Source: a virus
Length of the DNA: 64,000 nt
IMG/VR virus record: IMGVR_UViG_3300022752_004319
Span: 1 to 64,000 of that record
Direction: 5' to 3' (one strand)
The notes below the pieces were generated by a model that ran no database searches, was not told where the DNA came from, and was given only the letters and a program-made list of their open reading frames with translations. Below are positions 1-64,000 of this stretch, in pieces; within the stretch, counting starts at the first letter, position 1, and each line of letters begins with the position of its first letter. Made by a program: the position numbers and the translations under genes.

Positions 1-78
1 CCTGATATGGGTGGTGAAATGCCTGATATGGGTGGTGAAATGCCTGATATTGGTGGTGAAATGCCTGATATGGGTGGT
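1..78 (+). repeat. 21-bp coding tandem repeat (cctgatatgggtggtgaaatg; PDMGGEM), about 3.7 copies visible
   Basis: Units at 1, 22, 43 (one SNP) and 64 (partial). Confidence 0.95.
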
Positions 79-717
79 GGAAAAGAAGAAGTTTCTTTTC
101 GTACAATTCAAAAATTAACAGGAAAACTAGGTCAAAAACTAAGAATGTTGGATGACACAGTTGGTATGACATCTGAAGATGTAAAATATGTATTAAATTC
201 TATTTTATCTGCGGTTGATTTATCAAAATTAGAAGACGAAGATCGTGAAGATATTTTAGCTAAGTTCGAAGAAGATTATGATGAAGATATGATGGGATCT
301 GATGATATGGGTGATCAAATTGATGTCGACACTGAAGTTGATATTCAAGAACCTGAAATGTCAGCACCGAAAGAAGAATTTGGTGAGGAAGATGAGGATG
401 GAATGTTCCGTAAAAAAATCGGTTCAATTATGGACTCAGTTTTTGCTGAATCTGAGGTTGAAAAACTTTTATCTCAATACTATCGTGTGAATGAAAACGA
501 AAAGAAATTGAAAGATAAAAAAATAGATGAGTATAAAAAAGTAACATTAAATCAAGTAAATCAACTAGCCGAAACAAAAAAACAAAAGGATAGTGCTGAG
601 TTTATTATAAAAGAAACCAAAGGATTTAAGTTCAAAGGTAAGACTAATCTTAAAAACCTAGTTTTTGAAAATAATGGTGAAATTTTGAAAATTGATTTAG
701 ATGGACAATTTCTATGA
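1..717 (+). CDS. Acidic head-module protein, 5'-truncated by window edge
   Basis: Frame open from base 1; PDMGGEM repeats and D/E-rich tract; stop overlaps next ATG (ATGA). Confidence 0.75.
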   Translation, partial: PDMGGEMPDMGGEMPDIGGEMPDMGGGKEEVSFRTIQKLTGKLGQKLRMLDDTVGMTSEDVKYVLNSILSAVDLSKLEDEDREDILAKFEEDYDEDMMGSDDMGDQIDVDTEVDIQEPEMSAPKEEFGEEDEDGMFRKKIGSIMDSVFAESEVEKLLSQYYRVNENEKKLKDKKIDEYKKVTLNQVNQLAETKKQKDSAEFIIKETKGFKFKGKTNLKNLVFENNGEILKIDLDGQFL

Positions 718-1109
718 GCCACTTAATTTATATCAACGGACTAGGCCCGAATTATAAAGGAGATAACATTTACGAATTTATCTTTAGTGACTCTTTTGAT
801 GTGTGGGGTGATAACTGGGATTCAAAACCAGCTCACGGTCATCCATTACCACCTGAAATGAAATACATAACTAAAGTCGGTATTCTACGTAATACTGAGG
901 TGATACTAGATCTAGTTCAAAATTCTGACTATATGGGTGTTATCGATGCTATGGAAGACATAATAGCCCTCGGTTGGGAAACAGATGATAGTTGTGGTGA
1001 AAATAAAAGATTAGTATTCAAGTTTGGTGAACCCGAACAAAGTATAAAAGATAAACTTTACGAAAGAGATGTCGTATTGGAATTTGAAAAACAAATGTCT
1101 TATGTCTAA
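714..1109 (+). CDS. Hypothetical phage protein (131 aa)
   Basis: ORF coupled to both neighbours; no recognised motif. Confidence 0.75.
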   Translation: MSHLIYINGLGPNYKGDNIYEFIFSDSFDVWGDNWDSKPAHGHPLPPEMKYITKVGILRNTEVILDLVQNSDYMGVIDAMEDIIALGWETDDSCGENKRLVFKFGEPEQSIKDKLYERDVVLEFEKQMSYV

Positions 1110-1893
1110 AATTAAAATTAATAAGTTAGTAAAAGCTGGACTAAGTAGAAATATGGTTTCGCAATTGTCCGAGAGAGCAATGGATGTTTTAATTCAAAAA
1201 TTTATTTTGGATGAGCAAACAGGTACAGTTACAGTGTCAAAAGAAACCGATCCAACCAAAATTCGTGACTTAGCTAGTAAAGGGTTAAATGTTACGGTTG
1301 CAAATGAAGTGAAAGAAGATGAAAGAACTCAAGATCCACACCAAGTTGGCCCATCAACAGATGATGGTTTTGGTGATTACGGTGATGGTATGGATGAGGG
1401 TGAAATGACTGAAAAAAAACAAAAGAAAAATCCTTGGGCTATTTGTACAGCAACTATGGGTAAAAAATTTGGTACAACTGAAAGAAGTGATTGGTCTAAA
1501 AGACAGATGAAAGAATATGAGAGATGTGTAATGGATGTCAAAAAACAAATTAAAGAAAATAAGAACCCCCTACTTCCAATCCTAGAAAATATGACTAGAA
1601 AACAGATTGAGACCAATTTGTTACCTCAAATGGATAAAGCTTCATTAATTGAGATGGTCGCTAAAAACCAATCTATTGTTAAAAGACCACTTTATAATTC
1701 ATCCGAAGATAAAACCAAAAAGATGAAAAAACCTATAGGTTCTATGTTTTCAATTACTAAAGAAAAATTTGAGAGTGACCTCAAAGAAATGGAAAAAACA
1801 GAAGGAAAAACACGTGAGTTATCACCCAATCCCGGTAAGACCAAAATTCCTGATTATTTAACCTTTGATCAACTTAATATTAAATTTAAATAG
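1102..1893 (+). CDS. Hypothetical head-associated protein with a KKNPWAICT...YERCV Cys-pair module
   Basis: Start re-placed at ATG 1102 (MSKIKINKLV), overlapping upstream stop; several (I/V)xE motifs. Confidence 0.7.
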   Translation: MSKIKINKLVKAGLSRNMVSQLSERAMDVLIQKFILDEQTGTVTVSKETDPTKIRDLASKGLNVTVANEVKEDERTQDPHQVGPSTDDGFGDYGDGMDEGEMTEKKQKKNPWAICTATMGKKFGTTERSDWSKRQMKEYERCVMDVKKQIKENKNPLLPILENMTRKQIETNLLPQMDKASLIEMVAKNQSIVKRPLYNSSEDKTKKMKKPIGSMFSITKEKFESDLKEMEKTEGKTRELSPNPGKTKIPDYLTFDQLNIKFK

Positions 1894-1895
1894 TA

Positions 1896-3146
1896 ATGTT
1901 AAAGAAAAAATTTATTAAAGAAGCACCTATCGACTATGGTGATAGACCAGAAAGAATGGATCCAGGTACACAGAGGAAAATAGAAACTGGACAAACTCCC
2001 ATTTCCAAACAACCTTTTATGCCTAAAATCACAGGAGCACAAACATTCGAAGAAGTTATTGCCTCTGAAAGATTTAAACAAGTAATTGAAAACATTCGTA
2101 GATATACTAACATACCTGGTCCTGTTGATATGCGAAACATCGGTCAATTACAGATGTTATTAATGTCAGCACTCCGAGAAATAGTAAACATTGAAAGACA
2201 ACACAAGGAATATTTAGAGAACTTATCAATTGAATTGGTCAGAAAAGAATTAGAAATAGACCCTTCTGAGATAGAGTATGAATCTAATTTGGTTAGACCT
2301 AGTGACATTTCCAACGAAGGTTTTCAAATGGAACCTGAAGAGAAATCCGCAGAAGAAATAGCAAAATTATTTCAAACTCCAGAAAAGAAAGAGGATGAAG
2401 AAGAAAACCCAGTCGAAGCTTTACTCAGAGCCTTAGAAGAGTTCAATATTGAAAGAAGTAAGAGAAGATTGATTAATATGTTCATTCAAGGTGCTGGGGC
2501 TAAAGCCCAATATATGTACCATTTGATTGAAGAAAAATTAAATGAACTAGATCCAAGGTTATTAAATTTATACGGAACATTAATGTCCGTCAATGAAATG
2601 TTATATTGGATATTGGACGAAAACATGCTAGGAGATTTGATGGGAAGTAAAGCTGGTTCGGTGGAAGTCGATACAAATCAAGATCCCCCGAAAGTTATGG
2701 CCAAAGGGGTTATTTTTCCAGTGTTACTACACGAGTTGGTGAAAGGAACGTATGAAGTTATTGGAAAATTCGGATTACCATCAAATCCTGAAAAACAAAA
2801 GATGGTTACAGGATACGAGGATACGTTACCTGCTGAGGTTTGGGATTTAAGATTTGGCCCAGTATTCTGGGAAAGATTATTAAACGTATATCCTAATAGG
2901 ATTTTTGAATCAGGACAAAGATTTATACAAAATTATTTGTTCCAAAAATTTGTTATGATGAGTGCTGAAGAATTTATTGATCTAACAAAAATGATTCTTT
3001 TGGGTAATCCAAAAGCAAATCAAATTTTGGATAGAATGGTAAAAGAAATATCGGAAAGATTAAGGGAATTGGAAAATGAAGCCAGTGAAGAAGATGACGA
3101 TGATGGGTTGGGTGATATTAACATTGACGATATCTTCAATCGATAA
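1896..3146 (+). CDS. Hypothetical protein upstream of terminase (416 aa)
   Basis: Long ORF; FPVLLHELVKG and DTLPAEVWDLRFGP blocks; acidic C-tail. Confidence 0.75.
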   Translation: MLKKKFIKEAPIDYGDRPERMDPGTQRKIETGQTPISKQPFMPKITGAQTFEEVIASERFKQVIENIRRYTNIPGPVDMRNIGQLQMLLMSALREIVNIERQHKEYLENLSIELVRKELEIDPSEIEYESNLVRPSDISNEGFQMEPEEKSAEEIAKLFQTPEKKEDEEENPVEALLRALEEFNIERSKRRLINMFIQGAGAKAQYMYHLIEEKLNELDPRLLNLYGTLMSVNEMLYWILDENMLGDLMGSKAGSVEVDTNQDPPKVMAKGVIFPVLLHELVKGTYEVIGKFGLPSNPEKQKMVTGYEDTLPAEVWDLRFGPVFWERLLNVYPNRIFESGQRFIQNYLFQKFVMMSAEEFIDLTKMILLGNPKANQILDRMVKEISERLRELENEASEEDDDDGLGDINIDDIFNR

Positions 3147-3156
3147 CTAAAATGAA

Positions 3157-4926
3157 ATGGGATTTACTAAAGAACAACTTTTACTTGAATATACCAAGTG
3201 TGTTAGGAATACAGAATACGCTTTAAAAACATATTTACAAACTTACGACAATACACAGTCAAAGTATGTTCCTCTAGAACTTTTTCCAGATCAGGCAACC
3301 CTAATCAAAGATTACGAAGAGCACAACGAAAACATTGCAAAAAAATATAGACAAGCTGGTGTATCTACAGTTACCGCGGCTTGGATTAGCAAAAAACTAG
3401 CATTCGCTCTTAAAAACAAACCCGAAAAGGTTTTGTGTATTGCAAATAAGTTGGATACAGCGGTTGAATTTGCAAATAAAGTGAGGGGGTTTATTGACCA
3501 ATGGCCAAGTTGGGTGGGTATTACCTACAGTAATGAAAAAAATTCCCAAAGACATTTCAAAATTTCTAACGGGTGTGAGGTCAAAGCGGTTGCTACGTCT
3601 AAGGATGCCTTGAGGGGTTATACACCAACAATTCTTATTTTTGATGAGGCAGCGTATATTGAGGCTGATAGTGATTTCTGGGCGGCTTGTATGGCCTCCT
3701 TATCGACAGGGGGTAAAGTGATTGTTATTTCCACACCAAATGGATACGACCCGATATATTATGAGATCTATGACCAATCTTTAAGGGGGATCAATGATTT
3801 TAAAATAACCGAAATGTTTTGGTGGAGAGATCCGAGATACACCAAAGATTTACAGTTTTTAAAAGTAGATGATCTTATTCATTTTTATCTTAACAGAGAT
3901 GAATACCCAGATCTGGAAATTGTTGATTTCTCTGAAACACTACCATTCGATCGAGACTATGATGAGATCCAGAAATTATTTGAAAGTGGATACAAACCAA
4001 CGTCAAATTGGTTTGAAAAAATGGTCAAGAAATTAAAATATGATAAAAGAAAAGTTGCACAAGAATTAGAATGTAATTTTTTGGGGTCTGGTGATAATGT
4101 GTTCGACTCAAATTTGGTTCAAAAAATATTGGAAAATGATGTGAAGGATCCTGTAAACAAAATGGTGAGTGGTGGTTTGTGGTTATGGAAAGAACCAGTT
4201 TTGGGACATCGATACATTATGGGTGTTGACGTGAGTAGGGGTGATAGTGAAGACTTCTCCACTTTTCAAATTTTCGATTTTGACGATAGAGAACAGGTTG
4301 TTGAGTATTTGGGAAAACTACCGCCTGATAATTTGGCGGATATTGTTTATAAGTGGGCGACAATGTATAAAGCATTTGTTGTAGTTGATATTACTGGTGG
4401 TATGGGTGTCTCAACCGCAAGAAAACTTCAAGAACTAGGTTACAAAGATTTATATGTTGATGGTATGGATATTGCAAATAAATGGAAATTTGATCCCAAA
4501 ATGCAAGATAAAATACCGGGAATTAATTTTAACAATAAACGAGTACAAATAATTTCAGCATTAGAAGAATATTTTCGTCACGGATTGAAAATACATTCAA
4601 TTCGTCTTGTTAATGAAATGAACACATTCGTTTATATTAATGGTCGTCCTGATCATATGAAAGGACAACACGACGATCTAATTATGTCTCTTGCTATGGC
4701 GGTATATGTCGCCGATTATTCATTTACTCAGTTACAAAAAGTATCACAACAAGCAAAAGTTTTATTGGAATCTTGGGAAGTAAAAACATACGAACAACCT
4801 TCATCCCAACATTTTAATCCCGCATTACCAAACACAAATTATAAAGAAAATCCAGCGTTTAGAAATCAACCATCAAGAGCTGATTATGAACAATATTCTT
4901 GGTTGTTCGGTGGTGGTAAGCGTTGA
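3157..4926 (+). CDS. terL: Terminase large subunit (T4 gp17-like)
   Basis: KYRQAGVST (Walker A-like), ILIFDEAAY (Walker B), ISTPNG coupling motif, QELEC, nuclease motifs GVDVSRG and HDDLIMS. Confidence 0.95.
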   Translation: MGFTKEQLLLEYTKCVRNTEYALKTYLQTYDNTQSKYVPLELFPDQATLIKDYEEHNENIAKKYRQAGVSTVTAAWISKKLAFALKNKPEKVLCIANKLDTAVEFANKVRGFIDQWPSWVGITYSNEKNSQRHFKISNGCEVKAVATSKDALRGYTPTILIFDEAAYIEADSDFWAACMASLSTGGKVIVISTPNGYDPIYYEIYDQSLRGINDFKITEMFWWRDPRYTKDLQFLKVDDLIHFYLNRDEYPDLEIVDFSETLPFDRDYDEIQKLFESGYKPTSNWFEKMVKKLKYDKRKVAQELECNFLGSGDNVFDSNLVQKILENDVKDPVNKMVSGGLWLWKEPVLGHRYIMGVDVSRGDSEDFSTFQIFDFDDREQVVEYLGKLPPDNLADIVYKWATMYKAFVVVDITGGMGVSTARKLQELGYKDLYVDGMDIANKWKFDPKMQDKIPGINFNNKRVQIISALEEYFRHGLKIHSIRLVNEMNTFVYINGRPDHMKGQHDDLIMSLAMAVYVADYSFTQLQKVSQQAKVLLESWEVKTYEQPSSQHFNPALPNTNYKENPAFRNQPSRADYEQYSWLFGGGKR

Positions 4927-4956
4927 TTTATAAATTGAAGTATTTACCATTAAAAG

Positions 4957-7758
4957 ATGGAAGATAAAAATTTAACAATATGGCAGAGACTTTCCCAAAG
5001 TTTTGGGCCTAACTCACTTCTAGGTCAGGATTTACCTACATATAAATTTGATAAGAAAGAATTACTCAGAACACAGAGTAAAGATGAATATGAAAAACAA
5101 AAACTTCAAGCACAACAAACTTACTATCTTGTAAGTCAATGGGCTAAAGTTGAAAACAATTTATACAACCAAGCGGTATATTATGAACCAACAAGATTAG
5201 CATCATACTATGATTTCGAAAGTATGGAATATTCGTTAAGTTCTGAAACACTTATAGCAACACCTGATGGTTTTATAACAATAAAAGACCTTGCAGATAA
5301 AGGTAGAGACCACGAATTTATTGTATATGCTTACGATCATAACACCGAAAAAGTTGTACCCGCATTAGCAAGGAACGCTCATTACACACGTGATGAAATG
5401 ACTTATAAAATTACATTTGATGATGGATCACACATAATTGCAACATATGGTCACAGATTTTTGAAACGTGATGGTGTTTTCGAGGTTGTTGAAAATCTGA
5501 AACCCGGTGATTCTATGATGCCATTTTATCGTAAATCATTTTTTGATAATCAAAATTATAATTGGGTATATGTGTGTAATTCTAATGAAGGACATCACGG
5601 ATGGGTTTCTGAACACAAATTAATTGCTGAATGGTATTACGACAAAAAAGTTAGTGTTGACGAAGAAGTTCATCACAAAGATTTTAATGGTAAAAATAAT
5701 AACCCTGAAAATTTGCAAATTATGAATATTTCAGAGCACAGGGCTTATCACAGAAAATTGAATAATGAAAAACTTTGGGCCAATCCAGAATTCAGAGAAA
5801 AAATGTCAATTGTTGCCAAAAGAAAAGGAAAACTAAGTTGGAATGGGAGAAGAGTGGGTGTTAAGAACCCGTCTTATTTTCACATACCATACGATTTAAT
5901 AGTTCAAAAAGCTACTGAGTATAAAACTTTAATGGGTACAGCGTCAGCACTTAATATTTCATACAAAAAATTACAAAGAGAAATAACATATGCTGGTTAT
6001 AAAGATTGGAGTACTTTTTGTTTTGCTTATGGTATTGAAAAATCGAAATATTCAACCGCTAAGGTTAAAGGTGATAGTTATGTTTTTAACCATAAAATTG
6101 TAAGTATTGAACCGCACGGAGTTGTACCAGTGTATGACTTGAGTGTACCTGGATATAAAAACTTTGCAACTGACACCATATTTTCCCATAACACACCAGA
6201 AATCGCGTCAGCATTGGATACATATGCTGAAGAGTCAACCACCGTTGATGAAAATGGTTTTATGTTACAGATTTATTCTGATTCGCCCAGAATAAAATCT
6301 ATTCTAGCGGATTTATTTAATAACGCTCTTGACATCAACACAAACTTACCGATGTGGACACGTAATACCGCCAAATATGGTGATAATTTTGTGTTTTTGA
6401 AATTAGATCCTGAAAAGGGTGTTGTGGGTTGTTTACAACTACCTAACATTGAAATAGAAAGAATTGAGGTAGGAATGAAAGGTAGAGCAACCTCAGGATT
6501 TGGGGCCGCACAAGCATCCAACGCCGATACAAAAAGTTTAACATTTACTTGGAAAAACAAACAACTGGATTTTAATAGTTGGGAAATTGCCCACTTCCGA
6601 TTGTTAGGTGATGATCGTAAACTACCTTACGGAACAGCGATGACCGAAAAAGCAAGAAGGATTTGGAAACAATTGGTATTAGCTGAGGATGCGATGCTTG
6701 TTTATCGAACATCTAGAGCCCCTGAAAGAAGAGTATTTAAAGTTTATGTTGGTAATATGGACGACGCGGATGTTTATCCATATGTCCAAAGATTTGCACA
6801 ACAATTTAAAAAAGATCAGATTGCAGACCCTAAAACTGGTAATGTTGACATGAGATTCAATCAGATGGCGGTAGACCAAGACTTTTTTATTCCTGTAAGA
6901 GATCCTGCTGCACCTACACCAATTGATACGTTAGCTGGCGCTCAAAACCTATCAGAAATTGCAGATATCGAGTACATTCAGAAAAAACTCTTGACGGCAC
7001 TTAGAATTCCAAAAGCATTTTTAGGATTTGAGGAACCTGTTGGAGATGGTAAAAATTTATCTTTACAAGACATTCGTTTTGCAAGAACAATCAATAGAAT
7101 TCAAAAGTGTATGATTTCGGAGTTGAATAAAATTGCTATCATTCACTTGTTTTTACTTGGTTTCGAAGATGAACTTGGTTCATTTCAATTATCACTGACT
7201 AATCCATCTAAACAAGCGGATTTACTTGCAGTAGAAGTTTGGAAAGAAAAAATGTTATTGTATAGAGATGCTGTCACTAAAATTGAAGGTATTGCGCCAG
7301 TATCTCAGGCTTGGGCTAAAAAACACGTTCTTGGATTTTCAGATGATGAAATCAAACTTGATTTACAACAACAAAGAATGGAAATGGCGGTATCTGCAGA
7401 ACTCACAAATACACCTAATGTTATTAACAGAACAGGTCTCTTTGACAATATCGATAAGTTGTACGGAAAACAAGTTATGAGTGGAGAAACATCAACCACA
7501 GGTACAGCACCTATGGGTGGTGCGGAACCATTACCTCCTGCTGGCGGTGGATTAGGTGGAGAAATAGGTGGCGGTGAAATACCAGCACCAGCTCCTGAGG
7601 AACCTACATTAGCACCAGAAAGTAGGAAAAAAACACCAAACATAATCTTAGAAAGGATGGGAATAGAAAATAGAGAAGAAATAGATTTTGATAAAGGTGA
7701 AAAAATATTATCATCAATTCAAAATGAGTTGGACAAATTATCGGATGAAACTATTTAA
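4957..7758 (+). CDS. Portal protein (T4 gp20-like) containing an intein
   Basis: EDAMLVYRTSRAPERRVFKVYVGN, DIEYIQKKLLTALRIPK, DIRFARTINRIQ; lies between terminase and protease. Confidence 0.93.
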   Translation: MEDKNLTIWQRLSQSFGPNSLLGQDLPTYKFDKKELLRTQSKDEYEKQKLQAQQTYYLVSQWAKVENNLYNQAVYYEPTRLASYYDFESMEYSLSSETLIATPDGFITIKDLADKGRDHEFIVYAYDHNTEKVVPALARNAHYTRDEMTYKITFDDGSHIIATYGHRFLKRDGVFEVVENLKPGDSMMPFYRKSFFDNQNYNWVYVCNSNEGHHGWVSEHKLIAEWYYDKKVSVDEEVHHKDFNGKNNNPENLQIMNISEHRAYHRKLNNEKLWANPEFREKMSIVAKRKGKLSWNGRRVGVKNPSYFHIPYDLIVQKATEYKTLMGTASALNISYKKLQREITYAGYKDWSTFCFAYGIEKSKYSTAKVKGDSYVFNHKIVSIEPHGVVPVYDLSVPGYKNFATDTIFSHNTPEIASALDTYAEESTTVDENGFMLQIYSDSPRIKSILADLFNNALDINTNLPMWTRNTAKYGDNFVFLKLDPEKGVVGCLQLPNIEIERIEVGMKGRATSGFGAAQASNADTKSLTFTWKNKQLDFNSWEIAHFRLLGDDRKLPYGTAMTEKARRIWKQLVLAEDAMLVYRTSRAPERRVFKVYVGNMDDADVYPYVQRFAQQFKKDQIADPKTGNVDMRFNQMAVDQDFFIPVRDPAAPTPIDTLAGAQNLSEIADIEYIQKKLLTALRIPKAFLGFEEPVGDGKNLSLQDIRFARTINRIQKCMISELNKIAIIHLFLLGFEDELGSFQLSLTNPSKQADLLAVEVWKEKMLLYRDAVTKIEGIAPVSQAWAKKHVLGFSDDEIKLDLQQQRMEMAVSAELTNTPNVINRTGLFDNIDKLYGKQVMSGETSTTGTAPMGGAEPLPPAGGGLGGEIGGGEIPAPAPEEPTLAPESRKKTPNIILERMGIENREEIDFDKGEKILSSIQNELDKLSDETI
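5233..6192 (+). mobile_element. Intein (320 aa) with HNH homing endonuclease, inside portal gene
   Basis: Junctions ESMEY|SLSSETLIATPDG and VYDLSVPGYKNFATDTIFSHN|TPEI; block B TYGH; HNH motif EVHHKDFNGKNNNPENL. Confidence 0.92.
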
Positions 7759-7771
7759 CAAATAAAAGACT

Positions 7772-8473
7772 ATGAAATTCGGAGAATTATTTTCAGCAAT
7801 CGAAAGCCATTTGCTATCCTCTTACGAGAAAGGAATTTTTGAATCACAAATAAATGGTTTCAACAATTTGGTACTTAGAAATAAAGAATTATCATCAATA
7901 TTCTATCTTTACAATCAATTAGACGAAACCAAGTCTTTAGATCGAGAGTCTGCTGAATTATTAATTCAAGAAACGGTCAGACAAATTGAAAATATCAAAC
8001 CTGATGTAAAAAAGAAATTAGTAGAACTATGGGTAAAAGATGTTACAACTGAGAATGTCTACGAAGACATTGATAATTTGATTTACACAGATATTACAAA
8101 TTTAATAGAAACAGTACAGTCCAAAAAGAAATTGATTTCAGCTCTCACAGAAACGGTTCAACCAAAAGAAAAAGTTAATATACCAATAACAACTCTTTTC
8201 AAAATCGCAAATAGAACAACATCAGAATATGTCCAAAATTTGGATGAGGACACAAAAAAAGAATTGGTAAATATCCTTACTGAAGATATTGAGGTGTTAG
8301 AAAACAAATATACTGAACTCAAAAAAGACACAATAGAAAAATTAAGACAAAAATTGTCCGAGAATTCTGGTGAAGTTTTTAATAAAATTGAAGAAGTTCT
8401 TTATCAGATCGACAGAGAATCGTTTGACAGGATTAATTACGTGAGGTTAAAGTCCTTATCGGACAATTTGTAA
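7772..8473 (+). CDS. Hypothetical helical protein downstream of portal (233 aa)
   Basis: ORF directly after portal; TATTTA upstream. Confidence 0.75.
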   Translation: MKFGELFSAIESHLLSSYEKGIFESQINGFNNLVLRNKELSSIFYLYNQLDETKSLDRESAELLIQETVRQIENIKPDVKKKLVELWVKDVTTENVYEDIDNLIYTDITNLIETVQSKKKLISALTETVQPKEKVNIPITTLFKIANRTTSEYVQNLDEDTKKELVNILTEDIEVLENKYTELKKDTIEKLRQKLSENSGEVFNKIEEVLYQIDRESFDRINYVRLKSLSDNL

Positions 8474-8475
8474 TC

Positions 8476-8667
8476 TCAGTTCTCCGCGTCACGTTTTCTT
8501 TGAATGAACTGAGCCTTCAAAACTTCTTTTCTTCTTTTTTCAGCCTTACTCTCGAAAGAAAGTCTTGACAATAATCCTTCATTTTGTTTTGTTTTGATAA
8601 TTTTTCCTTTTAATAATTTCAAGGATTTATCAAGACTAGATGTTCCGTTTACTTTAATTTTAATCAT
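8476..8667 (-). CDS. rpsU: Phage-encoded ribosomal protein bS21 homolog
   Basis: 63-aa basic protein: LDKSLKLLKGK, R35-x-x-F38, KRR, KAQFIQ; antisense within head module, as known for bS21 phages. Confidence 0.8.
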   Translation of the reverse strand: MIKIKVNGTSSLDKSLKLLKGKIIKTKQNEGLLSRLSFESKAEKRRKEVLKAQFIQRKRDAEN

Positions 8668-8672
8668 GTGCT

Positions 8673-8679
8673 ATAAATA
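8673..8679 (-). promoter_or_regulatory. TATTTAT putative late-promoter motif upstream of bS21
   Basis: ATAAATA on plus strand, 5 nt from the start codon; motif recurs before many structural genes. Confidence 0.5.
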
Positions 8680-8762
8680 ATACAAAAGTTAAAAAAAATT
8701 TGATTTGTATCAATAATTGTGTTATTTTTTTGTCAAAATAAACGAGTATAGAATATGGATAA

Positions 8763-9212
8763 ATGAAAAAAGGCAAAACCTGTAAATTGAACGGATTTAC
8801 AAGATTAAAAAGTACGTATGGAACAGTAGATTCCAAAACATTTAAATCTTTGTATTTGAACATACAAAGTTGGGTGACACCTCAAAAAAGTGTCGAAAAT
8901 TGGTCAAGAGTGGTAAACATTCTAAATAGAGAAATAAAAGAGACCATAAACGAAATTTTAGATCTTACATTATTACAACCAAAATTTATTTTAGACCTCG
9001 ACCTTAGAACCAGTGGATTAGTTGTCGGGAAAAAAAGTTTTATGAATTTGGAAATAACATTCTTCGTGGCGAAAAATATAGAATTCAAATCAACATTACT
9101 AAAAACACATCTTCAAAATCTGACATCACTTATAAATTCACACAATTTTACCAAAAACACTTACTTTAAATTTGAAAAAACAAAGAAACTGAAAACAATT
9201 GATATTATCTAA
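8763..9212 (+). CDS. Hypothetical protein between bS21 and prohead protease (149 aa)
   Basis: ORF with YGTVDSK, DLDLRTSG, KKSFMNLEI blocks. Confidence 0.75.
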   Translation: MKKGKTCKLNGFTRLKSTYGTVDSKTFKSLYLNIQSWVTPQKSVENWSRVVNILNREIKETINEILDLTLLQPKFILDLDLRTSGLVVGKKSFMNLEITFFVAKNIEFKSTLLKTHLQNLTSLINSHNFTKNTYFKFEKTKKLKTIDII

Positions 9213-9219
9213 TATTTAT
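9213..9219 (+). promoter_or_regulatory. TATTTAT putative late-promoter motif
   Basis: 14 nt before the protease ATG (9234). Confidence 0.55.
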
Positions 9220-9233
9220 CAATAAATTTTTTT

Positions 9234-9965
9234 ATGAAAATATTAGGGCCAAACGAAGTAGGTAGAGGAATTTTAATTGAAATGGATGCTGGATATATTT
9301 CGGCAACTGATGAAAGAAATTTAAAAGTAATTCAAGAACAGAAAACTCAATTAGATCATTCTAAACCTTTTGAATTTTATGCTGTACTTCAAAAGTACAA
9401 CACACCAAACAGAAATGGTAGAGTATATCCTGAAGAAATTCTCAAAAGAGAAGCTGAGAATTATAGAAAATTAATCAAAAAAGGAGTGGCTCTTTCAGAA
9501 CTTAATCACCCAGAATCTTCACTTATAGATTTAGATCGAGTATGTCACATTATTACTGATTTATGGTGGGAAAACCAAATGCTTTTAGGAAAGTTAAAAC
9601 TATTGACATCACCGGGTTTTCACGAGAGAGGTATCGTTTCAACAAAAGGAGACCAAGCGGCTAACTTACTTAGACAAGGAGTTACTTTAGGTATATCCTC
9701 AAGAGGTGTAGGATCCTTGAAAAAGGTAGGTGAACAAAATGAAGTACAGAAAGATTTTGAATTAATTTGTTTTGATTTGGTATCATCACCCTCAACACCT
9801 GGAGCGTATCTATTTTCAAATATTGATGATAGACATTCATTTGATGAAAATATTGAAGAAGAAAAAAGAATGAGACAAATATCCACAGAATCATCAAATA
9901 ACGGTAATCCTATGAATCGCTCTATTGACTTAATGAATAAATTGAATAACTTTTTAAGAAAATAA
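9234..9965 (+). CDS. Prohead core protease (T4 gp21-like)
   Basis: NRNGRVYP, ELNHP (His), GISSRGVGS (Ser), FDLVSSPSTPGAY. Confidence 0.93.
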   Translation: MKILGPNEVGRGILIEMDAGYISATDERNLKVIQEQKTQLDHSKPFEFYAVLQKYNTPNRNGRVYPEEILKREAENYRKLIKKGVALSELNHPESSLIDLDRVCHIITDLWWENQMLLGKLKLLTSPGFHERGIVSTKGDQAANLLRQGVTLGISSRGVGSLKKVGEQNEVQKDFELICFDLVSSPSTPGAYLFSNIDDRHSFDENIEEEKRMRQISTESSNNGNPMNRSIDLMNKLNNFLRK

Positions 9966-9968
9966 TTT

Positions 9969-10181
9969 ATGGAAGAATCAAAGTATTTTGTATCAAAAGT
10001 ACAATACGATCTACCTGATGAAAATTCAGGTAAGGTCAAAAAGATCACTGAAATGAAACTTGTACGAGCAATTTCAGTTACAGATGTTGAAGCCAAGGTG
10101 ACTGAAAAGTACCAAGGTTTCCAACACGATTGGCGAATAACTTCGGTAATCGAAAGTAAAATCGACGAAGTGATCGAGTAA
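9969..10181 (+). CDS. Small DUF4494-like protein
   Basis: YFVSKVQY...GKVKKITEMKLVRAISVTDVEAKV resembles the Bacteroidota DUF4494 pattern (recalled, not searched). Confidence 0.55.
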   Translation: MEESKYFVSKVQYDLPDENSGKVKKITEMKLVRAISVTDVEAKVTEKYQGFQHDWRITSVIESKIDEVIE

Positions 10182-10186
10182 AAATT

Positions 10187-10214
10187 AACCCCACCAATGA
10201 GTGGGGTTTTTTTT
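10187..10214 (+). terminator. Rho-independent terminator
   Basis: AACCCCAC-caatga-GTGGGGTT stem running into a T8 tract, just after stop at 10181. Confidence 0.85.
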
Positions 10215-10270
10215 GGAAAATTTTTTTACAACAAAAATTGTAAAAATCAATATTTTTTACGCTATGGATA

Positions 10271-10277
10271 TATTTAT
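10271..10277 (+). promoter_or_regulatory. TATTTAT putative late promoter for scaffold-capsid unit
   Basis: Follows terminator; 21 nt before ATG 10299. Confidence 0.6.
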
Positions 10278-10298
10278 ATGGAAAAATTTAATATTTCT

Positions 10299-11909
10299 AT
10301 GGCAGACAAAAAGTCATTAGTAGAGGAAGCACTTCTTCAGATGAAAAATCTTGAAGATGTTGTTACTGAAAACGCAAAAGGAATACTTGCTTCGACTATG
10401 AAGGAAGAAATCTCTGAGTTGGTAAAAGAGTCTTTGAAAAACAAGGCTAAAAATAAATTGAAAGAACAAGACGAACCAGATACTGATCCTGATGACGTGG
10501 ATATGGATCCTGATGACGTGGATATGGATCCTGATGATGACGTGGATATGGATCCTGATGATGACGTGGATATGGATCCTGATGATGACGTGGATATGGA
10601 TCCTGATGATGACGTGGATATGGATCCTGAGGTCAATATTGACATTGAAGACGATGTGGTGGAAATCCCAGACGACGCTTCAATGGAAGATGTTCTTAGT
10701 GTATTCAAAAAAATGGGGCCGTCAGATAGAATAATCGTTAAAAAAGAAGGTGATAAAATTCACCTTGACGACGAAGATGAAGATGTTGAATATATCATCT
10801 CAACTAACGAATCAATTTCAGAAGCAGACACTATGTCTGATACGGATTTAGATCAACTTATGAATGATATTTTCTCGGAAGAAATGGACGAAGAAATGGA
10901 CGAAGAAATGGATGAGGAAATGGACGAAGTTGTATATGAAATTTCGATGGACGAGGAAATGGATGAAGAAATGGATGAAGAAATGGATGAAGAAATGGAT
11001 GAAGAAATGGATGAAGAAATGGATGAAGAAATGGATGAAGAAGTAGAGGAAACTATGCATGAGTCTAAGTTTGGTATGAAACCTATTATGTTTTCTAACT
11101 GGAAATCAGGTAAAAAATTGGGTTCTAAAGCAGAAACTAAAGAATCTACTACAACAAAACCTAAAGAAAAAGAAAAGGTTAAAACTGATAAGGAAAAATC
11201 AAAAAGTCCTTTCCATAGACCAGGTGAAAAAACAGCACCTAAAGCTGAAACTAAAGCTAAAAAAACCGAAACTAAAGAAGGTATGGGTAAAATCCAACCA
11301 ACAGGTAAAGCTAAGGGTACTGGAATGAATCTTTCTCCGAAGAAATTTGAATACAAAGAAGGAAAGAAACATGACATATCAGCGGTTGAAAAAAGAATTG
11401 CTGGAGCATTCTCCAAAGGTGAAACTAAAGAGGCGGCTAGAACTCTAGGTAATGGAACAAGAAACTTTGCTCCAAGAAAAGGTCTACCAAAAATGAAAGT
11501 AATTCCTAATTCTGCAATTAAAGAAGAAGTTGAATCTTTGAGACAAAAAAATGTTGAGTATCAAAAAGCATTGAATGTTTTCAGAGAAAAACTTAATGAA
11601 GTTGCTGTTTTCAATTCAAATTTGGCTTATGCCACAAGGTTATTCACAGAACATCCTACGTCCAAACAAGAAAAGATTAACATCTTAAGAAGATTTGATG
11701 AAGTTGAGACAATTAAAGAATCTAAAAATTTGTACAACGCAGTCAAAAATGAATTAACAAATTCAAATAAAAATGTGGTTACTGAATCAATGGAAAAAAT
11801 CGAAAAAACACATTCTTCAGGATCATCACAAAATTTAATTGAATCAAAAACTTATGAAAATCCTCAGTTTATGCGAATGAAGGATATCATGCAAAAAATA
11901 AACAAATAA
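10299..11909 (+). CDS. Prohead core scaffold protein (gp22-like position), highly acidic
   Basis: Start re-placed to MADKKSLVEE (the ORF-track start lies inside the terminator); between protease and capsid gene; coiled-coil C-terminus; D/E repeats. Confidence 0.8.
   Translation: MADKKSLVEEALLQMKNLEDVVTENAKGILASTMKEEISELVKESLKNKAKNKLKEQDEPDTDPDDVDMDPDDVDMDPDDDVDMDPDDDVDMDPDDDVDMDPDDDVDMDPEVNIDIEDDVVEIPDDASMEDVLSVFKKMGPSDRIIVKKEGDKIHLDDEDEDVEYIISTNESISEADTMSDTDLDQLMNDIFSEEMDEEMDEEMDEEMDEVVYEISMDEEMDEEMDEEMDEEMDEEMDEEMDEEMDEEVEETMHESKFGMKPIMFSNWKSGKKLGSKAETKESTTTKPKEKEKVKTDKEKSKSPFHRPGEKTAPKAETKAKKTETKEGMGKIQPTGKAKGTGMNLSPKKFEYKEGKKHDISAVEKRIAGAFSKGETKEAARTLGNGTRNFAPRKGLPKMKVIPNSAIKEEVESLRQKNVEYQKALNVFREKLNEVAVFNSNLAYATRLFTEHPTSKQEKINILRRFDEVETIKESKNLYNAVKNELTNSNKNVVTESMEKIEKTHSSGSSQNLIESKTYENPQFMRMKDIMQKINK
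10485..10630 (+). repeat. Coding tandem repeat: 2x21 bp plus 4x24 bp (DPDD(D)VDM)
   Basis: gatcctgat(gat)gacgtggatatg units. Confidence 0.95.
10878..11043 (+). repeat. 12-bp coding repeat (gaagaaatggat; EEMD), 4 plus 7 copies
   Basis: Two runs separated by EVVYEISMD. Confidence 0.95.
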
Positions 11910-11930
11910 ACAAAACTAAATAAAACTAAA

Positions 11931-13793
11931 ATGGGTGCATTATTAGAAAGTGGTCTAGTTGGTAATATCGGGTTGAAACACCTTAAAGTTATCAAAGAAG
12001 ACACAATTAACAAGTGGGACAAACTTGGGTTCTTAGAAGGACTTAAAGGCCATATGAAAGAAAACGTTGCTCAATTGTATGAGAACCAAGCGTCTTTCTT
12101 GATAAACGAAGCTTCATCAACTTCAGACAGTGGTTCATTTGAAACTGTTGTATTTCCTATCGTAAGAAGGGTTTTCTCCAAACTTTTGGCGAACGATATC
12201 GTATCGGTTCAAGCTATGAACTTACCTATTGGTAAATTGTTCTACTTTGTTCCAAAGATCCAAGGTTATTCTGGTGGTACTTCACCAAACGACTTAGGTT
12301 GGTTAGGACAGAGTGGTGACCACTATGCTCCGATCGGTTCACCAGGAAACTATCCAGGTAACCAAAATGCAGGTTATACTGCTGGTGATAGTACAGGTAC
12401 TTACAATCCATACTATAAAAAAGATCTTTACGATTTATTCTATGAAGGTGATGAGGCAACTCTTAACCCTCCAGGTCTTTTTGACTATTCCAAAGGTAAA
12501 TGGACAGCAACAACAGCCACGACTTTCACAGTTGCTTGGGATGCTGGTGGATCATTAGTTGTATCAGGTTATGGTCAAAGTGATTATCGTAAAGTATTAA
12601 TCATTATGAGTGGGTTCTCGAACGCTGGTGCTGGTAAATTAATCGGACCAAATGGTAACACTATGGACACTGAAGAATTCCTTTCTGGATTAAATATCTT
12701 TGGCGCGTATACTAACCCAACTACATCAAGTCAAGCTCCGGGTGCTGGTAACCCATACCTTTTCAGAGTTGTAACTCAGAAATATGGTAAAGGTATCGTT
12801 CAATACGGATCACAAACAAACACAACATGGCCAATCGGTAATAACTCTGGTGGTGCATACAATAATGTATGTGACGCTAACGGTTTCATTTACTTAGAAA
12901 TTGATTTACAACAACCAGTTTGTATTTCATGTGGACAAAGTACTCCTGATGGGTATACAGGTTCAACTTTTGCGTCAACAGGTAGTAGTAACAATGCTTT
13001 CATTGCTATTTACAGAGTGTACAAAGAACTTGAATTTGAAGATCAGATCGGTGAGGTTTCTTTCGATTTGGAATCTGTTACAGTTTCTGTTACAGAAAGA
13101 AAATTGAGAGCACAATGGTCTCCTGAACTTGCTCAAGACGTTTCAGCATTCCACAACATCGATGCAGAAGCTGAGTTAACAGCTCTTCTTTCTGAACAAG
13201 TTGCGGCTGAAATCGACAGAGAAATTTTGAGAGATTTGAGAAAAGGTGCTGCATGGAACTTGAGATGGGATTACAACGGTTGGAAGAGATTAGCTTCTAC
13301 TGGTACAACTCCTTACACTCAAAAGGACTGGAATCAAACACTTATCACTGCTATCAATCAGTTGTCGGCACAAATTCACAAGTCGACATTAAGAGGTGGT
13401 GCTAACTGGATTGTTTGTTCTTCGGAAATTTCAGCGATCTTCGATGATTTGGAATATTTCCACGTATCAAACGCGGCTCCTGAACAAGATCAATACAATA
13501 TGGGTATTGAGAGAATTGGTACACTATCTGGTAGATATCAGGTTTATAGGGATCCTTACTTCCCACCGAACCAACTTATCATCGGACACAAAGGTACGTC
13601 ATTGTTAGATACAGGTTACATTTACGCTCCGTATGTACCTCTACAATTGACACCTACAATGTACAATCCATTCAACTTTACACCTATCAAAGGTATAATG
13701 ACAAGATACGCTAAGAAAATGGTTAACAACCGTTTCTACGGACGTGTCACATGTGATGGTATTCGTACTTTCGATTTGAGAGAATTGCGTTAA
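11931..13793 (+). CDS. Major capsid protein (T4 gp23-like)
   Basis: VSVQAMNLP, RKLRAQWSPELAQD, AFHNIDAEAEL, EIDREI, YAPYVPL, GIMTRYA. Confidence 0.96.
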   Translation: MGALLESGLVGNIGLKHLKVIKEDTINKWDKLGFLEGLKGHMKENVAQLYENQASFLINEASSTSDSGSFETVVFPIVRRVFSKLLANDIVSVQAMNLPIGKLFYFVPKIQGYSGGTSPNDLGWLGQSGDHYAPIGSPGNYPGNQNAGYTAGDSTGTYNPYYKKDLYDLFYEGDEATLNPPGLFDYSKGKWTATTATTFTVAWDAGGSLVVSGYGQSDYRKVLIIMSGFSNAGAGKLIGPNGNTMDTEEFLSGLNIFGAYTNPTTSSQAPGAGNPYLFRVVTQKYGKGIVQYGSQTNTTWPIGNNSGGAYNNVCDANGFIYLEIDLQQPVCISCGQSTPDGYTGSTFASTGSSNNAFIAIYRVYKELEFEDQIGEVSFDLESVTVSVTERKLRAQWSPELAQDVSAFHNIDAEAELTALLSEQVAAEIDREILRDLRKGAAWNLRWDYNGWKRLASTGTTPYTQKDWNQTLITAINQLSAQIHKSTLRGGANWIVCSSEISAIFDDLEYFHVSNAAPEQDQYNMGIERIGTLSGRYQVYRDPYFPPNQLIIGHKGTSLLDTGYIYAPYVPLQLTPTMYNPFNFTPIKGIMTRYAKKMVNNRFYGRVTCDGIRTFDLRELR

Positions 13794-13811
13794 TTTTCTC
13801 AATGGTAATTG

Positions 13812-13844
13812 AAAAAAGGGACAAGTAATTGTCCCTTTTTTTTT
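13812..13844. terminator. Bidirectional intrinsic terminator after capsid gene
   Basis: AAAAAAGGGACAA-gtaa-TTGTCCCTTTTTTTTT between convergent genes. Confidence 0.9.
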
Positions 13845-13849
13845 GTATA

Positions 13850-14080
13850 TTATTTTGGAGAGGATAGGATTAAAATCCTCAATGATTTTGAAATTACTTC
13901 ACTTTCTCTGAGTGAAAAAACACCATTCATATGAGCATAATTTAATGCTTGTTGAATACAATACGCCGCTTGAGCTGAATTAATATCATCAATGAACTTT
14001 GAGAGATTTTCTTCAGAATCATAATTTATTACCCCAAATAAAGTTCCCAAAATTTTAAGTTTTTCCTGTTCATTTTCCAT
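13850..14080 (-). CDS. Hypothetical protein (76 aa)
   Basis: Fills gap, converges on terminator; GVFSLRESEVISKSLR. Confidence 0.65.
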   Translation of the reverse strand: MENEQEKLKILGTLFGVINYDSEENLSKFIDDINSAQAAYCIQQALNYAHMNGVFSLRESEVISKSLRILILSSPK

Positions 14081-14114
14081 ATTGAATGTATTTACATTAA
14101 GGTAGTAAAAAAAA

Positions 14115-14693
14115 ATGAATAATCAACTTAAGGAAGATTTAGCCGTTTGGTTTGGAACCAAAAAAAAGAAGAAAGGTAGTAAAGAACCACAAGGGCCTTG
14201 GGTTAACATTTGCCGTAAAAAAGATGGTGGTGGACATCCACCATGTGGGAGAGGTGACACGGATAAAGGTGCATATCCGAAATGTAGGGCTAAGAGTGTT
14301 GCATCAAGGATGACAGACGCACAAAAGAAAGCGGCTTGTCAACAAAAAAGAACTGCAGAAAAAAAAGACACACAATCAGGTAAAGGTCAAAAACCTGTGT
14401 ATACATCATATAAACCTAAAAAAACCAAAAAAAACGAGGCTATGAGAGCCATTATTAAAAATCTTCTGCAGGAAACAATTAATCGAAAACAAATGCTCGA
14501 ACTAGGGACATTAGTAGAATTGGAACACACTAAAAATCCAAAAAGGGCAAAAGAAATTGCCAAGGATCATTTAGAACAAAATTCCAAATACTATTGTCTA
14601 ATGTTCAGAATAGGACTAATTGATGAAAAAGATGCCAAAAAAATGGCAAAAGAGATTTGTCCTACGATTCGAGAAAATGAAGAATACCTCTAA
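14115..14693 (+). CDS. Basic Cys-rich protein fused to DUF5661-like domain
   Basis: WVNICRKK...PPCGR...YPKCR N-domain; LELGTLVELEHT...EIAKDHL...YY C-domain. Confidence 0.65.
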   Translation: MNNQLKEDLAVWFGTKKKKKGSKEPQGPWVNICRKKDGGGHPPCGRGDTDKGAYPKCRAKSVASRMTDAQKKAACQQKRTAEKKDTQSGKGQKPVYTSYKPKKTKKNEAMRAIIKNLLQETINRKQMLELGTLVELEHTKNPKRAKEIAKDHLEQNSKYYCLMFRIGLIDEKDAKKMAKEICPTIRENEEYL

Positions 14694-15066
14694 GGGAATA
14701 TTTAATATTCTGGGTAATCTTTTTTTCCATCAGAGATCTTTTTAATTCAATTTTTTGGTTGAATTTTTCAATTAATTTTTGGTGGAGAAATTCATTTAAG
14801 TAAACGTTGTAAGCACAATGGTCATTTACAATGTTTACATTGACTGAGTCAATTGTAATAAACAAGTTTTTATCATCATTTTTGATGTACCGTTTGTTTG
14901 TAATTGGTGCCATTAAAAGCTCACTTGTATCATCTTCAATTAAATTTATACAAATTTTAAATGCAATCATCTCATATCTTGATTGCATTTTTGGTCTCAA
15001 GTACCTAAGAGTTTCGATGTACTTTTTTTTGAAAAATCGTTTGACTTCTAAATAGATTTTTTTCAT
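14662..15066 (-). CDS. Hypothetical protein (134 aa)
   Basis: Start re-placed to ATG 15066 (MKKIYLEV); the GTG at 15084 overlaps the promoter -7 element. Confidence 0.65.
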   Translation of the reverse strand: MKKIYLEVKRFFKKKYIETLRYLRPKMQSRYEMIAFKICINLIEDDTSELLMAPITNKRYIKNDDKNLFITIDSVNVNIVNDHCAYNVYLNEFLHQKLIEKFNQKIELKRSLMEKKITQNIKYSLRGILHFLES

Positions 15067-15083
15067 GGTCTCAGTTTGTGTCA

Positions 15084-15115
15084 CAAATATAAAGTGAATA
15101 TTTCAAAAAACCAAA
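15084..15115 (-). promoter_or_regulatory. Bacteroidota sigma-A-type promoter TTTG-N20-TATATTTG
   Basis: Matches the -33 TTTG / -7 TAnnTTTG consensus with a 20-nt spacer, in the intergenic gap. Confidence 0.7.
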
Positions 15116-15745
15116 TCAACAATAAGGTGGTGAACATCTTTTTTTACCATCCAATCCTTTAATTTTTCCTTTACAAACTTGAACACCGTAACCCGAACTA
15201 TAAGCACTAGGGTAGACATCAAATTTTGCTTTAGCAGCTGCTTTACCACGAGCACATAATTTAGTTCCAGTTTTTTTACGACCCTCTTGAACCTGAAGTT
15301 GGTTTGATTTAGATTTATTTTCCAAATATTTGATATACATCTCTAAGTCATTCATTCCAAAATAATCAACATCATTTTCACTGAACCAAGCTAATACATC
15401 TTTCCAATTAATTTTTTGGTTTATATTTTTCAAACATTCAACTTCACCCCCCATATTAGAAAAAGTCGATTGTTCTTGCATCATATTAGTTTGATCATTC
15501 AAATTATTTTTCATAAAATCATAAACTTGATCAATTGACTCGGTTGATGATGCAATATGATCTTGAGCCCAATCATGACCATTATCCAATAATTGTTCAA
15601 CTTGATTTTTATCATATTTCAATAATTCACTTGCTTGGTCTCTAATTTGTTCCAAGTTAGAGAAAAACATATATCTATCCTCTTGTTCAGATAGAATTTT
15701 AGATAGTTTTTCGTATTGTTCTTTAGTTAAAATAAGTTTTTTCAT
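15116..15745 (-). CDS. Hypothetical probable head-internal protein (209 aa)
   Basis: MKKLILTKEQ...LSEQ leader; basic Cys C-domain KLCARGK...YPSAY...CSPPYC. Confidence 0.7.
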   Translation of the reverse strand: MKKLILTKEQYEKLSKILSEQEDRYMFFSNLEQIRDQASELLKYDKNQVEQLLDNGHDWAQDHIASSTESIDQVYDFMKNNLNDQTNMMQEQSTFSNMGGEVECLKNINQKINWKDVLAWFSENDVDYFGMNDLEMYIKYLENKSKSNQLQVQEGRKKTGTKLCARGKAAAKAKFDVYPSAYSSGYGVQVCKGKIKGLDGKKRCSPPYC

Positions 15746-17223
15746 TTTTCATTGACGATTTGAAAAGTTAATTGTCTTTTATAAGTATCTTTTTGTCCAC
15801 TAGTATTCACTTTAATATCTACATAATATTCATTAGGAATTTTATCTCTAGTATCAAAAATAAAATAGTATTCATTTGGTGTTCTGTTAATTGGTGTCCA
15901 TCCCTGAACTTCAACTTCCGTTTGGCCTTCCCTCACATATACTCTGTATTGAGCCTCAATGTTTTGTAAAACAAACGCACTTGTGTAAGCTTGTTTTATC
16001 ACAACCATTACTTTACGAATGTCTGTGTTTACGATTTTTTCATTTTGTTTTATACCACTAAAATCAAAACCATATAAAAGTGGGTCTTTTGAAACACTTC
16101 CGATTTGATAAAAAGCTGAAGAAGGTTGTAGTACAAATTGATTTTCAATGTCATCAAGATTATTTCCTTGAGCGATAATATTTGTCCACTTGTCGGTAAA
16201 TTGACACGGTGTATTATATCCTGATAATGGTGGTATTGTGACTTCATAAACCCCCCTACTAATAAGACAAGTTGTAAGACCTGTGTAACCCGATATTGGT
16301 TCATCATCTGGATCTAAGATATCCACGATTGGGTTTTGATCTAAGTTTAGATAATCACCATTTGCAAAAATGTAGAGATACAATTTATTGGTTCTACCTT
16401 GTACAAAGGTAACTCTATTATCTTGAATTAAATCATCAAATGTTGTTTGTAGAAATGGTTGATAGAAAGTTTGCGTGTGTCTTGTGAAAAATCCCACAGA
16501 ATACGTTACGGTGAGCCCTGTGATGTTTTCTATTTGGGGGACATACGCAATACCCCATCCTGTAGAACCTGTCGTAGAACCCGTTAAAATCGAATTTATT
16601 TCGTGGGTCATATCAAAGTTTATATCTTCATTTCCAAATTCAAAATGTTGTGTATCAACGATTGTAAGTGCTGAGTAGTTAAGTCCAGTATTTCCACTGC
16701 TTGTGTTATTATTACTGTATATTCCCGGATATGACCAATTTGTAATTGTTGTTGTTTGATACCAGTTTGATGGTCTTGTAGAGAAGGCTTTATTAAAACC
16801 CCAACTATCCAGTGCAGGTGTATCAACGTAATCATATCCAACACCTTCGTCCCAAGTTTGTGAATTACCTGTGGAGCCCAATGTTTTTGGAATACGGAAT
16901 AATATTAAATCAAAAGATGTTGCTCGAATTGATCCATCCGAAGCTTCGGTATTAATAAGATCTATATCAAAACTTGAAGTGTTTGTCATCTTGAGTGTGT
17001 GTGTCATTGCTGACGTACACCCAGTTGATATGGTACCAGATGCAATATTTTCTATTAAGGGTGTTAGATCTAGATCAAAAATAAATCGTGTGAAACCGTT
17101 TGGTGCCGTTGTTTGCAGACTTGTACCATAAAATAATTGCATTACAGGATTACGACCCGTATTTACAAAACTATTTTTTTGTATGGTGTTATTTTTTGAA
17201 AAGTAGGAACGAAAAATTGACAT
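15742..17223 (-). CDS. Putative virion structural protein (493 aa, beta-rich)
   Basis: T/S/G-rich; WDEGVGYDY and FFTRHTQTFYQPFL blocks; next to the spike gene. Confidence 0.6.
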   Translation of the reverse strand: MSIFRSYFSKNNTIQKNSFVNTGRNPVMQLFYGTSLQTTAPNGFTRFIFDLDLTPLIENIASGTISTGCTSAMTHTLKMTNTSSFDIDLINTEASDGSIRATSFDLILFRIPKTLGSTGNSQTWDEGVGYDYVDTPALDSWGFNKAFSTRPSNWYQTTTITNWSYPGIYSNNNTSSGNTGLNYSALTIVDTQHFEFGNEDINFDMTHEINSILTGSTTGSTGWGIAYVPQIENITGLTVTYSVGFFTRHTQTFYQPFLQTTFDDLIQDNRVTFVQGRTNKLYLYIFANGDYLNLDQNPIVDILDPDDEPISGYTGLTTCLISRGVYEVTIPPLSGYNTPCQFTDKWTNIIAQGNNLDDIENQFVLQPSSAFYQIGSVSKDPLLYGFDFSGIKQNEKIVNTDIRKVMVVIKQAYTSAFVLQNIEAQYRVYVREGQTEVEVQGWTPINRTPNEYYFIFDTRDKIPNEYYVDIKVNTSGQKDTYKRQLTFQIVNEK

Positions 17224-17237
17224 TCATAAATTTTATT

Positions 17238-17244
17238 ATAAATA
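17238..17244 (-). promoter_or_regulatory. TATTTAT putative late-promoter motif
   Basis: 14 nt before ATG at 17223. Confidence 0.55.
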
Positions 17245-18741
17245 TCAATTTATTCGGATATTTTCATTTAGAGCTCTAAATCTCCAAGGAAAAGAAAATA
17301 AATCTGATTTTTTATCTCCAGCCCATGTAAGTGAAGATGGGGGTAAATTAGCGTGTGGATGTACGTGGTTTTGTAAAAAACTTGATATTTTTTCCAAATA
17401 ATCAAACAATATGTCCCCTCTAATCATAGCATATGTGTTTGGTATCACATTTTCTTCGAGTTGTTGTTGTGAAATACCCATCATTGTATTTGGGTTTGGA
17501 GATAATTTGGGGTCAAATGTAATATTTCCTGTTTTGTGTGACATCATAACTAACGTGTCTGCTGCACTCATCATAAATGTCCCAAAAGCACTTTCGACTT
17601 GTTTTGGTGTGATAGTCTCAACTTGTACTTCACTAGGTTTACCAATTGTACCATTAGAACTAACTAAACCAAAATTATAACTATTGGGCCCAGTACCAGC
17701 ATTTAAAGTGATACCTCCAATAAATTTAGCTGCGTTGGAAAAGATAACAGGATCCCCAATATCTGGATTTCCTGGTTGAAGTAATTCACGGATAGTTTGA
17801 CTTGGTCTGTAAACAAACGGAAATCTTTCATTCCCCAAGGTGGCTCCGTTTGGAAAAAAACCACCGTTGATTCTATTTATAAATACATTTATAAATTGAA
17901 TAGCATTTTCGATTGTAAGTGCTTGAAATGGTTGATTAAAAACCAAAAACCTCAAATCTGTTAAATCACTATTATAACTTATTTTATCTGTAGTAGTAGC
18001 TTCGTTTTGTTTTAATTTATACAAAATAACGTCACCAGTAAAAGAATTTTGTGTATTTTCTAAATTATAAACATTCCATTCTATTAAATAATTAACTTGT
18101 TTGTTTAGTGTATTAAACGTTAACAAATCTTGAGATTTACCAGGAACAATTCTACTATCAAAACTAGAAACCTGAATAAAAGCTTTTTTCTCATTTGCAA
18201 CAGGAAATTTATTCACCTTTAAATCAAATGTTTTTCCAGCTCTTATCAGAACACTTTTTTCTTTTACAATAATATCGGAAGTTCCACGACCCAAAACAGA
18301 TACGTCATCTAATTCAGGAAAAACTCCAAATGTAGTTGTTGGTTTTTTTAATTGTCCGTTATTATTTTTTAGTGCTAAATTTTGTTTTATACGGTATCCT
18401 AAGGATGTATCTTTGTTTGCTGCTTGCGCATTCTCAAATGGAAAGGTCATTGGACTAGAATAAGCTCCCTGAACATAATATGCGTCCTGGTACCGTCTAT
18501 CACTATTTTGTAAAATGACTGAAACTCTTTCATTCACTAGAGGTACTTGTGATAAAAACATCGGTAAAAGAGGTAAAACAACAAAAGGATCTTTTTCAGT
18601 AAATTCGTCCTTACCTTCTTGAAAGTTATAACCTTTCAAAACAGATTCTATATTTTGATCAAGTGGATATGCTCTTATCCTACCAAGCATCATAGGATCC
18701 TCGTTATTTACTACGGTTGCTGGAAATAATAATTTACTCAT
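17245..18741 (-). CDS. Baseplate hub / central spike protein (gp5/gpV-like)
   Basis: N-terminal OB-fold signature VVNNEDPMMLGRIRA; C-terminal NHVHPH metal-binding tip motif. Confidence 0.7.
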   Translation of the reverse strand: MSKLLFPATVVNNEDPMMLGRIRAYPLDQNIESVLKGYNFQEGKDEFTEKDPFVVLPLLPMFLSQVPLVNERVSVILQNSDRRYQDAYYVQGAYSSPMTFPFENAQAANKDTSLGYRIKQNLALKNNNGQLKKPTTTFGVFPELDDVSVLGRGTSDIIVKEKSVLIRAGKTFDLKVNKFPVANEKKAFIQVSSFDSRIVPGKSQDLLTFNTLNKQVNYLIEWNVYNLENTQNSFTGDVILYKLKQNEATTTDKISYNSDLTDLRFLVFNQPFQALTIENAIQFINVFINRINGGFFPNGATLGNERFPFVYRPSQTIRELLQPGNPDIGDPVIFSNAAKFIGGITLNAGTGPNSYNFGLVSSNGTIGKPSEVQVETITPKQVESAFGTFMMSAADTLVMMSHKTGNITFDPKLSPNPNTMMGISQQQLEENVIPNTYAMIRGDILFDYLEKISSFLQNHVHPHANLPPSSLTWAGDKKSDLFSFPWRFRALNENIRIN

Positions 18742-18955
18742 AGTTATTTCTCAAATTATACTCATTTAAAACCTTATTATAAAGATTTTCTACATTATCC
18801 AAATGTTGAGATAAATTAATAATCATTTGTTTTGTCTCCTCAAAATCCTCAGATAGGAAGTCTAGTGCTTGAATTAATTCTTGATTACCACTAGATTTTA
18901 TTTCAGTGATAATACTATTTAATTTCTCAATATCTATCTTCGATGATTTTATCAT
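18734..18955 (-). CDS. Small coiled-coil hypothetical protein
   Basis: 73-aa ORF coupled to neighbours. Confidence 0.65.
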   Translation of the reverse strand: MIKSSKIDIEKLNSIITEIKSSGNQELIQALDFLSEDFEETKQMIINLSQHLDNVENLYNKVLNEYNLRNNYE

Positions 18956-18956
18956 A

Positions 18957-21107
18957 TTATAAATTTAAACCATAAGATGTATAAGGTGGTGTTCCGTTTA
19001 CAATAAGTCCAACAGATGGTGGTGAAATATTAAATATTTTAGTATACGAATTAGTATATCTTTCTTTTTCTATTCCTTGATTTGCACTGAAAAACGATTG
19101 TAATGTGAGATTCGGTTGTCCGTCAGGCATCGGACCTGTTGGAATTCCAAACCTTTGAAATTCTTTAATTATATTTAAATTAGCTCTAGTTTCAGAAAAC
19201 CCTGTTCTAAATCTTGCTAATGGTAACAAAATTGATGGAATATCCAATTTTGAACCAGTTAATGCTACATTTATAATGTCTCTAATCTCATCTAAAATAC
19301 TCTGACATCTTCGGTAATCACCAATAAGTTTTATAATTAAACCACTAATTGTTAATAACTGTAGAATTATAGCAATTTTTTTTGTTTGTACATTTTTCTT
19401 TAACTGCAAAATTATTGTTCTCAATAATAAAATTATTTCTTTTTTTACTTCATCTACAAGTATTTTGATAAATTTTGCCATTACCCTTGATGAAAAATTA
19501 ATAAATAATTTTCTGAAAAAAATTGAAAAATCCAAACTATTTTTCAAATTGTATAATATATCCCTATACTTACTTGTAGTAGCGGCAAACATAATATAAA
19601 AACCAATTAAAATTTTTGGAGAAAGAATAGAGGCAAACATTGCTTTTGGAATTGCTTTGAGTAATTCTGTATCAACTGCTAATTTTAATTGTAGAGATGG
19701 TATTAATATATTTGGTGACAAATTTGATTTTAAGTTACTTACAAAAGTACTTTGAATTTCTTGGAATACTTGTAGTATTTCGTCAGATGTTGTAGCACTC
19801 AAAACATTTGATATTTGTGATATAATTTGTTCGTTGTTGACAGGTAATTTTATATTGTCACAATCTTCAAATTCGACAACACCATTACCAATATTATCGA
19901 TAATATTGTCAATATTACGTAAATCTATTTCAGTAAATTCATAAAAAGAAGTGTCAACATCTTGAGTAGGAGAAACTTTAGATACACCAGATACATCAAT
20001 TTCTTGTCGATTATCAAAACAAAGACCAAGAACTCTTTCAATCAGTAATTGAAATTTGGTTTTAACTTCCAATTGTTTAGATGATAGATTTGCTTGTACA
20101 CTTACTGCACCACAAAGTAAATCAAAAATTTGTCCGAATAAATTTTGAAGATTTACAATTTCTAAAGTTCCATAGTAGTCGGTTAAAAATTGTGAGACTA
20201 TGTTTTTATTATCTAGTCTATTTACCAAATCAACTTTGTAGAATTCACCAACATTTCCTCGATCATCTGATAAAACAAATTCAATATTAAATAATGATTG
20301 GTTTGATACTCCACGATATACGTTTCCTTTTTTTGTTGAGTAAGGCACACCAACATCTTGGGTTAATGAATGTAATTCTTTATTAAATGGAATTGTCCCG
20401 TTAGCTTGAATGTTCCAAGTCGTACCAGTTTCGTAAAAAATTTTACCGATATTAGTACTAGGACTTGTTTGTAAGATATTATAAAAATCTAACGATTGTA
20501 TAGGAATATAAATTGAACCAGTTCTTGATCCTGTTGGGTTTGTTATAGAAGGTAGGACATTTTGAAGGTCATTAGCTAAATAAGTTTGTTCTTGAGAACA
20601 ACCCAATTGGTTAATTGTTTCTTCAACTAACAATTCAGGTAATTCTGATCTTATTCGATTGAATGCTTTTACAAAAATAATAATAAGGTACTGTAATTTA
20701 CTATCTACATTTGGAGCGTTTCCGAGTTTTTGATTAATGGCTGAATTAATTCTAGTAATGTTAGAATTAATCAGTGTAGTTCCAGAGCCAATTAAATCAT
20801 TTGTTTTAGTCACTAAGTCTGGAATTGGGATATTTTCAATAGCCGCAAAATTTGGTTTAACTTTTGGTGGTAACTTTGTTAAAAGTTCTATTAGTTGTTC
20901 TAAATTATTTTTAACTTTTCTTTGGTATTCTTTTTTTTGATCTTGGAATTTTTTAATCTGTTGTACAAGTTTTTTTGCACTGACTTCGGTGTTAACTTCC
21001 CTTTTTTTTATAATTTCTTTTTGTTTTTCCTGAACTTCATTAAATTCAGTAATAGCCTCAACTTCACCGTTAAGTTCTGACCATTGTTCATCATAAGGAC
21101 CACCCAT
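18957..21107 (-). CDS. Hypothetical putative baseplate/tail-associated protein (716 aa)
   Basis: Long ORF co-oriented with and upstream of the spike gene. Confidence 0.6.
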   Translation of the reverse strand: MGGPYDEQWSELNGEVEAITEFNEVQEKQKEIIKKREVNTEVSAKKLVQQIKKFQDQKKEYQRKVKNNLEQLIELLTKLPPKVKPNFAAIENIPIPDLVTKTNDLIGSGTTLINSNITRINSAINQKLGNAPNVDSKLQYLIIIFVKAFNRIRSELPELLVEETINQLGCSQEQTYLANDLQNVLPSITNPTGSRTGSIYIPIQSLDFYNILQTSPSTNIGKIFYETGTTWNIQANGTIPFNKELHSLTQDVGVPYSTKKGNVYRGVSNQSLFNIEFVLSDDRGNVGEFYKVDLVNRLDNKNIVSQFLTDYYGTLEIVNLQNLFGQIFDLLCGAVSVQANLSSKQLEVKTKFQLLIERVLGLCFDNRQEIDVSGVSKVSPTQDVDTSFYEFTEIDLRNIDNIIDNIGNGVVEFEDCDNIKLPVNNEQIISQISNVLSATTSDEILQVFQEIQSTFVSNLKSNLSPNILIPSLQLKLAVDTELLKAIPKAMFASILSPKILIGFYIMFAATTSKYRDILYNLKNSLDFSIFFRKLFINFSSRVMAKFIKILVDEVKKEIILLLRTIILQLKKNVQTKKIAIILQLLTISGLIIKLIGDYRRCQSILDEIRDIINVALTGSKLDIPSILLPLARFRTGFSETRANLNIIKEFQRFGIPTGPMPDGQPNLTLQSFFSANQGIEKERYTNSYTKIFNISPPSVGLIVNGTPPYTSYGLNL

Positions 21108-21108
21108 A

Positions 21109-21480
21109 TTATTTACTCATTTTGTACTTGTTGTCATCTAAAGTTTCAACATCTTTCATAATTAATGATTGTAACATATCCTCATCGATGTCCGTTAAAG
21201 ACATATCAGATTGATGATTTTGAGATTTTTCCCAAATTGTAGATTGGAGTTTGGCCAACGTAAGTTTTTTTTCAACAACGTCATTTATGATTTTTTGTTG
21301 TTTTTCCAACACAGGGCCGATATTCTGCATATCATCAGGCTCTTTTAAAAAAGACAACATTTTATTTTGAACTCTTATTGCTGTAGTTCTTTGTTCTACT
21401 AACTCGTTGTATATTTCTTGCATTAAAGCAAGAATTGAGTCCTTGGATAAATTGATTTCTTTTCTTCTAGGTGTTGCCAT
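21109..21480 (-). CDS. Hypothetical coiled-coil protein (123 aa)
   Basis: TATTTAT at 21485-21491 upstream. Confidence 0.7.
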   Translation of the reverse strand: MATPRRKEINLSKDSILALMQEIYNELVEQRTTAIRVQNKMLSFLKEPDDMQNIGPVLEKQQKIINDVVEKKLTLAKLQSTIWEKSQNHQSDMSLTDIDEDMLQSLIMKDVETLDDNKYKMSK

Positions 21481-21506
21481 ATCAATAAATAGTTAAAATA
21501 CGATAA

Positions 21507-22232
21507 TTATTCGATAAGTTTATTCAAAACACTTACATACAATTTTTTAAATTTTTTCATAGATGATCTTATTTCTTTGGTATTCAAATTTGTCATCTCT
21601 CTTATTGAAAGTAATATGATATTTTTATTGTACTTATTATTTTCTGTACCTTCGAAATTCGTTTTATAATTTTCAAATAATTCCAAAAGGGAGATACCCA
21701 GTTTTATTTCGTTATCAGATAAATTTTGTTCCTCTAAATATATTTTAAGATCAGAAATAAAAACTTGAATTATATCATCGGCTTCGGTTTTTTCATTTTC
21801 CAAGTAATAGACCATATCAGGTCGATTTTCTAAAGTAGATGATATATCTTCATATGAAATGTTTCGATTTGTATCTTTTTGGTCTTTGATAATTTGACCC
21901 ATAAGATAATTTTTACAAATCGTACCGAAATAGGAGTAGGCTTTTTTGTTTTTGGCTGGTTTAAATTTTTCTACTTTTGTCATCAAAAACCCATGAGTAT
22001 CATGATGAATTTCGTGGAAATCCATATCTTTACGATACAACTTATACCTCCTAATAATAGAAGATATCATTTTATCTAAAGGAGCTTTTAAATAGGTATT
22101 ATAGATTTCATTTCTTTCTTCAGCAGAATCAGTTGCAAGAAATCTTAAAACCGCATCTTCTTCTCTTTGATCAAAATAGTTTTCTTTGGATACCTTTTTT
22201 CTTTCCTTTTTTTGTTCGTTTTCGATGGACAT
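21507..22232 (-). CDS. Putative phage sigma factor (T4 gp55-like late sigma)
   Basis: KFKPAKNKKAYSYFGTICKNYL resembles sigma region 2 of gp55-type factors (FDPxK..AxxYFTxI); HTH-like C-terminus. Confidence 0.55.
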   Translation of the reverse strand: MSIENEQKKERKKVSKENYFDQREEDAVLRFLATDSAEERNEIYNTYLKAPLDKMISSIIRRYKLYRKDMDFHEIHHDTHGFLMTKVEKFKPAKNKKAYSYFGTICKNYLMGQIIKDQKDTNRNISYEDISSTLENRPDMVYYLENEKTEADDIIQVFISDLKIYLEEQNLSDNEIKLGISLLELFENYKTNFEGTENNKYNKNIILLSIREMTNLNTKEIRSSMKKFKKLYVSVLNKLIE

Positions 22233-23047
22233 TAAACCATTTGTGGCTCAAATTTTATGTTTCTGTCATCTTTAAAGTAAAACTCTTTCTTTGCACAACC
22301 GATCCAAAATTTAATTTCATCTTCAGTCATTATAGAGGATCCATTCTTGTAGTTCCAAAATATGGAACCTTCCCTCATCGTTGTGTGTTTGTAACCAATT
22401 CTAGGAATAGTCATTATTTTGGCTGTGTTATATGTCATCCTTAACAAGAACTCATAAACAAATGTCAATCTCATAGATGGTTTGAACCCTCCGTACTCTA
22501 GAATACTCGACTTTTTAACTACACACCCAGACGTTTGAAAATTTTGGTATTGTAATAAAGTTTCATTTGATAAATACCCAATTTCTTGAGAGAAATTTGC
22601 TGCAAAAGTCGCCTCATTTGTAAAACCAAGAAATACACCCTTATCATCAACATCAACTACGATGGGTAAAAACACATCTACCTCAGGGTAAAAATTAATA
22701 TATTTCTGAACGTTTCTGAACCATACATTAGAATATTCATCATCGAATTCAAAAAAACTTACATAAGTTGATTGTGCATTTTCAACGCCATAATTAAGTT
22801 GGGATTGAAAATTTGGCTCCTTAGTGTACGGTAACAATTTGACATTCAAATTTTCAAAATTGTAATTTTTTAATTTTTCAACCAAAGTTTCTTCTTCAGT
22901 ATGAACAATAATTATTTCATTGAGGGTTACGTCTTGAATTTGGAGGGATTTGATTGCCTTATCAAAGTATTCGTCAAAATCTCTAACTATTCCTGATTTT
23001 ATCGGTAATATTATAGTTATGTCTAAACTTTCCATTTTAGTTTTCAT
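22232..23047 (-). CDS. Glycosyltransferase family 2-like
   Basis: ITIILP, LNYGVE, YVSFFEFDD (DXD-like). Confidence 0.75.
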   Translation of the reverse strand: MKTKMESLDITIILPIKSGIVRDFDEYFDKAIKSLQIQDVTLNEIIIVHTEEETLVEKLKNYNFENLNVKLLPYTKEPNFQSQLNYGVENAQSTYVSFFEFDDEYSNVWFRNVQKYINFYPEVDVFLPIVVDVDDKGVFLGFTNEATFAANFSQEIGYLSNETLLQYQNFQTSGCVVKKSSILEYGGFKPSMRLTFVYEFLLRMTYNTAKIMTIPRIGYKHTTMREGSIFWNYKNGSSIMTEDEIKFWIGCAKKEFYFKDDRNIKFEPQMV

Positions 23048-24092
23048 TTAATTGGTTTAATTGTTGAAAGAAAAATTCCTTTCTTTTAAGTTGAAATTCG
23101 TTGAAAATTTTACTTACTTCTGTATCAAAACTTTCTGTCATTCTATAATTGTTAGCGGTAACTTCTCCTTCACTGTATAATGTTGGGAGTACGCTATCCT
23201 CTAACCATGTTTGAGCAAAGTCAGCAATCACATCAACAATTTGTAATGTATTTTCTACCCAGACACCATTATTTTCATTCATCCACTCAGGTTTTAAACT
23301 TGGAATTTTACCAATTACAGGTATCCCAGACGCCATACACTCAATAGGGAAAGTACCAAATGATGATGTTGGATCTAACCAAACACCTAAGAAAGCATCT
23401 TTCATTGCATTTGAAAATTCTTCTTCACTCAATCCTCTGAGATCTCTGAAAGTAAAAAACCTGAATTGTGGATATTTGAGGTAAAAACTTTTGATTAAAT
23501 TGAGACCATCACGCTGTTCTCTAGAGTGAACCAATATGATCGGTTTTGGTGGATGAGTTTGTTTAACAAAACAGTCTGAAATTGTCGGTCTCAGAATATC
23601 AAAAGATGTATTTCTCATAATTTTGGAAATCTCATCTCTTTGTGTTTCTGAAGTCGCAATACACTTATAAAAACCGTATTGTTGCCAAGTAGCTCCAGGA
23701 GTCAATGTTTCTAGAACATGGTCATATGCTTGACAGAGTACAATCTTACCACAAGGTAAATTTTTTACTTGTTCCATAACAAACCCAAAAATTTCAGGTA
23801 TAACTAAAATATCCTCAGGAGCAATTTGTAAATTTGTACCTTCAATAACTTGAAATTCTAAACCTTCGTATTTTCTGAATGACCAACTATCGATCGGTGT
23901 GTAGTCAGATTTTTCATACAACATAACTACCTTATAACCCTCTTTGGTTAGAGAATTGGCAATGTCGTAAATGAATCTGATGGATGCCTTAGCATTTCCT
24001 TTTGTGTCTTGGACAAAAAAATATATTTTGTTCGACTTGGTGTCTATATTGTAAAGAGACCTTTGTAGATTTTGTTTTAAATCTTCACTCAT
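23037..24092 (-). CDS. GT-B (GT4-like) glycosyltransferase
   Basis: SSFGTFPIECMASGIPVIG. Confidence 0.75.
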   Translation of the reverse strand: MSEDLKQNLQRSLYNIDTKSNKIYFFVQDTKGNAKASIRFIYDIANSLTKEGYKVVMLYEKSDYTPIDSWSFRKYEGLEFQVIEGTNLQIAPEDILVIPEIFGFVMEQVKNLPCGKIVLCQAYDHVLETLTPGATWQQYGFYKCIATSETQRDEISKIMRNTSFDILRPTISDCFVKQTHPPKPIILVHSREQRDGLNLIKSFYLKYPQFRFFTFRDLRGLSEEEFSNAMKDAFLGVWLDPTSSFGTFPIECMASGIPVIGKIPSLKPEWMNENNGVWVENTLQIVDVIADFAQTWLEDSVLPTLYSEGEVTANNYRMTESFDTEVSKIFNEFQLKRKEFFFQQLNQLNEN

Positions 24093-24094
24093 TT

Positions 24095-24361
24095 TTAAAG
24101 TTTTTGTATAAATTTATTGAATAACATTGTGTTCCAAGCTAATCGAAATGAAACACTTAAATCTTGTGATTTACTGACCATTTTTTCATCGATTGGTTGC
24201 ATTTCAGAAAAAACAACTTCAGTTAATGTTTTTATAACTTCGTATTTTATAACCGAAATATGTTGACTTTCACCAGTTCCTGAAAACTCAGGGCGATCGA
24301 CGAAAGAATCAATCGCATTAATGTTTAAATAGTATTTTTCACCTAAAACGTCTAACATCAT
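24095..24361 (-). CDS. Hypothetical protein (88 aa)
   Basis: Coupled ORF within operon. Confidence 0.65.
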   Translation of the reverse strand: MMLDVLGEKYYLNINAIDSFVDRPEFSGTGESQHISVIKYEVIKTLTEVVFSEMQPIDEKMVSKSQDLSVSFRLAWNTMLFNKFIQKL

Positions 24362-24954
24362 ATTAAATTTTTAATGTAATCATTTAATTCACCAATAGAA
24401 TTTATAGTAATATTGGTTTTTATTTCTGAATTATAGGGTTTTTCGAATTTAATTAAAGTTTTATTTTTATTTATTTGTAATAATTCAGGTTCTGCCGTAA
24501 CTAAAATATCAAATTCTTTCCAGATTTTTCTTTTATTCTTATGATTATAGAAAATTATTTTTTCAATTTCACATCCAAACTTGGATATAAAAAACAGAGT
24601 TGCTGGTTTACTTTTACCAACCTGTTTGGAAATTAATAAAAACTCAACTTCACCAAAATACTCCCTGTAAATTTCGTTTAAAATATGAAAAGTGCTCATC
24701 TCTGTCGATGGTGCATGTCCAAAAATTTGCATAGCAAATTCGTTATACATAAAGTTGTAATACTCTTCATCATTCTTAAAATTGAAATGATTTTTATAGT
24801 TAGATGTATTGTATGGCTTATAGATTTCAAATTTAAAATCTTCGTCAACTAGTTCTAATTCATCTATAAAAAATTTCTGATAAATCTGTTCTATCTTTTC
24901 AAAAGTATCCCTCAGAACACCTTCAATATCAATTGCTATTCGAAATTTTGGCAT
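24358..24954 (-). CDS. HAD-fold 5'(3')-deoxyribonucleotidase-like protein, degenerate motifs
   Basis: Start re-placed at MPKFRIAIDIEGVLRD; PYN motif near C-terminus. Confidence 0.6.
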   Translation of the reverse strand: MPKFRIAIDIEGVLRDTFEKIEQIYQKFFIDELELVDEDFKFEIYKPYNTSNYKNHFNFKNDEEYYNFMYNEFAMQIFGHAPSTEMSTFHILNEIYREYFGEVEFLLISKQVGKSKPATLFFISKFGCEIEKIIFYNHKNKRKIWKEFDILVTAEPELLQINKNKTLIKFEKPYNSEIKTNITINSIGELNDYIKNLI

Positions 24955-26065
24955 ATGTTTTTTTTTGTTGAACCATTTTGTTAATCCATTCGTATGTTTT
25001 TTCCATACCTTCTTTGAGTGACATTGTACTTTCCCACCCAACTTTTTCTTTGTATAGTTTATTGTCGGAGTTTCTACCTCTGACCCCAGTTGGGCATTTG
25101 AATCCGTATTTATTTATAAACTCATCACCATCAATATTAGTAATTTTGATATTCTTACCAGATATATTGATTGCAAGTTGCGCCAATTCATTGATTGAAA
25201 TCATTTCCTCCGATCCAATGTTCACTGGCCCTGTAAAATCACTTTCCATTAATCTTAAAACTGCCTCAACACATTCCTCAACATACATAAATGATCGTGT
25301 TTGTTTACCATCACCCCAAACTTCGATTTCATAATCAGGTCTTGATTGTCCTTCGATTTTGATTACATCATCGATTTCTGCTACTTTTCTACACATTGCT
25401 GCTGGTGATTTTTCTTTACCACCAATCCAAGTGCCTTGTGGGCCAAAAATGTTATGAAATCTTGCAATTCTAACATTGAGGCCATAGTTTCGAGAAAATG
25501 CTAGATATAAACGTTCAGAAAAAAGTTTTTCCCAACCATAATCCGAATCTGGATTTGCTGGATATGCTGACGATTCTTCACAGTTTGGGTTATCTGGATC
25601 TAGTTGATTGTGTTCAGGATACATACAAGCTGAAGAAGAGTAAAATACTTTACCTACCTTTGTTTTGACAGCTTCATGAGCAACATTAAGATTTATTGTT
25701 GCAGAATTGTGCATTACGTCTGCATCGTGATTACCTGTAAAAATGTATCCAGCACCACCCATATCTGCAGCAAGTTGGTAGACCTCATCAAAACCTTGAG
25801 TTCTTGATAAAAGTTGTTTGATGTATTTGAACGGTTGAGGATAACCACCGTTATTGACTTCTAACCTCATTATTGCTTCTACATTGTGAGGATCTCTCAA
25901 ATCATAAGTTAGAAATTCATCACATATTTCATTCTCAGGAAAGTATTCGTGACGTTTCAAATCAACCACTCGTACATAATGTCCTTCCGACTTTAATCTT
26001 TTTGCTAGATGTCCTCCGATGAAACCTCCTCCACCAAGAACTAAAATGTTTTTAAATTTTTTCAT
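24929..26065 (-). CDS. NAD-dependent epimerase, GDP-mannose 3,5-epimerase-like
   Basis: GGGGFIGGHL, LAADMGGAGYI, YSSSACMYP, YGWEK, GGKEKSPAAMCRK, GVRGRNSDN. Confidence 0.85.
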   Translation of the reverse strand: MKKFKNILVLGGGGFIGGHLAKRLKSEGHYVRVVDLKRHEYFPENEICDEFLTYDLRDPHNVEAIMRLEVNNGGYPQPFKYIKQLLSRTQGFDEVYQLAADMGGAGYIFTGNHDADVMHNSATINLNVAHEAVKTKVGKVFYSSSACMYPEHNQLDPDNPNCEESSAYPANPDSDYGWEKLFSERLYLAFSRNYGLNVRIARFHNIFGPQGTWIGGKEKSPAAMCRKVAEIDDVIKIEGQSRPDYEIEVWGDGKQTRSFMYVEECVEAVLRLMESDFTGPVNIGSEEMISINELAQLAINISGKNIKITNIDGDEFINKYGFKCPTGVRGRNSDNKLYKEKVGWESTMSLKEGMEKTYEWINKMVQQKKTYAKISNSN

Positions 26066-27143
26066 GTGTTGTTATTTCGTTCAAAATCATTTCATTTATT
26101 AAATCGTATAATTTTATTGTAATACCTGGCCATTCAGGATAATCATTTTTAAACTTACTAAAATTTGTAACATAGTAAATGTGATCCCCTATTCTATTAT
26201 CAGAAATCAATTCATATTTATCCCAAATTTTCCAATTTTTCAATTTTTTTGAACATATTTCATTTACAAGGTTTATTGTTTCCAGAATTGAGATGGAGTT
26301 TTCTGAACCACCACCAGCGTTATAAACTTGACCTACTTTGGGGTTAAGATGAAAATACCAAAACATATTTACCAAATCATAGGAATGAATGTTATCTCTG
26401 ACTTGTTTTCCTTTATAACCGTATATTCTATATTCTTTGTTATTTACAATACATTTTATTAAATAAGACAAGAACCCATGTAATTCCGTACTTGCGTGGT
26501 TTGGGCCAGTTAGACACCCCCCTCTAAAACAAACAGTATTGATACCAAAATATTTACCATATTCTTGAACCAATAAGTCTGCAGACAACTTTGAGACTCC
26601 GAAAAGTGAATGAAGACAAGTATCTACTGATAAGGTTTCATCAATACTATTCCCATACAAAGGATCTTGAAGTGTGTATCTTGTTTCGGTTTCGATTATA
26701 TTCAATTTGTTGGGATTATCACCATATACTTTGTTTGTTGATGTAAATATGAAAGATGATTTTGGACAATAAAGTCTAGTAAGTTCTAGTAAATTGAGTG
26801 TACCTAGAGCATTCACTTCAAAGTCGGTGATTGGTTCTTTTGCCGCCCAGTCATGTGATGGTTGTGCTGCAGTGTGAATTATTATTTCTATTTGTGAGTT
26901 AAATTTTTCGAAAATAGTTCTCAAACTTTCATAATTTCGTATATCAATATCGTTAAAAAAAAAGTTATCAGGATAAAGATTTTTTAGAACCTCAGTGGTC
27001 AATTCGGTTGTTGCCTCAGTTCCAAAAAAATAAGATCTCATATGGTTATCAATACCAACTACAAAATAACCTTTATTTATAAAAAATTTAGTTGCTTCAG
27101 ATCCTATCAAACCTGAACATCCTGTAATCAATGTAATTTTCAT
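26052..27143 (-). CDS. NAD-dependent epimerase, CDP-paratose/tyvelose 2-epimerase-like
   Basis: ITGCSGLIG, AAQPSHDWAA, STNKVYG, GKQVRDNIH, RIGDH. Confidence 0.8.
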   Translation of the reverse strand: MKITLITGCSGLIGSEATKFFINKGYFVVGIDNHMRSYFFGTEATTELTTEVLKNLYPDNFFFNDIDIRNYESLRTIFEKFNSQIEIIIHTAAQPSHDWAAKEPITDFEVNALGTLNLLELTRLYCPKSSFIFTSTNKVYGDNPNKLNIIETETRYTLQDPLYGNSIDETLSVDTCLHSLFGVSKLSADLLVQEYGKYFGINTVCFRGGCLTGPNHASTELHGFLSYLIKCIVNNKEYRIYGYKGKQVRDNIHSYDLVNMFWYFHLNPKVGQVYNAGGGSENSISILETINLVNEICSKKLKNWKIWDKYELISDNRIGDHIYYVTNFSKFKNDYPEWPGITIKLYDLINEMILNEITTHEKI

Positions 27144-27748
27144 TTTTTATTTTTTTTAAAGAAAAAATCTATACCTATGTTACTATGAAAATGATATCCT
27201 TTGGTTAAAAAAAACTCTTCGAATTTATATTCAAAAAAATTGTTTTCAACACAAATTAATTCAATATCATAATTTTCAAAATTAATTTGTTTCAAAATCT
27301 GTAATTCCGATCCTTCGGTATCTATTGACATAAAATCAATTTTTTTATTCATCACTATCGATTCAAATTTTAATGCGTCAATTTCTATAATTTCTGAAGT
27401 ACCACCATCTCGACGTAGTTCAAACTGAATTCTTTGATAATGTTTTGGATCGTATGATTCTTGAATACCACTCAACATTTCTGTAGGCCCTGTTAACGCC
27501 AAAAATTTTACTTTTGTGTTATGATCCCAGACAGCACAATTTACCGTTTTACAAGTCCTATTCTGTACTAATCTTTGAAAGACTTTGGGGTGTGGTTCAA
27601 TGCATATTCCATCCCATCCTAAATCCTCTAGCATTTTGGTATTGTTTATTGAAATTCCATCGTGAGCTCCGATATCAACAAAAAAACCATCAGTTTTATT
27701 GTTGAAAATATCTTTTAATTTTTGTTCAATTTGTTCTAAATGTGTCAT
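27140..27748 (-). CDS. FkbM-family methyltransferase
   Basis: FVDIGAHDG, GICIEP, SIDTEGSE. Confidence 0.88.
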   Translation of the reverse strand: MTHLEQIEQKLKDIFNNKTDGFFVDIGAHDGISINNTKMLEDLGWDGICIEPHPKVFQRLVQNRTCKTVNCAVWDHNTKVKFLALTGPTEMLSGIQESYDPKHYQRIQFELRRDGGTSEIIEIDALKFESIVMNKKIDFMSIDTEGSELQILKQINFENYDIELICVENNFFEYKFEEFFLTKGYHFHSNIGIDFFFKKNKK

Positions 27749-27753
27749 TTGAA

Positions 27754-28587
27754 TTAATTTACCATTGTATCTAAAATTGCATTAACTCTATCAGAATAAA
27801 ATGCATATCTTGTATTTGTTATATTATAATTTTCAATTACAGCTTCCAATCTTTTGAAATAATCATCCTCACTTAAATTATTAAGAATATGGTCTAATTC
27901 TTCTTTTGTCTCAAAAAATATAATTCCATCTGTATTGAAATAATCCCCAATATTTGGACAACCCCAGTAAATTGGAATTGTGTAAGACATAAAACAATCT
28001 ATAATTTTTTCACTTATGTAGTTTACATTTTTGGTGTTTTCGATTGCAATGTGAAACATTGAATTTTCGAATAGTTGATATTTTTTTTCCATTTCAATCG
28101 AAGGTGGAAAATAAAGTTCAAATCTTCTTGGTTTATTTATTATATCTCTAGTTTGATGTCTAAGTTGGTGTCCAAGTAAGTAGTTTTTGTTACTCATAAC
28201 ATGACTGAGTAAAAATTTCTTTTCAGTGGAAAAAATATTATGATATTCAGTTCTGTGGTTTGCTCTAGTTTTATCTTGTCTAGTTAATATCCAACAAGAT
28301 GCGTATAAAAATAATTCTGCGTTTTGACATTGAGATAAAACTTCTGGATATGATGTCAGTATTTTATCAAATTGATGGTGATGTCTGATTACTTCATCAC
28401 TTATGTTATTAATCTCTTTAGGTTCCATACCTTGAATCAATACCAATAAATCATATGATTTTCGATCGTTTGGTAGAACATATGTAAAATATTGAGGATT
28501 AGGGTCAATAATTAATTTAATTTTTTTGTTTGTGTCGCAAAAGAAAAAATCTCCGGGACATCCATGTGGTGAGTAAACAGGTAACAT
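27754..28587 (-). CDS. GT10 (alpha-1,3-fucosyltransferase)-like glycosyltransferase
   Basis: FHIAIEN...YISEKIIDCF...IPIYWG. Confidence 0.8.
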   Translation of the reverse strand: MLPVYSPHGCPGDFFFCDTNKKIKLIIDPNPQYFTYVLPNDRKSYDLLVLIQGMEPKEINNISDEVIRHHHQFDKILTSYPEVLSQCQNAELFLYASCWILTRQDKTRANHRTEYHNIFSTEKKFLLSHVMSNKNYLLGHQLRHQTRDIINKPRRFELYFPPSIEMEKKYQLFENSMFHIAIENTKNVNYISEKIIDCFMSYTIPIYWGCPNIGDYFNTDGIIFFETKEELDHILNNLSEDDYFKRLEAVIENYNITNTRYAFYSDRVNAILDTMVN

Positions 28588-28590
28588 ATC

Positions 28591-29304
28591 TTAAGTTGTT
28601 AATTTTATCCATTTAGATAATGGTGGGTGCCAAAATGGTAGATAATAAATTGAGTTCAAGTTCAATAATGCCGCAGTATAGCTGAATGAACCTTTAGACA
28701 TTATAAAATGATCAGAAAAAACCATATTTGAAAATGTTTCCTCAATCGGTTCGTTTAGGTGAAATTCTGTAAAATTATGATCAAAATTTTTGAAATCTGA
28801 AATGTCACCTTGTGAAAATATTTTGATTTTTTCAATATCTTTATTTCTATTCAAAACTAATTCAATACTTTTTAAGTAATAGTCGTCTTGTTCGTAGCCA
28901 TAACTACCTATATCAAATTTATTCGGTCTTCTAATATGAACCGTTAAAACATTATCATGTGTTTTATTTTTGTTTTCATAAAACAAGTCTTGTATTTTTC
29001 TGAATGAATTTGTTGTTACTAATAAATCTAATCTCTGTTCAACTTCCTTATAAATTTGTTGCAATGGTATAGTCAATATTTTTTTAGGATCAACCTCATT
29101 GATGTTTTTATAGTTGTTAATTATGTTGATGAATTTTTCTTTTTTTTGTAAAAAAGATTCATCATTATCATAATTGTGAGCCATAGTAGAAAATGGTCTA
29201 TAGACAAATTCTAAATTATAAAGTTCAGCATACAATATTGTAAACATAATTGTTTGATATTGAGCGCCAAAACCATCATCCCTTATTATATTAGTGATAT
29301 ACAT
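28591..29304 (-). CDS. GT11/GT23-like glycosyltransferase
   Basis: DGFGAQ, VHIRR, SKGSFSYTAALLN. Confidence 0.65.
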   Translation of the reverse strand: MYITNIIRDDGFGAQYQTIMFTILYAELYNLEFVYRPFSTMAHNYDNDESFLQKKEKFINIINNYKNINEVDPKKILTIPLQQIYKEVEQRLDLLVTTNSFRKIQDLFYENKNKTHDNVLTVHIRRPNKFDIGSYGYEQDDYYLKSIELVLNRNKDIEKIKIFSQGDISDFKNFDHNFTEFHLNEPIEETFSNMVFSDHFIMSKGSFSYTAALLNLNSIYYLPFWHPPLSKWIKLTT

Positions 29305-29307
29305 AGT

Positions 29308-30030
29308 TTATTCTCCTAAAATTATGTGTTTTATGGAGTTTTTTAAATGATTAAAATTTTTATTGAAAAAAGTAGCATTCATTCCCCACTTTATACATTC
29401 AAAATCTTGACTTTCCAAATAGGACTTGATATTGTTTGGTGTTTCAATATTTGAATATTGACCATTGGTTGAAGTTTCGACATCGATGTAAATTACTTTA
29501 TCTTTAAGATAATTTCCAGCACCAAGTAATACATTGAAATCTGAAGATTGTGCATCAACTTTTAAATGCTCAATACAATCAAATCGGTGCCAAGGAATAC
29601 GGTCAAAAAAAGATTTCAAAGTGATCACAGGTATTTGAATAACTTTTTTCACCCCAAAAAAATTTGGTTTGAATAAACTTGAAGTCCCAGAATCACCTTC
29701 AGTACAATAAAAATCTTCATTTTCAGACAGATAATTTGAAACAGCACAATTCAAATAAAAAAAAGACTTACCAATTTTATTCGGATTCAAATGATATTCC
29801 CAGATTTTTTCTCCAGAATGAAGATGCTCAATATTAAAAATGTTTGGTTCAAAACCGAAAACACACACTTCAGGATCGTCATTAATCCAAACCTCTGAGT
29901 TTGGTGCGTTTATAGAAAGTCCAACGTCCAATTTAATTTTGGTTGCCCATTCTGGAACATAAATAAATTCATCTTTTAATAACGGATGAAGAATATTTTT
30001 TATTTTGTTTTCTATTTCATTGTGTTCCAC
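29308..30030 (-). CDS. FkbM-family methyltransferase-like
   Basis: LDVGLS, FGFEPN, GTSSL, LKVDAQSSD. Confidence 0.75.
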   Translation of the reverse strand: MEHNEIENKIKNILHPLLKDEFIYVPEWATKIKLDVGLSINAPNSEVWINDDPEVCVFGFEPNIFNIEHLHSGEKIWEYHLNPNKIGKSFFYLNCAVSNYLSENEDFYCTEGDSGTSSLFKPNFFGVKKVIQIPVITLKSFFDRIPWHRFDCIEHLKVDAQSSDFNVLLGAGNYLKDKVIYIDVETSTNGQYSNIETPNNIKSYLESQDFECIKWGMNATFFNKNFNHLKNSIKHIILGE

Positions 30031-31235
30031 GGGTCTATTATTATTTTGGAATTTAATTGTTCTTTATATTTTTGAAACAATGTAGTATTTGTGTGTGCAA
30101 GAACAATCACATCACATTGATTTAAAAATTCATCAAACTGTTCGGTTGTAAAATCTGTATCAACTAAGTCATCACAACCTAAAATTTGGTAATTATTTGA
30201 TTTTAGATGTTCATATAAAATATAGGATGCGGACTCTGTAGTAACAGAAGTTTTTGGTTTGAATGACAATCCAAAAATACCAATAACTTTGTCAGTATAT
30301 TGACTAACTTTTTCGATTAAGAGTTTATTTTGATTTTCATTTATTTTTTGAGTAGCGATTATATGATCCGCATTTAAACCCAACTTTTCTGATAAATTAA
30401 TAAATGCCCAAGTATCTCTTGGAAAACAAGTGCCACCAAAAGACAAACCACTATTCAAGTAGTGAGGTGAAATACGTTTGTCATAACCTAATGCTTTGGT
30501 AATATTTTTGGGATTACAGTCTAACTTTTCCGCAACATTACCCAAAAAATTAGCAAAACTAATTTTCATTGTAATATAAGCATTCAAACTCACTTTACTA
30601 ATTTCAGCCTCCATTAATGACATTTTTACAATTGGTGCATTATTCTTCAAAATTTTTTGATAAATAGTTTCACCTAATTGACCGTATTTCTCATTTGATT
30701 GACCCATTATTAATACGTCTGGATTTTCAAAATCGTAAATCACATTACCCAAAGCGACAAGATCTGGTATGTATAATAAACCAAAACCATTATTTAAGGA
30801 TCTTGATGAATTTTTTTCAATAATTTCAATTATTTTTTTATGTGTTTCGGGCATAACAGTAGAACTAATAATAAATAAAAAATCCTCACTATCACACTCT
30901 TTGAGTGATTTGGCAATTGTTTCAACAGATTGAAACACATAATCATTGGAAAAGGTACCATCAGATTTTGAGGGGGTGTTGACTAGTATAATTGCAACAT
31001 CTGTCTCAGAAACTAAACGACTAGTGTCGCTTTCTACGGTTATATTATCAATATACCTATTATAGAATAGTTCCAAATCTGGTTCAAAAAAAGGAATTGA
31101 ATTTTTTTTCAACAAATCAATTTTATTTTTATCAATGTCAAACCCAATAATCTTTTGTCCATTTTTTGCAAATGTTACAAGTAAGGGTAATCCTAATTTA
31201 CCTAAACCAACTATACTTATTTTTTCAATCCTCAT
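30012..31235 (-). CDS. UDP-glucose/GDP-mannose 6-dehydrogenase family
   Basis: GLGKLG, VNTP, SSTVMP, KISFAN, FGGTCFPRD (catalytic Cys), GLSFKP. Confidence 0.9.
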   Translation of the reverse strand: MRIEKISIVGLGKLGLPLLVTFAKNGQKIIGFDIDKNKIDLLKKNSIPFFEPDLELFYNRYIDNITVESDTSRLVSETDVAIILVNTPSKSDGTFSNDYVFQSVETIAKSLKECDSEDFLFIISSTVMPETHKKIIEIIEKNSSRSLNNGFGLLYIPDLVALGNVIYDFENPDVLIMGQSNEKYGQLGETIYQKILKNNAPIVKMSLMEAEISKVSLNAYITMKISFANFLGNVAEKLDCNPKNITKALGYDKRISPHYLNSGLSFGGTCFPRDTWAFINLSEKLGLNADHIIATQKINENQNKLLIEKVSQYTDKVIGIFGLSFKPKTSVTTESASYILYEHLKSNNYQILGCDDLVDTDFTTEQFDEFLNQCDVIVLAHTNTTLFQKYKEQLNSKIIIDPWNTMK

Positions 31236-32338
31236 AATTTGTCATTTATTTCTTTTAATGCGTTGTAAACGGATTCATTATCTTCTTCAGTACCACAAGC
31301 TATTCTTAAAAATGAATCATCCAAATCTAACTTATCATTTAGAATTCTAGTATAAATTTTTTTATCAAATAATAAATAAGAAAATACTTTATTCACGTTT
31401 TCAAAACAGTCAACAATAAAAAAGTTAGCGTAAGATTTATAGACTTTGAATTTGTCCAATTTAAGTAAATTTGTGTAAAATTTTTCTCGGTTATCCAAGT
31501 ATCTTTCTCTTGCCTTTTGATAATCTTCTTTGAAGATTGGATCATTCATCAATTCTAAAAATATTTGAGCAAGTCCATTGATATTCCAACACAATCCATA
31601 CTTAGAAAAAATTTTGTTACTTATTTTAGGATCACAAACTGAATAACCTAAACGAAGACCTGCGATTCCAAAATCTTTGGATAGACTCCTAATTACAATT
31701 AAGTTTCTATTTGTATAAACATCAGTCTCCACACTATGTGATTTATCGAAAAAATCTATAAAACTTTCGTCGACTACGACTGAAACTTTTTTTAACTCTC
31801 TGATGATGTATTTGATGTCGTTCTTTTTCATAATTGTTCCAGTGGGGTTATTTGGATTAACTATGATGAGAACTTCTACTTGGTTACTAAGACAAAACTC
31901 GACTAAACTTTTTTTATCAACATAAAAGTTGTTTTCTTTGTAAGTTTTAAAAAAAACTATATTATCAATATCGTATTCATAGTAGGTTGAAAAGGTTGGA
32001 GTTATTATACATTTCTTTTTCCCTTCGAACTCTCTCATAATGAGTTCTATAAGTTGAATTGCTCCATTTCCAATTAATAAATATTCAGGATTTATATCAA
32101 TGTTTTTTGATAATAAATTGGATAAGATTTTATTTTGAGGGGGGTAGTATTTGATATAATCAGTAAGATCTATTTTTTTGAAATTATCCATAAATAATTC
32201 AAATGCGTACGGATTACATAAAAAACACGCATCAACTGAAACGTCTATTTTCAAATCGTTTTTTAATTCATATACCGAAGGTGAATGAAGACCTGAGTCA
32301 GATTTAAGTTTTAAAAATTTTTCATAACTATCATTCAT
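31232..32338 (-). CDS. PLP-dependent class I/II aminotransferase or decarboxylase (HisC/CobD-like)
   Basis: GNGA, NPNNPTG, VDESF, RSLSKDFGIAGLRLG. Confidence 0.85.
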   Translation of the reverse strand: MNDSYEKFLKLKSDSGLHSPSVYELKNDLKIDVSVDACFLCNPYAFELFMDNFKKIDLTDYIKYYPPQNKILSNLLSKNIDINPEYLLIGNGAIQLIELIMREFEGKKKCIITPTFSTYYEYDIDNIVFFKTYKENNFYVDKKSLVEFCLSNQVEVLIIVNPNNPTGTIMKKNDIKYIIRELKKVSVVVDESFIDFFDKSHSVETDVYTNRNLIVIRSLSKDFGIAGLRLGYSVCDPKISNKIFSKYGLCWNINGLAQIFLELMNDPIFKEDYQKARERYLDNREKFYTNLLKLDKFKVYKSYANFFIVDCFENVNKVFSYLLFDKKIYTRILNDKLDLDDSFLRIACGTEEDNESVYNALKEINDKL

Positions 32339-33669
32339 ATAAGAGACACGGTTTTAAATTTATTTGAACTTGGATCTCTATCTAAGTGATTTTTTTTATG
32401 AATAGTAATTTGTATGTCACCCAATCTGTTTTTCATTTCTTGTAACAATTTATTTTCCAGATCCTGGGTATAATTATAATTAGGCACTAGATAAAAATCT
32501 ACATCTTTAGTTTCTCTTTTTTGAATTATTTGAAATAAATCAACACAATCGTATTTTGACATAAAGGAATAAAAATTTACAGCAGGGACAAGTGAATTTT
32601 TTTCTGTAACTAACATATCCCCATTTCGACCTAGTATTCTTTTGATTGTTTTGGGAAATGCACCATCTAAAATTGGATTTTCAAGTCTTTCAACTATATC
32701 GTTAGTTTTATATCTGATCAAAGGCATAACTTTGTTATAAAAACCTGATCCTAAAATCGTATTATTATCATCGTATTCTGTGAATGAATATATCAAATTT
32801 TCCTTGTAATAATCATTCTGATTGTCTTGGTGAGCAAATGCAACTTTTTCTACTTGACCATAGTGCATTCTAATTTTTATTCCAAAAGTATCGTAAATTA
32901 CTTCTTCCCATTGAGGTAGACACATTTCAGAAGCTGCATGAATAAATTTTAAATATCGAAGTTTCAAATTGTACTTTCGACATAACAAGGCAAAATAATA
33001 TATTGTTGATGGGTATGATACCAATATTTTTGATTTTTGTTTGTTAAAATATTCGACATACGAAAAAATTGTTTCATCATTCAAATGGAATGCCGACATA
33101 TAACTTCGATTTAATTCGTAATCAATAAAAAAAATCGGATCACCTTCATTTGGTGAATATCTTCTAATCCATATAGAATGGTCTTGATATAATTTAGCGC
33201 CGTGATCCAAATACGCATTTTCTATAATTGCACATTCTATCTTGAACAAATCATCTGAACCTAATACAACTAATCTTTTACCAGTCGTTCCAGAAGTATT
33301 CATTTTATATTGTTTTCCTTTGTATTCTGTGGATATTAAATCATCATAATTTTCAATTATTAAATCTTTGGTTAATTCTGGTAAAATTTTTAAGTCATCA
33401 AAATCTTTAATATTTGGATCAAAACCATATTGACGAAATACTTTTTGGTAATAAGGAACTGATGAATTACAATATTTTAAAACATTTTTTAATGTATTTA
33501 ATTGATAATTTTTTGTCTCATCATATGTCCATTTTTTTGATTGGTTAATCAAAAACCAAAATTCATTATAGGTTTTCCCATAACGATGTTTAAATGGTAT
33601 TATTTTGTAAACAATTTTTTTTACAAAATTTGGTTGTTTTTCTATTAAAAATTTTAAACTACTAGCCAT
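32335..33669 (-). CDS. CapK / phenylacetate-CoA ligase-like adenylating enzyme
   Basis: VPYY, LTKD, TSGTTG, HYGQVE, MPLIRYKTND, GRNGD. Confidence 0.82.
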   Translation of the reverse strand: MASSLKFLIEKQPNFVKKIVYKIIPFKHRYGKTYNEFWFLINQSKKWTYDETKNYQLNTLKNVLKYCNSSVPYYQKVFRQYGFDPNIKDFDDLKILPELTKDLIIENYDDLISTEYKGKQYKMNTSGTTGKRLVVLGSDDLFKIECAIIENAYLDHGAKLYQDHSIWIRRYSPNEGDPIFFIDYELNRSYMSAFHLNDETIFSYVEYFNKQKSKILVSYPSTIYYFALLCRKYNLKLRYLKFIHAASEMCLPQWEEVIYDTFGIKIRMHYGQVEKVAFAHQDNQNDYYKENLIYSFTEYDDNNTILGSGFYNKVMPLIRYKTNDIVERLENPILDGAFPKTIKRILGRNGDMLVTEKNSLVPAVNFYSFMSKYDCVDLFQIIQKRETKDVDFYLVPNYNYTQDLENKLLQEMKNRLGDIQITIHKKNHLDRDPSSNKFKTVSLI

Positions 33670-34309
33670 TTTTCCTTTTGAAGAAATAATTTTCAGTATC
33701 TAATACCAAGAAATTTTCATAATTAATTTTATTCATAAAGTCAAAAATATCTTCTGATTTATATCCTCTTGTTGTAAGTGCATGATTAATTTCCACACAA
33801 ATAGTGATGTTATTATTTAGTAACAAATTTATCCCACCTAACAAAATTTCGTAGTCATAACCATCCGCGTCTATTTTTATAAAATCTGGTATAACTTGAT
33901 TTACTTTTACGTACTCATCCAAAGTCATAAAATTGTAAATTTCTTCAAATGGATCTTGACCCCAAATTTTGTATATTTTTTCGGTGAAATAACCAACCTT
34001 ACTTCCAAATCCAAGTTTTTCTGTTTTTACAGACTCTATGTTATTTTTTTGTAAATTTGGTAACAAATAGTTTTCGTATGTGTCTGTGGGCTCAAAGGAA
34101 TACACAGTTGAACATTTCTGACTAAATAAGATGCTATACAAACCTACGTGAGCTCCAATGTCAAAAATTATGTTTTCTTTTCTCAAATTTTTTAAAAACC
34201 AGTCTCGTGTTTCTGGTTCTACATACCGACCATTATTTGAGTAGTAGGACTCAAATACTGGATAAAAATCAAGATAAAAAGATTTCTCTTCAATCGGAAA
34301 TAGTATCAT
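33662..34309 (-). CDS. FkbM-family methyltransferase
   Basis: FDIGAHVGLYS, YSFEP, IKIDADGYD. Confidence 0.85.
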   Translation of the reverse strand: MILFPIEEKSFYLDFYPVFESYYSNNGRYVEPETRDWFLKNLRKENIIFDIGAHVGLYSILFSQKCSTVYSFEPTDTYENYLLPNLQKNNIESVKTEKLGFGSKVGYFTEKIYKIWGQDPFEEIYNFMTLDEYVKVNQVIPDFIKIDADGYDYEILLGGINLLLNNNITICVEINHALTTRGYKSEDIFDFMNKINYENFLVLDTENYFFKRKNG

Positions 34310-36017
34310 TGATAATTTGTTTTGGATAAATGAAAATTACACCTGAATTTACACAATCAATTTCTTGATTATAATAAAATTCATACGAACCATAAATTTT
34401 ATTCAATTGTGTGTGTATGAATTCCAAACAAAGAGTTTGATCCCCGTACTTATCATACCCGAATTTAGCTTTTCCGTTCTCATCTGGTACAAAAAAATCG
34501 TGTATTATTATAACAGGTTTAATTCCTTTTTTATGTATAGCTTCTAATTCTTCAAGTAGTGGTAATGGTTCAGGATCCCAATGTGAGTCTATAAAAAACA
34601 AATAATTTTCATTTTCTTGGACTTCCATATTATTTAAAAAATCTATACTACTAGAATTGTGTAACCTCAAATTTTCATAATGTAAATTTGATTTTGCATA
34701 ATTAAAAAATTCAGTATTAATTTCTACAGATTCAACTGGGACACCAAATGTACACATAATTTTTGTTGACCATCCCAAGTAAGTTCCTGTTTCAATAATT
34801 TTATTTATATTGAAAGTTTTTATTAAATTAGAAAATTCTTCGTATAATTTTTTATCTTCTAGTGCTCCTTTTTCCATTTTGTTTGATAGTTTAAATAAAA
34901 TTTCTTCCCAATCTTGATATGGTGAATTTAAGTATTCTGTCTCATCATAGTTTTTAAGTAATTTATGATCTAACTGAACCACATCATCGTGAAGAATCAT
35001 CCGTCCTTCCTTACTTACCGCAGTTTCTGGTTTTCTGACAAAATCATGATGATAAATAGTATATTTTTGTGCCCAATTAAATACTTTTTTATATTTTTTA
35101 CCCAAAATAAGAAACATAAAATTATCACAAGTTGGTGCACTACCAACAGGTATTGTGAACGGAAAGTCATCTTCAGTTATATGTAGTGGGGTTTTGAAAC
35201 ACCAAGCGTCGGCAAATTCCCCACGTTCCCAGGCTCGTTCATCTCTGAATTGTAGTACATCATTAATATATTCTGTACGAGATAAAGCCAAACAAACTTG
35301 ATTGTCAAGTCTATTAAAAAAATTTTGTTTGACTGTTTTCCATTCATCTGTGACTGGAATAAAAATATCTAAATTCATTACCACAACAACTTTATCAATG
35401 GCAACTAAATTTTGTGTGTATTTAATAAAGTTATTAAAAGTGAACCTAGTCGAATTTTCAAGTATAACTGAAATTTTCGAAGAATTATTTAATCTAGTTT
35501 GTATAAAATGTTGAAAGTATTCTAAGTTGTTACTATAAACCAAATTATTACAAACCAAAAATATTTTCTCTACTGAAGGGTTTTCGATATTTTTTTTAAT
35601 ACAAAATAAATATTCTTCTAATCTTAGTTCGTTTTTTTCGACAAAAATTTCACAAAAAACAATAATTTTATTGTTGTCAATTATTTCATACACATGGTCG
35701 TCTTTTTTTTCAAAAAAAACTTCAGAATTAATACCTTTATCATCTATGAACAAATCTCCGTTAAATTTCACACCAGTTCGTAATTCGTGAAACTTTAAAC
35801 CATAACCAACCAACTGATTGTATGTTGGTTCATACCAATTTTTTTTGGACACACAACCTCTAGCTGTTTCTACAATAATATAATGTCCTTCATCATAAAG
35901 ATCATTGACAATATTAATACGTTCGGTTATAGGTTTTGCGTTCAAATAATCCCAATCACCTTGATTATTTTTTAACGTGAGACAAAGAGTATTATCTAGA
36001 TCAAAAACATATCTCAT
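34290..36017 (-). CDS. Three-domain fusion: capsule-type HAD phosphatase, unknown GT-A-like domain, SAM methyltransferase
   Basis: VFDLDNTLC, TARG, FIDDK; middle NLDIF...DAW...CDN; C-terminal IETGTYLGWS, IDSH, IHDF. Start 36017 (or 36026). Confidence 0.7.
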   Translation of the reverse strand: MRYVFDLDNTLCLTLKNNQGDWDYLNAKPITERINIVNDLYDEGHYIIVETARGCVSKKNWYEPTYNQLVGYGLKFHELRTGVKFNGDLFIDDKGINSEVFFEKKDDHVYEIIDNNKIIVFCEIFVEKNELRLEEYLFCIKKNIENPSVEKIFLVCNNLVYSNNLEYFQHFIQTRLNNSSKISVILENSTRFTFNNFIKYTQNLVAIDKVVVVMNLDIFIPVTDEWKTVKQNFFNRLDNQVCLALSRTEYINDVLQFRDERAWERGEFADAWCFKTPLHITEDDFPFTIPVGSAPTCDNFMFLILGKKYKKVFNWAQKYTIYHHDFVRKPETAVSKEGRMILHDDVVQLDHKLLKNYDETEYLNSPYQDWEEILFKLSNKMEKGALEDKKLYEEFSNLIKTFNINKIIETGTYLGWSTKIMCTFGVPVESVEINTEFFNYAKSNLHYENLRLHNSSSIDFLNNMEVQENENYLFFIDSHWDPEPLPLLEELEAIHKKGIKPVIIIHDFFVPDENGKAKFGYDKYGDQTLCLEFIHTQLNKIYGSYEFYYNQEIDCVNSGVIFIYPKQIINDTISD

Positions 36018-36018
36018 A

Positions 36019-36897
36019 TTATTCATTTTCATACTTAATCCAGTGATCGTAACGATAGACATCTTCACTATTGTGTTGTAGAGACGATCCCCACCATTTT
36101 TTTGGCATAAAAACTTTTTTATCTACATTCAATGGATTGAGCCAAGCAGCCCACCAAGAAAAAGTACTAACACCAATAATATTTACATCACAAACTGACA
36201 TTAAAGAAAAATCTTTCAAATGTGATAATACTGAATTTGTATTATTAACAAACATAATATTTGTACCGTAAAATTTATTTTTACACCACTCAATATCGTC
36301 AGAAAAAATTAAAATACCATCATTTTCATTTGTATTTTCGTTCAGAATACGTTTGTAATAGTTGTTGATTGACAAGTTTGCATTAAATGCATGATTGTCA
36401 AGTGTTAAATCTCCTCTTCTGATATGAACAGAAACTATCTTGTCATAATTTTTTTTTAATTGTTCAAGATAACTTGATGAGTAATCAAATAATTCATTAG
36501 TAAATCTCAACTCGGTTTTTAGTTCATTTTTGTAAGCATCAACATACTCCTTAGCTTGAAAGTAACCATGAAGACAAGTACCATTTGGTAATTCCCAAAA
36601 TTCTGGGTAATATTTTACAATATTATTTTCGTTGTAATAATTTTTTATTTTACTTCGTATTAAATAAGTAGGTTTTTTTTGACCAAATTTTAAATCAAAC
36701 AATCTAAACATATCATTATTGTAAACATCTAATTTACCGATTGTCGGATTAAATCTTCCATTTGTGTTACAATTATCATTTTCAGAGGGTATCCAAAGTT
36801 CTGTATTCAATTTTTTTGCTAAACTAAAGGCGGCAGCATACTGAAACAATTGATTACCTAAACGACCATATTTACCTATTGTTAAATTAGTAATCAT
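36019..36897 (-). CDS. GT11 alpha-1,2-fucosyltransferase-like
   Basis: GRLGNQLFQYA, GYFQ, VHIRRGD, FSDDIEWCK, STFSWWAAWLN. Confidence 0.9.
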   Translation of the reverse strand: MITNLTIGKYGRLGNQLFQYAAAFSLAKKLNTELWIPSENDNCNTNGRFNPTIGKLDVYNNDMFRLFDLKFGQKKPTYLIRSKIKNYYNENNIVKYYPEFWELPNGTCLHGYFQAKEYVDAYKNELKTELRFTNELFDYSSSYLEQLKKNYDKIVSVHIRRGDLTLDNHAFNANLSINNYYKRILNENTNENDGILIFSDDIEWCKNKFYGTNIMFVNNTNSVLSHLKDFSLMSVCDVNIIGVSTFSWWAAWLNPLNVDKKVFMPKKWWGSSLQHNSEDVYRYDHWIKYENE

Positions 36898-37619
36898 CTA
36901 GTTAATTGATTTAATTTATTTTTATTTCGTACTTCAGATGCGGTTTTTGATTGTTCGAACAATCCACCAGCTGGACTATTATTTTTATGATCGTTGTAAG
37001 GTGAATTTTCATTATACACATATAAAGTTTTATCCAAAAATTTATAATGTTTTTTACCACAAAGTTCTAATAATGGAAATGAGTATGCAACGTCAGCACC
37101 AGATTTATAATATTCATTATTTTCATCTAAAAAGTTTTCTTTCGGTATATTTTTCCATAAGAATGACTTCCAAGTTCTTAAATGTGAAAATCTAAAAGCA
37201 TCCTTCCTGATCGTATCAGGATTACATTCTTGAGAAAATCCGGGATTTCCATTACTGTACATAAAAGACCCGTTGGTTAACCAAATATTTTTGTCAGAAT
37301 AGGTTTTATTAATAAATGATAATACATCATTACCTAGAAGAAAATCATCAGCATCCACTTCAACTACAATATCTTCATCATCAAATTGAGATATTAATTC
37401 GTCCATATTTTTTAACTTGAACTTTTTTTCATCGTTCTTGATTAAAGTGAACCGATCATCCCCCTCTATAAGTTCTTGTGCAAATTCATATCCACCGTCA
37501 GTAGATAAATCATCAATCATGTAAACGTGGAAGTCATTCAAAGTTTGTATCTTCAAACTTTTTACGTATGTCGAAAGATAATTTTTTGCACTCCAAAAAC
37601 ACGATACTACTTTGATCAT
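36894..37619 (-). CDS. Glycosyltransferase family 2
   Basis: IDDLSTDG, VDADDFL, SHLRTWK. Confidence 0.85.
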   Translation of the reverse strand: MIKVVSCFWSAKNYLSTYVKSLKIQTLNDFHVYMIDDLSTDGGYEFAQELIEGDDRFTLIKNDEKKFKLKNMDELISQFDDEDIVVEVDADDFLLGNDVLSFINKTYSDKNIWLTNGSFMYSNGNPGFSQECNPDTIRKDAFRFSHLRTWKSFLWKNIPKENFLDENNEYYKSGADVAYSFPLLELCGKKHYKFLDKTLYVYNENSPYNDHKNNSPAGGLFEQSKTASEVRNKNKLNQLTR

Positions 37620-37620
37620 A

Positions 37621-39264
37621 TTATATTTCTTGATTAATTACTTGATAGTATTTGTTCTCAATTAATTGACCAACAACATCACTATTAAATTTATTTAACT
37701 CGTCACTAGATGGTGGTGTGGTCAAAGTTTTTTCTATAATATTTCCAGATGAATCAACTTTATAAATCCACGCTGGTTTTCCGCAAAACCAACTTTCGAT
37801 TGTCGTGCGACCAAGTAATATACCTGCAGTTTCACTAACTCTCTTAATGTAATCTTCAGTTCTCCATGTTGAGTTAAAGTATTTGACATGGGAATTTTGT
37901 AGTAAAGTTTCTAGATAATTTGATTTGTCATCACCGACAAGCCACAATTCTTTTCCATTTTCTTTTGTATAAGAAACTAAATCCTTGATTGTGTTTTCTC
38001 TTAAGTAATCAATACTACCAACAAATAAGACCGCATTCTCGACTTGAGTATTTTTTTGAGAAAACCGTTCATTATCAACAGGATTATAAATTACAGAAGT
38101 TCTTTCTCTAGGTATTTCATAAACGTCAATAATATGTTCTTGAATTTCTGGACGAATACAAATATATTCACGAATTGTTTCATTAATTACTGGTTTTTCC
38201 AAACGTATTACTTCTGAATGAATAGTTGAAATTTTTGGAATATTCGGATAAAGTTGACAAATATAATTTGTTGTTGGTTCGTGTTGAACATGTATAATAT
38301 CAAAATTTACTTCAGATACTTTATACATCGTATTAGGTATAGATAAAACCATTCCATCTGGTGTTTTTTGACCCCATTTACCATCACCCAATTTGAACCC
38401 AGGTGGTTCTTTTAATGAGTACGTTTTGATTCCTAGTTTTTTTGCCATGTCTTCTAAAGGTCGTCCAATATCAGAAAGTACCGAGACATCATGACCTAAT
38501 TTTACAAGTGTTTTGGCTAATTCGTACACATAAACTTCGGAACCTGTAAACGTTTTAAAAAAAAGACAAGACAACAAAATTTTTAGTTTCTCTTCTTTTT
38601 TCTTGGGCAGAATTTTTGGAAGTTCATTTGAATATCTTTCAATAAATTTAACTCTATTTTCTTCCCACTTTTCGTTTGTCATACCAATAGACTTATGTGT
38701 GACACGTATGTCGAACATAACTCCGATTTGTACTCCTTCCAAAAAGTTTTGAAATGAAAAATTAACATCGTAAAAATGAAAACCCTCAACAGTTTCATCA
38801 AATCTAGTTTTAATTCTGGATTTACTTAAACAAATAAATAATCCATCAACCATAACAACGTCTTTTAGTTTATCACCTAAACTAGAACTATATTTTGATT
38901 CCCATTTTTTACCATCACTTTCATGATTGACAATACCAAACATTTTACTTCTATCTTCCCACCACATTCCACTTTTTGGTACAGACGTTGTTCCAGCTAA
39001 ACCAATTATTCCATGTGGATTTTTTTCGAAATGCCTTGTCAGTTTTTTTGCCCAATTTTTGGTGTCAAAGTAAATGTCATCGTGACATAAAACAACTATA
39101 TCATTTGAGGCTTCATTCAAAATTTCATTATAAACTTCTGTTAATGAACGACCGTTTGGATTTACTTTTTCGATAATCTCGACTTTTGGTAAACCACTTG
39201 ATTTACGAAGTAACTCTTTGAATTCTTCTGAAGAATTTCTTGTACTATATCCTATTGTAATCAT
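37621..39264 (-). CDS. Bifunctional glycosyltransferase (GT2-like N-domain plus GT-B C-domain)
   Basis: Start re-placed at MITIGYS; LCHDDI, VDGLF, FHFYD; then TGSEVYVYELAK, IYNPVD, GRTTIES. Confidence 0.8.
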   Translation of the reverse strand: MITIGYSTRNSSEEFKELLRKSSGLPKVEIIEKVNPNGRSLTEVYNEILNEASNDIVVLCHDDIYFDTKNWAKKLTRHFEKNPHGIIGLAGTTSVPKSGMWWEDRSKMFGIVNHESDGKKWESKYSSSLGDKLKDVVMVDGLFICLSKSRIKTRFDETVEGFHFYDVNFSFQNFLEGVQIGVMFDIRVTHKSIGMTNEKWEENRVKFIERYSNELPKILPKKKEEKLKILLSCLFFKTFTGSEVYVYELAKTLVKLGHDVSVLSDIGRPLEDMAKKLGIKTYSLKEPPGFKLGDGKWGQKTPDGMVLSIPNTMYKVSEVNFDIIHVQHEPTTNYICQLYPNIPKISTIHSEVIRLEKPVINETIREYICIRPEIQEHIIDVYEIPRERTSVIYNPVDNERFSQKNTQVENAVLFVGSIDYLRENTIKDLVSYTKENGKELWLVGDDKSNYLETLLQNSHVKYFNSTWRTEDYIKRVSETAGILLGRTTIESWFCGKPAWIYKVDSSGNIIEKTLTTPPSSDELNKFNSDVVGQLIENKYYQVINQEI

Positions 39265-39266
39265 AA

Positions 39267-39959
39267 TTAAATTCCTGTTGAGCCGAACCCATTTTCCCCT
39301 CGTTCTTTTTGTTGTAAAATCTGTTTTTCTTGTAGTTTTACAACAGCACCTGAATATACTGGACATAAACAAGCTTGTGCTATTTTTTGTCCGACTTTTA
39401 TTAATATTTTTTCTGAACTAGTGTTGTATAAAATTACTTTGATCTCACCAATATAACCTGAGTCAACAGTTCCAGGACTATTAAGCACTATTAACCCTTG
39501 ATTAATTGCTAATCCACTTTTGGTTCTAATTTGTAATTCGGTGTAATCTGGAATATTGAATTTCAAACCTGTGGGAATAAGAGCTCTTTGATTTGGGAAT
39601 AATTCGTAGTCAACTATTGAATAAAGATCAAAACAAGAATCACCAGAGTAGTTATAAAATGGATCTACGGCTTTTTCATGTATTTTAGTATAAGATAATT
39701 CTAAATTAGTGTTTATTTCGGAATCTTCTTGTGCTATCAAATTGTTGATCATTGAACTATTTTCATGTGAATTTAAGTTATTAATAAATGACTCAATATC
39801 CATTCCTAACTTTTCAGATAAGTCAGATAAATCAATGTTTTCATCATTATCGCCGCCTAAAGAAATCATCTTCAATTGATTTTTTAATTCTTCCAAAGAT
39901 TGGTTAAACTCCTCATCCAAATTATCTTCAAATTGGTCTAAATTATTTGTATTTTCCAT
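39267..39959 (-). CDS. dut: Trimeric dUTPase with acidic N-terminal extension
   Basis: FDL, RTKSGLA, GTVDSGYIGEI, KIAQ, RGENGFGSTG. Confidence 0.9.
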   Translation of the reverse strand: MENTNNLDQFEDNLDEEFNQSLEELKNQLKMISLGGDNDENIDLSDLSEKLGMDIESFINNLNSHENSSMINNLIAQEDSEINTNLELSYTKIHEKAVDPFYNYSGDSCFDLYSIVDYELFPNQRALIPTGLKFNIPDYTELQIRTKSGLAINQGLIVLNSPGTVDSGYIGEIKVILYNTSSEKILIKVGQKIAQACLCPVYSGAVVKLQEKQILQQKERGENGFGSTGI

Positions 39960-40660
39960 TATTTTAATTCTTTGAGTTTTTTTATTAAATCAACTAATAC
40001 CAAAACATCCCTTTCACAATACTCAACAATCAAATTTAGTTGATTGTGTTCCCAGTATGCTTCGTGAACCCTGTTACCTGTAATTTCACCTTCTTTAGAT
40101 GATGGTACACCCATAGCAGCGCACATCAACTCTAAGGACGATAAACCAAAAGGATTACCAAATTTCCAAACATCCATAGTATCTATTGCTCTAATTTCCC
40201 AAGGTTTTGTTTCATAACTTGGTAGTAGAGTTGAAGGTCTAATTCCGTTTATTACCATCCTTTTAAGTAAGTGAGGAATATCAAAATTTTTGACATTGTG
40301 ACCACACAACCAAAAATCCGATTTTTGAACCTTATTGAATAACTGATTAATTTCAAATAAAGTTTGTTTTTCATCATCACCTGAGATGGTTTGTTTGTGA
40401 ACTTTTCCATCAGGTGTTACGAAAGCAAAACTGGCACAGACTATTTTTGAAAACTCGGGAACAAGCGCTGCTCTGTTTATAAAAACTTGTTCTTTTGGTA
40501 ATTCTTTATCTTCAGGAAATCTTTTCAAAAACCAGTCGAAATAGTTGTGAAATTGTTTCAACAACATTTCATTGTTCTTTTCAAGTTCCTCATAGTTTCT
40601 GAATAAACCTACAGTTTCAATGTCAAAAAAAAGGATTTTATTTATTGGTTGTGTAATCAT
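39959..40660 (-). CDS. Stand-alone DEDDy 3'-5' exonuclease (PolB proofreading-like)
   Basis: FDIET, GHNVKNFDIP, YCERDV. Confidence 0.88.
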   Translation of the reverse strand: MITQPINKILFFDIETVGLFRNYEELEKNNEMLLKQFHNYFDWFLKRFPEDKELPKEQVFINRAALVPEFSKIVCASFAFVTPDGKVHKQTISGDDEKQTLFEINQLFNKVQKSDFWLCGHNVKNFDIPHLLKRMVINGIRPSTLLPSYETKPWEIRAIDTMDVWKFGNPFGLSSLELMCAAMGVPSSKEGEITGNRVHEAYWEHNQLNLIVEYCERDVLVLVDLIKKLKELK

Positions 40661-41874
40661 AATATGGATCTGTAAAATTCTGCTCTATCTTTTGTAACTT
40701 TTTCTAAACTATATTTTTCGTGGACAGTTTCATACAATCGTTCACCCAAGTCTTTGGCAAAGTTTGGATTTTGAATAAGTTTTTTAACATACTTAAACCA
40801 ATCACTGTGATTTCTGTTTTCATCCACTAATAATGCGTTTCCGTTGGTAAATATACCATTATCTAAGGCATGAGTCAAATCGATAGTATAGGGCCCGAGA
40901 TTAGATGCAATCAAAGCTTTCTTGTAAAAACCAGCCTCAATTACTTTCAATTGAGATTTCATTCTATTGAAAATGTGATTCTTGATAGGCGCCAAAGATA
41001 CATCAAATTTTGTATAATTTTTTGCGTATTGTTGAATCGGTCTTGTCCAAATTCTTTTATAGAATTCGTGAGAAAATTGTTTATCATCCTCCTCTTTGAA
41101 TCTCATTAAGAAATTATGATATTCAGGTGATATTAATTTATAATTGTCTGTAAATACTTGTTCATATTTGTACCATACAGTTTCATGTGGTTTAATATCT
41201 CGTTTTTTCTGTTCTCCAGTTTGTTGATTGATTTCAGTCACTGTACCTCGGATATCAAACCCACAAAGATAAACTTCTGTTGTGTCTTTGAACTCGTGCA
41301 TTCGAGAGAAAATTGATTCAAGTATAGTAATGTCGTGTAAGTGAGAGGAGCCACCTAACCATCCAAATCTTAACTTATCTGAAGGTTCTGTAACCGCATT
41401 AAATTGAGTCTCAGTTTTACTAATTGCATTTGGAAATACAACAGCGTTTTTATTATACTTTGACATTTCCTGAGCAAAAATACTCGTTGTTGTCATCACA
41501 TAATCACTAACTTTAAGATTTTCTACTATCTTTTCGTGAATTTTATTTGTTACAACTAAATCGTGAATCGGATGATCTTTTGTTGGTAACCAGTAGTCAT
41601 CCAAGTCCATAACTGTCTTTATACCTAATTGACCAACCATTTTAATCAAATTGGCTGAAGTATCATAGTTTTGACCAATAGTTCTGTGGAAATGAACTAT
41701 ATCATATTTTCGCCAAAAATTGATGTCGTTTATTTGAGGTTGATAATCTATATCAATATGAAACTCATCACCATACATATTTTGTAACATAATGTGTGGA
41801 TCTAATGAGCGAAACTTACCAACACCAGTTGTATCTGATGGTAATACTAAAATATTAATTTTTGACTTTTGCAT
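40657..41874 (-). CDS. GT-B glycosyltransferase
   Basis: DLDDYW, GWLGGSSHLHD, LAPI...FNRMKSQLKVIEAG. Confidence 0.8.
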   Translation of the reverse strand: MQKSKINILVLPSDTTGVGKFRSLDPHIMLQNMYGDEFHIDIDYQPQINDINFWRKYDIVHFHRTIGQNYDTSANLIKMVGQLGIKTVMDLDDYWLPTKDHPIHDLVVTNKIHEKIVENLKVSDYVMTTTSIFAQEMSKYNKNAVVFPNAISKTETQFNAVTEPSDKLRFGWLGGSSHLHDITILESIFSRMHEFKDTTEVYLCGFDIRGTVTEINQQTGEQKKRDIKPHETVWYKYEQVFTDNYKLISPEYHNFLMRFKEEDDKQFSHEFYKRIWTRPIQQYAKNYTKFDVSLAPIKNHIFNRMKSQLKVIEAGFYKKALIASNLGPYTIDLTHALDNGIFTNGNALLVDENRNHSDWFKYVKKLIQNPNFAKDLGERLYETVHEKYSLEKVTKDRAEFYRSIL

Positions 41875-41936
41875 TGTGATTTTTTAGATACTAAAATCTA
41901 ATTAATCACAAAACAAAATAAATATTGAATTTTTTT

Positions 41937-42497
41937 TTACTTAATTTTTTTGATTTTTGTTACAACACCTTCAAATACGTGACTTCCAACTCTGAAGGTT
42001 AGTGGTTGTTTTGTCGAAGAACTTTCTTCGTACAATAATCCTTTTTCCGATAATACTTCTTCTATTGTTTCTTTCAACATAGATTTTAAAATATTGTAAT
42101 CAAAATTAGATTGAACCTTTTTAGGTTCTGCTTTTACATTTCCAGCTGGATCTGTTTTCATTAATCTAGTTGCCGCTTCGACTAATTCATTTGATAAAAC
42201 AGATTGACTTTGTGATTGAGGTTGTTCTATCGGATGTTCCAACATCAATCTTTTTATTTCATCAGGTAGTTTAGAATTTTGAATTCTCTGTGACATCGGA
42301 ACATTCGAGTTTTGTTGTGGTGCCTGTCTTTGTTCTTGTAAAAATTCTTGTGGAATGTTATAGTTTGCACTTACTGGTTCGAAAGACTGAACGCTAGGTG
42401 ATGAAATACTCATAGGTGAATTACCTCTTGGCATTTCAGTTTGTTTATCCATAATTTTTTTAGCTACTGCTAATTTTTGTAATAAATCTTGATTCAT
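41937..42497 (-). CDS. Hypothetical protein (186 aa)
   Basis: SKLPDEIKRLMLEHPI block; in operon. Confidence 0.7.
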   Translation of the reverse strand: MNQDLLQKLAVAKKIMDKQTEMPRGNSPMSISSPSVQSFEPVSANYNIPQEFLQEQRQAPQQNSNVPMSQRIQNSKLPDEIKRLMLEHPIEQPQSQSQSVLSNELVEAATRLMKTDPAGNVKAEPKKVQSNFDYNILKSMLKETIEEVLSEKGLLYEESSSTKQPLTFRVGSHVFEGVVTKIKKIK

Positions 42498-42499
42498 AA

Positions 42500-42895
42500 T
42501 TATACAGTTTGAGTGTTGAACTTTGCATTAATTATAACTCTACTCATACTTTTGTCACCATTAAAATTATAATTTGGTCGAGGTTCATTAAAATTTGAAC
42601 GCAAAGGTTTATACATAGTAATTTTATCAACTCTAAATAATCTCCATCCCGGAAGTGGTTGAGTTCCTAAGTAACCCGTATGTGATGCTCCAGTTCTGTC
42701 CCAAGCTCTTAATACCAAATTATTTGACTTGGAGTAACCTAAACAGACAGGTTCAATTTCTCTTAATCCACGACCACCTGGTTCATCTCCAGTGTAATAA
42801 ATTGTACATACTTGTTTCTTCTCTATCGATTTTTTAATGTCATTGATAGACGCAGCCTCTAGTATAAGGCTAGATAGAGATTCAAGTAGTTTCAT
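42500..42895 (-). CDS. Stand-alone WYL-domain protein
   Basis: IYYTG...REIEPVCLG...LRAW...WRLFRVDKI. Confidence 0.75.
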   Translation of the reverse strand: MKLLESLSSLILEAASINDIKKSIEKKQVCTIYYTGDEPGGRGLREIEPVCLGYSKSNNLVLRAWDRTGASHTGYLGTQPLPGWRLFRVDKITMYKPLRSNFNEPRPNYNFNGDKSMSRVIINAKFNTQTV

Positions 42896-43185
42896 TATTG
42901 TTCTACTTTATATGGTTTGTTTGGTTGATACAAATTAAATTTAACGTTCAATTTTCTCTCAAGAATATCAACAGATGTGCCTGCAGCTTCGTTGTATACA
43001 TCCAAGAAAGATCCTGTACCCCTTCCTATTTCATCACCATCTCCAACGGCTGCGGGATTTGTTGATGAATATTCATTTCCTTGTTGTTTGAAGTCATTTT
43101 TGACTAAATTCTTTTTTCTTTCGATATCAGCAATTGCGCTTAATCTGTTTTCTGGTTGAGAAAAATCTAGTGGTTCTAGTGCCAT
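42895..43185 (-). CDS. Hypothetical protein (96 aa)
   Basis: Coupled ORF. Confidence 0.7.
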   Translation of the reverse strand: MALEPLDFSQPENRLSAIADIERKKNLVKNDFKQQGNEYSSTNPAAVGDGDEIGRGTGSFLDVYNEAAGTSVDILERKLNVKFNLYQPNKPYKVEQ

Positions 43186-43190
43186 AATTT

Positions 43191-43658
43191 TTAAATTTTA
43201 CTAAAAATTTCGTTTATTCTTCTAAGGTTTTCCATAACCTTAAGATCGTATTGTTGTATATTTGTTTTTTTGGGAGTAGTATTAGCAATATTAAGATTGA
43301 TATCAGCTGTCGGTGTTTGAATGTACTCGTTATCCATTCCAGTAGTCCGTTTTATTTTTTCAGATCCTTGAACAACTTGTCTTGATGTTGAAAGACATGT
43401 GTTAACAAAATCTTTCATTTTATTTTCACCATTCAAAATAAAAGGTGCGTCTACATTTCTTCCTTGGAAGTTATCGAAAAAGTTTTTGATTCTTTTTAAT
43501 TCAGGATATGATAGTTGTTGTGTATTTTGTAAACGGACATTCCGATTATAACCCTCAGTATTTTGATCGGCACCTTTTACTTTTGCAAAACAAATTTTCA
43601 TATGATTTCTCATATATTCTGGAAAGTTCCAAGTTCTATGATACAATTGACTATTCAT
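43191..43658 (-). CDS. Hypothetical protein (155 aa)
   Basis: LKRIKNFFD block; coupled ORF. Confidence 0.7.
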   Translation of the reverse strand: MNSQLYHRTWNFPEYMRNHMKICFAKVKGADQNTEGYNRNVRLQNTQQLSYPELKRIKNFFDNFQGRNVDAPFILNGENKMKDFVNTCLSTSRQVVQGSEKIKRTTGMDNEYIQTPTADINLNIANTTPKKTNIQQYDLKVMENLRRINEIFSKI

Positions 43659-44463
43659 TTTCCGAGTTTTTTACCATTTTGATAATATCTGACATTTCCA
43701 AATTTTCTTTCTTGGCCATTTTAACTAAAGATTTAATATTTTTTTTCAAAACCTCAGATACTTCGATTTCCTTAATTTTGATATCACCATCCGAATGCCT
43801 TTTAGCTAAAATATCTTCGACAACATCTTTCATTTTATTTTTTCTTTCTTTCACGATCATTCGAATATCCGAACCACGAAGTTTCTTTTTGTTTACCTTA
43901 GTAACTTTACCGAACTCTTTAGCCCTTTCTTCAGCATTTTCAACACCCATATCTTCAAGTGTGTCTATTGTTTTTTCTGGTGATAAGTCCTTGGTCTCCT
44001 CCCATCCAAAAGCTTTGGACAAATCCTCTTCTCTTTGAACGCTTTCACCCCAATATACTCTGTATCCCCTCATCACAGGGTTTCCTGGTTGTGCTACTGA
44101 GAATACGGTTTGATCCATAGTTTTACGTGGTGACATTTTTGGGTCGTGTATTGGTATTTTAGAATTACTCAAACTACCATCAAAATCAACCAATTCATCT
44201 ATTTCACCATTCTTATCTGTTTTAATTTTTGACAAAATTTTTTGAATTTGTTTCTTTGAAAATCTTTTTTTAGATTTTTGAAATTTTTCGAATATTAAAT
44301 TAAGTAATTTTTCTGATGACTTGGGTATTGACATAATGTCTTCATTAAGTCTAGACTCAGACAAATTTTTTCCAACCGAATAATAAACATCAATATCGTT
44401 GATGTTTTTCTTCAGAAAGAAGTACATATTGTTAAAAAAATATTCTTCCCCGTATTGAATCAT
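43651..44463 (-). CDS. Hypothetical protein (270 aa)
   Basis: First gene of the long minus-strand unit; TATTTAT at 44477-44483 upstream. Confidence 0.7.
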   Translation of the reverse strand: MIQYGEEYFFNNMYFFLKKNINDIDVYYSVGKNLSESRLNEDIMSIPKSSEKLLNLIFEKFQKSKKRFSKKQIQKILSKIKTDKNGEIDELVDFDGSLSNSKIPIHDPKMSPRKTMDQTVFSVAQPGNPVMRGYRVYWGESVQREEDLSKAFGWEETKDLSPEKTIDTLEDMGVENAEERAKEFGKVTKVNKKKLRGSDIRMIVKERKNKMKDVVEDILAKRHSDGDIKIKEIEVSEVLKKNIKSLVKMAKKENLEMSDIIKMVKNSENE

Positions 44464-44475
44464 AATTTTTTTTAA

Positions 44476-44501
44476 TATAAATACTTTCTAAATGTATTTA
44501 T
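44476..44501. promoter_or_regulatory. Back-to-back TATTTAT motifs at the divergence point
   Basis: ATAAATA 44477-44483 (minus-strand motif) and TATTTAT 44495-44501 (plus) in a 42-nt gap. Confidence 0.55.
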
Positions 44502-44505
44502 TACT

Positions 44506-47484
44506 ATGGCTTATCAAAACATTAATCAGTATGTCAAATCAAAATTGTATTTACAACCTGTTTTACAAATTTCTGATATTTCGTTGGCTGCTGATGAGAG
44601 AGAATACAATGAAGAAGTTGTGTTTTCACCACTTATAATTGGCGCAAATGATGGTGATGTTTTACCTGTCAAAATTGATTTAAATTTTTCTGGATCCTCT
44701 CAAAAAATCAATTTGACTTTTGGTGATTACAAAAGAGAAAACGTAATCATTTCTGAAAATTATTATAATCCATACGATTATATTTTAGATTGTTTTTCTG
44801 GAAAAAGTATTTGTGATATCGGCTTGACTGGTACGGATAATGGTTTGGTTACAGGAATGACGGGACAGAGCATTTCTTACACCGAAGGACTATTACCAGA
44901 TAATACAAAATTTGATCGATTGAAATTTGATCGTAGATTGAAATTATTTCAAGTTACAGGATATACGAGCCATCCAAATCATAGATTTTCAGGAATAACG
45001 GCTGAGACCTCGTATGAAATGGTTTCTTATACCGCAAACACCATAGGAACTTACAACGAATTGTATGGAGGATTTTACCAAGGGTTTTATGAACTATTTG
45101 GATATGGATACAAGATACTACCTGAAAGATACACCAAAGGTTGGACTGTAGAGATGACATTGAAACCTAGGATATACAATCAATATACAACCCCGTCTGG
45201 TAAGACAACATTAAATTCATATTACCCCAATAATTCGGGAATATTTTTTTATATGGGAACTCGTGCCGAAAACAAATATTGGCATTTTGCACAAGGTACA
45301 AACCCAACAGATCCAAATTACGATAGAGTAACTAAAAGACTTTTAGATTTAAGTACTTGTGATTGCAAAACACTTAATCCTGGTTACTCCACAAATTCAA
45401 CGTCTCAATTTGATTTGGGTGTTTCAGGAGCAACAATACAAGTAGGTCAAGATTTATTATGGACATCAGGCGACACTTGTGTTGTTTATCATAACGAAAT
45501 TGCATTCCTAACTGGGAATGTTATTGGGTATACAGCATCGACTAATTCATTACAATTTGTTACGACTTATCGTGTGGGTAAAGGAGATTTCAAATATTGG
45601 GTTGTAGATAAATTAAATTTCTTGGAATACAATAATTCCGATTGTTATTTTGTTTATCCCCCAACAGGTGTTACTGATTATCACTACACGGAAAGTCCTT
45701 GTTGTCCAGATGAACCCCAAGTACCTGTCCCTGAACAGGATGCTGCTTACAATGGAATGTCTAATGCTTTAGCTATAAGATTTAGTGGCGACCCAACTAA
45801 CCCAAAAATTTGTATACGTACATTAACAATGACAGGTGATTGCATCACAAGTGGAAGTTGTGAAACTACTGGATATGAATCGCAAACAGGTTACTCAATA
45901 AATAACTATTGTACAACTAGGAGAATATACGATGATTGTAGTGGAACAACTTATTCTTTGGGTGAAAATTGGGTTTTAGTCGACGTTAGCTTTGAAAGGA
46001 ACACCGCACTTGATGAATGTGATTTGGTCTATCTTGGTGGATTAGGTGTAATATCGAATATGGTATTCACAGCATCTACGGATAGTAATTCAGTATCACT
46101 TATCTCTCCACCAATAACTCATTACCAACTAAACCCAGAAACAGAAGAACTTGTACAACTAAACAATGATTGGCTTCTTGAAAAGGGATTTCGGAAAGGT
46201 AAATTGAGAATTTTTGTTAATGGTAAGTTATTTGAAACTTTCGATAATGTTGAAGAAATAATACCTAGAGGTTTGTATGGACACAAAGAAACTCAAGTGG
46301 GTGTACCATTCAATATTTCTTGGGGTGGTGGTACTCAAGGATTGCATGAAAACCTAGTATTCAGTGCTATACCAACAACCGATTTGAACTATTACATACA
46401 AGATCCCGAATTGTTTCCACCAAATATTTTGAGTGGAACAAGTCTCAGTGCTTTAACAACAAATATTCTTATTGAACAAAACTTTGCTGGCACTTTTGAT
46501 GGGGGTATATCATCATTTTCTATGTATGCAAAACCTCTGACTATTCCTGAGGTTCAACATAATGCGAGAATACTTAAACCAAAATATAATTTTTTAAATC
46601 CTTTTTGTCTGAATTGTATTGATTCAACCCCAACACCTACACCTACAATAACTCCAACATTAACTAAAACACCAACAAATACTCTAACACCAACCAACAG
46701 TCAAACACCAACCAACACTCCGTCAAACACAGTTTCTGGAACATTAACTCCAACACCAACCAATAGTCAAACACCAACCAATAGTCAAACACCAACCAAC
46801 ACTCCGTCAAACACAGTTTCTGGAACATTAACTCCAACACCAACTAACACTCCGTCAAACACAGTTTCTGGAACATTAACTCCAACACCAACCAACACTC
46901 CGTCAAACACAGTTTCTGGAACATTAACTCCAACACCAACCAATAGTCAAACACCAACCAACACTCCGTCAAACACAGTTTCTGGAACATTAACTCCAAC
47001 ACCAACCAATAGTCAAACACCAACCAACACTCCGTCAAACACAGTTTCTGGAACATTAACTCCAACACCAACTAACACTCCGTCAAACACAGTTTCTGGA
47101 ACATTAACTCCAACACCAACCAACACTCCGTCAAACACAGTTTCTGGAACATTAACTCCAACACCAACCAATAGTCAAACACCAACCAACACTCCGTCAA
47201 ACACAGTTTCTGGAACATTAACTCCAACACCAACAGTTACTTGTGGTGGTGTTTTATATCCAAATTTAGGTATCGATAATGACCAAACAACAGCTTGTTC
47301 CTCTTCGGGTAATAATTTATATGGTATTAGAGCAAGTTTTGATGATCTGGTAAACGGTGATTTTTTATATTATGATGTTTGTCTTTCGAATATTTACAAT
47401 TCTGGTGGATATATTTCAAATGGAAATACATATGTTTTTAATTTGAGTCCCGGTGGTCAAAACCTAACTCTTGGTTCATGTTAG
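44506..47484 (+). CDS. Large putative virion protein: LamG/ConA-like body, mucin-like Thr/Pro stalk, C-terminal module (992 aa)
   Basis: LRIFVNGKL and FDGGISSFSMYAKPLT (LamG-like); about 210-aa T/P/S tract. Confidence 0.75.
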   Translation: MAYQNINQYVKSKLYLQPVLQISDISLAADEREYNEEVVFSPLIIGANDGDVLPVKIDLNFSGSSQKINLTFGDYKRENVIISENYYNPYDYILDCFSGKSICDIGLTGTDNGLVTGMTGQSISYTEGLLPDNTKFDRLKFDRRLKLFQVTGYTSHPNHRFSGITAETSYEMVSYTANTIGTYNELYGGFYQGFYELFGYGYKILPERYTKGWTVEMTLKPRIYNQYTTPSGKTTLNSYYPNNSGIFFYMGTRAENKYWHFAQGTNPTDPNYDRVTKRLLDLSTCDCKTLNPGYSTNSTSQFDLGVSGATIQVGQDLLWTSGDTCVVYHNEIAFLTGNVIGYTASTNSLQFVTTYRVGKGDFKYWVVDKLNFLEYNNSDCYFVYPPTGVTDYHYTESPCCPDEPQVPVPEQDAAYNGMSNALAIRFSGDPTNPKICIRTLTMTGDCITSGSCETTGYESQTGYSINNYCTTRRIYDDCSGTTYSLGENWVLVDVSFERNTALDECDLVYLGGLGVISNMVFTASTDSNSVSLISPPITHYQLNPETEELVQLNNDWLLEKGFRKGKLRIFVNGKLFETFDNVEEIIPRGLYGHKETQVGVPFNISWGGGTQGLHENLVFSAIPTTDLNYYIQDPELFPPNILSGTSLSALTTNILIEQNFAGTFDGGISSFSMYAKPLTIPEVQHNARILKPKYNFLNPFCLNCIDSTPTPTPTITPTLTKTPTNTLTPTNSQTPTNTPSNTVSGTLTPTPTNSQTPTNSQTPTNTPSNTVSGTLTPTPTNTPSNTVSGTLTPTPTNTPSNTVSGTLTPTPTNSQTPTNTPSNTVSGTLTPTPTNSQTPTNTPSNTVSGTLTPTPTNTPSNTVSGTLTPTPTNTPSNTVSGTLTPTPTNSQTPTNTPSNTVSGTLTPTPTVTCGGVLYPNLGIDNDQTTACSSSGNNLYGIRASFDDLVNGDFLYYDVCLSNIYNSGGYISNGNTYVFNLSPGGQNLTLGSC
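46690..47235 (+). repeat. Nested coding repeat: 9x48 bp (NTPSNTVSGTLTPTPT) with interspersed 18-bp units (NSQTPT)
   Basis: acagtttctgga at 46729, 46813, 46861, 46909, 46975, 47041, 47089, 47137, 47203. Confidence 0.95.
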
Positions 47485-47602
47485 TATTCTAAAATTCAAA
47501 AAACAACATTAACTAAAAGTCCTGAATAATTTTCAAAAAAATTATAAATGTTATTTATTTTAAAATTTAGAAAGTTATTTTTCAGTTAAAATTTACTTTT
47601 AT

Positions 47603-48856
47603 ATGAAAATATTCGTTCAAATTGCCGCATATCGAGATCCAGAATTGATTAAAACAATCAAAAGTTGTATTGAAAATGCAGAAAATCCAAAAAACTTAAC
47701 TTTCGGTATTGCTAGACAATTCCATCCAGATGATAAATTTGATGATCTTTCTGAGTATATGTTAGATGAAAGATTTAGAATTTTGAACATTCCCCACGCA
47801 GAATCCAAGGGTGTATGTTGGGCTAGAAATCAAGTACAACAACTTTACAATAAGGAACAATATACACTTCAAATTGATTCACATATGAGGTTTGCTCCCA
47901 ACTGGGACAAAGAAATGATTCAAATGATCAAACAACTACAGAAAAAAGGACACAAAAAACCTTTATTAACTGGATATGTATCATCATTTGATCCTGATAA
48001 TGATCCTGGGGCTCGAGTACAAGAGCCTTGGAGGATGGTTTTCGACAGGTTTATTCCAGAGGGCGCTGTATTTTTTCTTCCTGAAACAATACCAAATTGG
48101 CAAAGTATGACTGAACCAGTACCTGCAAGATTTTACTCAGCACACTATGCATTTACTTTGGGTAAATTCTCAACAGAAGTTCAACATAATCCCGAATATT
48201 ATTTTCATGGTGAAGAAATTTCTATAGCAGCAAGAGCATATACTTGGGGATATGATTTATTTCACCCTCATAAAGTTCTTATTTGGCATGAATACACAAG
48301 AAAAGGTAGAACCAAGCAGTGGGACGATGATAAAAATTGGGTGGAAAAAAATAATGTATCTCACTTGACAAACAGAAAGTTATTTGGGATGGATGGTTTA
48401 GAACAAGAAGGTCATACTGGAAAGTATGGATTTGGAAAAATTAGATCCCTAAAAGATTATGAAAAGTTTTCAGGATTACTTTTTGAAAAGAGAGCTGTAC
48501 AACAATATACCTTAGATAAAAACTATCCACCAAATCCTTACAATTATTCTTCTGAAGAAGAGTGGAAAGCTGATTTTGCTTTAATATTTAAACATTGTAT
48601 CGATATTGGATACTCTCAAGTTCCTGAACAAGATTACGATTTTTGGGTTGTTGCATTCCACGATGAAAATGATGAGACTATTTTTAGAAAAGACGCGGAT
48701 AAATCAGAAATTTCAAGAATGATGAACGATCCTGACGGGTATTGTAAAGTATGGAGAGAATTCCAAACAATACATAAACCAAAATACTGGGTAGTTTGGC
48801 CACACTCCGAGTCTAAAGGATGGTGTGAAAGAATTAGCGGAAATTTACCATTTTAA
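47603..48856 (+). CDS. GT60-like polypeptide/hydroxyproline GlcNAc-transferase
   Basis: IFVQIAAYRDPEL, GVCWAR, LQIDSHMRF (DxH), FHGEEI, WHEY. Confidence 0.8.
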   Translation: MKIFVQIAAYRDPELIKTIKSCIENAENPKNLTFGIARQFHPDDKFDDLSEYMLDERFRILNIPHAESKGVCWARNQVQQLYNKEQYTLQIDSHMRFAPNWDKEMIQMIKQLQKKGHKKPLLTGYVSSFDPDNDPGARVQEPWRMVFDRFIPEGAVFFLPETIPNWQSMTEPVPARFYSAHYAFTLGKFSTEVQHNPEYYFHGEEISIAARAYTWGYDLFHPHKVLIWHEYTRKGRTKQWDDDKNWVEKNNVSHLTNRKLFGMDGLEQEGHTGKYGFGKIRSLKDYEKFSGLLFEKRAVQQYTLDKNYPPNPYNYSSEEEWKADFALIFKHCIDIGYSQVPEQDYDFWVVAFHDENDETIFRKDADKSEISRMMNDPDGYCKVWREFQTIHKPKYWVVWPHSESKGWCERISGNLPF

Positions 48857-48868
48857 ATTTAACACAGA

Positions 48869-49486
48869 ATGTATATTTCCCAATTAGGTCAAGATAAATT
48901 TATTGACGAATTTTTTGAAAAAAAAGAAAATCTCACATTTCTGGACGTTGGAGCTCATGATGGTGTTACCATATCAAACACTTTTTTTTTAGAAAAGACT
49001 AGAAATTGGAATGGGATATGTATTGAGGCTCAACCTACGATATTTGAAAAATTAAGAGTTAATAGAAATTGTATATGTGTAAATGTTGCTGTTTCAAACT
49101 TTGAAGGTGAAACTGATTTCACATATGTTGAGGGATATGCAAATATGTTGTCAGGTATTTCAGATGAATACAATAAAACACATATAGATCGTATTAAGGG
49201 TGAGGTTAATCATTATGGGGGTGAAATAAATACAATTAAAGTTCCTGTAAAAAAATTACAAACAATATTGGATGAACATAATATGGTTGATATAGATTTC
49301 TGTACTATAGATACCGAAGGTTCCGAATTTAACATTGTTCAATCTATAGATTTTGACAGAACCAATATAAAAGTATTCATAATAGAAAATAACTATAAAG
49401 AAACAAATATCCAAGAATACTTGGAAATAAAGGGTTATCAACTCTATAAAAAATTAGAGTGGGATGATATTTTTATTAAAAAATAA
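48869..49486 (+). CDS. FkbM-family methyltransferase
   Basis: SQLGQD, LDVGAHDG, IDTEGSE, IENN. Confidence 0.88.
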   Translation: MYISQLGQDKFIDEFFEKKENLTFLDVGAHDGVTISNTFFLEKTRNWNGICIEAQPTIFEKLRVNRNCICVNVAVSNFEGETDFTYVEGYANMLSGISDEYNKTHIDRIKGEVNHYGGEINTIKVPVKKLQTILDEHNMVDIDFCTIDTEGSEFNIVQSIDFDRTNIKVFIIENNYKETNIQEYLEIKGYQLYKKLEWDDIFIKK

Positions 49487-49491
49487 TTGAA

Positions 49492-50304
49492 ATGAAAAAA
49501 ATAAATTTTTTTGACGAAAATTTGTTAGGTCAACCAGGTCTATCTAGATATCTATCACCAAATTTAGATTGGTGCCGAGAAACTAATGATTACGATATCG
49601 CAATTTATACTGATAAAATGTGTTTTTCACAAAAATTAGATAATTCAAAAATAAATTGTGCTTGGATTATAGAGCCACCAATCATTAACGTTGAAAATTA
49701 TCGTGACATTGTGATTAGTCAAGATAATTTTAAATACGTTTTTACACACAATAAAAATACATTATCCAATTTAAGAAACGGAGTATATGTACCTCACGGA
49801 GGTACATGGTTAAGAGAAGAAGATATTAACGTTCATCACAAAACTAAAAATTGTAGTTTTATTTTTTCAAACAAGGATTGGAATTCATACCATAGACTAA
49901 GACACAGAATTGCGGTTAGATTTGAAAATGACGATAGGGTTGATTTTTTTGGAAGTGGATCAAAAAACCCAGTAGAATTTAAAATTGAGGCTTTGAAGGA
50001 CTATATGTTTTCAATTGTTGTAGAAAATTCAATTGAATCAGATTACTTCACTGAAAAAATTTTAGATTGTTTTCTATCAGGAACTATTCCAATATATTTG
50101 GGTAGTAAAACAACTTCTAACTATTTTGACAGTGAGGGGATTATTTATTTTGATGGGGATGAAGATTTACCAAATATTTTGGAAACATTAAATACTACGT
50201 TATACGAATCAAAAATTGATTCAGTTAGAAAAAATTTTGAGTTCGCTAAAAAATATGTTTTCCCTGAAAAAATAATTCAAGAATATCTAGATCAAAATGT
50301 TTGA
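49492..50304 (+). CDS. GT10-like glycosyltransferase
   Basis: YMFSIVVENS...YFTEKILDCF...IPIYLG. Confidence 0.8.
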   Translation: MKKINFFDENLLGQPGLSRYLSPNLDWCRETNDYDIAIYTDKMCFSQKLDNSKINCAWIIEPPIINVENYRDIVISQDNFKYVFTHNKNTLSNLRNGVYVPHGGTWLREEDINVHHKTKNCSFIFSNKDWNSYHRLRHRIAVRFENDDRVDFFGSGSKNPVEFKIEALKDYMFSIVVENSIESDYFTEKILDCFLSGTIPIYLGSKTTSNYFDSEGIIYFDGDEDLPNILETLNTTLYESKIDSVRKNFEFAKKYVFPEKIIQEYLDQNV

Positions 50305-51061
50305 CAACATTGTAATTACTGGAGCAAATAATATTTACTACGAATCACTATTGACTTTAATTAGTAGTATTCATAAGTATGCTATCAATCAAGTTGATAA
50401 AGTACTTGTTTATGATTTTGGGTTAGACCCAACTGAAATCGAACATTTGAAAAAACTGAAACTTGTGGAAATAATCACAATTACCGAGGTTTTTCCTGTT
50501 TGTGAAAAAATTACATCAAAAAAAATCAAATCTCATTTTTGGAAGATGTATGCTTTACAAAATTCAAAAAAATTTGGTAAAAACATTTTATGGTTAGATG
50601 CTGGATGTTGTTTAATAGACAATATGTCATCTATTTATGAAAAATTAATAAATGATCAAATTTTTGTGGTTGGGGATTATTCTCATCCAAATTATAACTT
50701 TACACATAGTTTGTGTAAAACAATTATGAATGTTTCTGAAAAAGAAATTAATGATTATCAGATTTCATCTGGTATTTTTGGTTTCGTGTCAGATGGTAAA
50801 TACGATGAATTAATAAATAAAAGTTGGGACTATACTTTGATAGATGGGTGTATTGATGGATTTTATGAAAACCATAGACATGACCAAAGTATTCTTTCAA
50901 TATTGATTTCTAGATATGACTGCCCACGTCAAGACATTGACATCTATGGTTACTGGACAGATATAAATCGAGATTTAGAAAGTGCAAAAAATAAAGGGGC
51001 AGTTATTTTTGTTCATAGACGAGGTTACTGTGATAAAACAAATCTATTATATGAAAATTAA
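50297..51061 (+). CDS. DUF1647-like putative GT-A glycosyltransferase
   Basis: VYDFGL, FWK, LWLDAG, NHRHDQSILS. Confidence 0.6.
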   Translation: MFDNIVITGANNIYYESLLTLISSIHKYAINQVDKVLVYDFGLDPTEIEHLKKLKLVEIITITEVFPVCEKITSKKIKSHFWKMYALQNSKKFGKNILWLDAGCCLIDNMSSIYEKLINDQIFVVGDYSHPNYNFTHSLCKTIMNVSEKEINDYQISSGIFGFVSDGKYDELINKSWDYTLIDGCIDGFYENHRHDQSILSILISRYDCPRQDIDIYGYWTDINRDLESAKNKGAVIFVHRRGYCDKTNLLYEN

Positions 51062-51773
51062 TTTTAATGAAATTCCTAAATTTGTTATAAATTTAGAAAG
51101 AAGATCCGATAGATTAGATTTGGTAACTAAAGAATTTGAGTATATGGGTTGGGAATTTGAAAGATTCAATGCTGTTGATACGAACAGTTATTTAGGTTGT
51201 GCTTATTCCCATCAACAAATAGCTCAAATAATACTAGATAGAGGGTACAAATTTGCTATGGTTTTTGAAGATGACATTTTTTTTATGCCTTATACAAAAA
51301 AAATGATCCCAATTATAGAAGATGAATTGAATAACACTGATTGGGAATTTTTCCATTTTGCACCATCAATACATCGTCCTCTTTTGAAGTGGTCAGATAA
51401 TTTGGTTGATTTAACCAATCCACCACCAAAAAAAGAAAATCATAGAGAAATTTTTGGCACGTCTGGATTTATTTTGACACCATCAGTATGTGATATGATT
51501 ACTAAATGGAACACAAATGAGATAATTGAAAACAGCCATATGCAAAAACCAATAGATGAATTTTTAGCTTTAGCTGTATATCCACGATTACAATCTTTTT
51601 CAGGAAAATATCCACTTGTAACACAGAGGGCAGACTTCTCAGACATAAATCGTACATTTGATAGTAATCATTATGTTATGACTTATCAATGGAATGTTTA
51701 TTATCCAGATAAATTAGATAATCAATACTTGGATTTTGATTATTGCTTAAACTTAAGAAACAATGAAAATTAA
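51051..51773 (+). CDS. GT25-family glycosyltransferase
   Basis: Start re-placed at ATG 51051; VINLERRSDR, FNAVD, GCAYSH, VFEDD. Confidence 0.82.
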   Translation: MKINFNEIPKFVINLERRSDRLDLVTKEFEYMGWEFERFNAVDTNSYLGCAYSHQQIAQIILDRGYKFAMVFEDDIFFMPYTKKMIPIIEDELNNTDWEFFHFAPSIHRPLLKWSDNLVDLTNPPPKKENHREIFGTSGFILTPSVCDMITKWNTNEIIENSHMQKPIDEFLALAVYPRLQSFSGKYPLVTQRADFSDINRTFDSNHYVMTYQWNVYYPDKLDNQYLDFDYCLNLRNNEN

Positions 51774-52644
51774 ATTTATAACTTCTATCTATTCCGATTT
51801 GTATGGTACTGATTTTGGCGGTAGGTCAAACAGACGTGATCACTATCGATACAGTTTACTTTCATTGTTAAAAATGTCAGATGCTGACTTTTTGTGTTAT
51901 ACCTCAGATAGAGAAATTCACGATTTAGAAAATTTTTTTTACGAATTAAATTTTATACCACGTGAAAAATTGGAATTTAGGATACAAGATTTATCAAATA
52001 TTAAGACAACAAATTTATTGAATAGATATAAAAATTATAATGATGCAAAAGTATCTGACAGATGTATTGAAATACAATATTCAAAATTTCATTGGTGGTG
52101 GAACGAAGATAGAAGTTATGATTATTATTATTGGATAGATGCGGGTCTCTCTCATTGTGGATTAATTCCTTTGAAATATTTGACTAGTACTCATATTTTA
52201 GCGCAATACTACGAATCACCATTGTTCAATAATACTTTTCTTCACAATTTGATTAAAGATACGGAAGAAAAGTTTTTAATTTTGGGTAAAGAGAACGATA
52301 GAAACTATTGGGAAGGCACTGTGGATCCTAAATGGTATTTTGAATATGACAGATCAATACATATAATTGGTGGTCTTTTTGGAGGTCATCGAGATAGATG
52401 GGATGAAATTGTCAATTTGTTTGAAGACTATTCACAAAAAGTTACTGAGGACGCACAAAGAGTATATTTTGAAGAAAATATTATGAGTTTAATGTGGGTC
52501 AATCATAAACAATTATTTGTTAGAAAACATTTTGACATATGGTGGTGTCCTGATAGTGGTCCCAGAGATGCGTCACCAGAAATATACACACAAAATAAAA
52601 GTTTTTATAGAATTTTGGAGGAATTTAATAGAATTTATGAATAA
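51763..52644 (+). CDS. HtrL/YibB-like putative glycosyltransferase
   Basis: YSKF, YWIDAG, IGGLFGG, EE motif. Confidence 0.6.
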   Translation: MKIKFITSIYSDLYGTDFGGRSNRRDHYRYSLLSLLKMSDADFLCYTSDREIHDLENFFYELNFIPREKLEFRIQDLSNIKTTNLLNRYKNYNDAKVSDRCIEIQYSKFHWWWNEDRSYDYYYWIDAGLSHCGLIPLKYLTSTHILAQYYESPLFNNTFLHNLIKDTEEKFLILGKENDRNYWEGTVDPKWYFEYDRSIHIIGGLFGGHRDRWDEIVNLFEDYSQKVTEDAQRVYFEENIMSLMWVNHKQLFVRKHFDIWWCPDSGPRDASPEIYTQNKSFYRILEEFNRIYE

Positions 52645-54307
52645 TACAACATTAGTCACTGGTTTATGGAATATAAACCGCGACACATTATCTGAAGGGT
52701 GGTCAAGAAATTTCGATCATTACTTATCAAAATTAGAACAATTATTAAAAATTAACGAAAATCTTATTATTTTTGGAGATAAGGATTTAGAAAAATGGGT
52801 ATTTGAAAGAAGACAACAACATAATACTCAATTTATTGTAAGAGAATTAGATTGGTTCAAAAATGAATTCTACAAAAAAATTCAAAGAATCAGATTGGAT
52901 TCATCATGGTACTCACAATCAAGTTGGTTACCAGAATCAACACAAGCAAAATTAGAAATGTATAACCCATTAGTTATGTCGAAAGTTTTTCTTTTACACG
53001 ACGCAAAAATAATGGACAAATTTGATTCCAAAAATTTATTTTGGATTGACGCTGGGATAACTAATACTGTACACCCAGGTTATTTTACTCACGATAAAGT
53101 ATTAGATAAACTAAATAGATTAAATAATATTACATTTATTGCTTTTCCGTATGATGCTGAGAAAGAAATACATGGTTTTGATTATGAAGAAATATGTAAA
53201 ATATCAAACGCAAAAGTGGATAAAGTGTGTCGTGGCGGGTTTTTTGGAGGACCAAAAGATAAAATCAGTGAATTTAATTCTCTTTATTACCATTTAATGT
53301 CAGATACCCTATCAAGAGGTTTTATGGGTACAGAAGAATCTTTATTTACAATTTTGATTTATCAAAATTCAGAAAATTTTCAATATTACAAAATAGAACA
53401 TAATGGTTTAATTTCAAAATTTTTCGAGGATTTAAAAAATGATACTCATGTTTTGATGTCTGAGAACGTTTTTGGTGTAGACACAAACAATTCAGATGTA
53501 AATAATACAGCACTTTATGTGATCACATTTAATAGTCCAAAACAATTTGAAACTTTGATAGAATCAATGATTCAATATGACTGTAATTTTATAGACAAAC
53601 CAAAAAAGTACTTGTTAAATAATTCAAGTGATGATTCAACATTTGACAAGTATGAACAGTTGTGTGCTGAATATGAATTTGAACATATCAAAAAAGATAA
53701 TCTTGGAATTTGTGGTGGACGACAATTCATAGCTGAACATGCTGAAGCTAACGATTTTGATTATTATTTCTTTTTTGAAGATGATATGTTTTTTTATCCA
53801 AAAAAAGGAGAAACCTGTAGAAATGGGTTTAATAGATATGTAGATAATTTTTATAATAATATACTTCAAATTACTCAGAAAAATAATTTTGACTTTATAA
53901 AGTTTAATTATTCAGAGTTTTTTGGTGACAACGGTGTCCAATGGTCTTGGTATAATGTACCACAAAGTGTCAGAGAACAACATTGGCCAAATAAAAATAA
54001 ACTACCAGTACAAGGATTAGATCCAAATGCACCGCTAACAAATTACAAAAATATTAGATCTCATAATGGAATTCCTTTTATTGATGGAGAAGTATATTAT
54101 TCTAATTGGCCTCAAGTAGTATCAAAAGAAGGAAATAAAAAAATGTTTATAGAGACTACGTGGGCACACCCGTTCGAACAAACTTGGATGAGCCACATTT
54201 TTCAAGAGACTATTAAAGGACGAATAAATCCAGCTTTACTTTTGATGACACCCACAGAACATAATAGGTTCGATTTTTACGCAAAAGAATTAAGAAAAGA
54301 ATCTTAG
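52637..54307 (+). CDS. HtrL/YibB-like domain fused to GT2-like domain
   Basis: Start re-placed at MNNTTLVTGLWNI; WIDAG, GGFFGG, GTEES; C-half NLGICGGR, FFEDDM. Confidence 0.68.
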   Translation: MNNTTLVTGLWNINRDTLSEGWSRNFDHYLSKLEQLLKINENLIIFGDKDLEKWVFERRQQHNTQFIVRELDWFKNEFYKKIQRIRLDSSWYSQSSWLPESTQAKLEMYNPLVMSKVFLLHDAKIMDKFDSKNLFWIDAGITNTVHPGYFTHDKVLDKLNRLNNITFIAFPYDAEKEIHGFDYEEICKISNAKVDKVCRGGFFGGPKDKISEFNSLYYHLMSDTLSRGFMGTEESLFTILIYQNSENFQYYKIEHNGLISKFFEDLKNDTHVLMSENVFGVDTNNSDVNNTALYVITFNSPKQFETLIESMIQYDCNFIDKPKKYLLNNSSDDSTFDKYEQLCAEYEFEHIKKDNLGICGGRQFIAEHAEANDFDYYFFFEDDMFFYPKKGETCRNGFNRYVDNFYNNILQITQKNNFDFIKFNYSEFFGDNGVQWSWYNVPQSVREQHWPNKNKLPVQGLDPNAPLTNYKNIRSHNGIPFIDGEVYYSNWPQVVSKEGNKKMFIETTWAHPFEQTWMSHIFQETIKGRINPALLLMTPTEHNRFDFYAKELRKES

Positions 54308-54311
54308 TAAG

Positions 54312-54318
54312 TATTTAT
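54312..54318 (+). promoter_or_regulatory. TATTTAT putative late-promoter motif
   Basis: 12 nt before ATG 54331. Confidence 0.55.
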
Positions 54319-54330
54319 TGTAAAAATCGG

Positions 54331-54711
54331 ATGAATTTTTACATAAATAAAAACGCAAACTTACCACTTCTAAAAATGCAAGTGGTGAAGGATGGTAGGA
54401 GTGAATATCAAGAATTCATGCGGCTACTAGAAACATCTTCAATCTTTTTCACAATGATCAATAGTGAATCAGGTATTCCGAAGATTGTTTCAAAACCAGC
54501 GTACATTGTCGAGTTGACTAACGTTGACGACAATGCTCAAGTCGAATATTATGTTTATTTCAGGTTTACAAAAAAAGATACAAATAAGGTAGGAACCTAC
54601 AAAGGTCAGTTTTTAATTAAATCAACAGAAGGTGATCTTATTTTACCTTTGAGAGATGAATTGAACATTTATATCCAAGAAAGTTTTATTATTGACAGTC
54701 CGTGTTGTTAA
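54331..54711 (+). CDS. Small BppU-N-like (baseplate/fibre attachment) protein
   Basis: FYINKNANLPLL...YFRFTKKDTNKVGTYKGQFLI pattern. Confidence 0.5.
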   Translation: MNFYINKNANLPLLKMQVVKDGRSEYQEFMRLLETSSIFFTMINSESGIPKIVSKPAYIVELTNVDDNAQVEYYVYFRFTKKDTNKVGTYKGQFLIKSTEGDLILPLRDELNIYIQESFIIDSPCC

Positions 54712-54751
54712 AAAAAAAATTACTAATTTGTTTACTTTTTTTTTTGTTTGA

Positions 54752-54758
54752 TATTTAT
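54752..54758 (+). promoter_or_regulatory. TATTTAT putative late-promoter motif
   Basis: 19 nt before ATG 54778. Confidence 0.55.
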
Positions 54759-54777
54759 GTGAAACAATTATAAAAAT

Positions 54778-57700
54778 ATGTCATGTGTAATCTCCCAAAT
54801 TGAAAATTCTACTAAAGAATTAGTAACTATATCATATACCAATTGTGAAGGTACAAATATTACTAATCAGAAAATAGCACCTAGAACTATAATCTCTGTA
54901 ATTTACATTCAGGGTACATTCAGTACCGCTTTTGAGGGTGTTTACATTTTGAGTACACAACCGTATGGGGTGACACCAACACCAACTCAAACACAAGGAC
55001 CTTTGACACCTACGTCAACTCCTAGTCAAACGACAGTTCCACCAACACCAACTGCGACACCAAATGTCACCAACACCTCGACGCCATCCCAAACACCAAC
55101 ACAAACACCAACACGGACTGTTGGATTTACACCGACACAAACACAAACACCAACACGAACTTTACCATTTACAGGTAATTGTGTCAATTGTAATTATTAC
55201 AATGTACAGGGAACTGGATATTTGACATACACAGCATGTTCTAGTTCCACAAATAGTTATGGATTAATACAAAATAGTTATATTGATACCCCTACAGGTG
55301 GCTTTATTGTAATAAATGCCGCTGGAACTCCACAAGTGGTTGGTTCGATAACAATTACACAATTACAACCTAGTGGTTTAGCTTGCGGTACTCCACCATC
55401 AGCAACACCTGTAGGTCCGACACCAACAAACACACCTACAAGTTCTCCGACACCAAGTACTGGATCTGGTCAAAGAATTTCATGTCTCGAGTATAATTTG
55501 AATACATTATCACGTGGAATGGACGAAGCAAATGTTAACATTTATTATACAGATTGTACAACAGGTCAAATATTCATTCAAAGTATGACACCGGGTTTAG
55601 AAACCACAATTTGTTCTAGAAGTTTTCCATATTTTACAGCAGATACAAAAAATGTCTTGATTAACACATCAAATAACCTTTGTGGTAATTTTGTGGTAAA
55701 TCAAACACCAGAACCAACACCAACAAATACTTTAACACCAAATCTTTATACAGTATATCAAGTACAAGATTGTGGAAATGGTTATTTTTACACCGTGAAC
55801 GTACCAAAGTATTCGGGTTTGAGTATTGGTAATATAATTTCATTCAATGATCCAAGCCAAACTTGTGATATTACAGGACAACCTAATTTAAGGTGTGGTA
55901 GATTGAACGCAGTATTGACTAATTATTATGCTGAATCAGTTAGTTATACTTTATTTGATAGTTGTGAAACATGTTCACCCTCGGTCACTCCTACTATGAC
56001 CGCAACATCTACTATTACACCAACTCAAACACCAACAATGCCACTAGATCCTTTGGATTGTGTTTCTTACATCATATCGAATAGTGGTGTAACTTCAGTG
56101 ACTTGGGCATATGTGGATTGTAATAATCTACAAACTCTTTACTTAAATGTCTCTCCACTTACGTACAATCAAGGATTATTGTCATTAATACAACCTGTTT
56201 TGATTTCTGGTGATTCATCAGTTACAAGTGTCATTACGGGAGGAGCTATAGGTCTTATTGTTCCGACACCAACAAGTACAAGCACACCGCAACCAACATC
56301 TACACCAACATCAACTATAGGTCAAACACCAACTCAGACTCCAAGTGTAACAGCATCACCAACACAAACTTGTTTGAATAGTCAACCATGTCAAAGATAT
56401 TCATTGCAAGCAATTTCAACATCTGCAGGTACATTTTTTGCTGTTTATAGAATTACACAATGTAATACTTTCACTCAAGATTGGTCTGTGAATGGATCCT
56501 CACCTGTTGAAGTGTGTTCTTTAACTGTACCAGTCTTAATAAACGGTACTGGTCTATCACCTGTAGTTGTTGGAACTTGTGAAAGAGTTTGTTTACCGCC
56601 ATCACCAACACCAACATCAACTAAAACTTTTGTAACACCAACACCATTTGTAACGTCAACACCAACACCTTCAGTAACTTGTCCTGGAGTTGGTGTTGAA
56701 TGTACTCTTAGATTTCCACGTTTAAATGCACAATCTTACAATCAATTGATAGCTATTGGTCAATATCCTGTAAAAGCAAATTATACTGGTTGTACAGGTA
56801 TTGCTGGGGAAATTATAATTTCAGCTAATACAATACAAGTTCCTAATACAAATTTTTATAGTTCAAATATACCAGTTTGTGTTTCGAATACTGAAACAGT
56901 GTTTCGTAATATGAACAACGAAATCGTAAATGTATTCTCAAATTGGTCCTCAAGTGCAGGTCCTTGTGGTCAATACTGTATTCCACCAACACCAACACCG
57001 ACAATTTCATTAACACCATCAATGACACCATCGACTTCAATTGCGGCAACATCTAATGATACAATTTTCTTATACTATGCGCAATCAGGTGATACGATAT
57101 CATTACCTTATATTCAAGGTGGTGATTACGATGGTACAATCTATTGGGGTGATGGAACTTCGTCGGTAAATAGTTACGCAAACAGAACACACACATACAA
57201 TAATAATACTGGAACATTAAGAAATCCTGATTTCCCAATATGGACAGATCCGAACAATGTTAGAAGAATTGTTATTGTCGGAAAAGTGTGGGGTTTTTCT
57301 TTGAAAGATGTACCTTTAAGTGAAAAAATACGATTCAAGGGCATTCAAAATTGGGGTAATTTTAGTTTCTATAATAATGATGGTTATTATTTCAATTATT
57401 TAGATTTAGTAACCGAAACAACTACTTTATTATACGGAATTGCTTTACCAACAACTGGTTATCCACTTTTAACTTACAGTGGTGGTAATATAACTAATAT
57501 GGAATTTGCATTTGCTGGTGCAAGTCCTTATGGTTACTCAACAACAACTAATGTTCCATTTGATGCTAGTAATTTCAATGTTTCTGGAATAACAAATATG
57601 CGAGGTATGTTTAATTTTAATTGGAATACAGTAAGTGGTCTAGATTACTGGGATACTTCAAATGTAACAAATATGTCTAAAATGTTTAAAAACGGATATA

Positions 57701-58848
57701 GTGGTGATGTGACTAGGTGGAACACCTCGTCAGTTACTGATTTGTCTGAAATTTTTATGTACATTGGTAATTTTGTATCAACACCACTTTCATTAGCTTC
57801 AACAGGATCAAGTCGTTGGGATGTTAGTAATGTTACAGATTTTTCTAGAGCTTTCTATGGTAACAACAAATTTAGAGGATTAAATAGTTCGGCGTCAGAA
57901 AATGATGTAATCGCGTATTGGAATACTTGGCAATACTGGGATGTAAGTTCTGGTGAAAATTTTGATGAAATGTTCAGATTTGCTGGTGGCGCACAGGATT
58001 TCAGTGGATCAACAGGTGTTACTATAAGTTATACTGGTTGGTGTACAACAAATGCACAACAATATTATAATTTTTCTTTTGGGACTGAACTGTACAAATT
58101 AAAAATTATCCCACCAATTTGGGGTACTTGTCCAGCCCCCCTCCCAACACAAACACCATTTGCAACACCAAGTCCAACACCGACAACTAGTATAACACCA
58201 TCACCATCGGTAACAACATCGGTCACACCGTCGGTAACAATAACCAATACCCAAACTGTTTCTCCGACCCAAACACCAACAACAACTGTAACTCCAAGTA
58301 ATTCGGTAACACCGACGACTACAAACACACCAAGTGTTTCACCAACAAACACAACAACACCAACAAATACCGTATCACCCACACAATCACCATCCATTAC
58401 ACCAACTAGTACCCAGACTGGAACACCACCACCATCAGGAACAAACTTCCCAACTCCAACACCGTCAGTCACAAACACTCAAACACCAACAACAACTGTA
58501 ACTCCAAGTAACTCTGTAACACCGACGACTACAAACACACCAAGTGTTTCACCAACGAACACAACAACACCAACGGTAACTAACACACCATCATCTAGTG
58601 GTATTGTGTCTTACACTTACACCAACTTAGGTACTGGCGGAAGTGATACTGAAGCTTGCTCAGAAAGTGGAAACACATTCTATGGTGTGAGATCAACATT
58701 TGCTGGTTTACAAATTGGTGATATACTTTACACAGATTCAGGTTTGACCACTGCAGCTGTCGGATTTAGTTATGTATCGAATAGTGTTATTAATTACCCT
58801 GTTGATGGTGGAACAGGTCAAATTATAGCAATCTCAGCTCTCTGTTAA
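54778..58848 (+). CDS. Giant mucin-like protein: Cys modules, T/P linkers, PKD-like and DUF285/BspA-like repeats (1356 aa)
   Basis: Repeated C..Y...YxxC modules; IYWGDG; WDTSNVTNMSKMF-type repeats; long T/P/S tract near C-terminus. Confidence 0.8.
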   Translation: MSCVISQIENSTKELVTISYTNCEGTNITNQKIAPRTIISVIYIQGTFSTAFEGVYILSTQPYGVTPTPTQTQGPLTPTSTPSQTTVPPTPTATPNVTNTSTPSQTPTQTPTRTVGFTPTQTQTPTRTLPFTGNCVNCNYYNVQGTGYLTYTACSSSTNSYGLIQNSYIDTPTGGFIVINAAGTPQVVGSITITQLQPSGLACGTPPSATPVGPTPTNTPTSSPTPSTGSGQRISCLEYNLNTLSRGMDEANVNIYYTDCTTGQIFIQSMTPGLETTICSRSFPYFTADTKNVLINTSNNLCGNFVVNQTPEPTPTNTLTPNLYTVYQVQDCGNGYFYTVNVPKYSGLSIGNIISFNDPSQTCDITGQPNLRCGRLNAVLTNYYAESVSYTLFDSCETCSPSVTPTMTATSTITPTQTPTMPLDPLDCVSYIISNSGVTSVTWAYVDCNNLQTLYLNVSPLTYNQGLLSLIQPVLISGDSSVTSVITGGAIGLIVPTPTSTSTPQPTSTPTSTIGQTPTQTPSVTASPTQTCLNSQPCQRYSLQAISTSAGTFFAVYRITQCNTFTQDWSVNGSSPVEVCSLTVPVLINGTGLSPVVVGTCERVCLPPSPTPTSTKTFVTPTPFVTSTPTPSVTCPGVGVECTLRFPRLNAQSYNQLIAIGQYPVKANYTGCTGIAGEIIISANTIQVPNTNFYSSNIPVCVSNTETVFRNMNNEIVNVFSNWSSSAGPCGQYCIPPTPTPTISLTPSMTPSTSIAATSNDTIFLYYAQSGDTISLPYIQGGDYDGTIYWGDGTSSVNSYANRTHTYNNNTGTLRNPDFPIWTDPNNVRRIVIVGKVWGFSLKDVPLSEKIRFKGIQNWGNFSFYNNDGYYFNYLDLVTETTTLLYGIALPTTGYPLLTYSGGNITNMEFAFAGASPYGYSTTTNVPFDASNFNVSGITNMRGMFNFNWNTVSGLDYWDTSNVTNMSKMFKNGYSGDVTRWNTSSVTDLSEIFMYIGNFVSTPLSLASTGSSRWDVSNVTDFSRAFYGNNKFRGLNSSASENDVIAYWNTWQYWDVSSGENFDEMFRFAGGAQDFSGSTGVTISYTGWCTTNAQQYYNFSFGTELYKLKIIPPIWGTCPAPLPTQTPFATPSPTPTTSITPSPSVTTSVTPSVTITNTQTVSPTQTPTTTVTPSNSVTPTTTNTPSVSPTNTTTPTNTVSPTQSPSITPTSTQTGTPPPSGTNFPTPTPSVTNTQTPTTTVTPSNSVTPTTTNTPSVSPTNTTTPTVTNTPSSSGIVSYTYTNLGTGGSDTEACSESGNTFYGVRSTFAGLQIGDILYTDSGLTTAAVGFSYVSNSVINYPVDGGTGQIIAISALC
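58270..58574 (+). repeat. Direct duplication of about 95 bp within the T/P tract (58270 and 58480)
   Basis: QTPTTTVTPSNSVTPTTTNTPSVSPTNTTTPT twice, 3 synonymous mismatches. Confidence 0.9.
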
Positions 58849-58874
58849 AATAAATAATTTACAAAAAATACAAT

Positions 58875-61800
58875 ATGAATTTTCAATATACTACTTGGAA
58901 GAATACACCCACATCAATTACTGATAGTGGACAATGGAACAGTGATAGTACCACTTGGGATCTAATTTCGATCTCTATGGGTAATAAAGACAGAACAGGG
59001 GTCTGGGCAAGAAACAATTGGATGAATTTAAGTATTCCATCAACAATTCAGATTACAATCGGGAACGATAGTGCTATTTATACAGTTCAATTTATTGATT
59101 CAACGAATTCTGAATATGTAACAATCCAACTTGCTTTAGTATCATCAACGGTTTCTTCTACAAATTATATTTTCGAAAAAACAGAAATTGTTGATTTTCA
59201 ACTAATACCTAATGAAGATTCGTGTAGTGATTGTTATACATGGTCATTAATTGGACAAACAACATTAAAATATATTAGTTGTTCATCAGGTGAAACTTAT
59301 TCAAATGTTGTATTGGGTACATTTGTTGGAACCGAGGATGTACCATATTATTTTATATCAGCGGGACAACCAGAAATTATCGGTGAATCTGATAATATTT
59401 TGTTAGAAAACACTGAAAATTTTTGGGGTAAAGTGTGTGGTAAATATAATGAACCAGTTACAGATCAAGGTATTTGTTACACATATTCTATTGTGTCGTC
59501 TGAGATTCAAGAATTTTTTGGTTCATTTAGTGTAAATTATCTAGATTGTAATAACACAGAACAAGTTTTAGAACTTGAAATACCATTTGATAGTAAAAAT
59601 AGTCCATGGTTAAGACAAATTAATTCTGTAAGATTACCTGTCATTTTGGATCCTGAGACCTCTATAGTTGCAAACATTTTTACAGATTACACTGTTGGAT
59701 TTTTACCACCTCCCGAACCATCACAAACACCTATAGTTACTCTTGGTGTTCCTTTTAAAACAGCTAAAGTAAGTATATTTGAACAATATGTGGTTTATGG
59801 TTGTCAATATTTAACATATACAGTAAATAGAAACCCATCTGTGGATCCAAGTTTACAGACTCAACTTATTACTTATGTTGATTGTAATGGGATCAGACAA
59901 ACAGTACCAAGAGATCCAGGTAGATACTCCACCTATATGAGAAGACCAGAATATCAACCAGGGATTAATTACGCTTTTGGAGTTATAGAATCACATAGTT
60001 GGTTTTATTCTTCCGTTACGGTAAATTATCCAACACCTCCACCTATAACCTTTACTAATATACAAGCTAGTCCTTTTGGATATCAAAATTTAGGACCTTC
60101 TGGTTGTACTGTATCGGTAGTTGAAATTGGTACGCGATATAATCCATTAAATAATGTGTCTGTAGGTAATACAATATCACTTAACATAATTTCTGGTTCT
60201 ACCATTGCAGGTTATTTTACCCAATCTGTGATATGTGGAATTGTTACGGATCTTGATAGTGCAATACCGTATGATAGTGTTATGATATCTGGATACAATT
60301 CTTGTAGTTCTTGTATCACGGTTCCGACACCAACACCTACCCCAACACAAACTCAAACACCGGGACCATTCGTTGTAACACCTAGAGTAACCGCAACAGT
60401 TCAATGTCCTCAGGGAATGGTTCCAACATATGTTTGGGCCGTAAGGGCTACAGGAAGATGTACATTCAATTCACCCTGTACAGCGACCCAATTATTAATT
60501 CAAGCTGATAGTGGTGGTATTGCACCATACAATGAAACAGGGATTGTATGTAATCCATTTTATTTATATTCTTTTAATGATGGAACTCCAGCGTCGTGGT
60601 GTAATGGAACAACATTAACCAATAGAAATTCTAACATAAAGTACGTTGCTTCACAACAACGCCCTCAACTAATCGGAGCCTTTAGTGGTAATAGTCAAGT
60701 AATTGATACAATTACTTGTGATTATTTATTTCAAACTTGGATTGTAGGAACAGCAAATCTAGATACAAATGGTAATTTATATTCATTTTTACCTTTCACA
60801 TCGGCTTGGCTTCCACAAATAAGTGCATGCACAGTACCATTTAATTGTAATGTGAATGTTACACCAACAAGAACTCCTCGCCCCACACCAACACCTACAT
60901 CGTGTGGTGGTACAAGTTGGGGTCAATATGTTGGAAATAGAATATTTTTCAGTAGAGCTGGATCTACAATAAATAGTGCACAATACGTAGCTTTTAGTGG
61001 TAGTCCACAATTAATTGTTGGTTCCTTAGAAGATGGAATTGTTGGCGTTTGTAATTGTCAATACCCTTATGATTGGTTAAATTGTGCGGAAAAAAATCCA
61101 GCATCAACATTAGGTTTGGAAATTATTGGAGATGGTGCTGTTACGTTTCAATTTTTGAGCCCAGTGACTAACCCCCAATTAGCAATTTATTCACTTGGTA
61201 ATAATCTAGCTTACACTGAATGTAAATTTTCAAGTTACAACGGGGTTGAGTACGTACCAGTTATGAGTGGCGGGACTTCACAAGGATTTACTTTATCATG
61301 TATAGGATCAACTTTTTGGAATGCTAGTCCTGTTTTATCAATAGGTGATGGTATTTCTGGTGCGGAAGCATATACAATAGTGCAATTTACTGGAACCTAC
61401 ACAAATATTGCACTTTCTTTATCAGGAAATACAACATATACTAGTTTTGTTTGGGGAATTCCTTGTAGTCTACCACCAACACCAACACCAACACCAAGTG
61501 TAACATCTAATTGTCAAGTTTGTCCTTGTTATACTTGGGAATTCAATCCAAACCCTGTTGGAGTTACAGGTACCACAATAGGTTCTACACAAACTATTTT
61601 TAGTTATTCGGATTGTTCAGGTATTCAAAGAACAATTTCTCTTGGTCTTGGTAATATAGGTAATACGTTCTGTATGGCTGAACCAGGTCCGACATATCTA
61701 CAGGGACTAACAGGATTTACATGGACAAGATTGGCCGCCTGTGGTACACAAAATTGTGTGGGTATATGTAATTGTTCGTCACCTAATGTCAGATGGGCTT

Positions 61801-63509
61801 CATTCCTTAGTGATAGTTATATTGATTTTAACAACGGTGTAACGGCATCAATAAGTAACACTGGACCATCTACCGCTGTAAGTGTTGGTCCTTTGGTAAG
61901 TTCTTTTTATAATCAACTTGATTGTGTAAAACCTGCAAATTCATCACAACAATTCCTGAGACTTGAGAATGATGGTTTATACAATATTAGGTTTTCATCC
62001 GCAGTATCTACACCATTGATGGTTATTATGGGACTTGGTTCAACAAATTTTGCAGGTACAATTCAAACAAATATTGGTTTTGTGCCTAATTGTTTAGACA
62101 ATTTGAATTTAAATTTAGGGACAAGAACTATAATTGGTAATAATGGATTTGGTATAGTACAATTTACAGGAACTGTTACTAATTTAACTTTCACATTTAC
62201 ACCACCTAGTGGTTCCACAGGTTCTGCGAGTGACTCGAGAGTTTGGATTTCATTTGGTATTCCATGTACTCCAGTCTCAACCCCTACACCAACACCAACA
62301 CTTACACAAACTATTACACCAACTAATACTCAAACACCACCACCATCAGGAACAAACTTCGCAACTCCAACACAAACAAACACTCCGACTATAACTCCAA
62401 CGATAAGTGTGAGTAATAGTCCTGATAGTAGTCCAACACCAACTCCAAGTTTAACAAGTACATTAACACCGACAGTGACTAATACACCGACACAAACATC
62501 TTCTAGTACTCCAGTACCTACAATAACACCAACCTGTACAGGTTCAACTCAAACATGTTCTACCTACAGGTTATTAGGTGGTGGTGGTGGATTTTCAACA
62601 TTTTACACATATTTTGATTGTAGTACTGGTGCTGCCATTTCAGTTGTAGTAACAACAACAACACGTGTTGAAGTTTGTAGTAGATTTGCTCCTGTTTGGG
62701 CTGTTGTAAATGGATCCTCAACTGGTATAGTGGTACTAGTTTCATCAGGATGTGGTACATATTGTTCAAGTTTATCCACAACTTTAACCCCAACACCAAC
62801 ATCGACTACTACACCAACCACAACTACAACACCGACTAGAACGCCACTATCAACATCCACACCAACACCCACTGTCACAAACACACCAACATTGACAGCT
62901 ACAAAAACCCAAACACCAACTCCAACTAGTAGTTTGGGTGCAACACCACAACCAACACCAACTAATACATCTTCACCGACATTAACAATGACTCCGACAC
63001 CATCACCAACAATTGCTGGTTGTACTTGTATTGAGTATTCTATTGTATCACCACCAGCTGGTGAGGCGCCTCTAGAGATTGGTTGGACAAGTTGTTTCAA
63101 TAATTCTAAATTTACATTGAGTAATCCGACCGCTTGGACACTTACATCCGATAAGCCAACCCCGGGTCCGTTTAACTTGTTTGCTTGTGAAGGTTCACTA
63201 TCACTATCGCCAGAAATTTCAAGTATTGAAGCAGTTGGAGAAAACGGTACTTGTAAATGCTTTGAATTCTTTATCAATTCAACTGAATATAATAAAGCGT
63301 GTAGAAATGATGTGTCGGTTTGGTACCAATGTTGTACAGGTGAAATTTTACAATATCAGGTCACAAGTTTGAACTTTACAATATCTGCTTTGAAAATTTA
63401 CAGTGTGATAGGCTTATCTTCTGATTGTGGAACTTATCAATATTTACCAAAATCTGTTTGGGTTGAATTAGGTGACAGTGGAGTAACTGAGTGCGGCACG
63501 GGTTGTTAA
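58875..63509 (+). CDS. Giant mucin-like Cys-module protein (1544 aa), paralogous to the upstream gene
   Basis: About 7 Cys modules, two copies of an IVQFTGT...GIPC domain, several T/P tracts. Confidence 0.8.
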   Translation: MNFQYTTWKNTPTSITDSGQWNSDSTTWDLISISMGNKDRTGVWARNNWMNLSIPSTIQITIGNDSAIYTVQFIDSTNSEYVTIQLALVSSTVSSTNYIFEKTEIVDFQLIPNEDSCSDCYTWSLIGQTTLKYISCSSGETYSNVVLGTFVGTEDVPYYFISAGQPEIIGESDNILLENTENFWGKVCGKYNEPVTDQGICYTYSIVSSEIQEFFGSFSVNYLDCNNTEQVLELEIPFDSKNSPWLRQINSVRLPVILDPETSIVANIFTDYTVGFLPPPEPSQTPIVTLGVPFKTAKVSIFEQYVVYGCQYLTYTVNRNPSVDPSLQTQLITYVDCNGIRQTVPRDPGRYSTYMRRPEYQPGINYAFGVIESHSWFYSSVTVNYPTPPPITFTNIQASPFGYQNLGPSGCTVSVVEIGTRYNPLNNVSVGNTISLNIISGSTIAGYFTQSVICGIVTDLDSAIPYDSVMISGYNSCSSCITVPTPTPTPTQTQTPGPFVVTPRVTATVQCPQGMVPTYVWAVRATGRCTFNSPCTATQLLIQADSGGIAPYNETGIVCNPFYLYSFNDGTPASWCNGTTLTNRNSNIKYVASQQRPQLIGAFSGNSQVIDTITCDYLFQTWIVGTANLDTNGNLYSFLPFTSAWLPQISACTVPFNCNVNVTPTRTPRPTPTPTSCGGTSWGQYVGNRIFFSRAGSTINSAQYVAFSGSPQLIVGSLEDGIVGVCNCQYPYDWLNCAEKNPASTLGLEIIGDGAVTFQFLSPVTNPQLAIYSLGNNLAYTECKFSSYNGVEYVPVMSGGTSQGFTLSCIGSTFWNASPVLSIGDGISGAEAYTIVQFTGTYTNIALSLSGNTTYTSFVWGIPCSLPPTPTPTPSVTSNCQVCPCYTWEFNPNPVGVTGTTIGSTQTIFSYSDCSGIQRTISLGLGNIGNTFCMAEPGPTYLQGLTGFTWTRLAACGTQNCVGICNCSSPNVRWASFLSDSYIDFNNGVTASISNTGPSTAVSVGPLVSSFYNQLDCVKPANSSQQFLRLENDGLYNIRFSSAVSTPLMVIMGLGSTNFAGTIQTNIGFVPNCLDNLNLNLGTRTIIGNNGFGIVQFTGTVTNLTFTFTPPSGSTGSASDSRVWISFGIPCTPVSTPTPTPTLTQTITPTNTQTPPPSGTNFATPTQTNTPTITPTISVSNSPDSSPTPTPSLTSTLTPTVTNTPTQTSSSTPVPTITPTCTGSTQTCSTYRLLGGGGGFSTFYTYFDCSTGAAISVVVTTTTRVEVCSRFAPVWAVVNGSSTGIVVLVSSGCGTYCSSLSTTLTPTPTSTTTPTTTTTPTRTPLSTSTPTPTVTNTPTLTATKTQTPTPTSSLGATPQPTPTNTSSPTLTMTPTPSPTIAGCTCIEYSIVSPPAGEAPLEIGWTSCFNNSKFTLSNPTAWTLTSDKPTPGPFNLFACEGSLSLSPEISSIEAVGENGTCKCFEFFINSTEYNKACRNDVSVWYQCCTGEILQYQVTSLNFTISALKIYSVIGLSSDCGTYQYLPKSVWVELGDSGVTECGTGC

Positions 63510-63526
63510 TCAACCCAACTTTAAAG

Positions 63527-63561
63527 AAAATACCCGTTCTAACTAGACGGGTATTTTTTTT
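63527..63561 (+). terminator. Rho-independent terminator
   Basis: AAAATACCCGT...ACGGGTATTTT stem running into a T tract, after stop at 63509. Confidence 0.85.
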
Positions 63562-63604
63562 ACTGTATTTTTTACTATATTTAACAGGACCAATATAGGT
63601 AAAA

Positions 63605-64000
63605 ATGATCACAACAGAAGAAATCAAAAGTTTTTTAGAGGGTAACGATCCCGAAGAACATATTGTCGCACTTGAGTTCGATTATGCAAGTGAGGATATC
63701 TACAAAATCAAGGAAATCCCCGGTAAAGGTAAACAAATTGTCAGGGATACTTTTATTCCGTTTTGTTGGGTTGGTGATTTACGTAAATTAAACTTTTATG
63801 GTGGATCGAAAGCTCTTCAGAAAGAGGCTATGTCCAAACATAAAATTCTCATTGAAAAACTAGAAACTCACGATAATGAAAGATTAACCCAAGGTCTTAC
63901 GTTCTTGGTGAAATCCTTAAAAGGATATAGAAATCTTATTCAGTTTTTTCGTGATGGTGGTATAGACCCTTGGGGTGATGCGGCAAAAGAACAATTTCTA
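63605..64000 (+). CDS. 3'-truncated ORF absent from the track; probably family B DNA polymerase N-terminus
   Basis: MITTEEIKSFLEGNDPEEHIVALEFDY... open for 132 codons to window end; resemblance to large-phage PolB N-termini is recalled only, no catalytic motif in view. Confidence 0.5.
   Translation, partial: MITTEEIKSFLEGNDPEEHIVALEFDYASEDIYKIKEIPGKGKQIVRDTFIPFCWVGDLRKLNFYGGSKALQKEAMSKHKILIEKLETHDNERLTQGLTFLVKSLKGYRNLIQFFRDGGIDPWGDAAKEQFL

Follow-up and report, generated by a model that had tools for sequence, protein, structure and literature searches.

In this study, we analysed a large, uncultured, T4-like phage that probably encodes its own cytoplasmic pathway for mucin-type protein O-glycosylation, by which its Thr/Pro-rich (T/P) proteins would be coated with sugars. 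This reading builds on the gene content of one locus, on the family and fold of its first enzyme and on the genomic linkage of that enzyme with T/P-tract genes. The locus occupies positions 44506-63509 of the window (the whole stretch of DNA that was analysed, 64,000 nucleotides), which is part of a contig of 131.7 kb that is 44% complete. Here, a seven-gene sugar-transferase operon (47603-54307) has a 992-aa protein on one side and a 1356-aa and a 1544-aa protein on the other. All three flanking genes and the seven operon genes are on the plus strand, and the operon genes either overlap or are separated by no more than 23 nt. A sequence-only reading of the same DNA had proposed such an operon between three proteins with T/P tracts and Cys modules, and its coordinates were borne out; it left out one further small gene, the eighth (54331-54711; 126 aa). 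The features are as follows:

21507..39372, minus strand: second, larger sugar gene cluster, with several GT2-family genes, a GT4 domain, GT10, two GT11-like genes, three FkbM genes, two epimerase/dehydratases, a UDP-sugar dehydrogenase and an aminotransferase
43651..44463, minus strand: 270-aa conserved divergent neighbour without a family, always upstream and on the opposite strand in 30 of 80 related loci
44506..47484, plus strand: 992-aa protein, candidate acceptor, without a Pfam family
47603..48856, plus strand: GT60-family (PF11397) glycosyltransferase, by Pfam, phrog_24687, conserved motifs and fold
48869..49486, plus strand: FkbM-family methyltransferase (PF05050, E 2.2e-20), in 7 of 80 related loci
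49492..50304, plus strand: GT10-like glycosyltransferase (fucosyltransferase family, C-terminal domain; PF00852, E 1.6e-11), in 17 of 80
50297..51061, plus strand: 254-aa protein without an assigned family (no PHROG or NCBIfam match), in 8 of 80
51051..51773, plus strand: GT25-family glycosyltransferase (PF01755, E 3.5e-15), in 32 of 80
51763..52644, plus strand: 293-aa protein without a family by Pfam, PHROG or NCBIfam, in 44 of 80
52631..54307, plus strand: two-domain HtrL-GT transferase, with an N-terminal HtrL_YibB and a C-terminal GT-A (GT2-like) domain
54331..54711, plus strand: 126-aa protein with a C-terminal SPCC, without a family by Pfam, PHROG or NCBIfam, in 59 of 80
54778..58848, plus strand: 1356-aa protein with T/P linkers and Cys modules, DUF285 (BspA-like) at 907-1033
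58875..63509, plus strand: 1544-aa protein with T/P linkers and Cys-rich modules (57 Cys), without a Pfam family

The first operon gene (47603-48856) encodes a member of the GT60 family, as previously read from the sequence. Its product matched the PF11397 GlcNAc profile with an E value of 1e-65 (223 bits, cut-off 21) in two stretches, the best of which spans profile positions 91-351 of 352, and matched phrog_24687 with an E value of 3.9e-168. The homologues in phages XacN1, Xoo-sp13 and CM1 cover profile positions 1-350. A catalytic domain (approximately residues 1-330) is followed by a conserved, beta-rich C-terminal domain (~325-414). The motifs named in the sequence-only reading are conserved in 40 diverse homologues (35-48% identity), as Y10-R11-D12, G70xC72xA74-R75, Q90xD92-S93-H94xR96-F97 and G203-E204-E205, and so is H229. 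Among these homologues D92-S93-H94 is at least 90% conserved and H229 is invariant, forming a DxH...H signature. By the alignment offset to known enzymes, DxH and H229 may be the equivalents of the Mn ligands.

The kinship of GT60 with GT27 polypeptide GalNAc-transferases (ppGalNAc-Ts) that the sequence-only reading had named was supported by the structure model (pLDDT 95.8). The first 22 Foldseek matches listed (ranks 1-33, E 6e-11 to 4e-9) were all ppGalNAc-Ts, with 10-15% identity, and the first enzyme of another kind was at rank 37 among the matches listed. In VIA-align, ranks 1-29 were all ppGalNAc-Ts (Z 19.2-22.6, rmsd 3.2-3.8 A over 260-285 residues, 11-14% identity), whereas other GT-A enzymes had Z scores of 17.9 or lower; on the catalytic domain of GalNAc-T2, the alignment with the model starts at chain residue 136. 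Judged from the model, then, the nearest solved folds are the mucin-initiating GT27 enzymes of animals and Toxoplasma. Enzymes of GT60, a family related to GT27, transfer alpha-GlcNAc to polypeptides, and the one that acts on Skp1 is soluble and cytosolic (PMC8724618). We predict that the 47603-48856 product is an initiating polypeptide HexNAc-transferase. A sequence search of the PDB gave no match for it, and no characterised GT60 sequence is found there.

The 992-aa protein consists of an N-domain (residues 1-702, 44506-46611), a T/P tract of 211 aa (46612-47244) and a Cys-bearing C-terminal module of 79 aa (47245-47481). The tract contains 79 Thr, 39 Pro and 25 Ser, and its DNA has near-perfect tandem repeats, with a 228-nt unit present twice at 100% match. 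The only Atlas leads for this protein were LamG-like, and the structure prediction for the N-domain had low confidence (pLDDT 36.9). Its C-terminal module resembles that of the 1356-aa protein. In the 1356- and 1544-aa proteins, T/P linkers of 12-121 aa separate modules with 2-11 Cys each, most of which are 58-94 aa long, whereas a few reach 160-362 aa. The Thr:Pro ratio in the tracts is approximately 2:1. The abundance of T/P tracts in the contig is far beyond chance: its 131.7 kb encode the pattern T-P-T-x-T-P-T 22 times and the reversed pattern 0 times. None of the three giant proteins matched a known virion protein family in Pfam or PHROG. As had been claimed before, no signal peptide was visible by eye at their three N-termini.

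The surroundings of the operon consist of replication genes, without a tail module around it; an exonuclease-like gene and a dUTPase are found upstream, and the downstream gene from 63605 onward looks like a family-B DNA polymerase when its translation is read by eye. Further T/P proteins of the contig adjoin the tail sheath gene and a collagen-like tail fibre gene. A promoter-like motif, TATTTAT, is located 4 nt ahead of the 992-aa gene (44495..44501, plus strand) and recurs upstream of the genes for the GT60-family enzyme (47552-47558), the 126-aa protein (54312-54318) and the 1356-aa protein (54752-54758). In sense orientation and within 60 nt upstream, it was observed for 21 of 93 contig genes, compared with 3 of 93 for its reverse complement and a median of 4 for motif permutations. 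Four T/P genes share this upstream motif with the operon and the tail sheath gene.

The co-occurrence of GT60 with T/P genes that had been proposed held in related phages and extended to distant jumbo phages and to bacteria of several phyla. A T/P-tract ORF was present within 10 kb in 42 of the 44 related phage loci with full flanks, where it usually abuts the GT60 gene or follows the HtrL-GT and 126-aa genes; the two loci without one include the closest relative (L002). T/P-tract genes are frequent across this lineage, so that adjacency within the lineage is by itself weak evidence. The conserved core comprises the 992-aa N-domain, GT60, a variable glycosyltransferase cassette, HtrL-GT and the 126-aa gene. 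The N-domain recurs in 38 of 80 related loci (40-98% identity, with a variable C-terminal extension). The position of the 1356/1544-aa pair next to the operon is not conserved: by tblastn, the two proteins were detected in 7 and 0 of the 80 GT60 loci, respectively, plus two further contigs. The gene order around the 1356-aa gene matches in L166 and L167, where homologues of the 1544-aa protein (63-80% identity) have the equivalent position.

The HtrL-GT protein is the conserved partner of GT60, found in 75 of 80 phage loci and approximately 38 of 80 bacterial loci, often abutting it. In the 80 bacterial loci, the density of T/P-tract ORFs per 100 kb fell with distance from the GT60/HtrL pair, from 5.7 in the nearest 1 kb to 3.5 at 1-2.5 kb and 0.36-0.49 beyond 5 kb, a more than 10-fold difference between the nearest and farthest zones. 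Such an ORF lay within 2.5 kb in 17 loci and in none of the other 63. In three bacterial genomes of 3.8-4.4 Mb (G006, G009 and G010) the sole (TP)4 stretch is in a gene neighbouring GT60/HtrL, as are four of the five stretches in a fourth (G008). Some of the bacterial T/P neighbours are small and combine a Tat-like RRxLLQALG leader with a T/P tract and an anchor at the C-terminus; these were found in Acidimicrobiia, Alpha-, Gamma- and Deltaproteobacteria and Acidobacteriota. In serine-rich-repeat adhesins, GtfA/GtfB initiate O-HexNAc addition in the cytoplasm on long Ser/Thr repeats, which neighbouring transferases extend stepwise before export; the initiators are of the GT-B type (GT4) and export is by the accessory Sec system. 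We know of no homology between GtfA/GtfB and the phage operon enzymes. By analogy, the Tat-leader proteins beside GT60/HtrL suggest a parallel with adhesin glycosylation.

Among 10 large phage genomes examined, PF11397 was present in three, which contained 5, 8 and 3 (TP)4 stretches and 51, 51 and 22 T-P-T-x-T-P-T patterns; the seven genomes without PF11397 contained 0 of either. The three PF11397-positive cultured phages form one clade (DNA polymerases 68-79% identical), so the split of three versus seven amounts to approximately one independent event. The GT60 homologues of the Xanthomonas jumbo phages XacN1 and Xoo-sp13 and the Stenotrophomonas phages CM1/RAS14 have 45-48% identity to the enzyme described here. 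XacN1, with 51 T-P-T-x-T-P-T patterns genome-wide, has T/P tracts in ORF325 and ORF350 near the homologue. This group differs in lineage and host, and its neighbouring genes encode a carbamoyltransferase and GT9 instead of GT10, GT25 and FkbM. XacN1 was reported to encode only two glycosyltransferases and to have at least two virion glycoproteins (PMC5852040); one of the two is the 48%-identical homologue of the GT60-family enzyme. The authors of that report did not connect this enzyme with T/P tracts or GT60 (PMC5852040).

In the pathway that we infer, from acceptor and sugar to order of steps, virion location and benefit, the soluble GT60-family enzyme would use a UDP-sugar donor to place the first sugar on Thr/Ser of the phage T/P tracts; by analogy with known GT60 enzymes this sugar may be GlcNAc or another HexNAc. 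The acceptors would include the 44506-47484 product and the two giant downstream proteins; the remaining T/P-tract proteins that the contig encodes are probable acceptors as well. The conserved two-domain HtrL-GT would add the next sugar(s), the lineage-variable cassette (here the GT10-like protein, GT25, an HtrL-like paralogue and a family-less protein) could extend the chain, and FkbM may methylate it. The cluster at 21507-39372 likely supplies and extends sugars, and would provide unusual nucleotide sugars. Because no signal peptides were visible by eye on the acceptors, glycosylation would take place before lysis. The products would be modular fibre-like proteins, most likely appendages of the particle, whose sugar-coated stalks may be stiff, protease-resistant and antigenically variable.

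On the other hand, the operon and the 21-39 kb cluster might build or remodel a non-protein glycan, such as host lipooligosaccharide, capsule or another surface polymer, for superinfection exclusion or host takeover, with the T/P tracts serving as mere flexible linkers. GT25, HtrL_YibB, GT10 and GT11 are typical of lipooligosaccharide outer-core loci (PMC4172580), the minus-strand cluster has the size of a capsule locus, and a GT9 heptosyltransferase was found in 3 of 118 bacterial neighbour proteins. However, the Pfam matches listed for 8 operon proteins and for 30 others in the window, some of which have no match at all, included neither a flippase or polymerase nor an ABC exporter or an initiating phosphoglycosyl transferase, and no flippase, polymerase or exporter was among the 25 commonest families of the 118 bacterial neighbours. 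Moreover, the nearest solved folds of the lead enzyme are polypeptide transferases, and the enrichment of T/P genes near GT60/HtrL in bacteria and phages would be left unexplained. We consider this the best placed of the alternatives and nevertheless unlikely.

It is less likely again that the GT60-family enzyme glycosylates proteins other than the T/P proteins of the particle; it might act on proteins of the host while the phage takes over the cell, or on phage proteins without a structural role. Family and fold point to a polypeptide acceptor, the particle location of the T/P proteins is our own deduction, and the operon lies among replication genes. However, T/P tracts track the enzyme in both phages and bacteria, TATTTAT is common to the T/P genes, the operon and tail genes, and the contig's other T/P proteins are encoded next to tail genes.

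A slightly lower probability is given to a Gnt1-like route, in which the prolines of the tracts would be hydroxylated first and the sugar placed on hydroxyproline instead of Thr/Ser. PF11397 is a profile that we take to be built around the Skp1 hydroxyproline GlcNAc-transferase. The tracts are Pro-rich, the cytosolic Skp1 enzyme is a precedent (PMC8724618), and two 2OG-Fe(II) oxygenase domains are encoded by a relative whose genome is 98% complete. However, PF13640 is absent from the contig and from four of five relatives, one of which is 100% complete and yet keeps GT60, and Thr is twice as frequent as Pro in the tracts.

The C-terminal half of HtrL-GT weakly resembles DNA-sugar transferases (phrog_842, beta-glucosyl-HMC-alpha-glucosyltransferase, E 3.9e-5; TAGT, weak, E 0.045). 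We therefore also weighed DNA as the target, with the transferases hypermodifying phage DNA with sugars to escape restriction as in T-even phages and 5hmC-glycosylating phages. The phage is T4-like, its operon is close to the dUTPase and the putative polymerase, and GT-A enzymes that glycosylate DNA are known in phages, in systems that co-occur with a thymidylate-synthase-like hydroxymethylase or a TET/JBP-like dioxygenase (bioRxiv 10.1101/2023.12.21.572611). PF00303 was present in three of five relatives but had 0 matches in the contig (44% complete) and in relative G001, which is 98% complete; for PF12851, 0 of 5 genomes gave a match, and the controls were silent as well. This is the least probable reading. 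Against it, bacterial chromosomes too carry the GT60/HtrL pair next to T/P proteins, and the structural neighbours of the lead enzyme are polypeptide transferases.

Returning to glycosylation of the phage T/P proteins, we compared the proposed pathway with known systems. The protist GT60 enzymes (the mucin initiators of Dictyostelium and Trypanosoma cruzi, and Skp1 Gnt1) share PF11397 and DxH...H with the phage enzyme, as well as solubility without a signal anchor and Thr/Pro-rich candidate acceptors. No ricin-like lectin domain was detected by Pfam in the phage enzyme (PF11397 and a weak GT2 match only), and GT60 enzymes are described as having no such C-terminal domain (PMC8724618). The Skp1 pathway also pairs its initiator with a bifunctional two-domain transferase (PMC8724618), which HtrL-GT parallels. 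The phage enzyme differs in being of phage/bacterial rather than eukaryotic origin, in its extra conserved beta-rich domain (~325-414) and in that its activity, donor sugar and acceptor are predicted. GT27 enzymes have the same type of metal motif and act on Thr/Pro-rich mucin tracts, but they reside in Golgi membranes, carry a ricin-like lectin domain and have only the 11-14% identity to the phage enzyme given above.

Mycobacteriophage transferases glycosylate the phage's own particle proteins in the host (Freeman et al. 2023, via PMC12619734), as proposed here; in those phages the major capsid and tail-tube subunits are modified at their C-termini (PMC12619734), whereas our candidates are modular giant proteins. 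The gp23-like major capsid protein of this phage (11931-13793) has no T/P tract (T+P+S 0.19). Glycosylation in chloroviruses and giant viruses concerns eukaryotic viruses and involves other enzyme families and linkages. There, too, virus-encoded transferases and sugar-nucleotide enzymes serve to glycosylate particle proteins in the cytoplasm (cited in PMC5852040).

We found no paper describing this phage GT60-T/P glycosylation system. A wider reading, which we put forward tentatively and hold to be less likely than the pathway in this phage, is that a widespread and so far undescribed pathway of prokaryotes and phages makes true mucin-like glycoproteins in the cytoplasm, with a GT60-type initiator and an HtrL-GT extender acting on T/P tracts. 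If so, jumbo phages would give their appendages a variable sugar coat through a fast-changing extender cassette, and the bacterial substrates would be the small Tat-exported T/P proteins, T/P proteins fused to PqqD and, perhaps, the tails of type VI spikes. Mucin-type and Skp1 glycosylation of eukaryotes could then have their prokaryotic root in this pair of initiator and bifunctional extender.

As for the remaining operon genes, the GT10, GT25, HtrL and FkbM families expected from the sequence were confirmed by Pfam, and DUF1647 was not: for 50297-51061, PF07801 gave an E value of 0.015 and 15.5 bits, below the cut-off of 25.7. The FkbM product possibly carries out sugar O-methylation. HtrL-GT belongs to the HtrL_YibB family (PF09612, E 1.6e-14, 54.6 bits, cut-off 24.1) and scores below the cut-off of the NCBIfam equivalog TIGR02192 (68.7 bits, cut-off 264.9); its second GT-A-like domain is missing from E. 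coli YibB, and its Atlas clusters include HtrL, GT2 and Glyco_transf_7C. The 293-aa protein has a weak colinear GGxFGG match to the HtrL domain (E 0.017) and is possibly a distant HtrL-like paralogue. A WIDAG motif common to this protein and HtrL-GT was noticed by eye. Gene starts are ambiguous for GT25 (50982 GTG, 51042 ATG or 51051 ATG) and HtrL-GT (52517 TTG, 52568 ATG or 52631 ATG). The 126-aa domain opens T/P ORFs in frame in relatives L068, L071, L073 and L076-L078; here, three stops stand between the 126-aa gene and the 1356-aa gene.

A single viral contig (131,753 bp, GC 0.33, CheckV completeness estimate 44%) begins with the 64 kb of the window, and its source is, by sequence, a T4-like myophage. 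A tail sheath gene lies further along the contig, and the window itself contains:

3157-4926, large terminase
4957-7758, gp20-type portal, with an intein splicing domain and HNH endonuclease (residues ~107-412) before the portal domain (412-811)
11931-13793, gp23-type major capsid protein, 620 aa

The best-scoring of two Pfam/PHROG stretches in the capsid protein begins only at residue 365, and the protein may carry a long N-terminal extension or insertion. The terminase showed no more than 30% identity to every record in the phage collection searched, its nearest records being two uncultured huge phages, a Microcystis phage and Flavobacterium phages. Since related contigs reach 295-321 kb, we regard this contig as a fragment of a jumbo phage.

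The sequence-only reading had described three giant proteins with Thr/Pro (T/P) tracts and Cys modules around a seven-gene sugar-transferase operon, and this layout was confirmed. The operon genes are tightly packed and, together with a 126-aa gene, lie between the 992-aa gene and the 1356/1544-aa pair:

44506-47484, plus, 992-aa protein: 702-aa N-domain, 211-aa tract (79 Thr, 39 Pro, 25 Ser) and 79-aa C-terminal module
47603-54307, operon, including the GT60-family gene (47603-48856), a 254-aa gene (50297-51061), a 293-aa gene (51763-52644) and the HtrL-GT gene (52631-54307; HtrL_YibB plus a GT-A-like domain)
54331-54711, plus, 126-aa gene
54778-58848, plus, 1356-aa protein
58875-63509, plus, 1544-aa protein

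In the 1356- and 1544-aa proteins, T/P linkers of 12-121 aa alternate with modules of 2-11 Cys each, mostly 58-94 aa and in a few cases 160-362 aa long. The 126-aa and 1356-aa genes share a common frame, but three stops intervene, and read-through between them was rejected. The 211-aa tract of the 992-aa protein is encoded by near-perfect tandem repeats, with a 228-nt unit present twice at 100% identity inside the tract (46770-47234). The T/P tail of the closest relative (locus L002) has only 16 aa, a difference that could mean either that the repeats turn over rapidly or that copies were collapsed when the metagenome was assembled. For the N-domain of this protein, the predicted fold was unusable (23-row alignment, pLDDT 36.9), a profile search of the PDB gave no matches, and the Atlas offered only LamG-like leads, all below 0.9.

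At least eight T/P genes are present in the contig, and T/P genes also adjoin the tail sheath gene and a collagen-like fibre gene. T/P-rich proteins elsewhere in the contig are:

67765-70533, minus
76678-79197
125805-128510
130034-131753

These carry DUF285 plus a cohesin-like domain, a Fibrobacter major domain, SprB repeats and collagen repeats, and DUF285 also occurs in the 1356-aa protein. Cargo domains of these kinds typify the surfaces of Bacteroidota, and among bacterial bins it is Saprospiraceae MAGs that contain the closest homologues of the GT60 gene; the two observations together hint at a Bacteroidota host.

The assignment of 47603-48856 to GT60, proposed from motifs, was borne out by Pfam (PF11397, E 1e-65), and PHROGs placed the gene in a phage glycosyltransferase family (E 3.9e-168). 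Those motifs are conserved in an alignment of 40 homologues (35-48% identity), including D92-S93-H94, and H229 is invariant. A sequence search of the PDB with this protein found no relatives. A model built from the 40-homologue alignment (pLDDT 95.8, pTM 0.92) is closest in fold to polypeptide GalNAc-transferases: the first 22 rows listed by Foldseek (ranks 1-33) were all such enzymes (E 6e-11 to 4e-9), with the first enzyme of another kind at rank 37, and VIA-align scored 29 polypeptide GalNAc-transferase entries at Z 19.2-22.6 (rmsd 3.2-3.8 Å, 260-285 residues) and other GT-A enzymes at 17.9 or less. A complex prediction of the enzyme with a 50-residue T/P stretch scored 0.00, which speaks neither for nor against binding.

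A review that handles GT60 as a protist family describes its members as polypeptide alpha-GlcNAc-transferases, related to GT27 and without the ricin-like domain, and the Skp1-modifying member as soluble, cytosolic and partnered with a bifunctional two-domain transferase (PMC8724618). The phage protein fits the picture given there, but has in addition a beta-rich C-terminal domain (residues ~325-414) that is kept in its homologues. Some homologous proteins of 800-2,461 aa, such as P0122, P0123, P0125 and P0134, contain 2-4 tandem GT60-family domains.

With regard to the other operon enzymes, the families named from sequence alone were recovered by Pfam for FkbM, GT10, GT25 and HtrL_YibB, whereas DUF1647 (E 0.015) fell below the cut-off. 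The 293-aa protein had no Pfam family match; it has a GGxFGG motif at positions matching the HtrL domain, as well as a WIDAG motif seen by eye in both translations, and may be a distant HtrL paralogue. No NCBIfam model matched the GT60-like, 293-aa, 254-aa or 126-aa proteins, and the HtrL-GT protein had no sequence match in the PDB.

The best reading of this locus, which we consider somewhat probable, is that the phage encodes a cytoplasmic mucin-type O-glycosylation of its own T/P-tract proteins. The GT60-family enzyme would initiate, and the HtrL-GT protein together with a variable cassette of genes lying between the two would extend the glycan. Our results show the family and fold of the enzyme and its genomic link to T/P tracts, whereas the sugar added, the sites that carry it, the placement of the proteins in the virion and the benefit are points on which we infer rather than observe.

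A less likely product of the operon is a lipid-linked glycan, suggested by its LOS-type families (PMC4172580) and by a second sugar gene cluster of ~18 kb:

21507-39372, minus, several GT2-family genes, a GT4 domain, GT10, two GT11-like, three FkbM, two epimerase/dehydratases, a UDP-sugar dehydrogenase, an aminotransferase and a phosphoheptose-isomerase-like fusion

However, neither this cluster nor the 118 scanned bacterial neighbour proteins of GT60-family genes gave a match to a family of exporters, polymerases or initiating transferases.

Relatives of the GT60-family protein are widespread, with matches in 394 viral contigs (the best 80 of 394 at 76-90% identity), more than 7,256 protein clusters at 90% identity and 4,461 representatives at 50% identity; a search of viral contigs with the distant homologue P0264 gave no matches. 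Across 80 related loci the conserved order is a divergent 270-aa gene, the 992-aa N-domain, GT60, cassette, HtrL-GT, the 126-aa gene and the gene from 63605 onward. Presence among these 80 loci was as follows:

992-aa N-domain, 38 (40-98% identity)
cassette: FkbM 7, GT10 17, 254-aa gene 8, GT25 32, 293-aa gene 44
HtrL-GT, 75
126-aa gene, 59
1356-aa gene, 7; 1544-aa gene, 0 (both recur at the same place in two further contigs)
63605 onward, 53, read by eye, not from a family scan, as a family-B DNA polymerase

Relatives differ in how the N-domain protein ends: some lack a C-terminal extension, some have a short T/P tail, and others have T/P tracts that lead into various end modules. In L068, L071, L073 and L076-L078 the 126-aa domain forms the in-frame N-terminus of T/P-tract ORFs.

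Co-occurrence of GT60 with T/P-rich genes had been proposed as a check of the glycosylation idea, and it was examined in this lineage, in distant phages and in bacteria. Within this lineage, a T/P-tract ORF lay within 10 kb of GT60 in 42 of the 44 loci (out of 80) with full flanks, mostly right next to GT60 or after the HtrL and 126-aa genes. Because T/P genes are frequent all through this phage, adjacency within the lineage alone is weak evidence.

Among phage-collection records, only four had a GT60-family homologue (XacN1, Xoo-sp13, CM1 and RAS14; 45-48% identity). In XacN1, T/P tracts occur in ORF325 and ORF350, near the homologue gene. Exact (TP)4 had no match in the contig of our phage and is thus a narrow proxy, so the comparison of ten large phage genomes was redone with T-P-T-x-T-P-T. 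The three PF11397 carriers have 5, 8 and 3 (TP)4 and 51, 51 and 22 T-P-T-x-T-P-T stretches, and seven phages without PF11397 (2.58 Mb in total, including a Xanthomonas jumbo phage) have none of either; controls with the reversed pattern gave 0-3. Since the carriers form one clade, this amounts to roughly a single independent contrast. The stretches of XacN1, Xoo-sp13 and CM1 are mostly T-P-T-(I/V)-T-P-T, in clustered repeats in several genes, and this may be an acceptor motif. For XacN1, a published study reports two or more virion glycoproteins, while the phage encodes only two glycosyltransferases, of which the GT60 homologue is one (PMC5852040).

A scan of bacterial genomes yielded at least 558 loci, of which 80 were kept (36-70% identity, many phyla, finished chromosomes among them); some of them, such as the low-GC Saprospiraceae contigs and also L102, could be phage contigs that were binned into MAGs. 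GT60 was accompanied by an HtrL-GT gene in ~38 of the 80. The density of ORFs with a T/P tract of at least 40 aa was 5.7 per 100 kb at <1 kb from the pair, 3.5 at 1-2.5 kb, 2.95 at 2.5-5 kb and 0.36-0.49 beyond 5 kb. The ORF caller used was crude and took in some wrong-strand ORFs in high-GC loci. Such an ORF occurred within 2.5 kb in 17 loci and in none of the other 63. In three genomes of 3.8-4.4 Mb (G006, G009, G010) the sole (TP)4-coding stretch is inside the T/P neighbour gene of GT60, as are four of five in G008, and G007, without such a neighbour, has none; the genomes were picked for having a T/P neighbour and therefore give no unbiased rate but show the rarity of tracts elsewhere. With PF11397 in only 1 of 151 sampled genomes, a contingency test across phyla was abandoned.

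Small proteins that combine a Tat-like leader with a long T/P tract and a C-terminal anchor make up many of these bacterial T/P neighbours. In several phyla, proteins with an RRxLLQALG leader and T/P tract, often with a hydrophobic anchor, adjoin the GT60/HtrL pair (L124:11608-12240, L132:11548-12126, L134:6825-7454, L136, L115:6940-7449, L111), which hints at glycosylation in the cytoplasm followed by Tat export. Three of four bacterial T/P proteins had no NCBIfam model, and the fourth had a weak TAT-target match below the cut-off. The 118 neighbour proteins, from 344 ORFs (nearest one upstream and two downstream, ≤800 aa, 43 full-flank bacterial loci), matched PqqD (4), DotU (2) and fimbrial proteins (6). 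The gene immediately upstream of GT60 in Gemmatimonadota joins a PqqD-like (peptide-chaperone) domain to a T/P tract (L096:9314-9952, L091:8438-9232). Burkholderiales have a shorter GT60-family gene and, 1-5 kb away from it, encode a large protein that ends in a long (PT)n tail (L143:12270-15131, minus; L130, L133, L141, L107); by eye, we take its N-terminus to resemble a type VI VgrG spike.

That the transferases instead add sugars to phage DNA appears very improbable, even though the C-terminal domain of HtrL-GT matches the T-even DNA-sugar transferase family (E 3.9e-5) and the operon sits among replication genes. Known systems come with a thymidylate-synthase-like enzyme or a TET-like dioxygenase (bioRxiv 10.1101/2023.12.21.572611). 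PF00303 is missing from the contig and from one relative of 98% completeness, but three other relatives have it, and PF12851 was found in none of five genomes in a search whose controls were silent; moreover, the GT60/HtrL pair also lies beside T/P proteins in bacterial chromosomes. Hydroxyproline is an unlikely acceptor because prolyl-hydroxylase-type domains were found in only one of five relatives and none in the contig.

If O-glycosylation of T/P proteins is true, abundant environmental jumbo phages coat their own proteins with mucin-type sugars by means of their own genes, and the GT60/HtrL pair also marks an unknown class of bacterial T/P glycoproteins. It would bear on host recognition, survival and antigenic variation of phages, as well as on the origin of eukaryotic mucin-type glycosylation. 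We found no published account of a phage GT60/T/P glycosylation system in the literature searched, which excluded most subscription journals; glycosylation of mycobacteriophage particles is documented for other acceptors (as cited in PMC12619734). Both the enzyme and the tracts are present in three phages in culture (XacN1, Xoo-sp13, CM1), which makes the idea open to direct testing.

As for expression, the window has 11 copies of the T4 late promoter TATAAATA, where 10.4 would be expected, and one copy stands 23 nt before the 992-aa gene; as it is not enriched, it was dropped in favour of TATTTAT. The latter stands in sense orientation no more than 60 nt ahead of 21 of 93 contig genes (reverse complement, 3 of 93; median of permutations, 4), and with its flank forms an orientation-specific, promoter-like motif, (A/G)TATTTAT. 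Copies in the window include:

44495-44501
47552-47558
54312-54318
54752-54758

It also precedes two large genes of a downstream, apparently structural region, one of which was scanned and matched no family. TATTTAT also stands upstream of the tail sheath gene, of five T/P genes, of the 126-aa gene and of the GT60 operon, which suggests, though short of proof, that they form one expression class.
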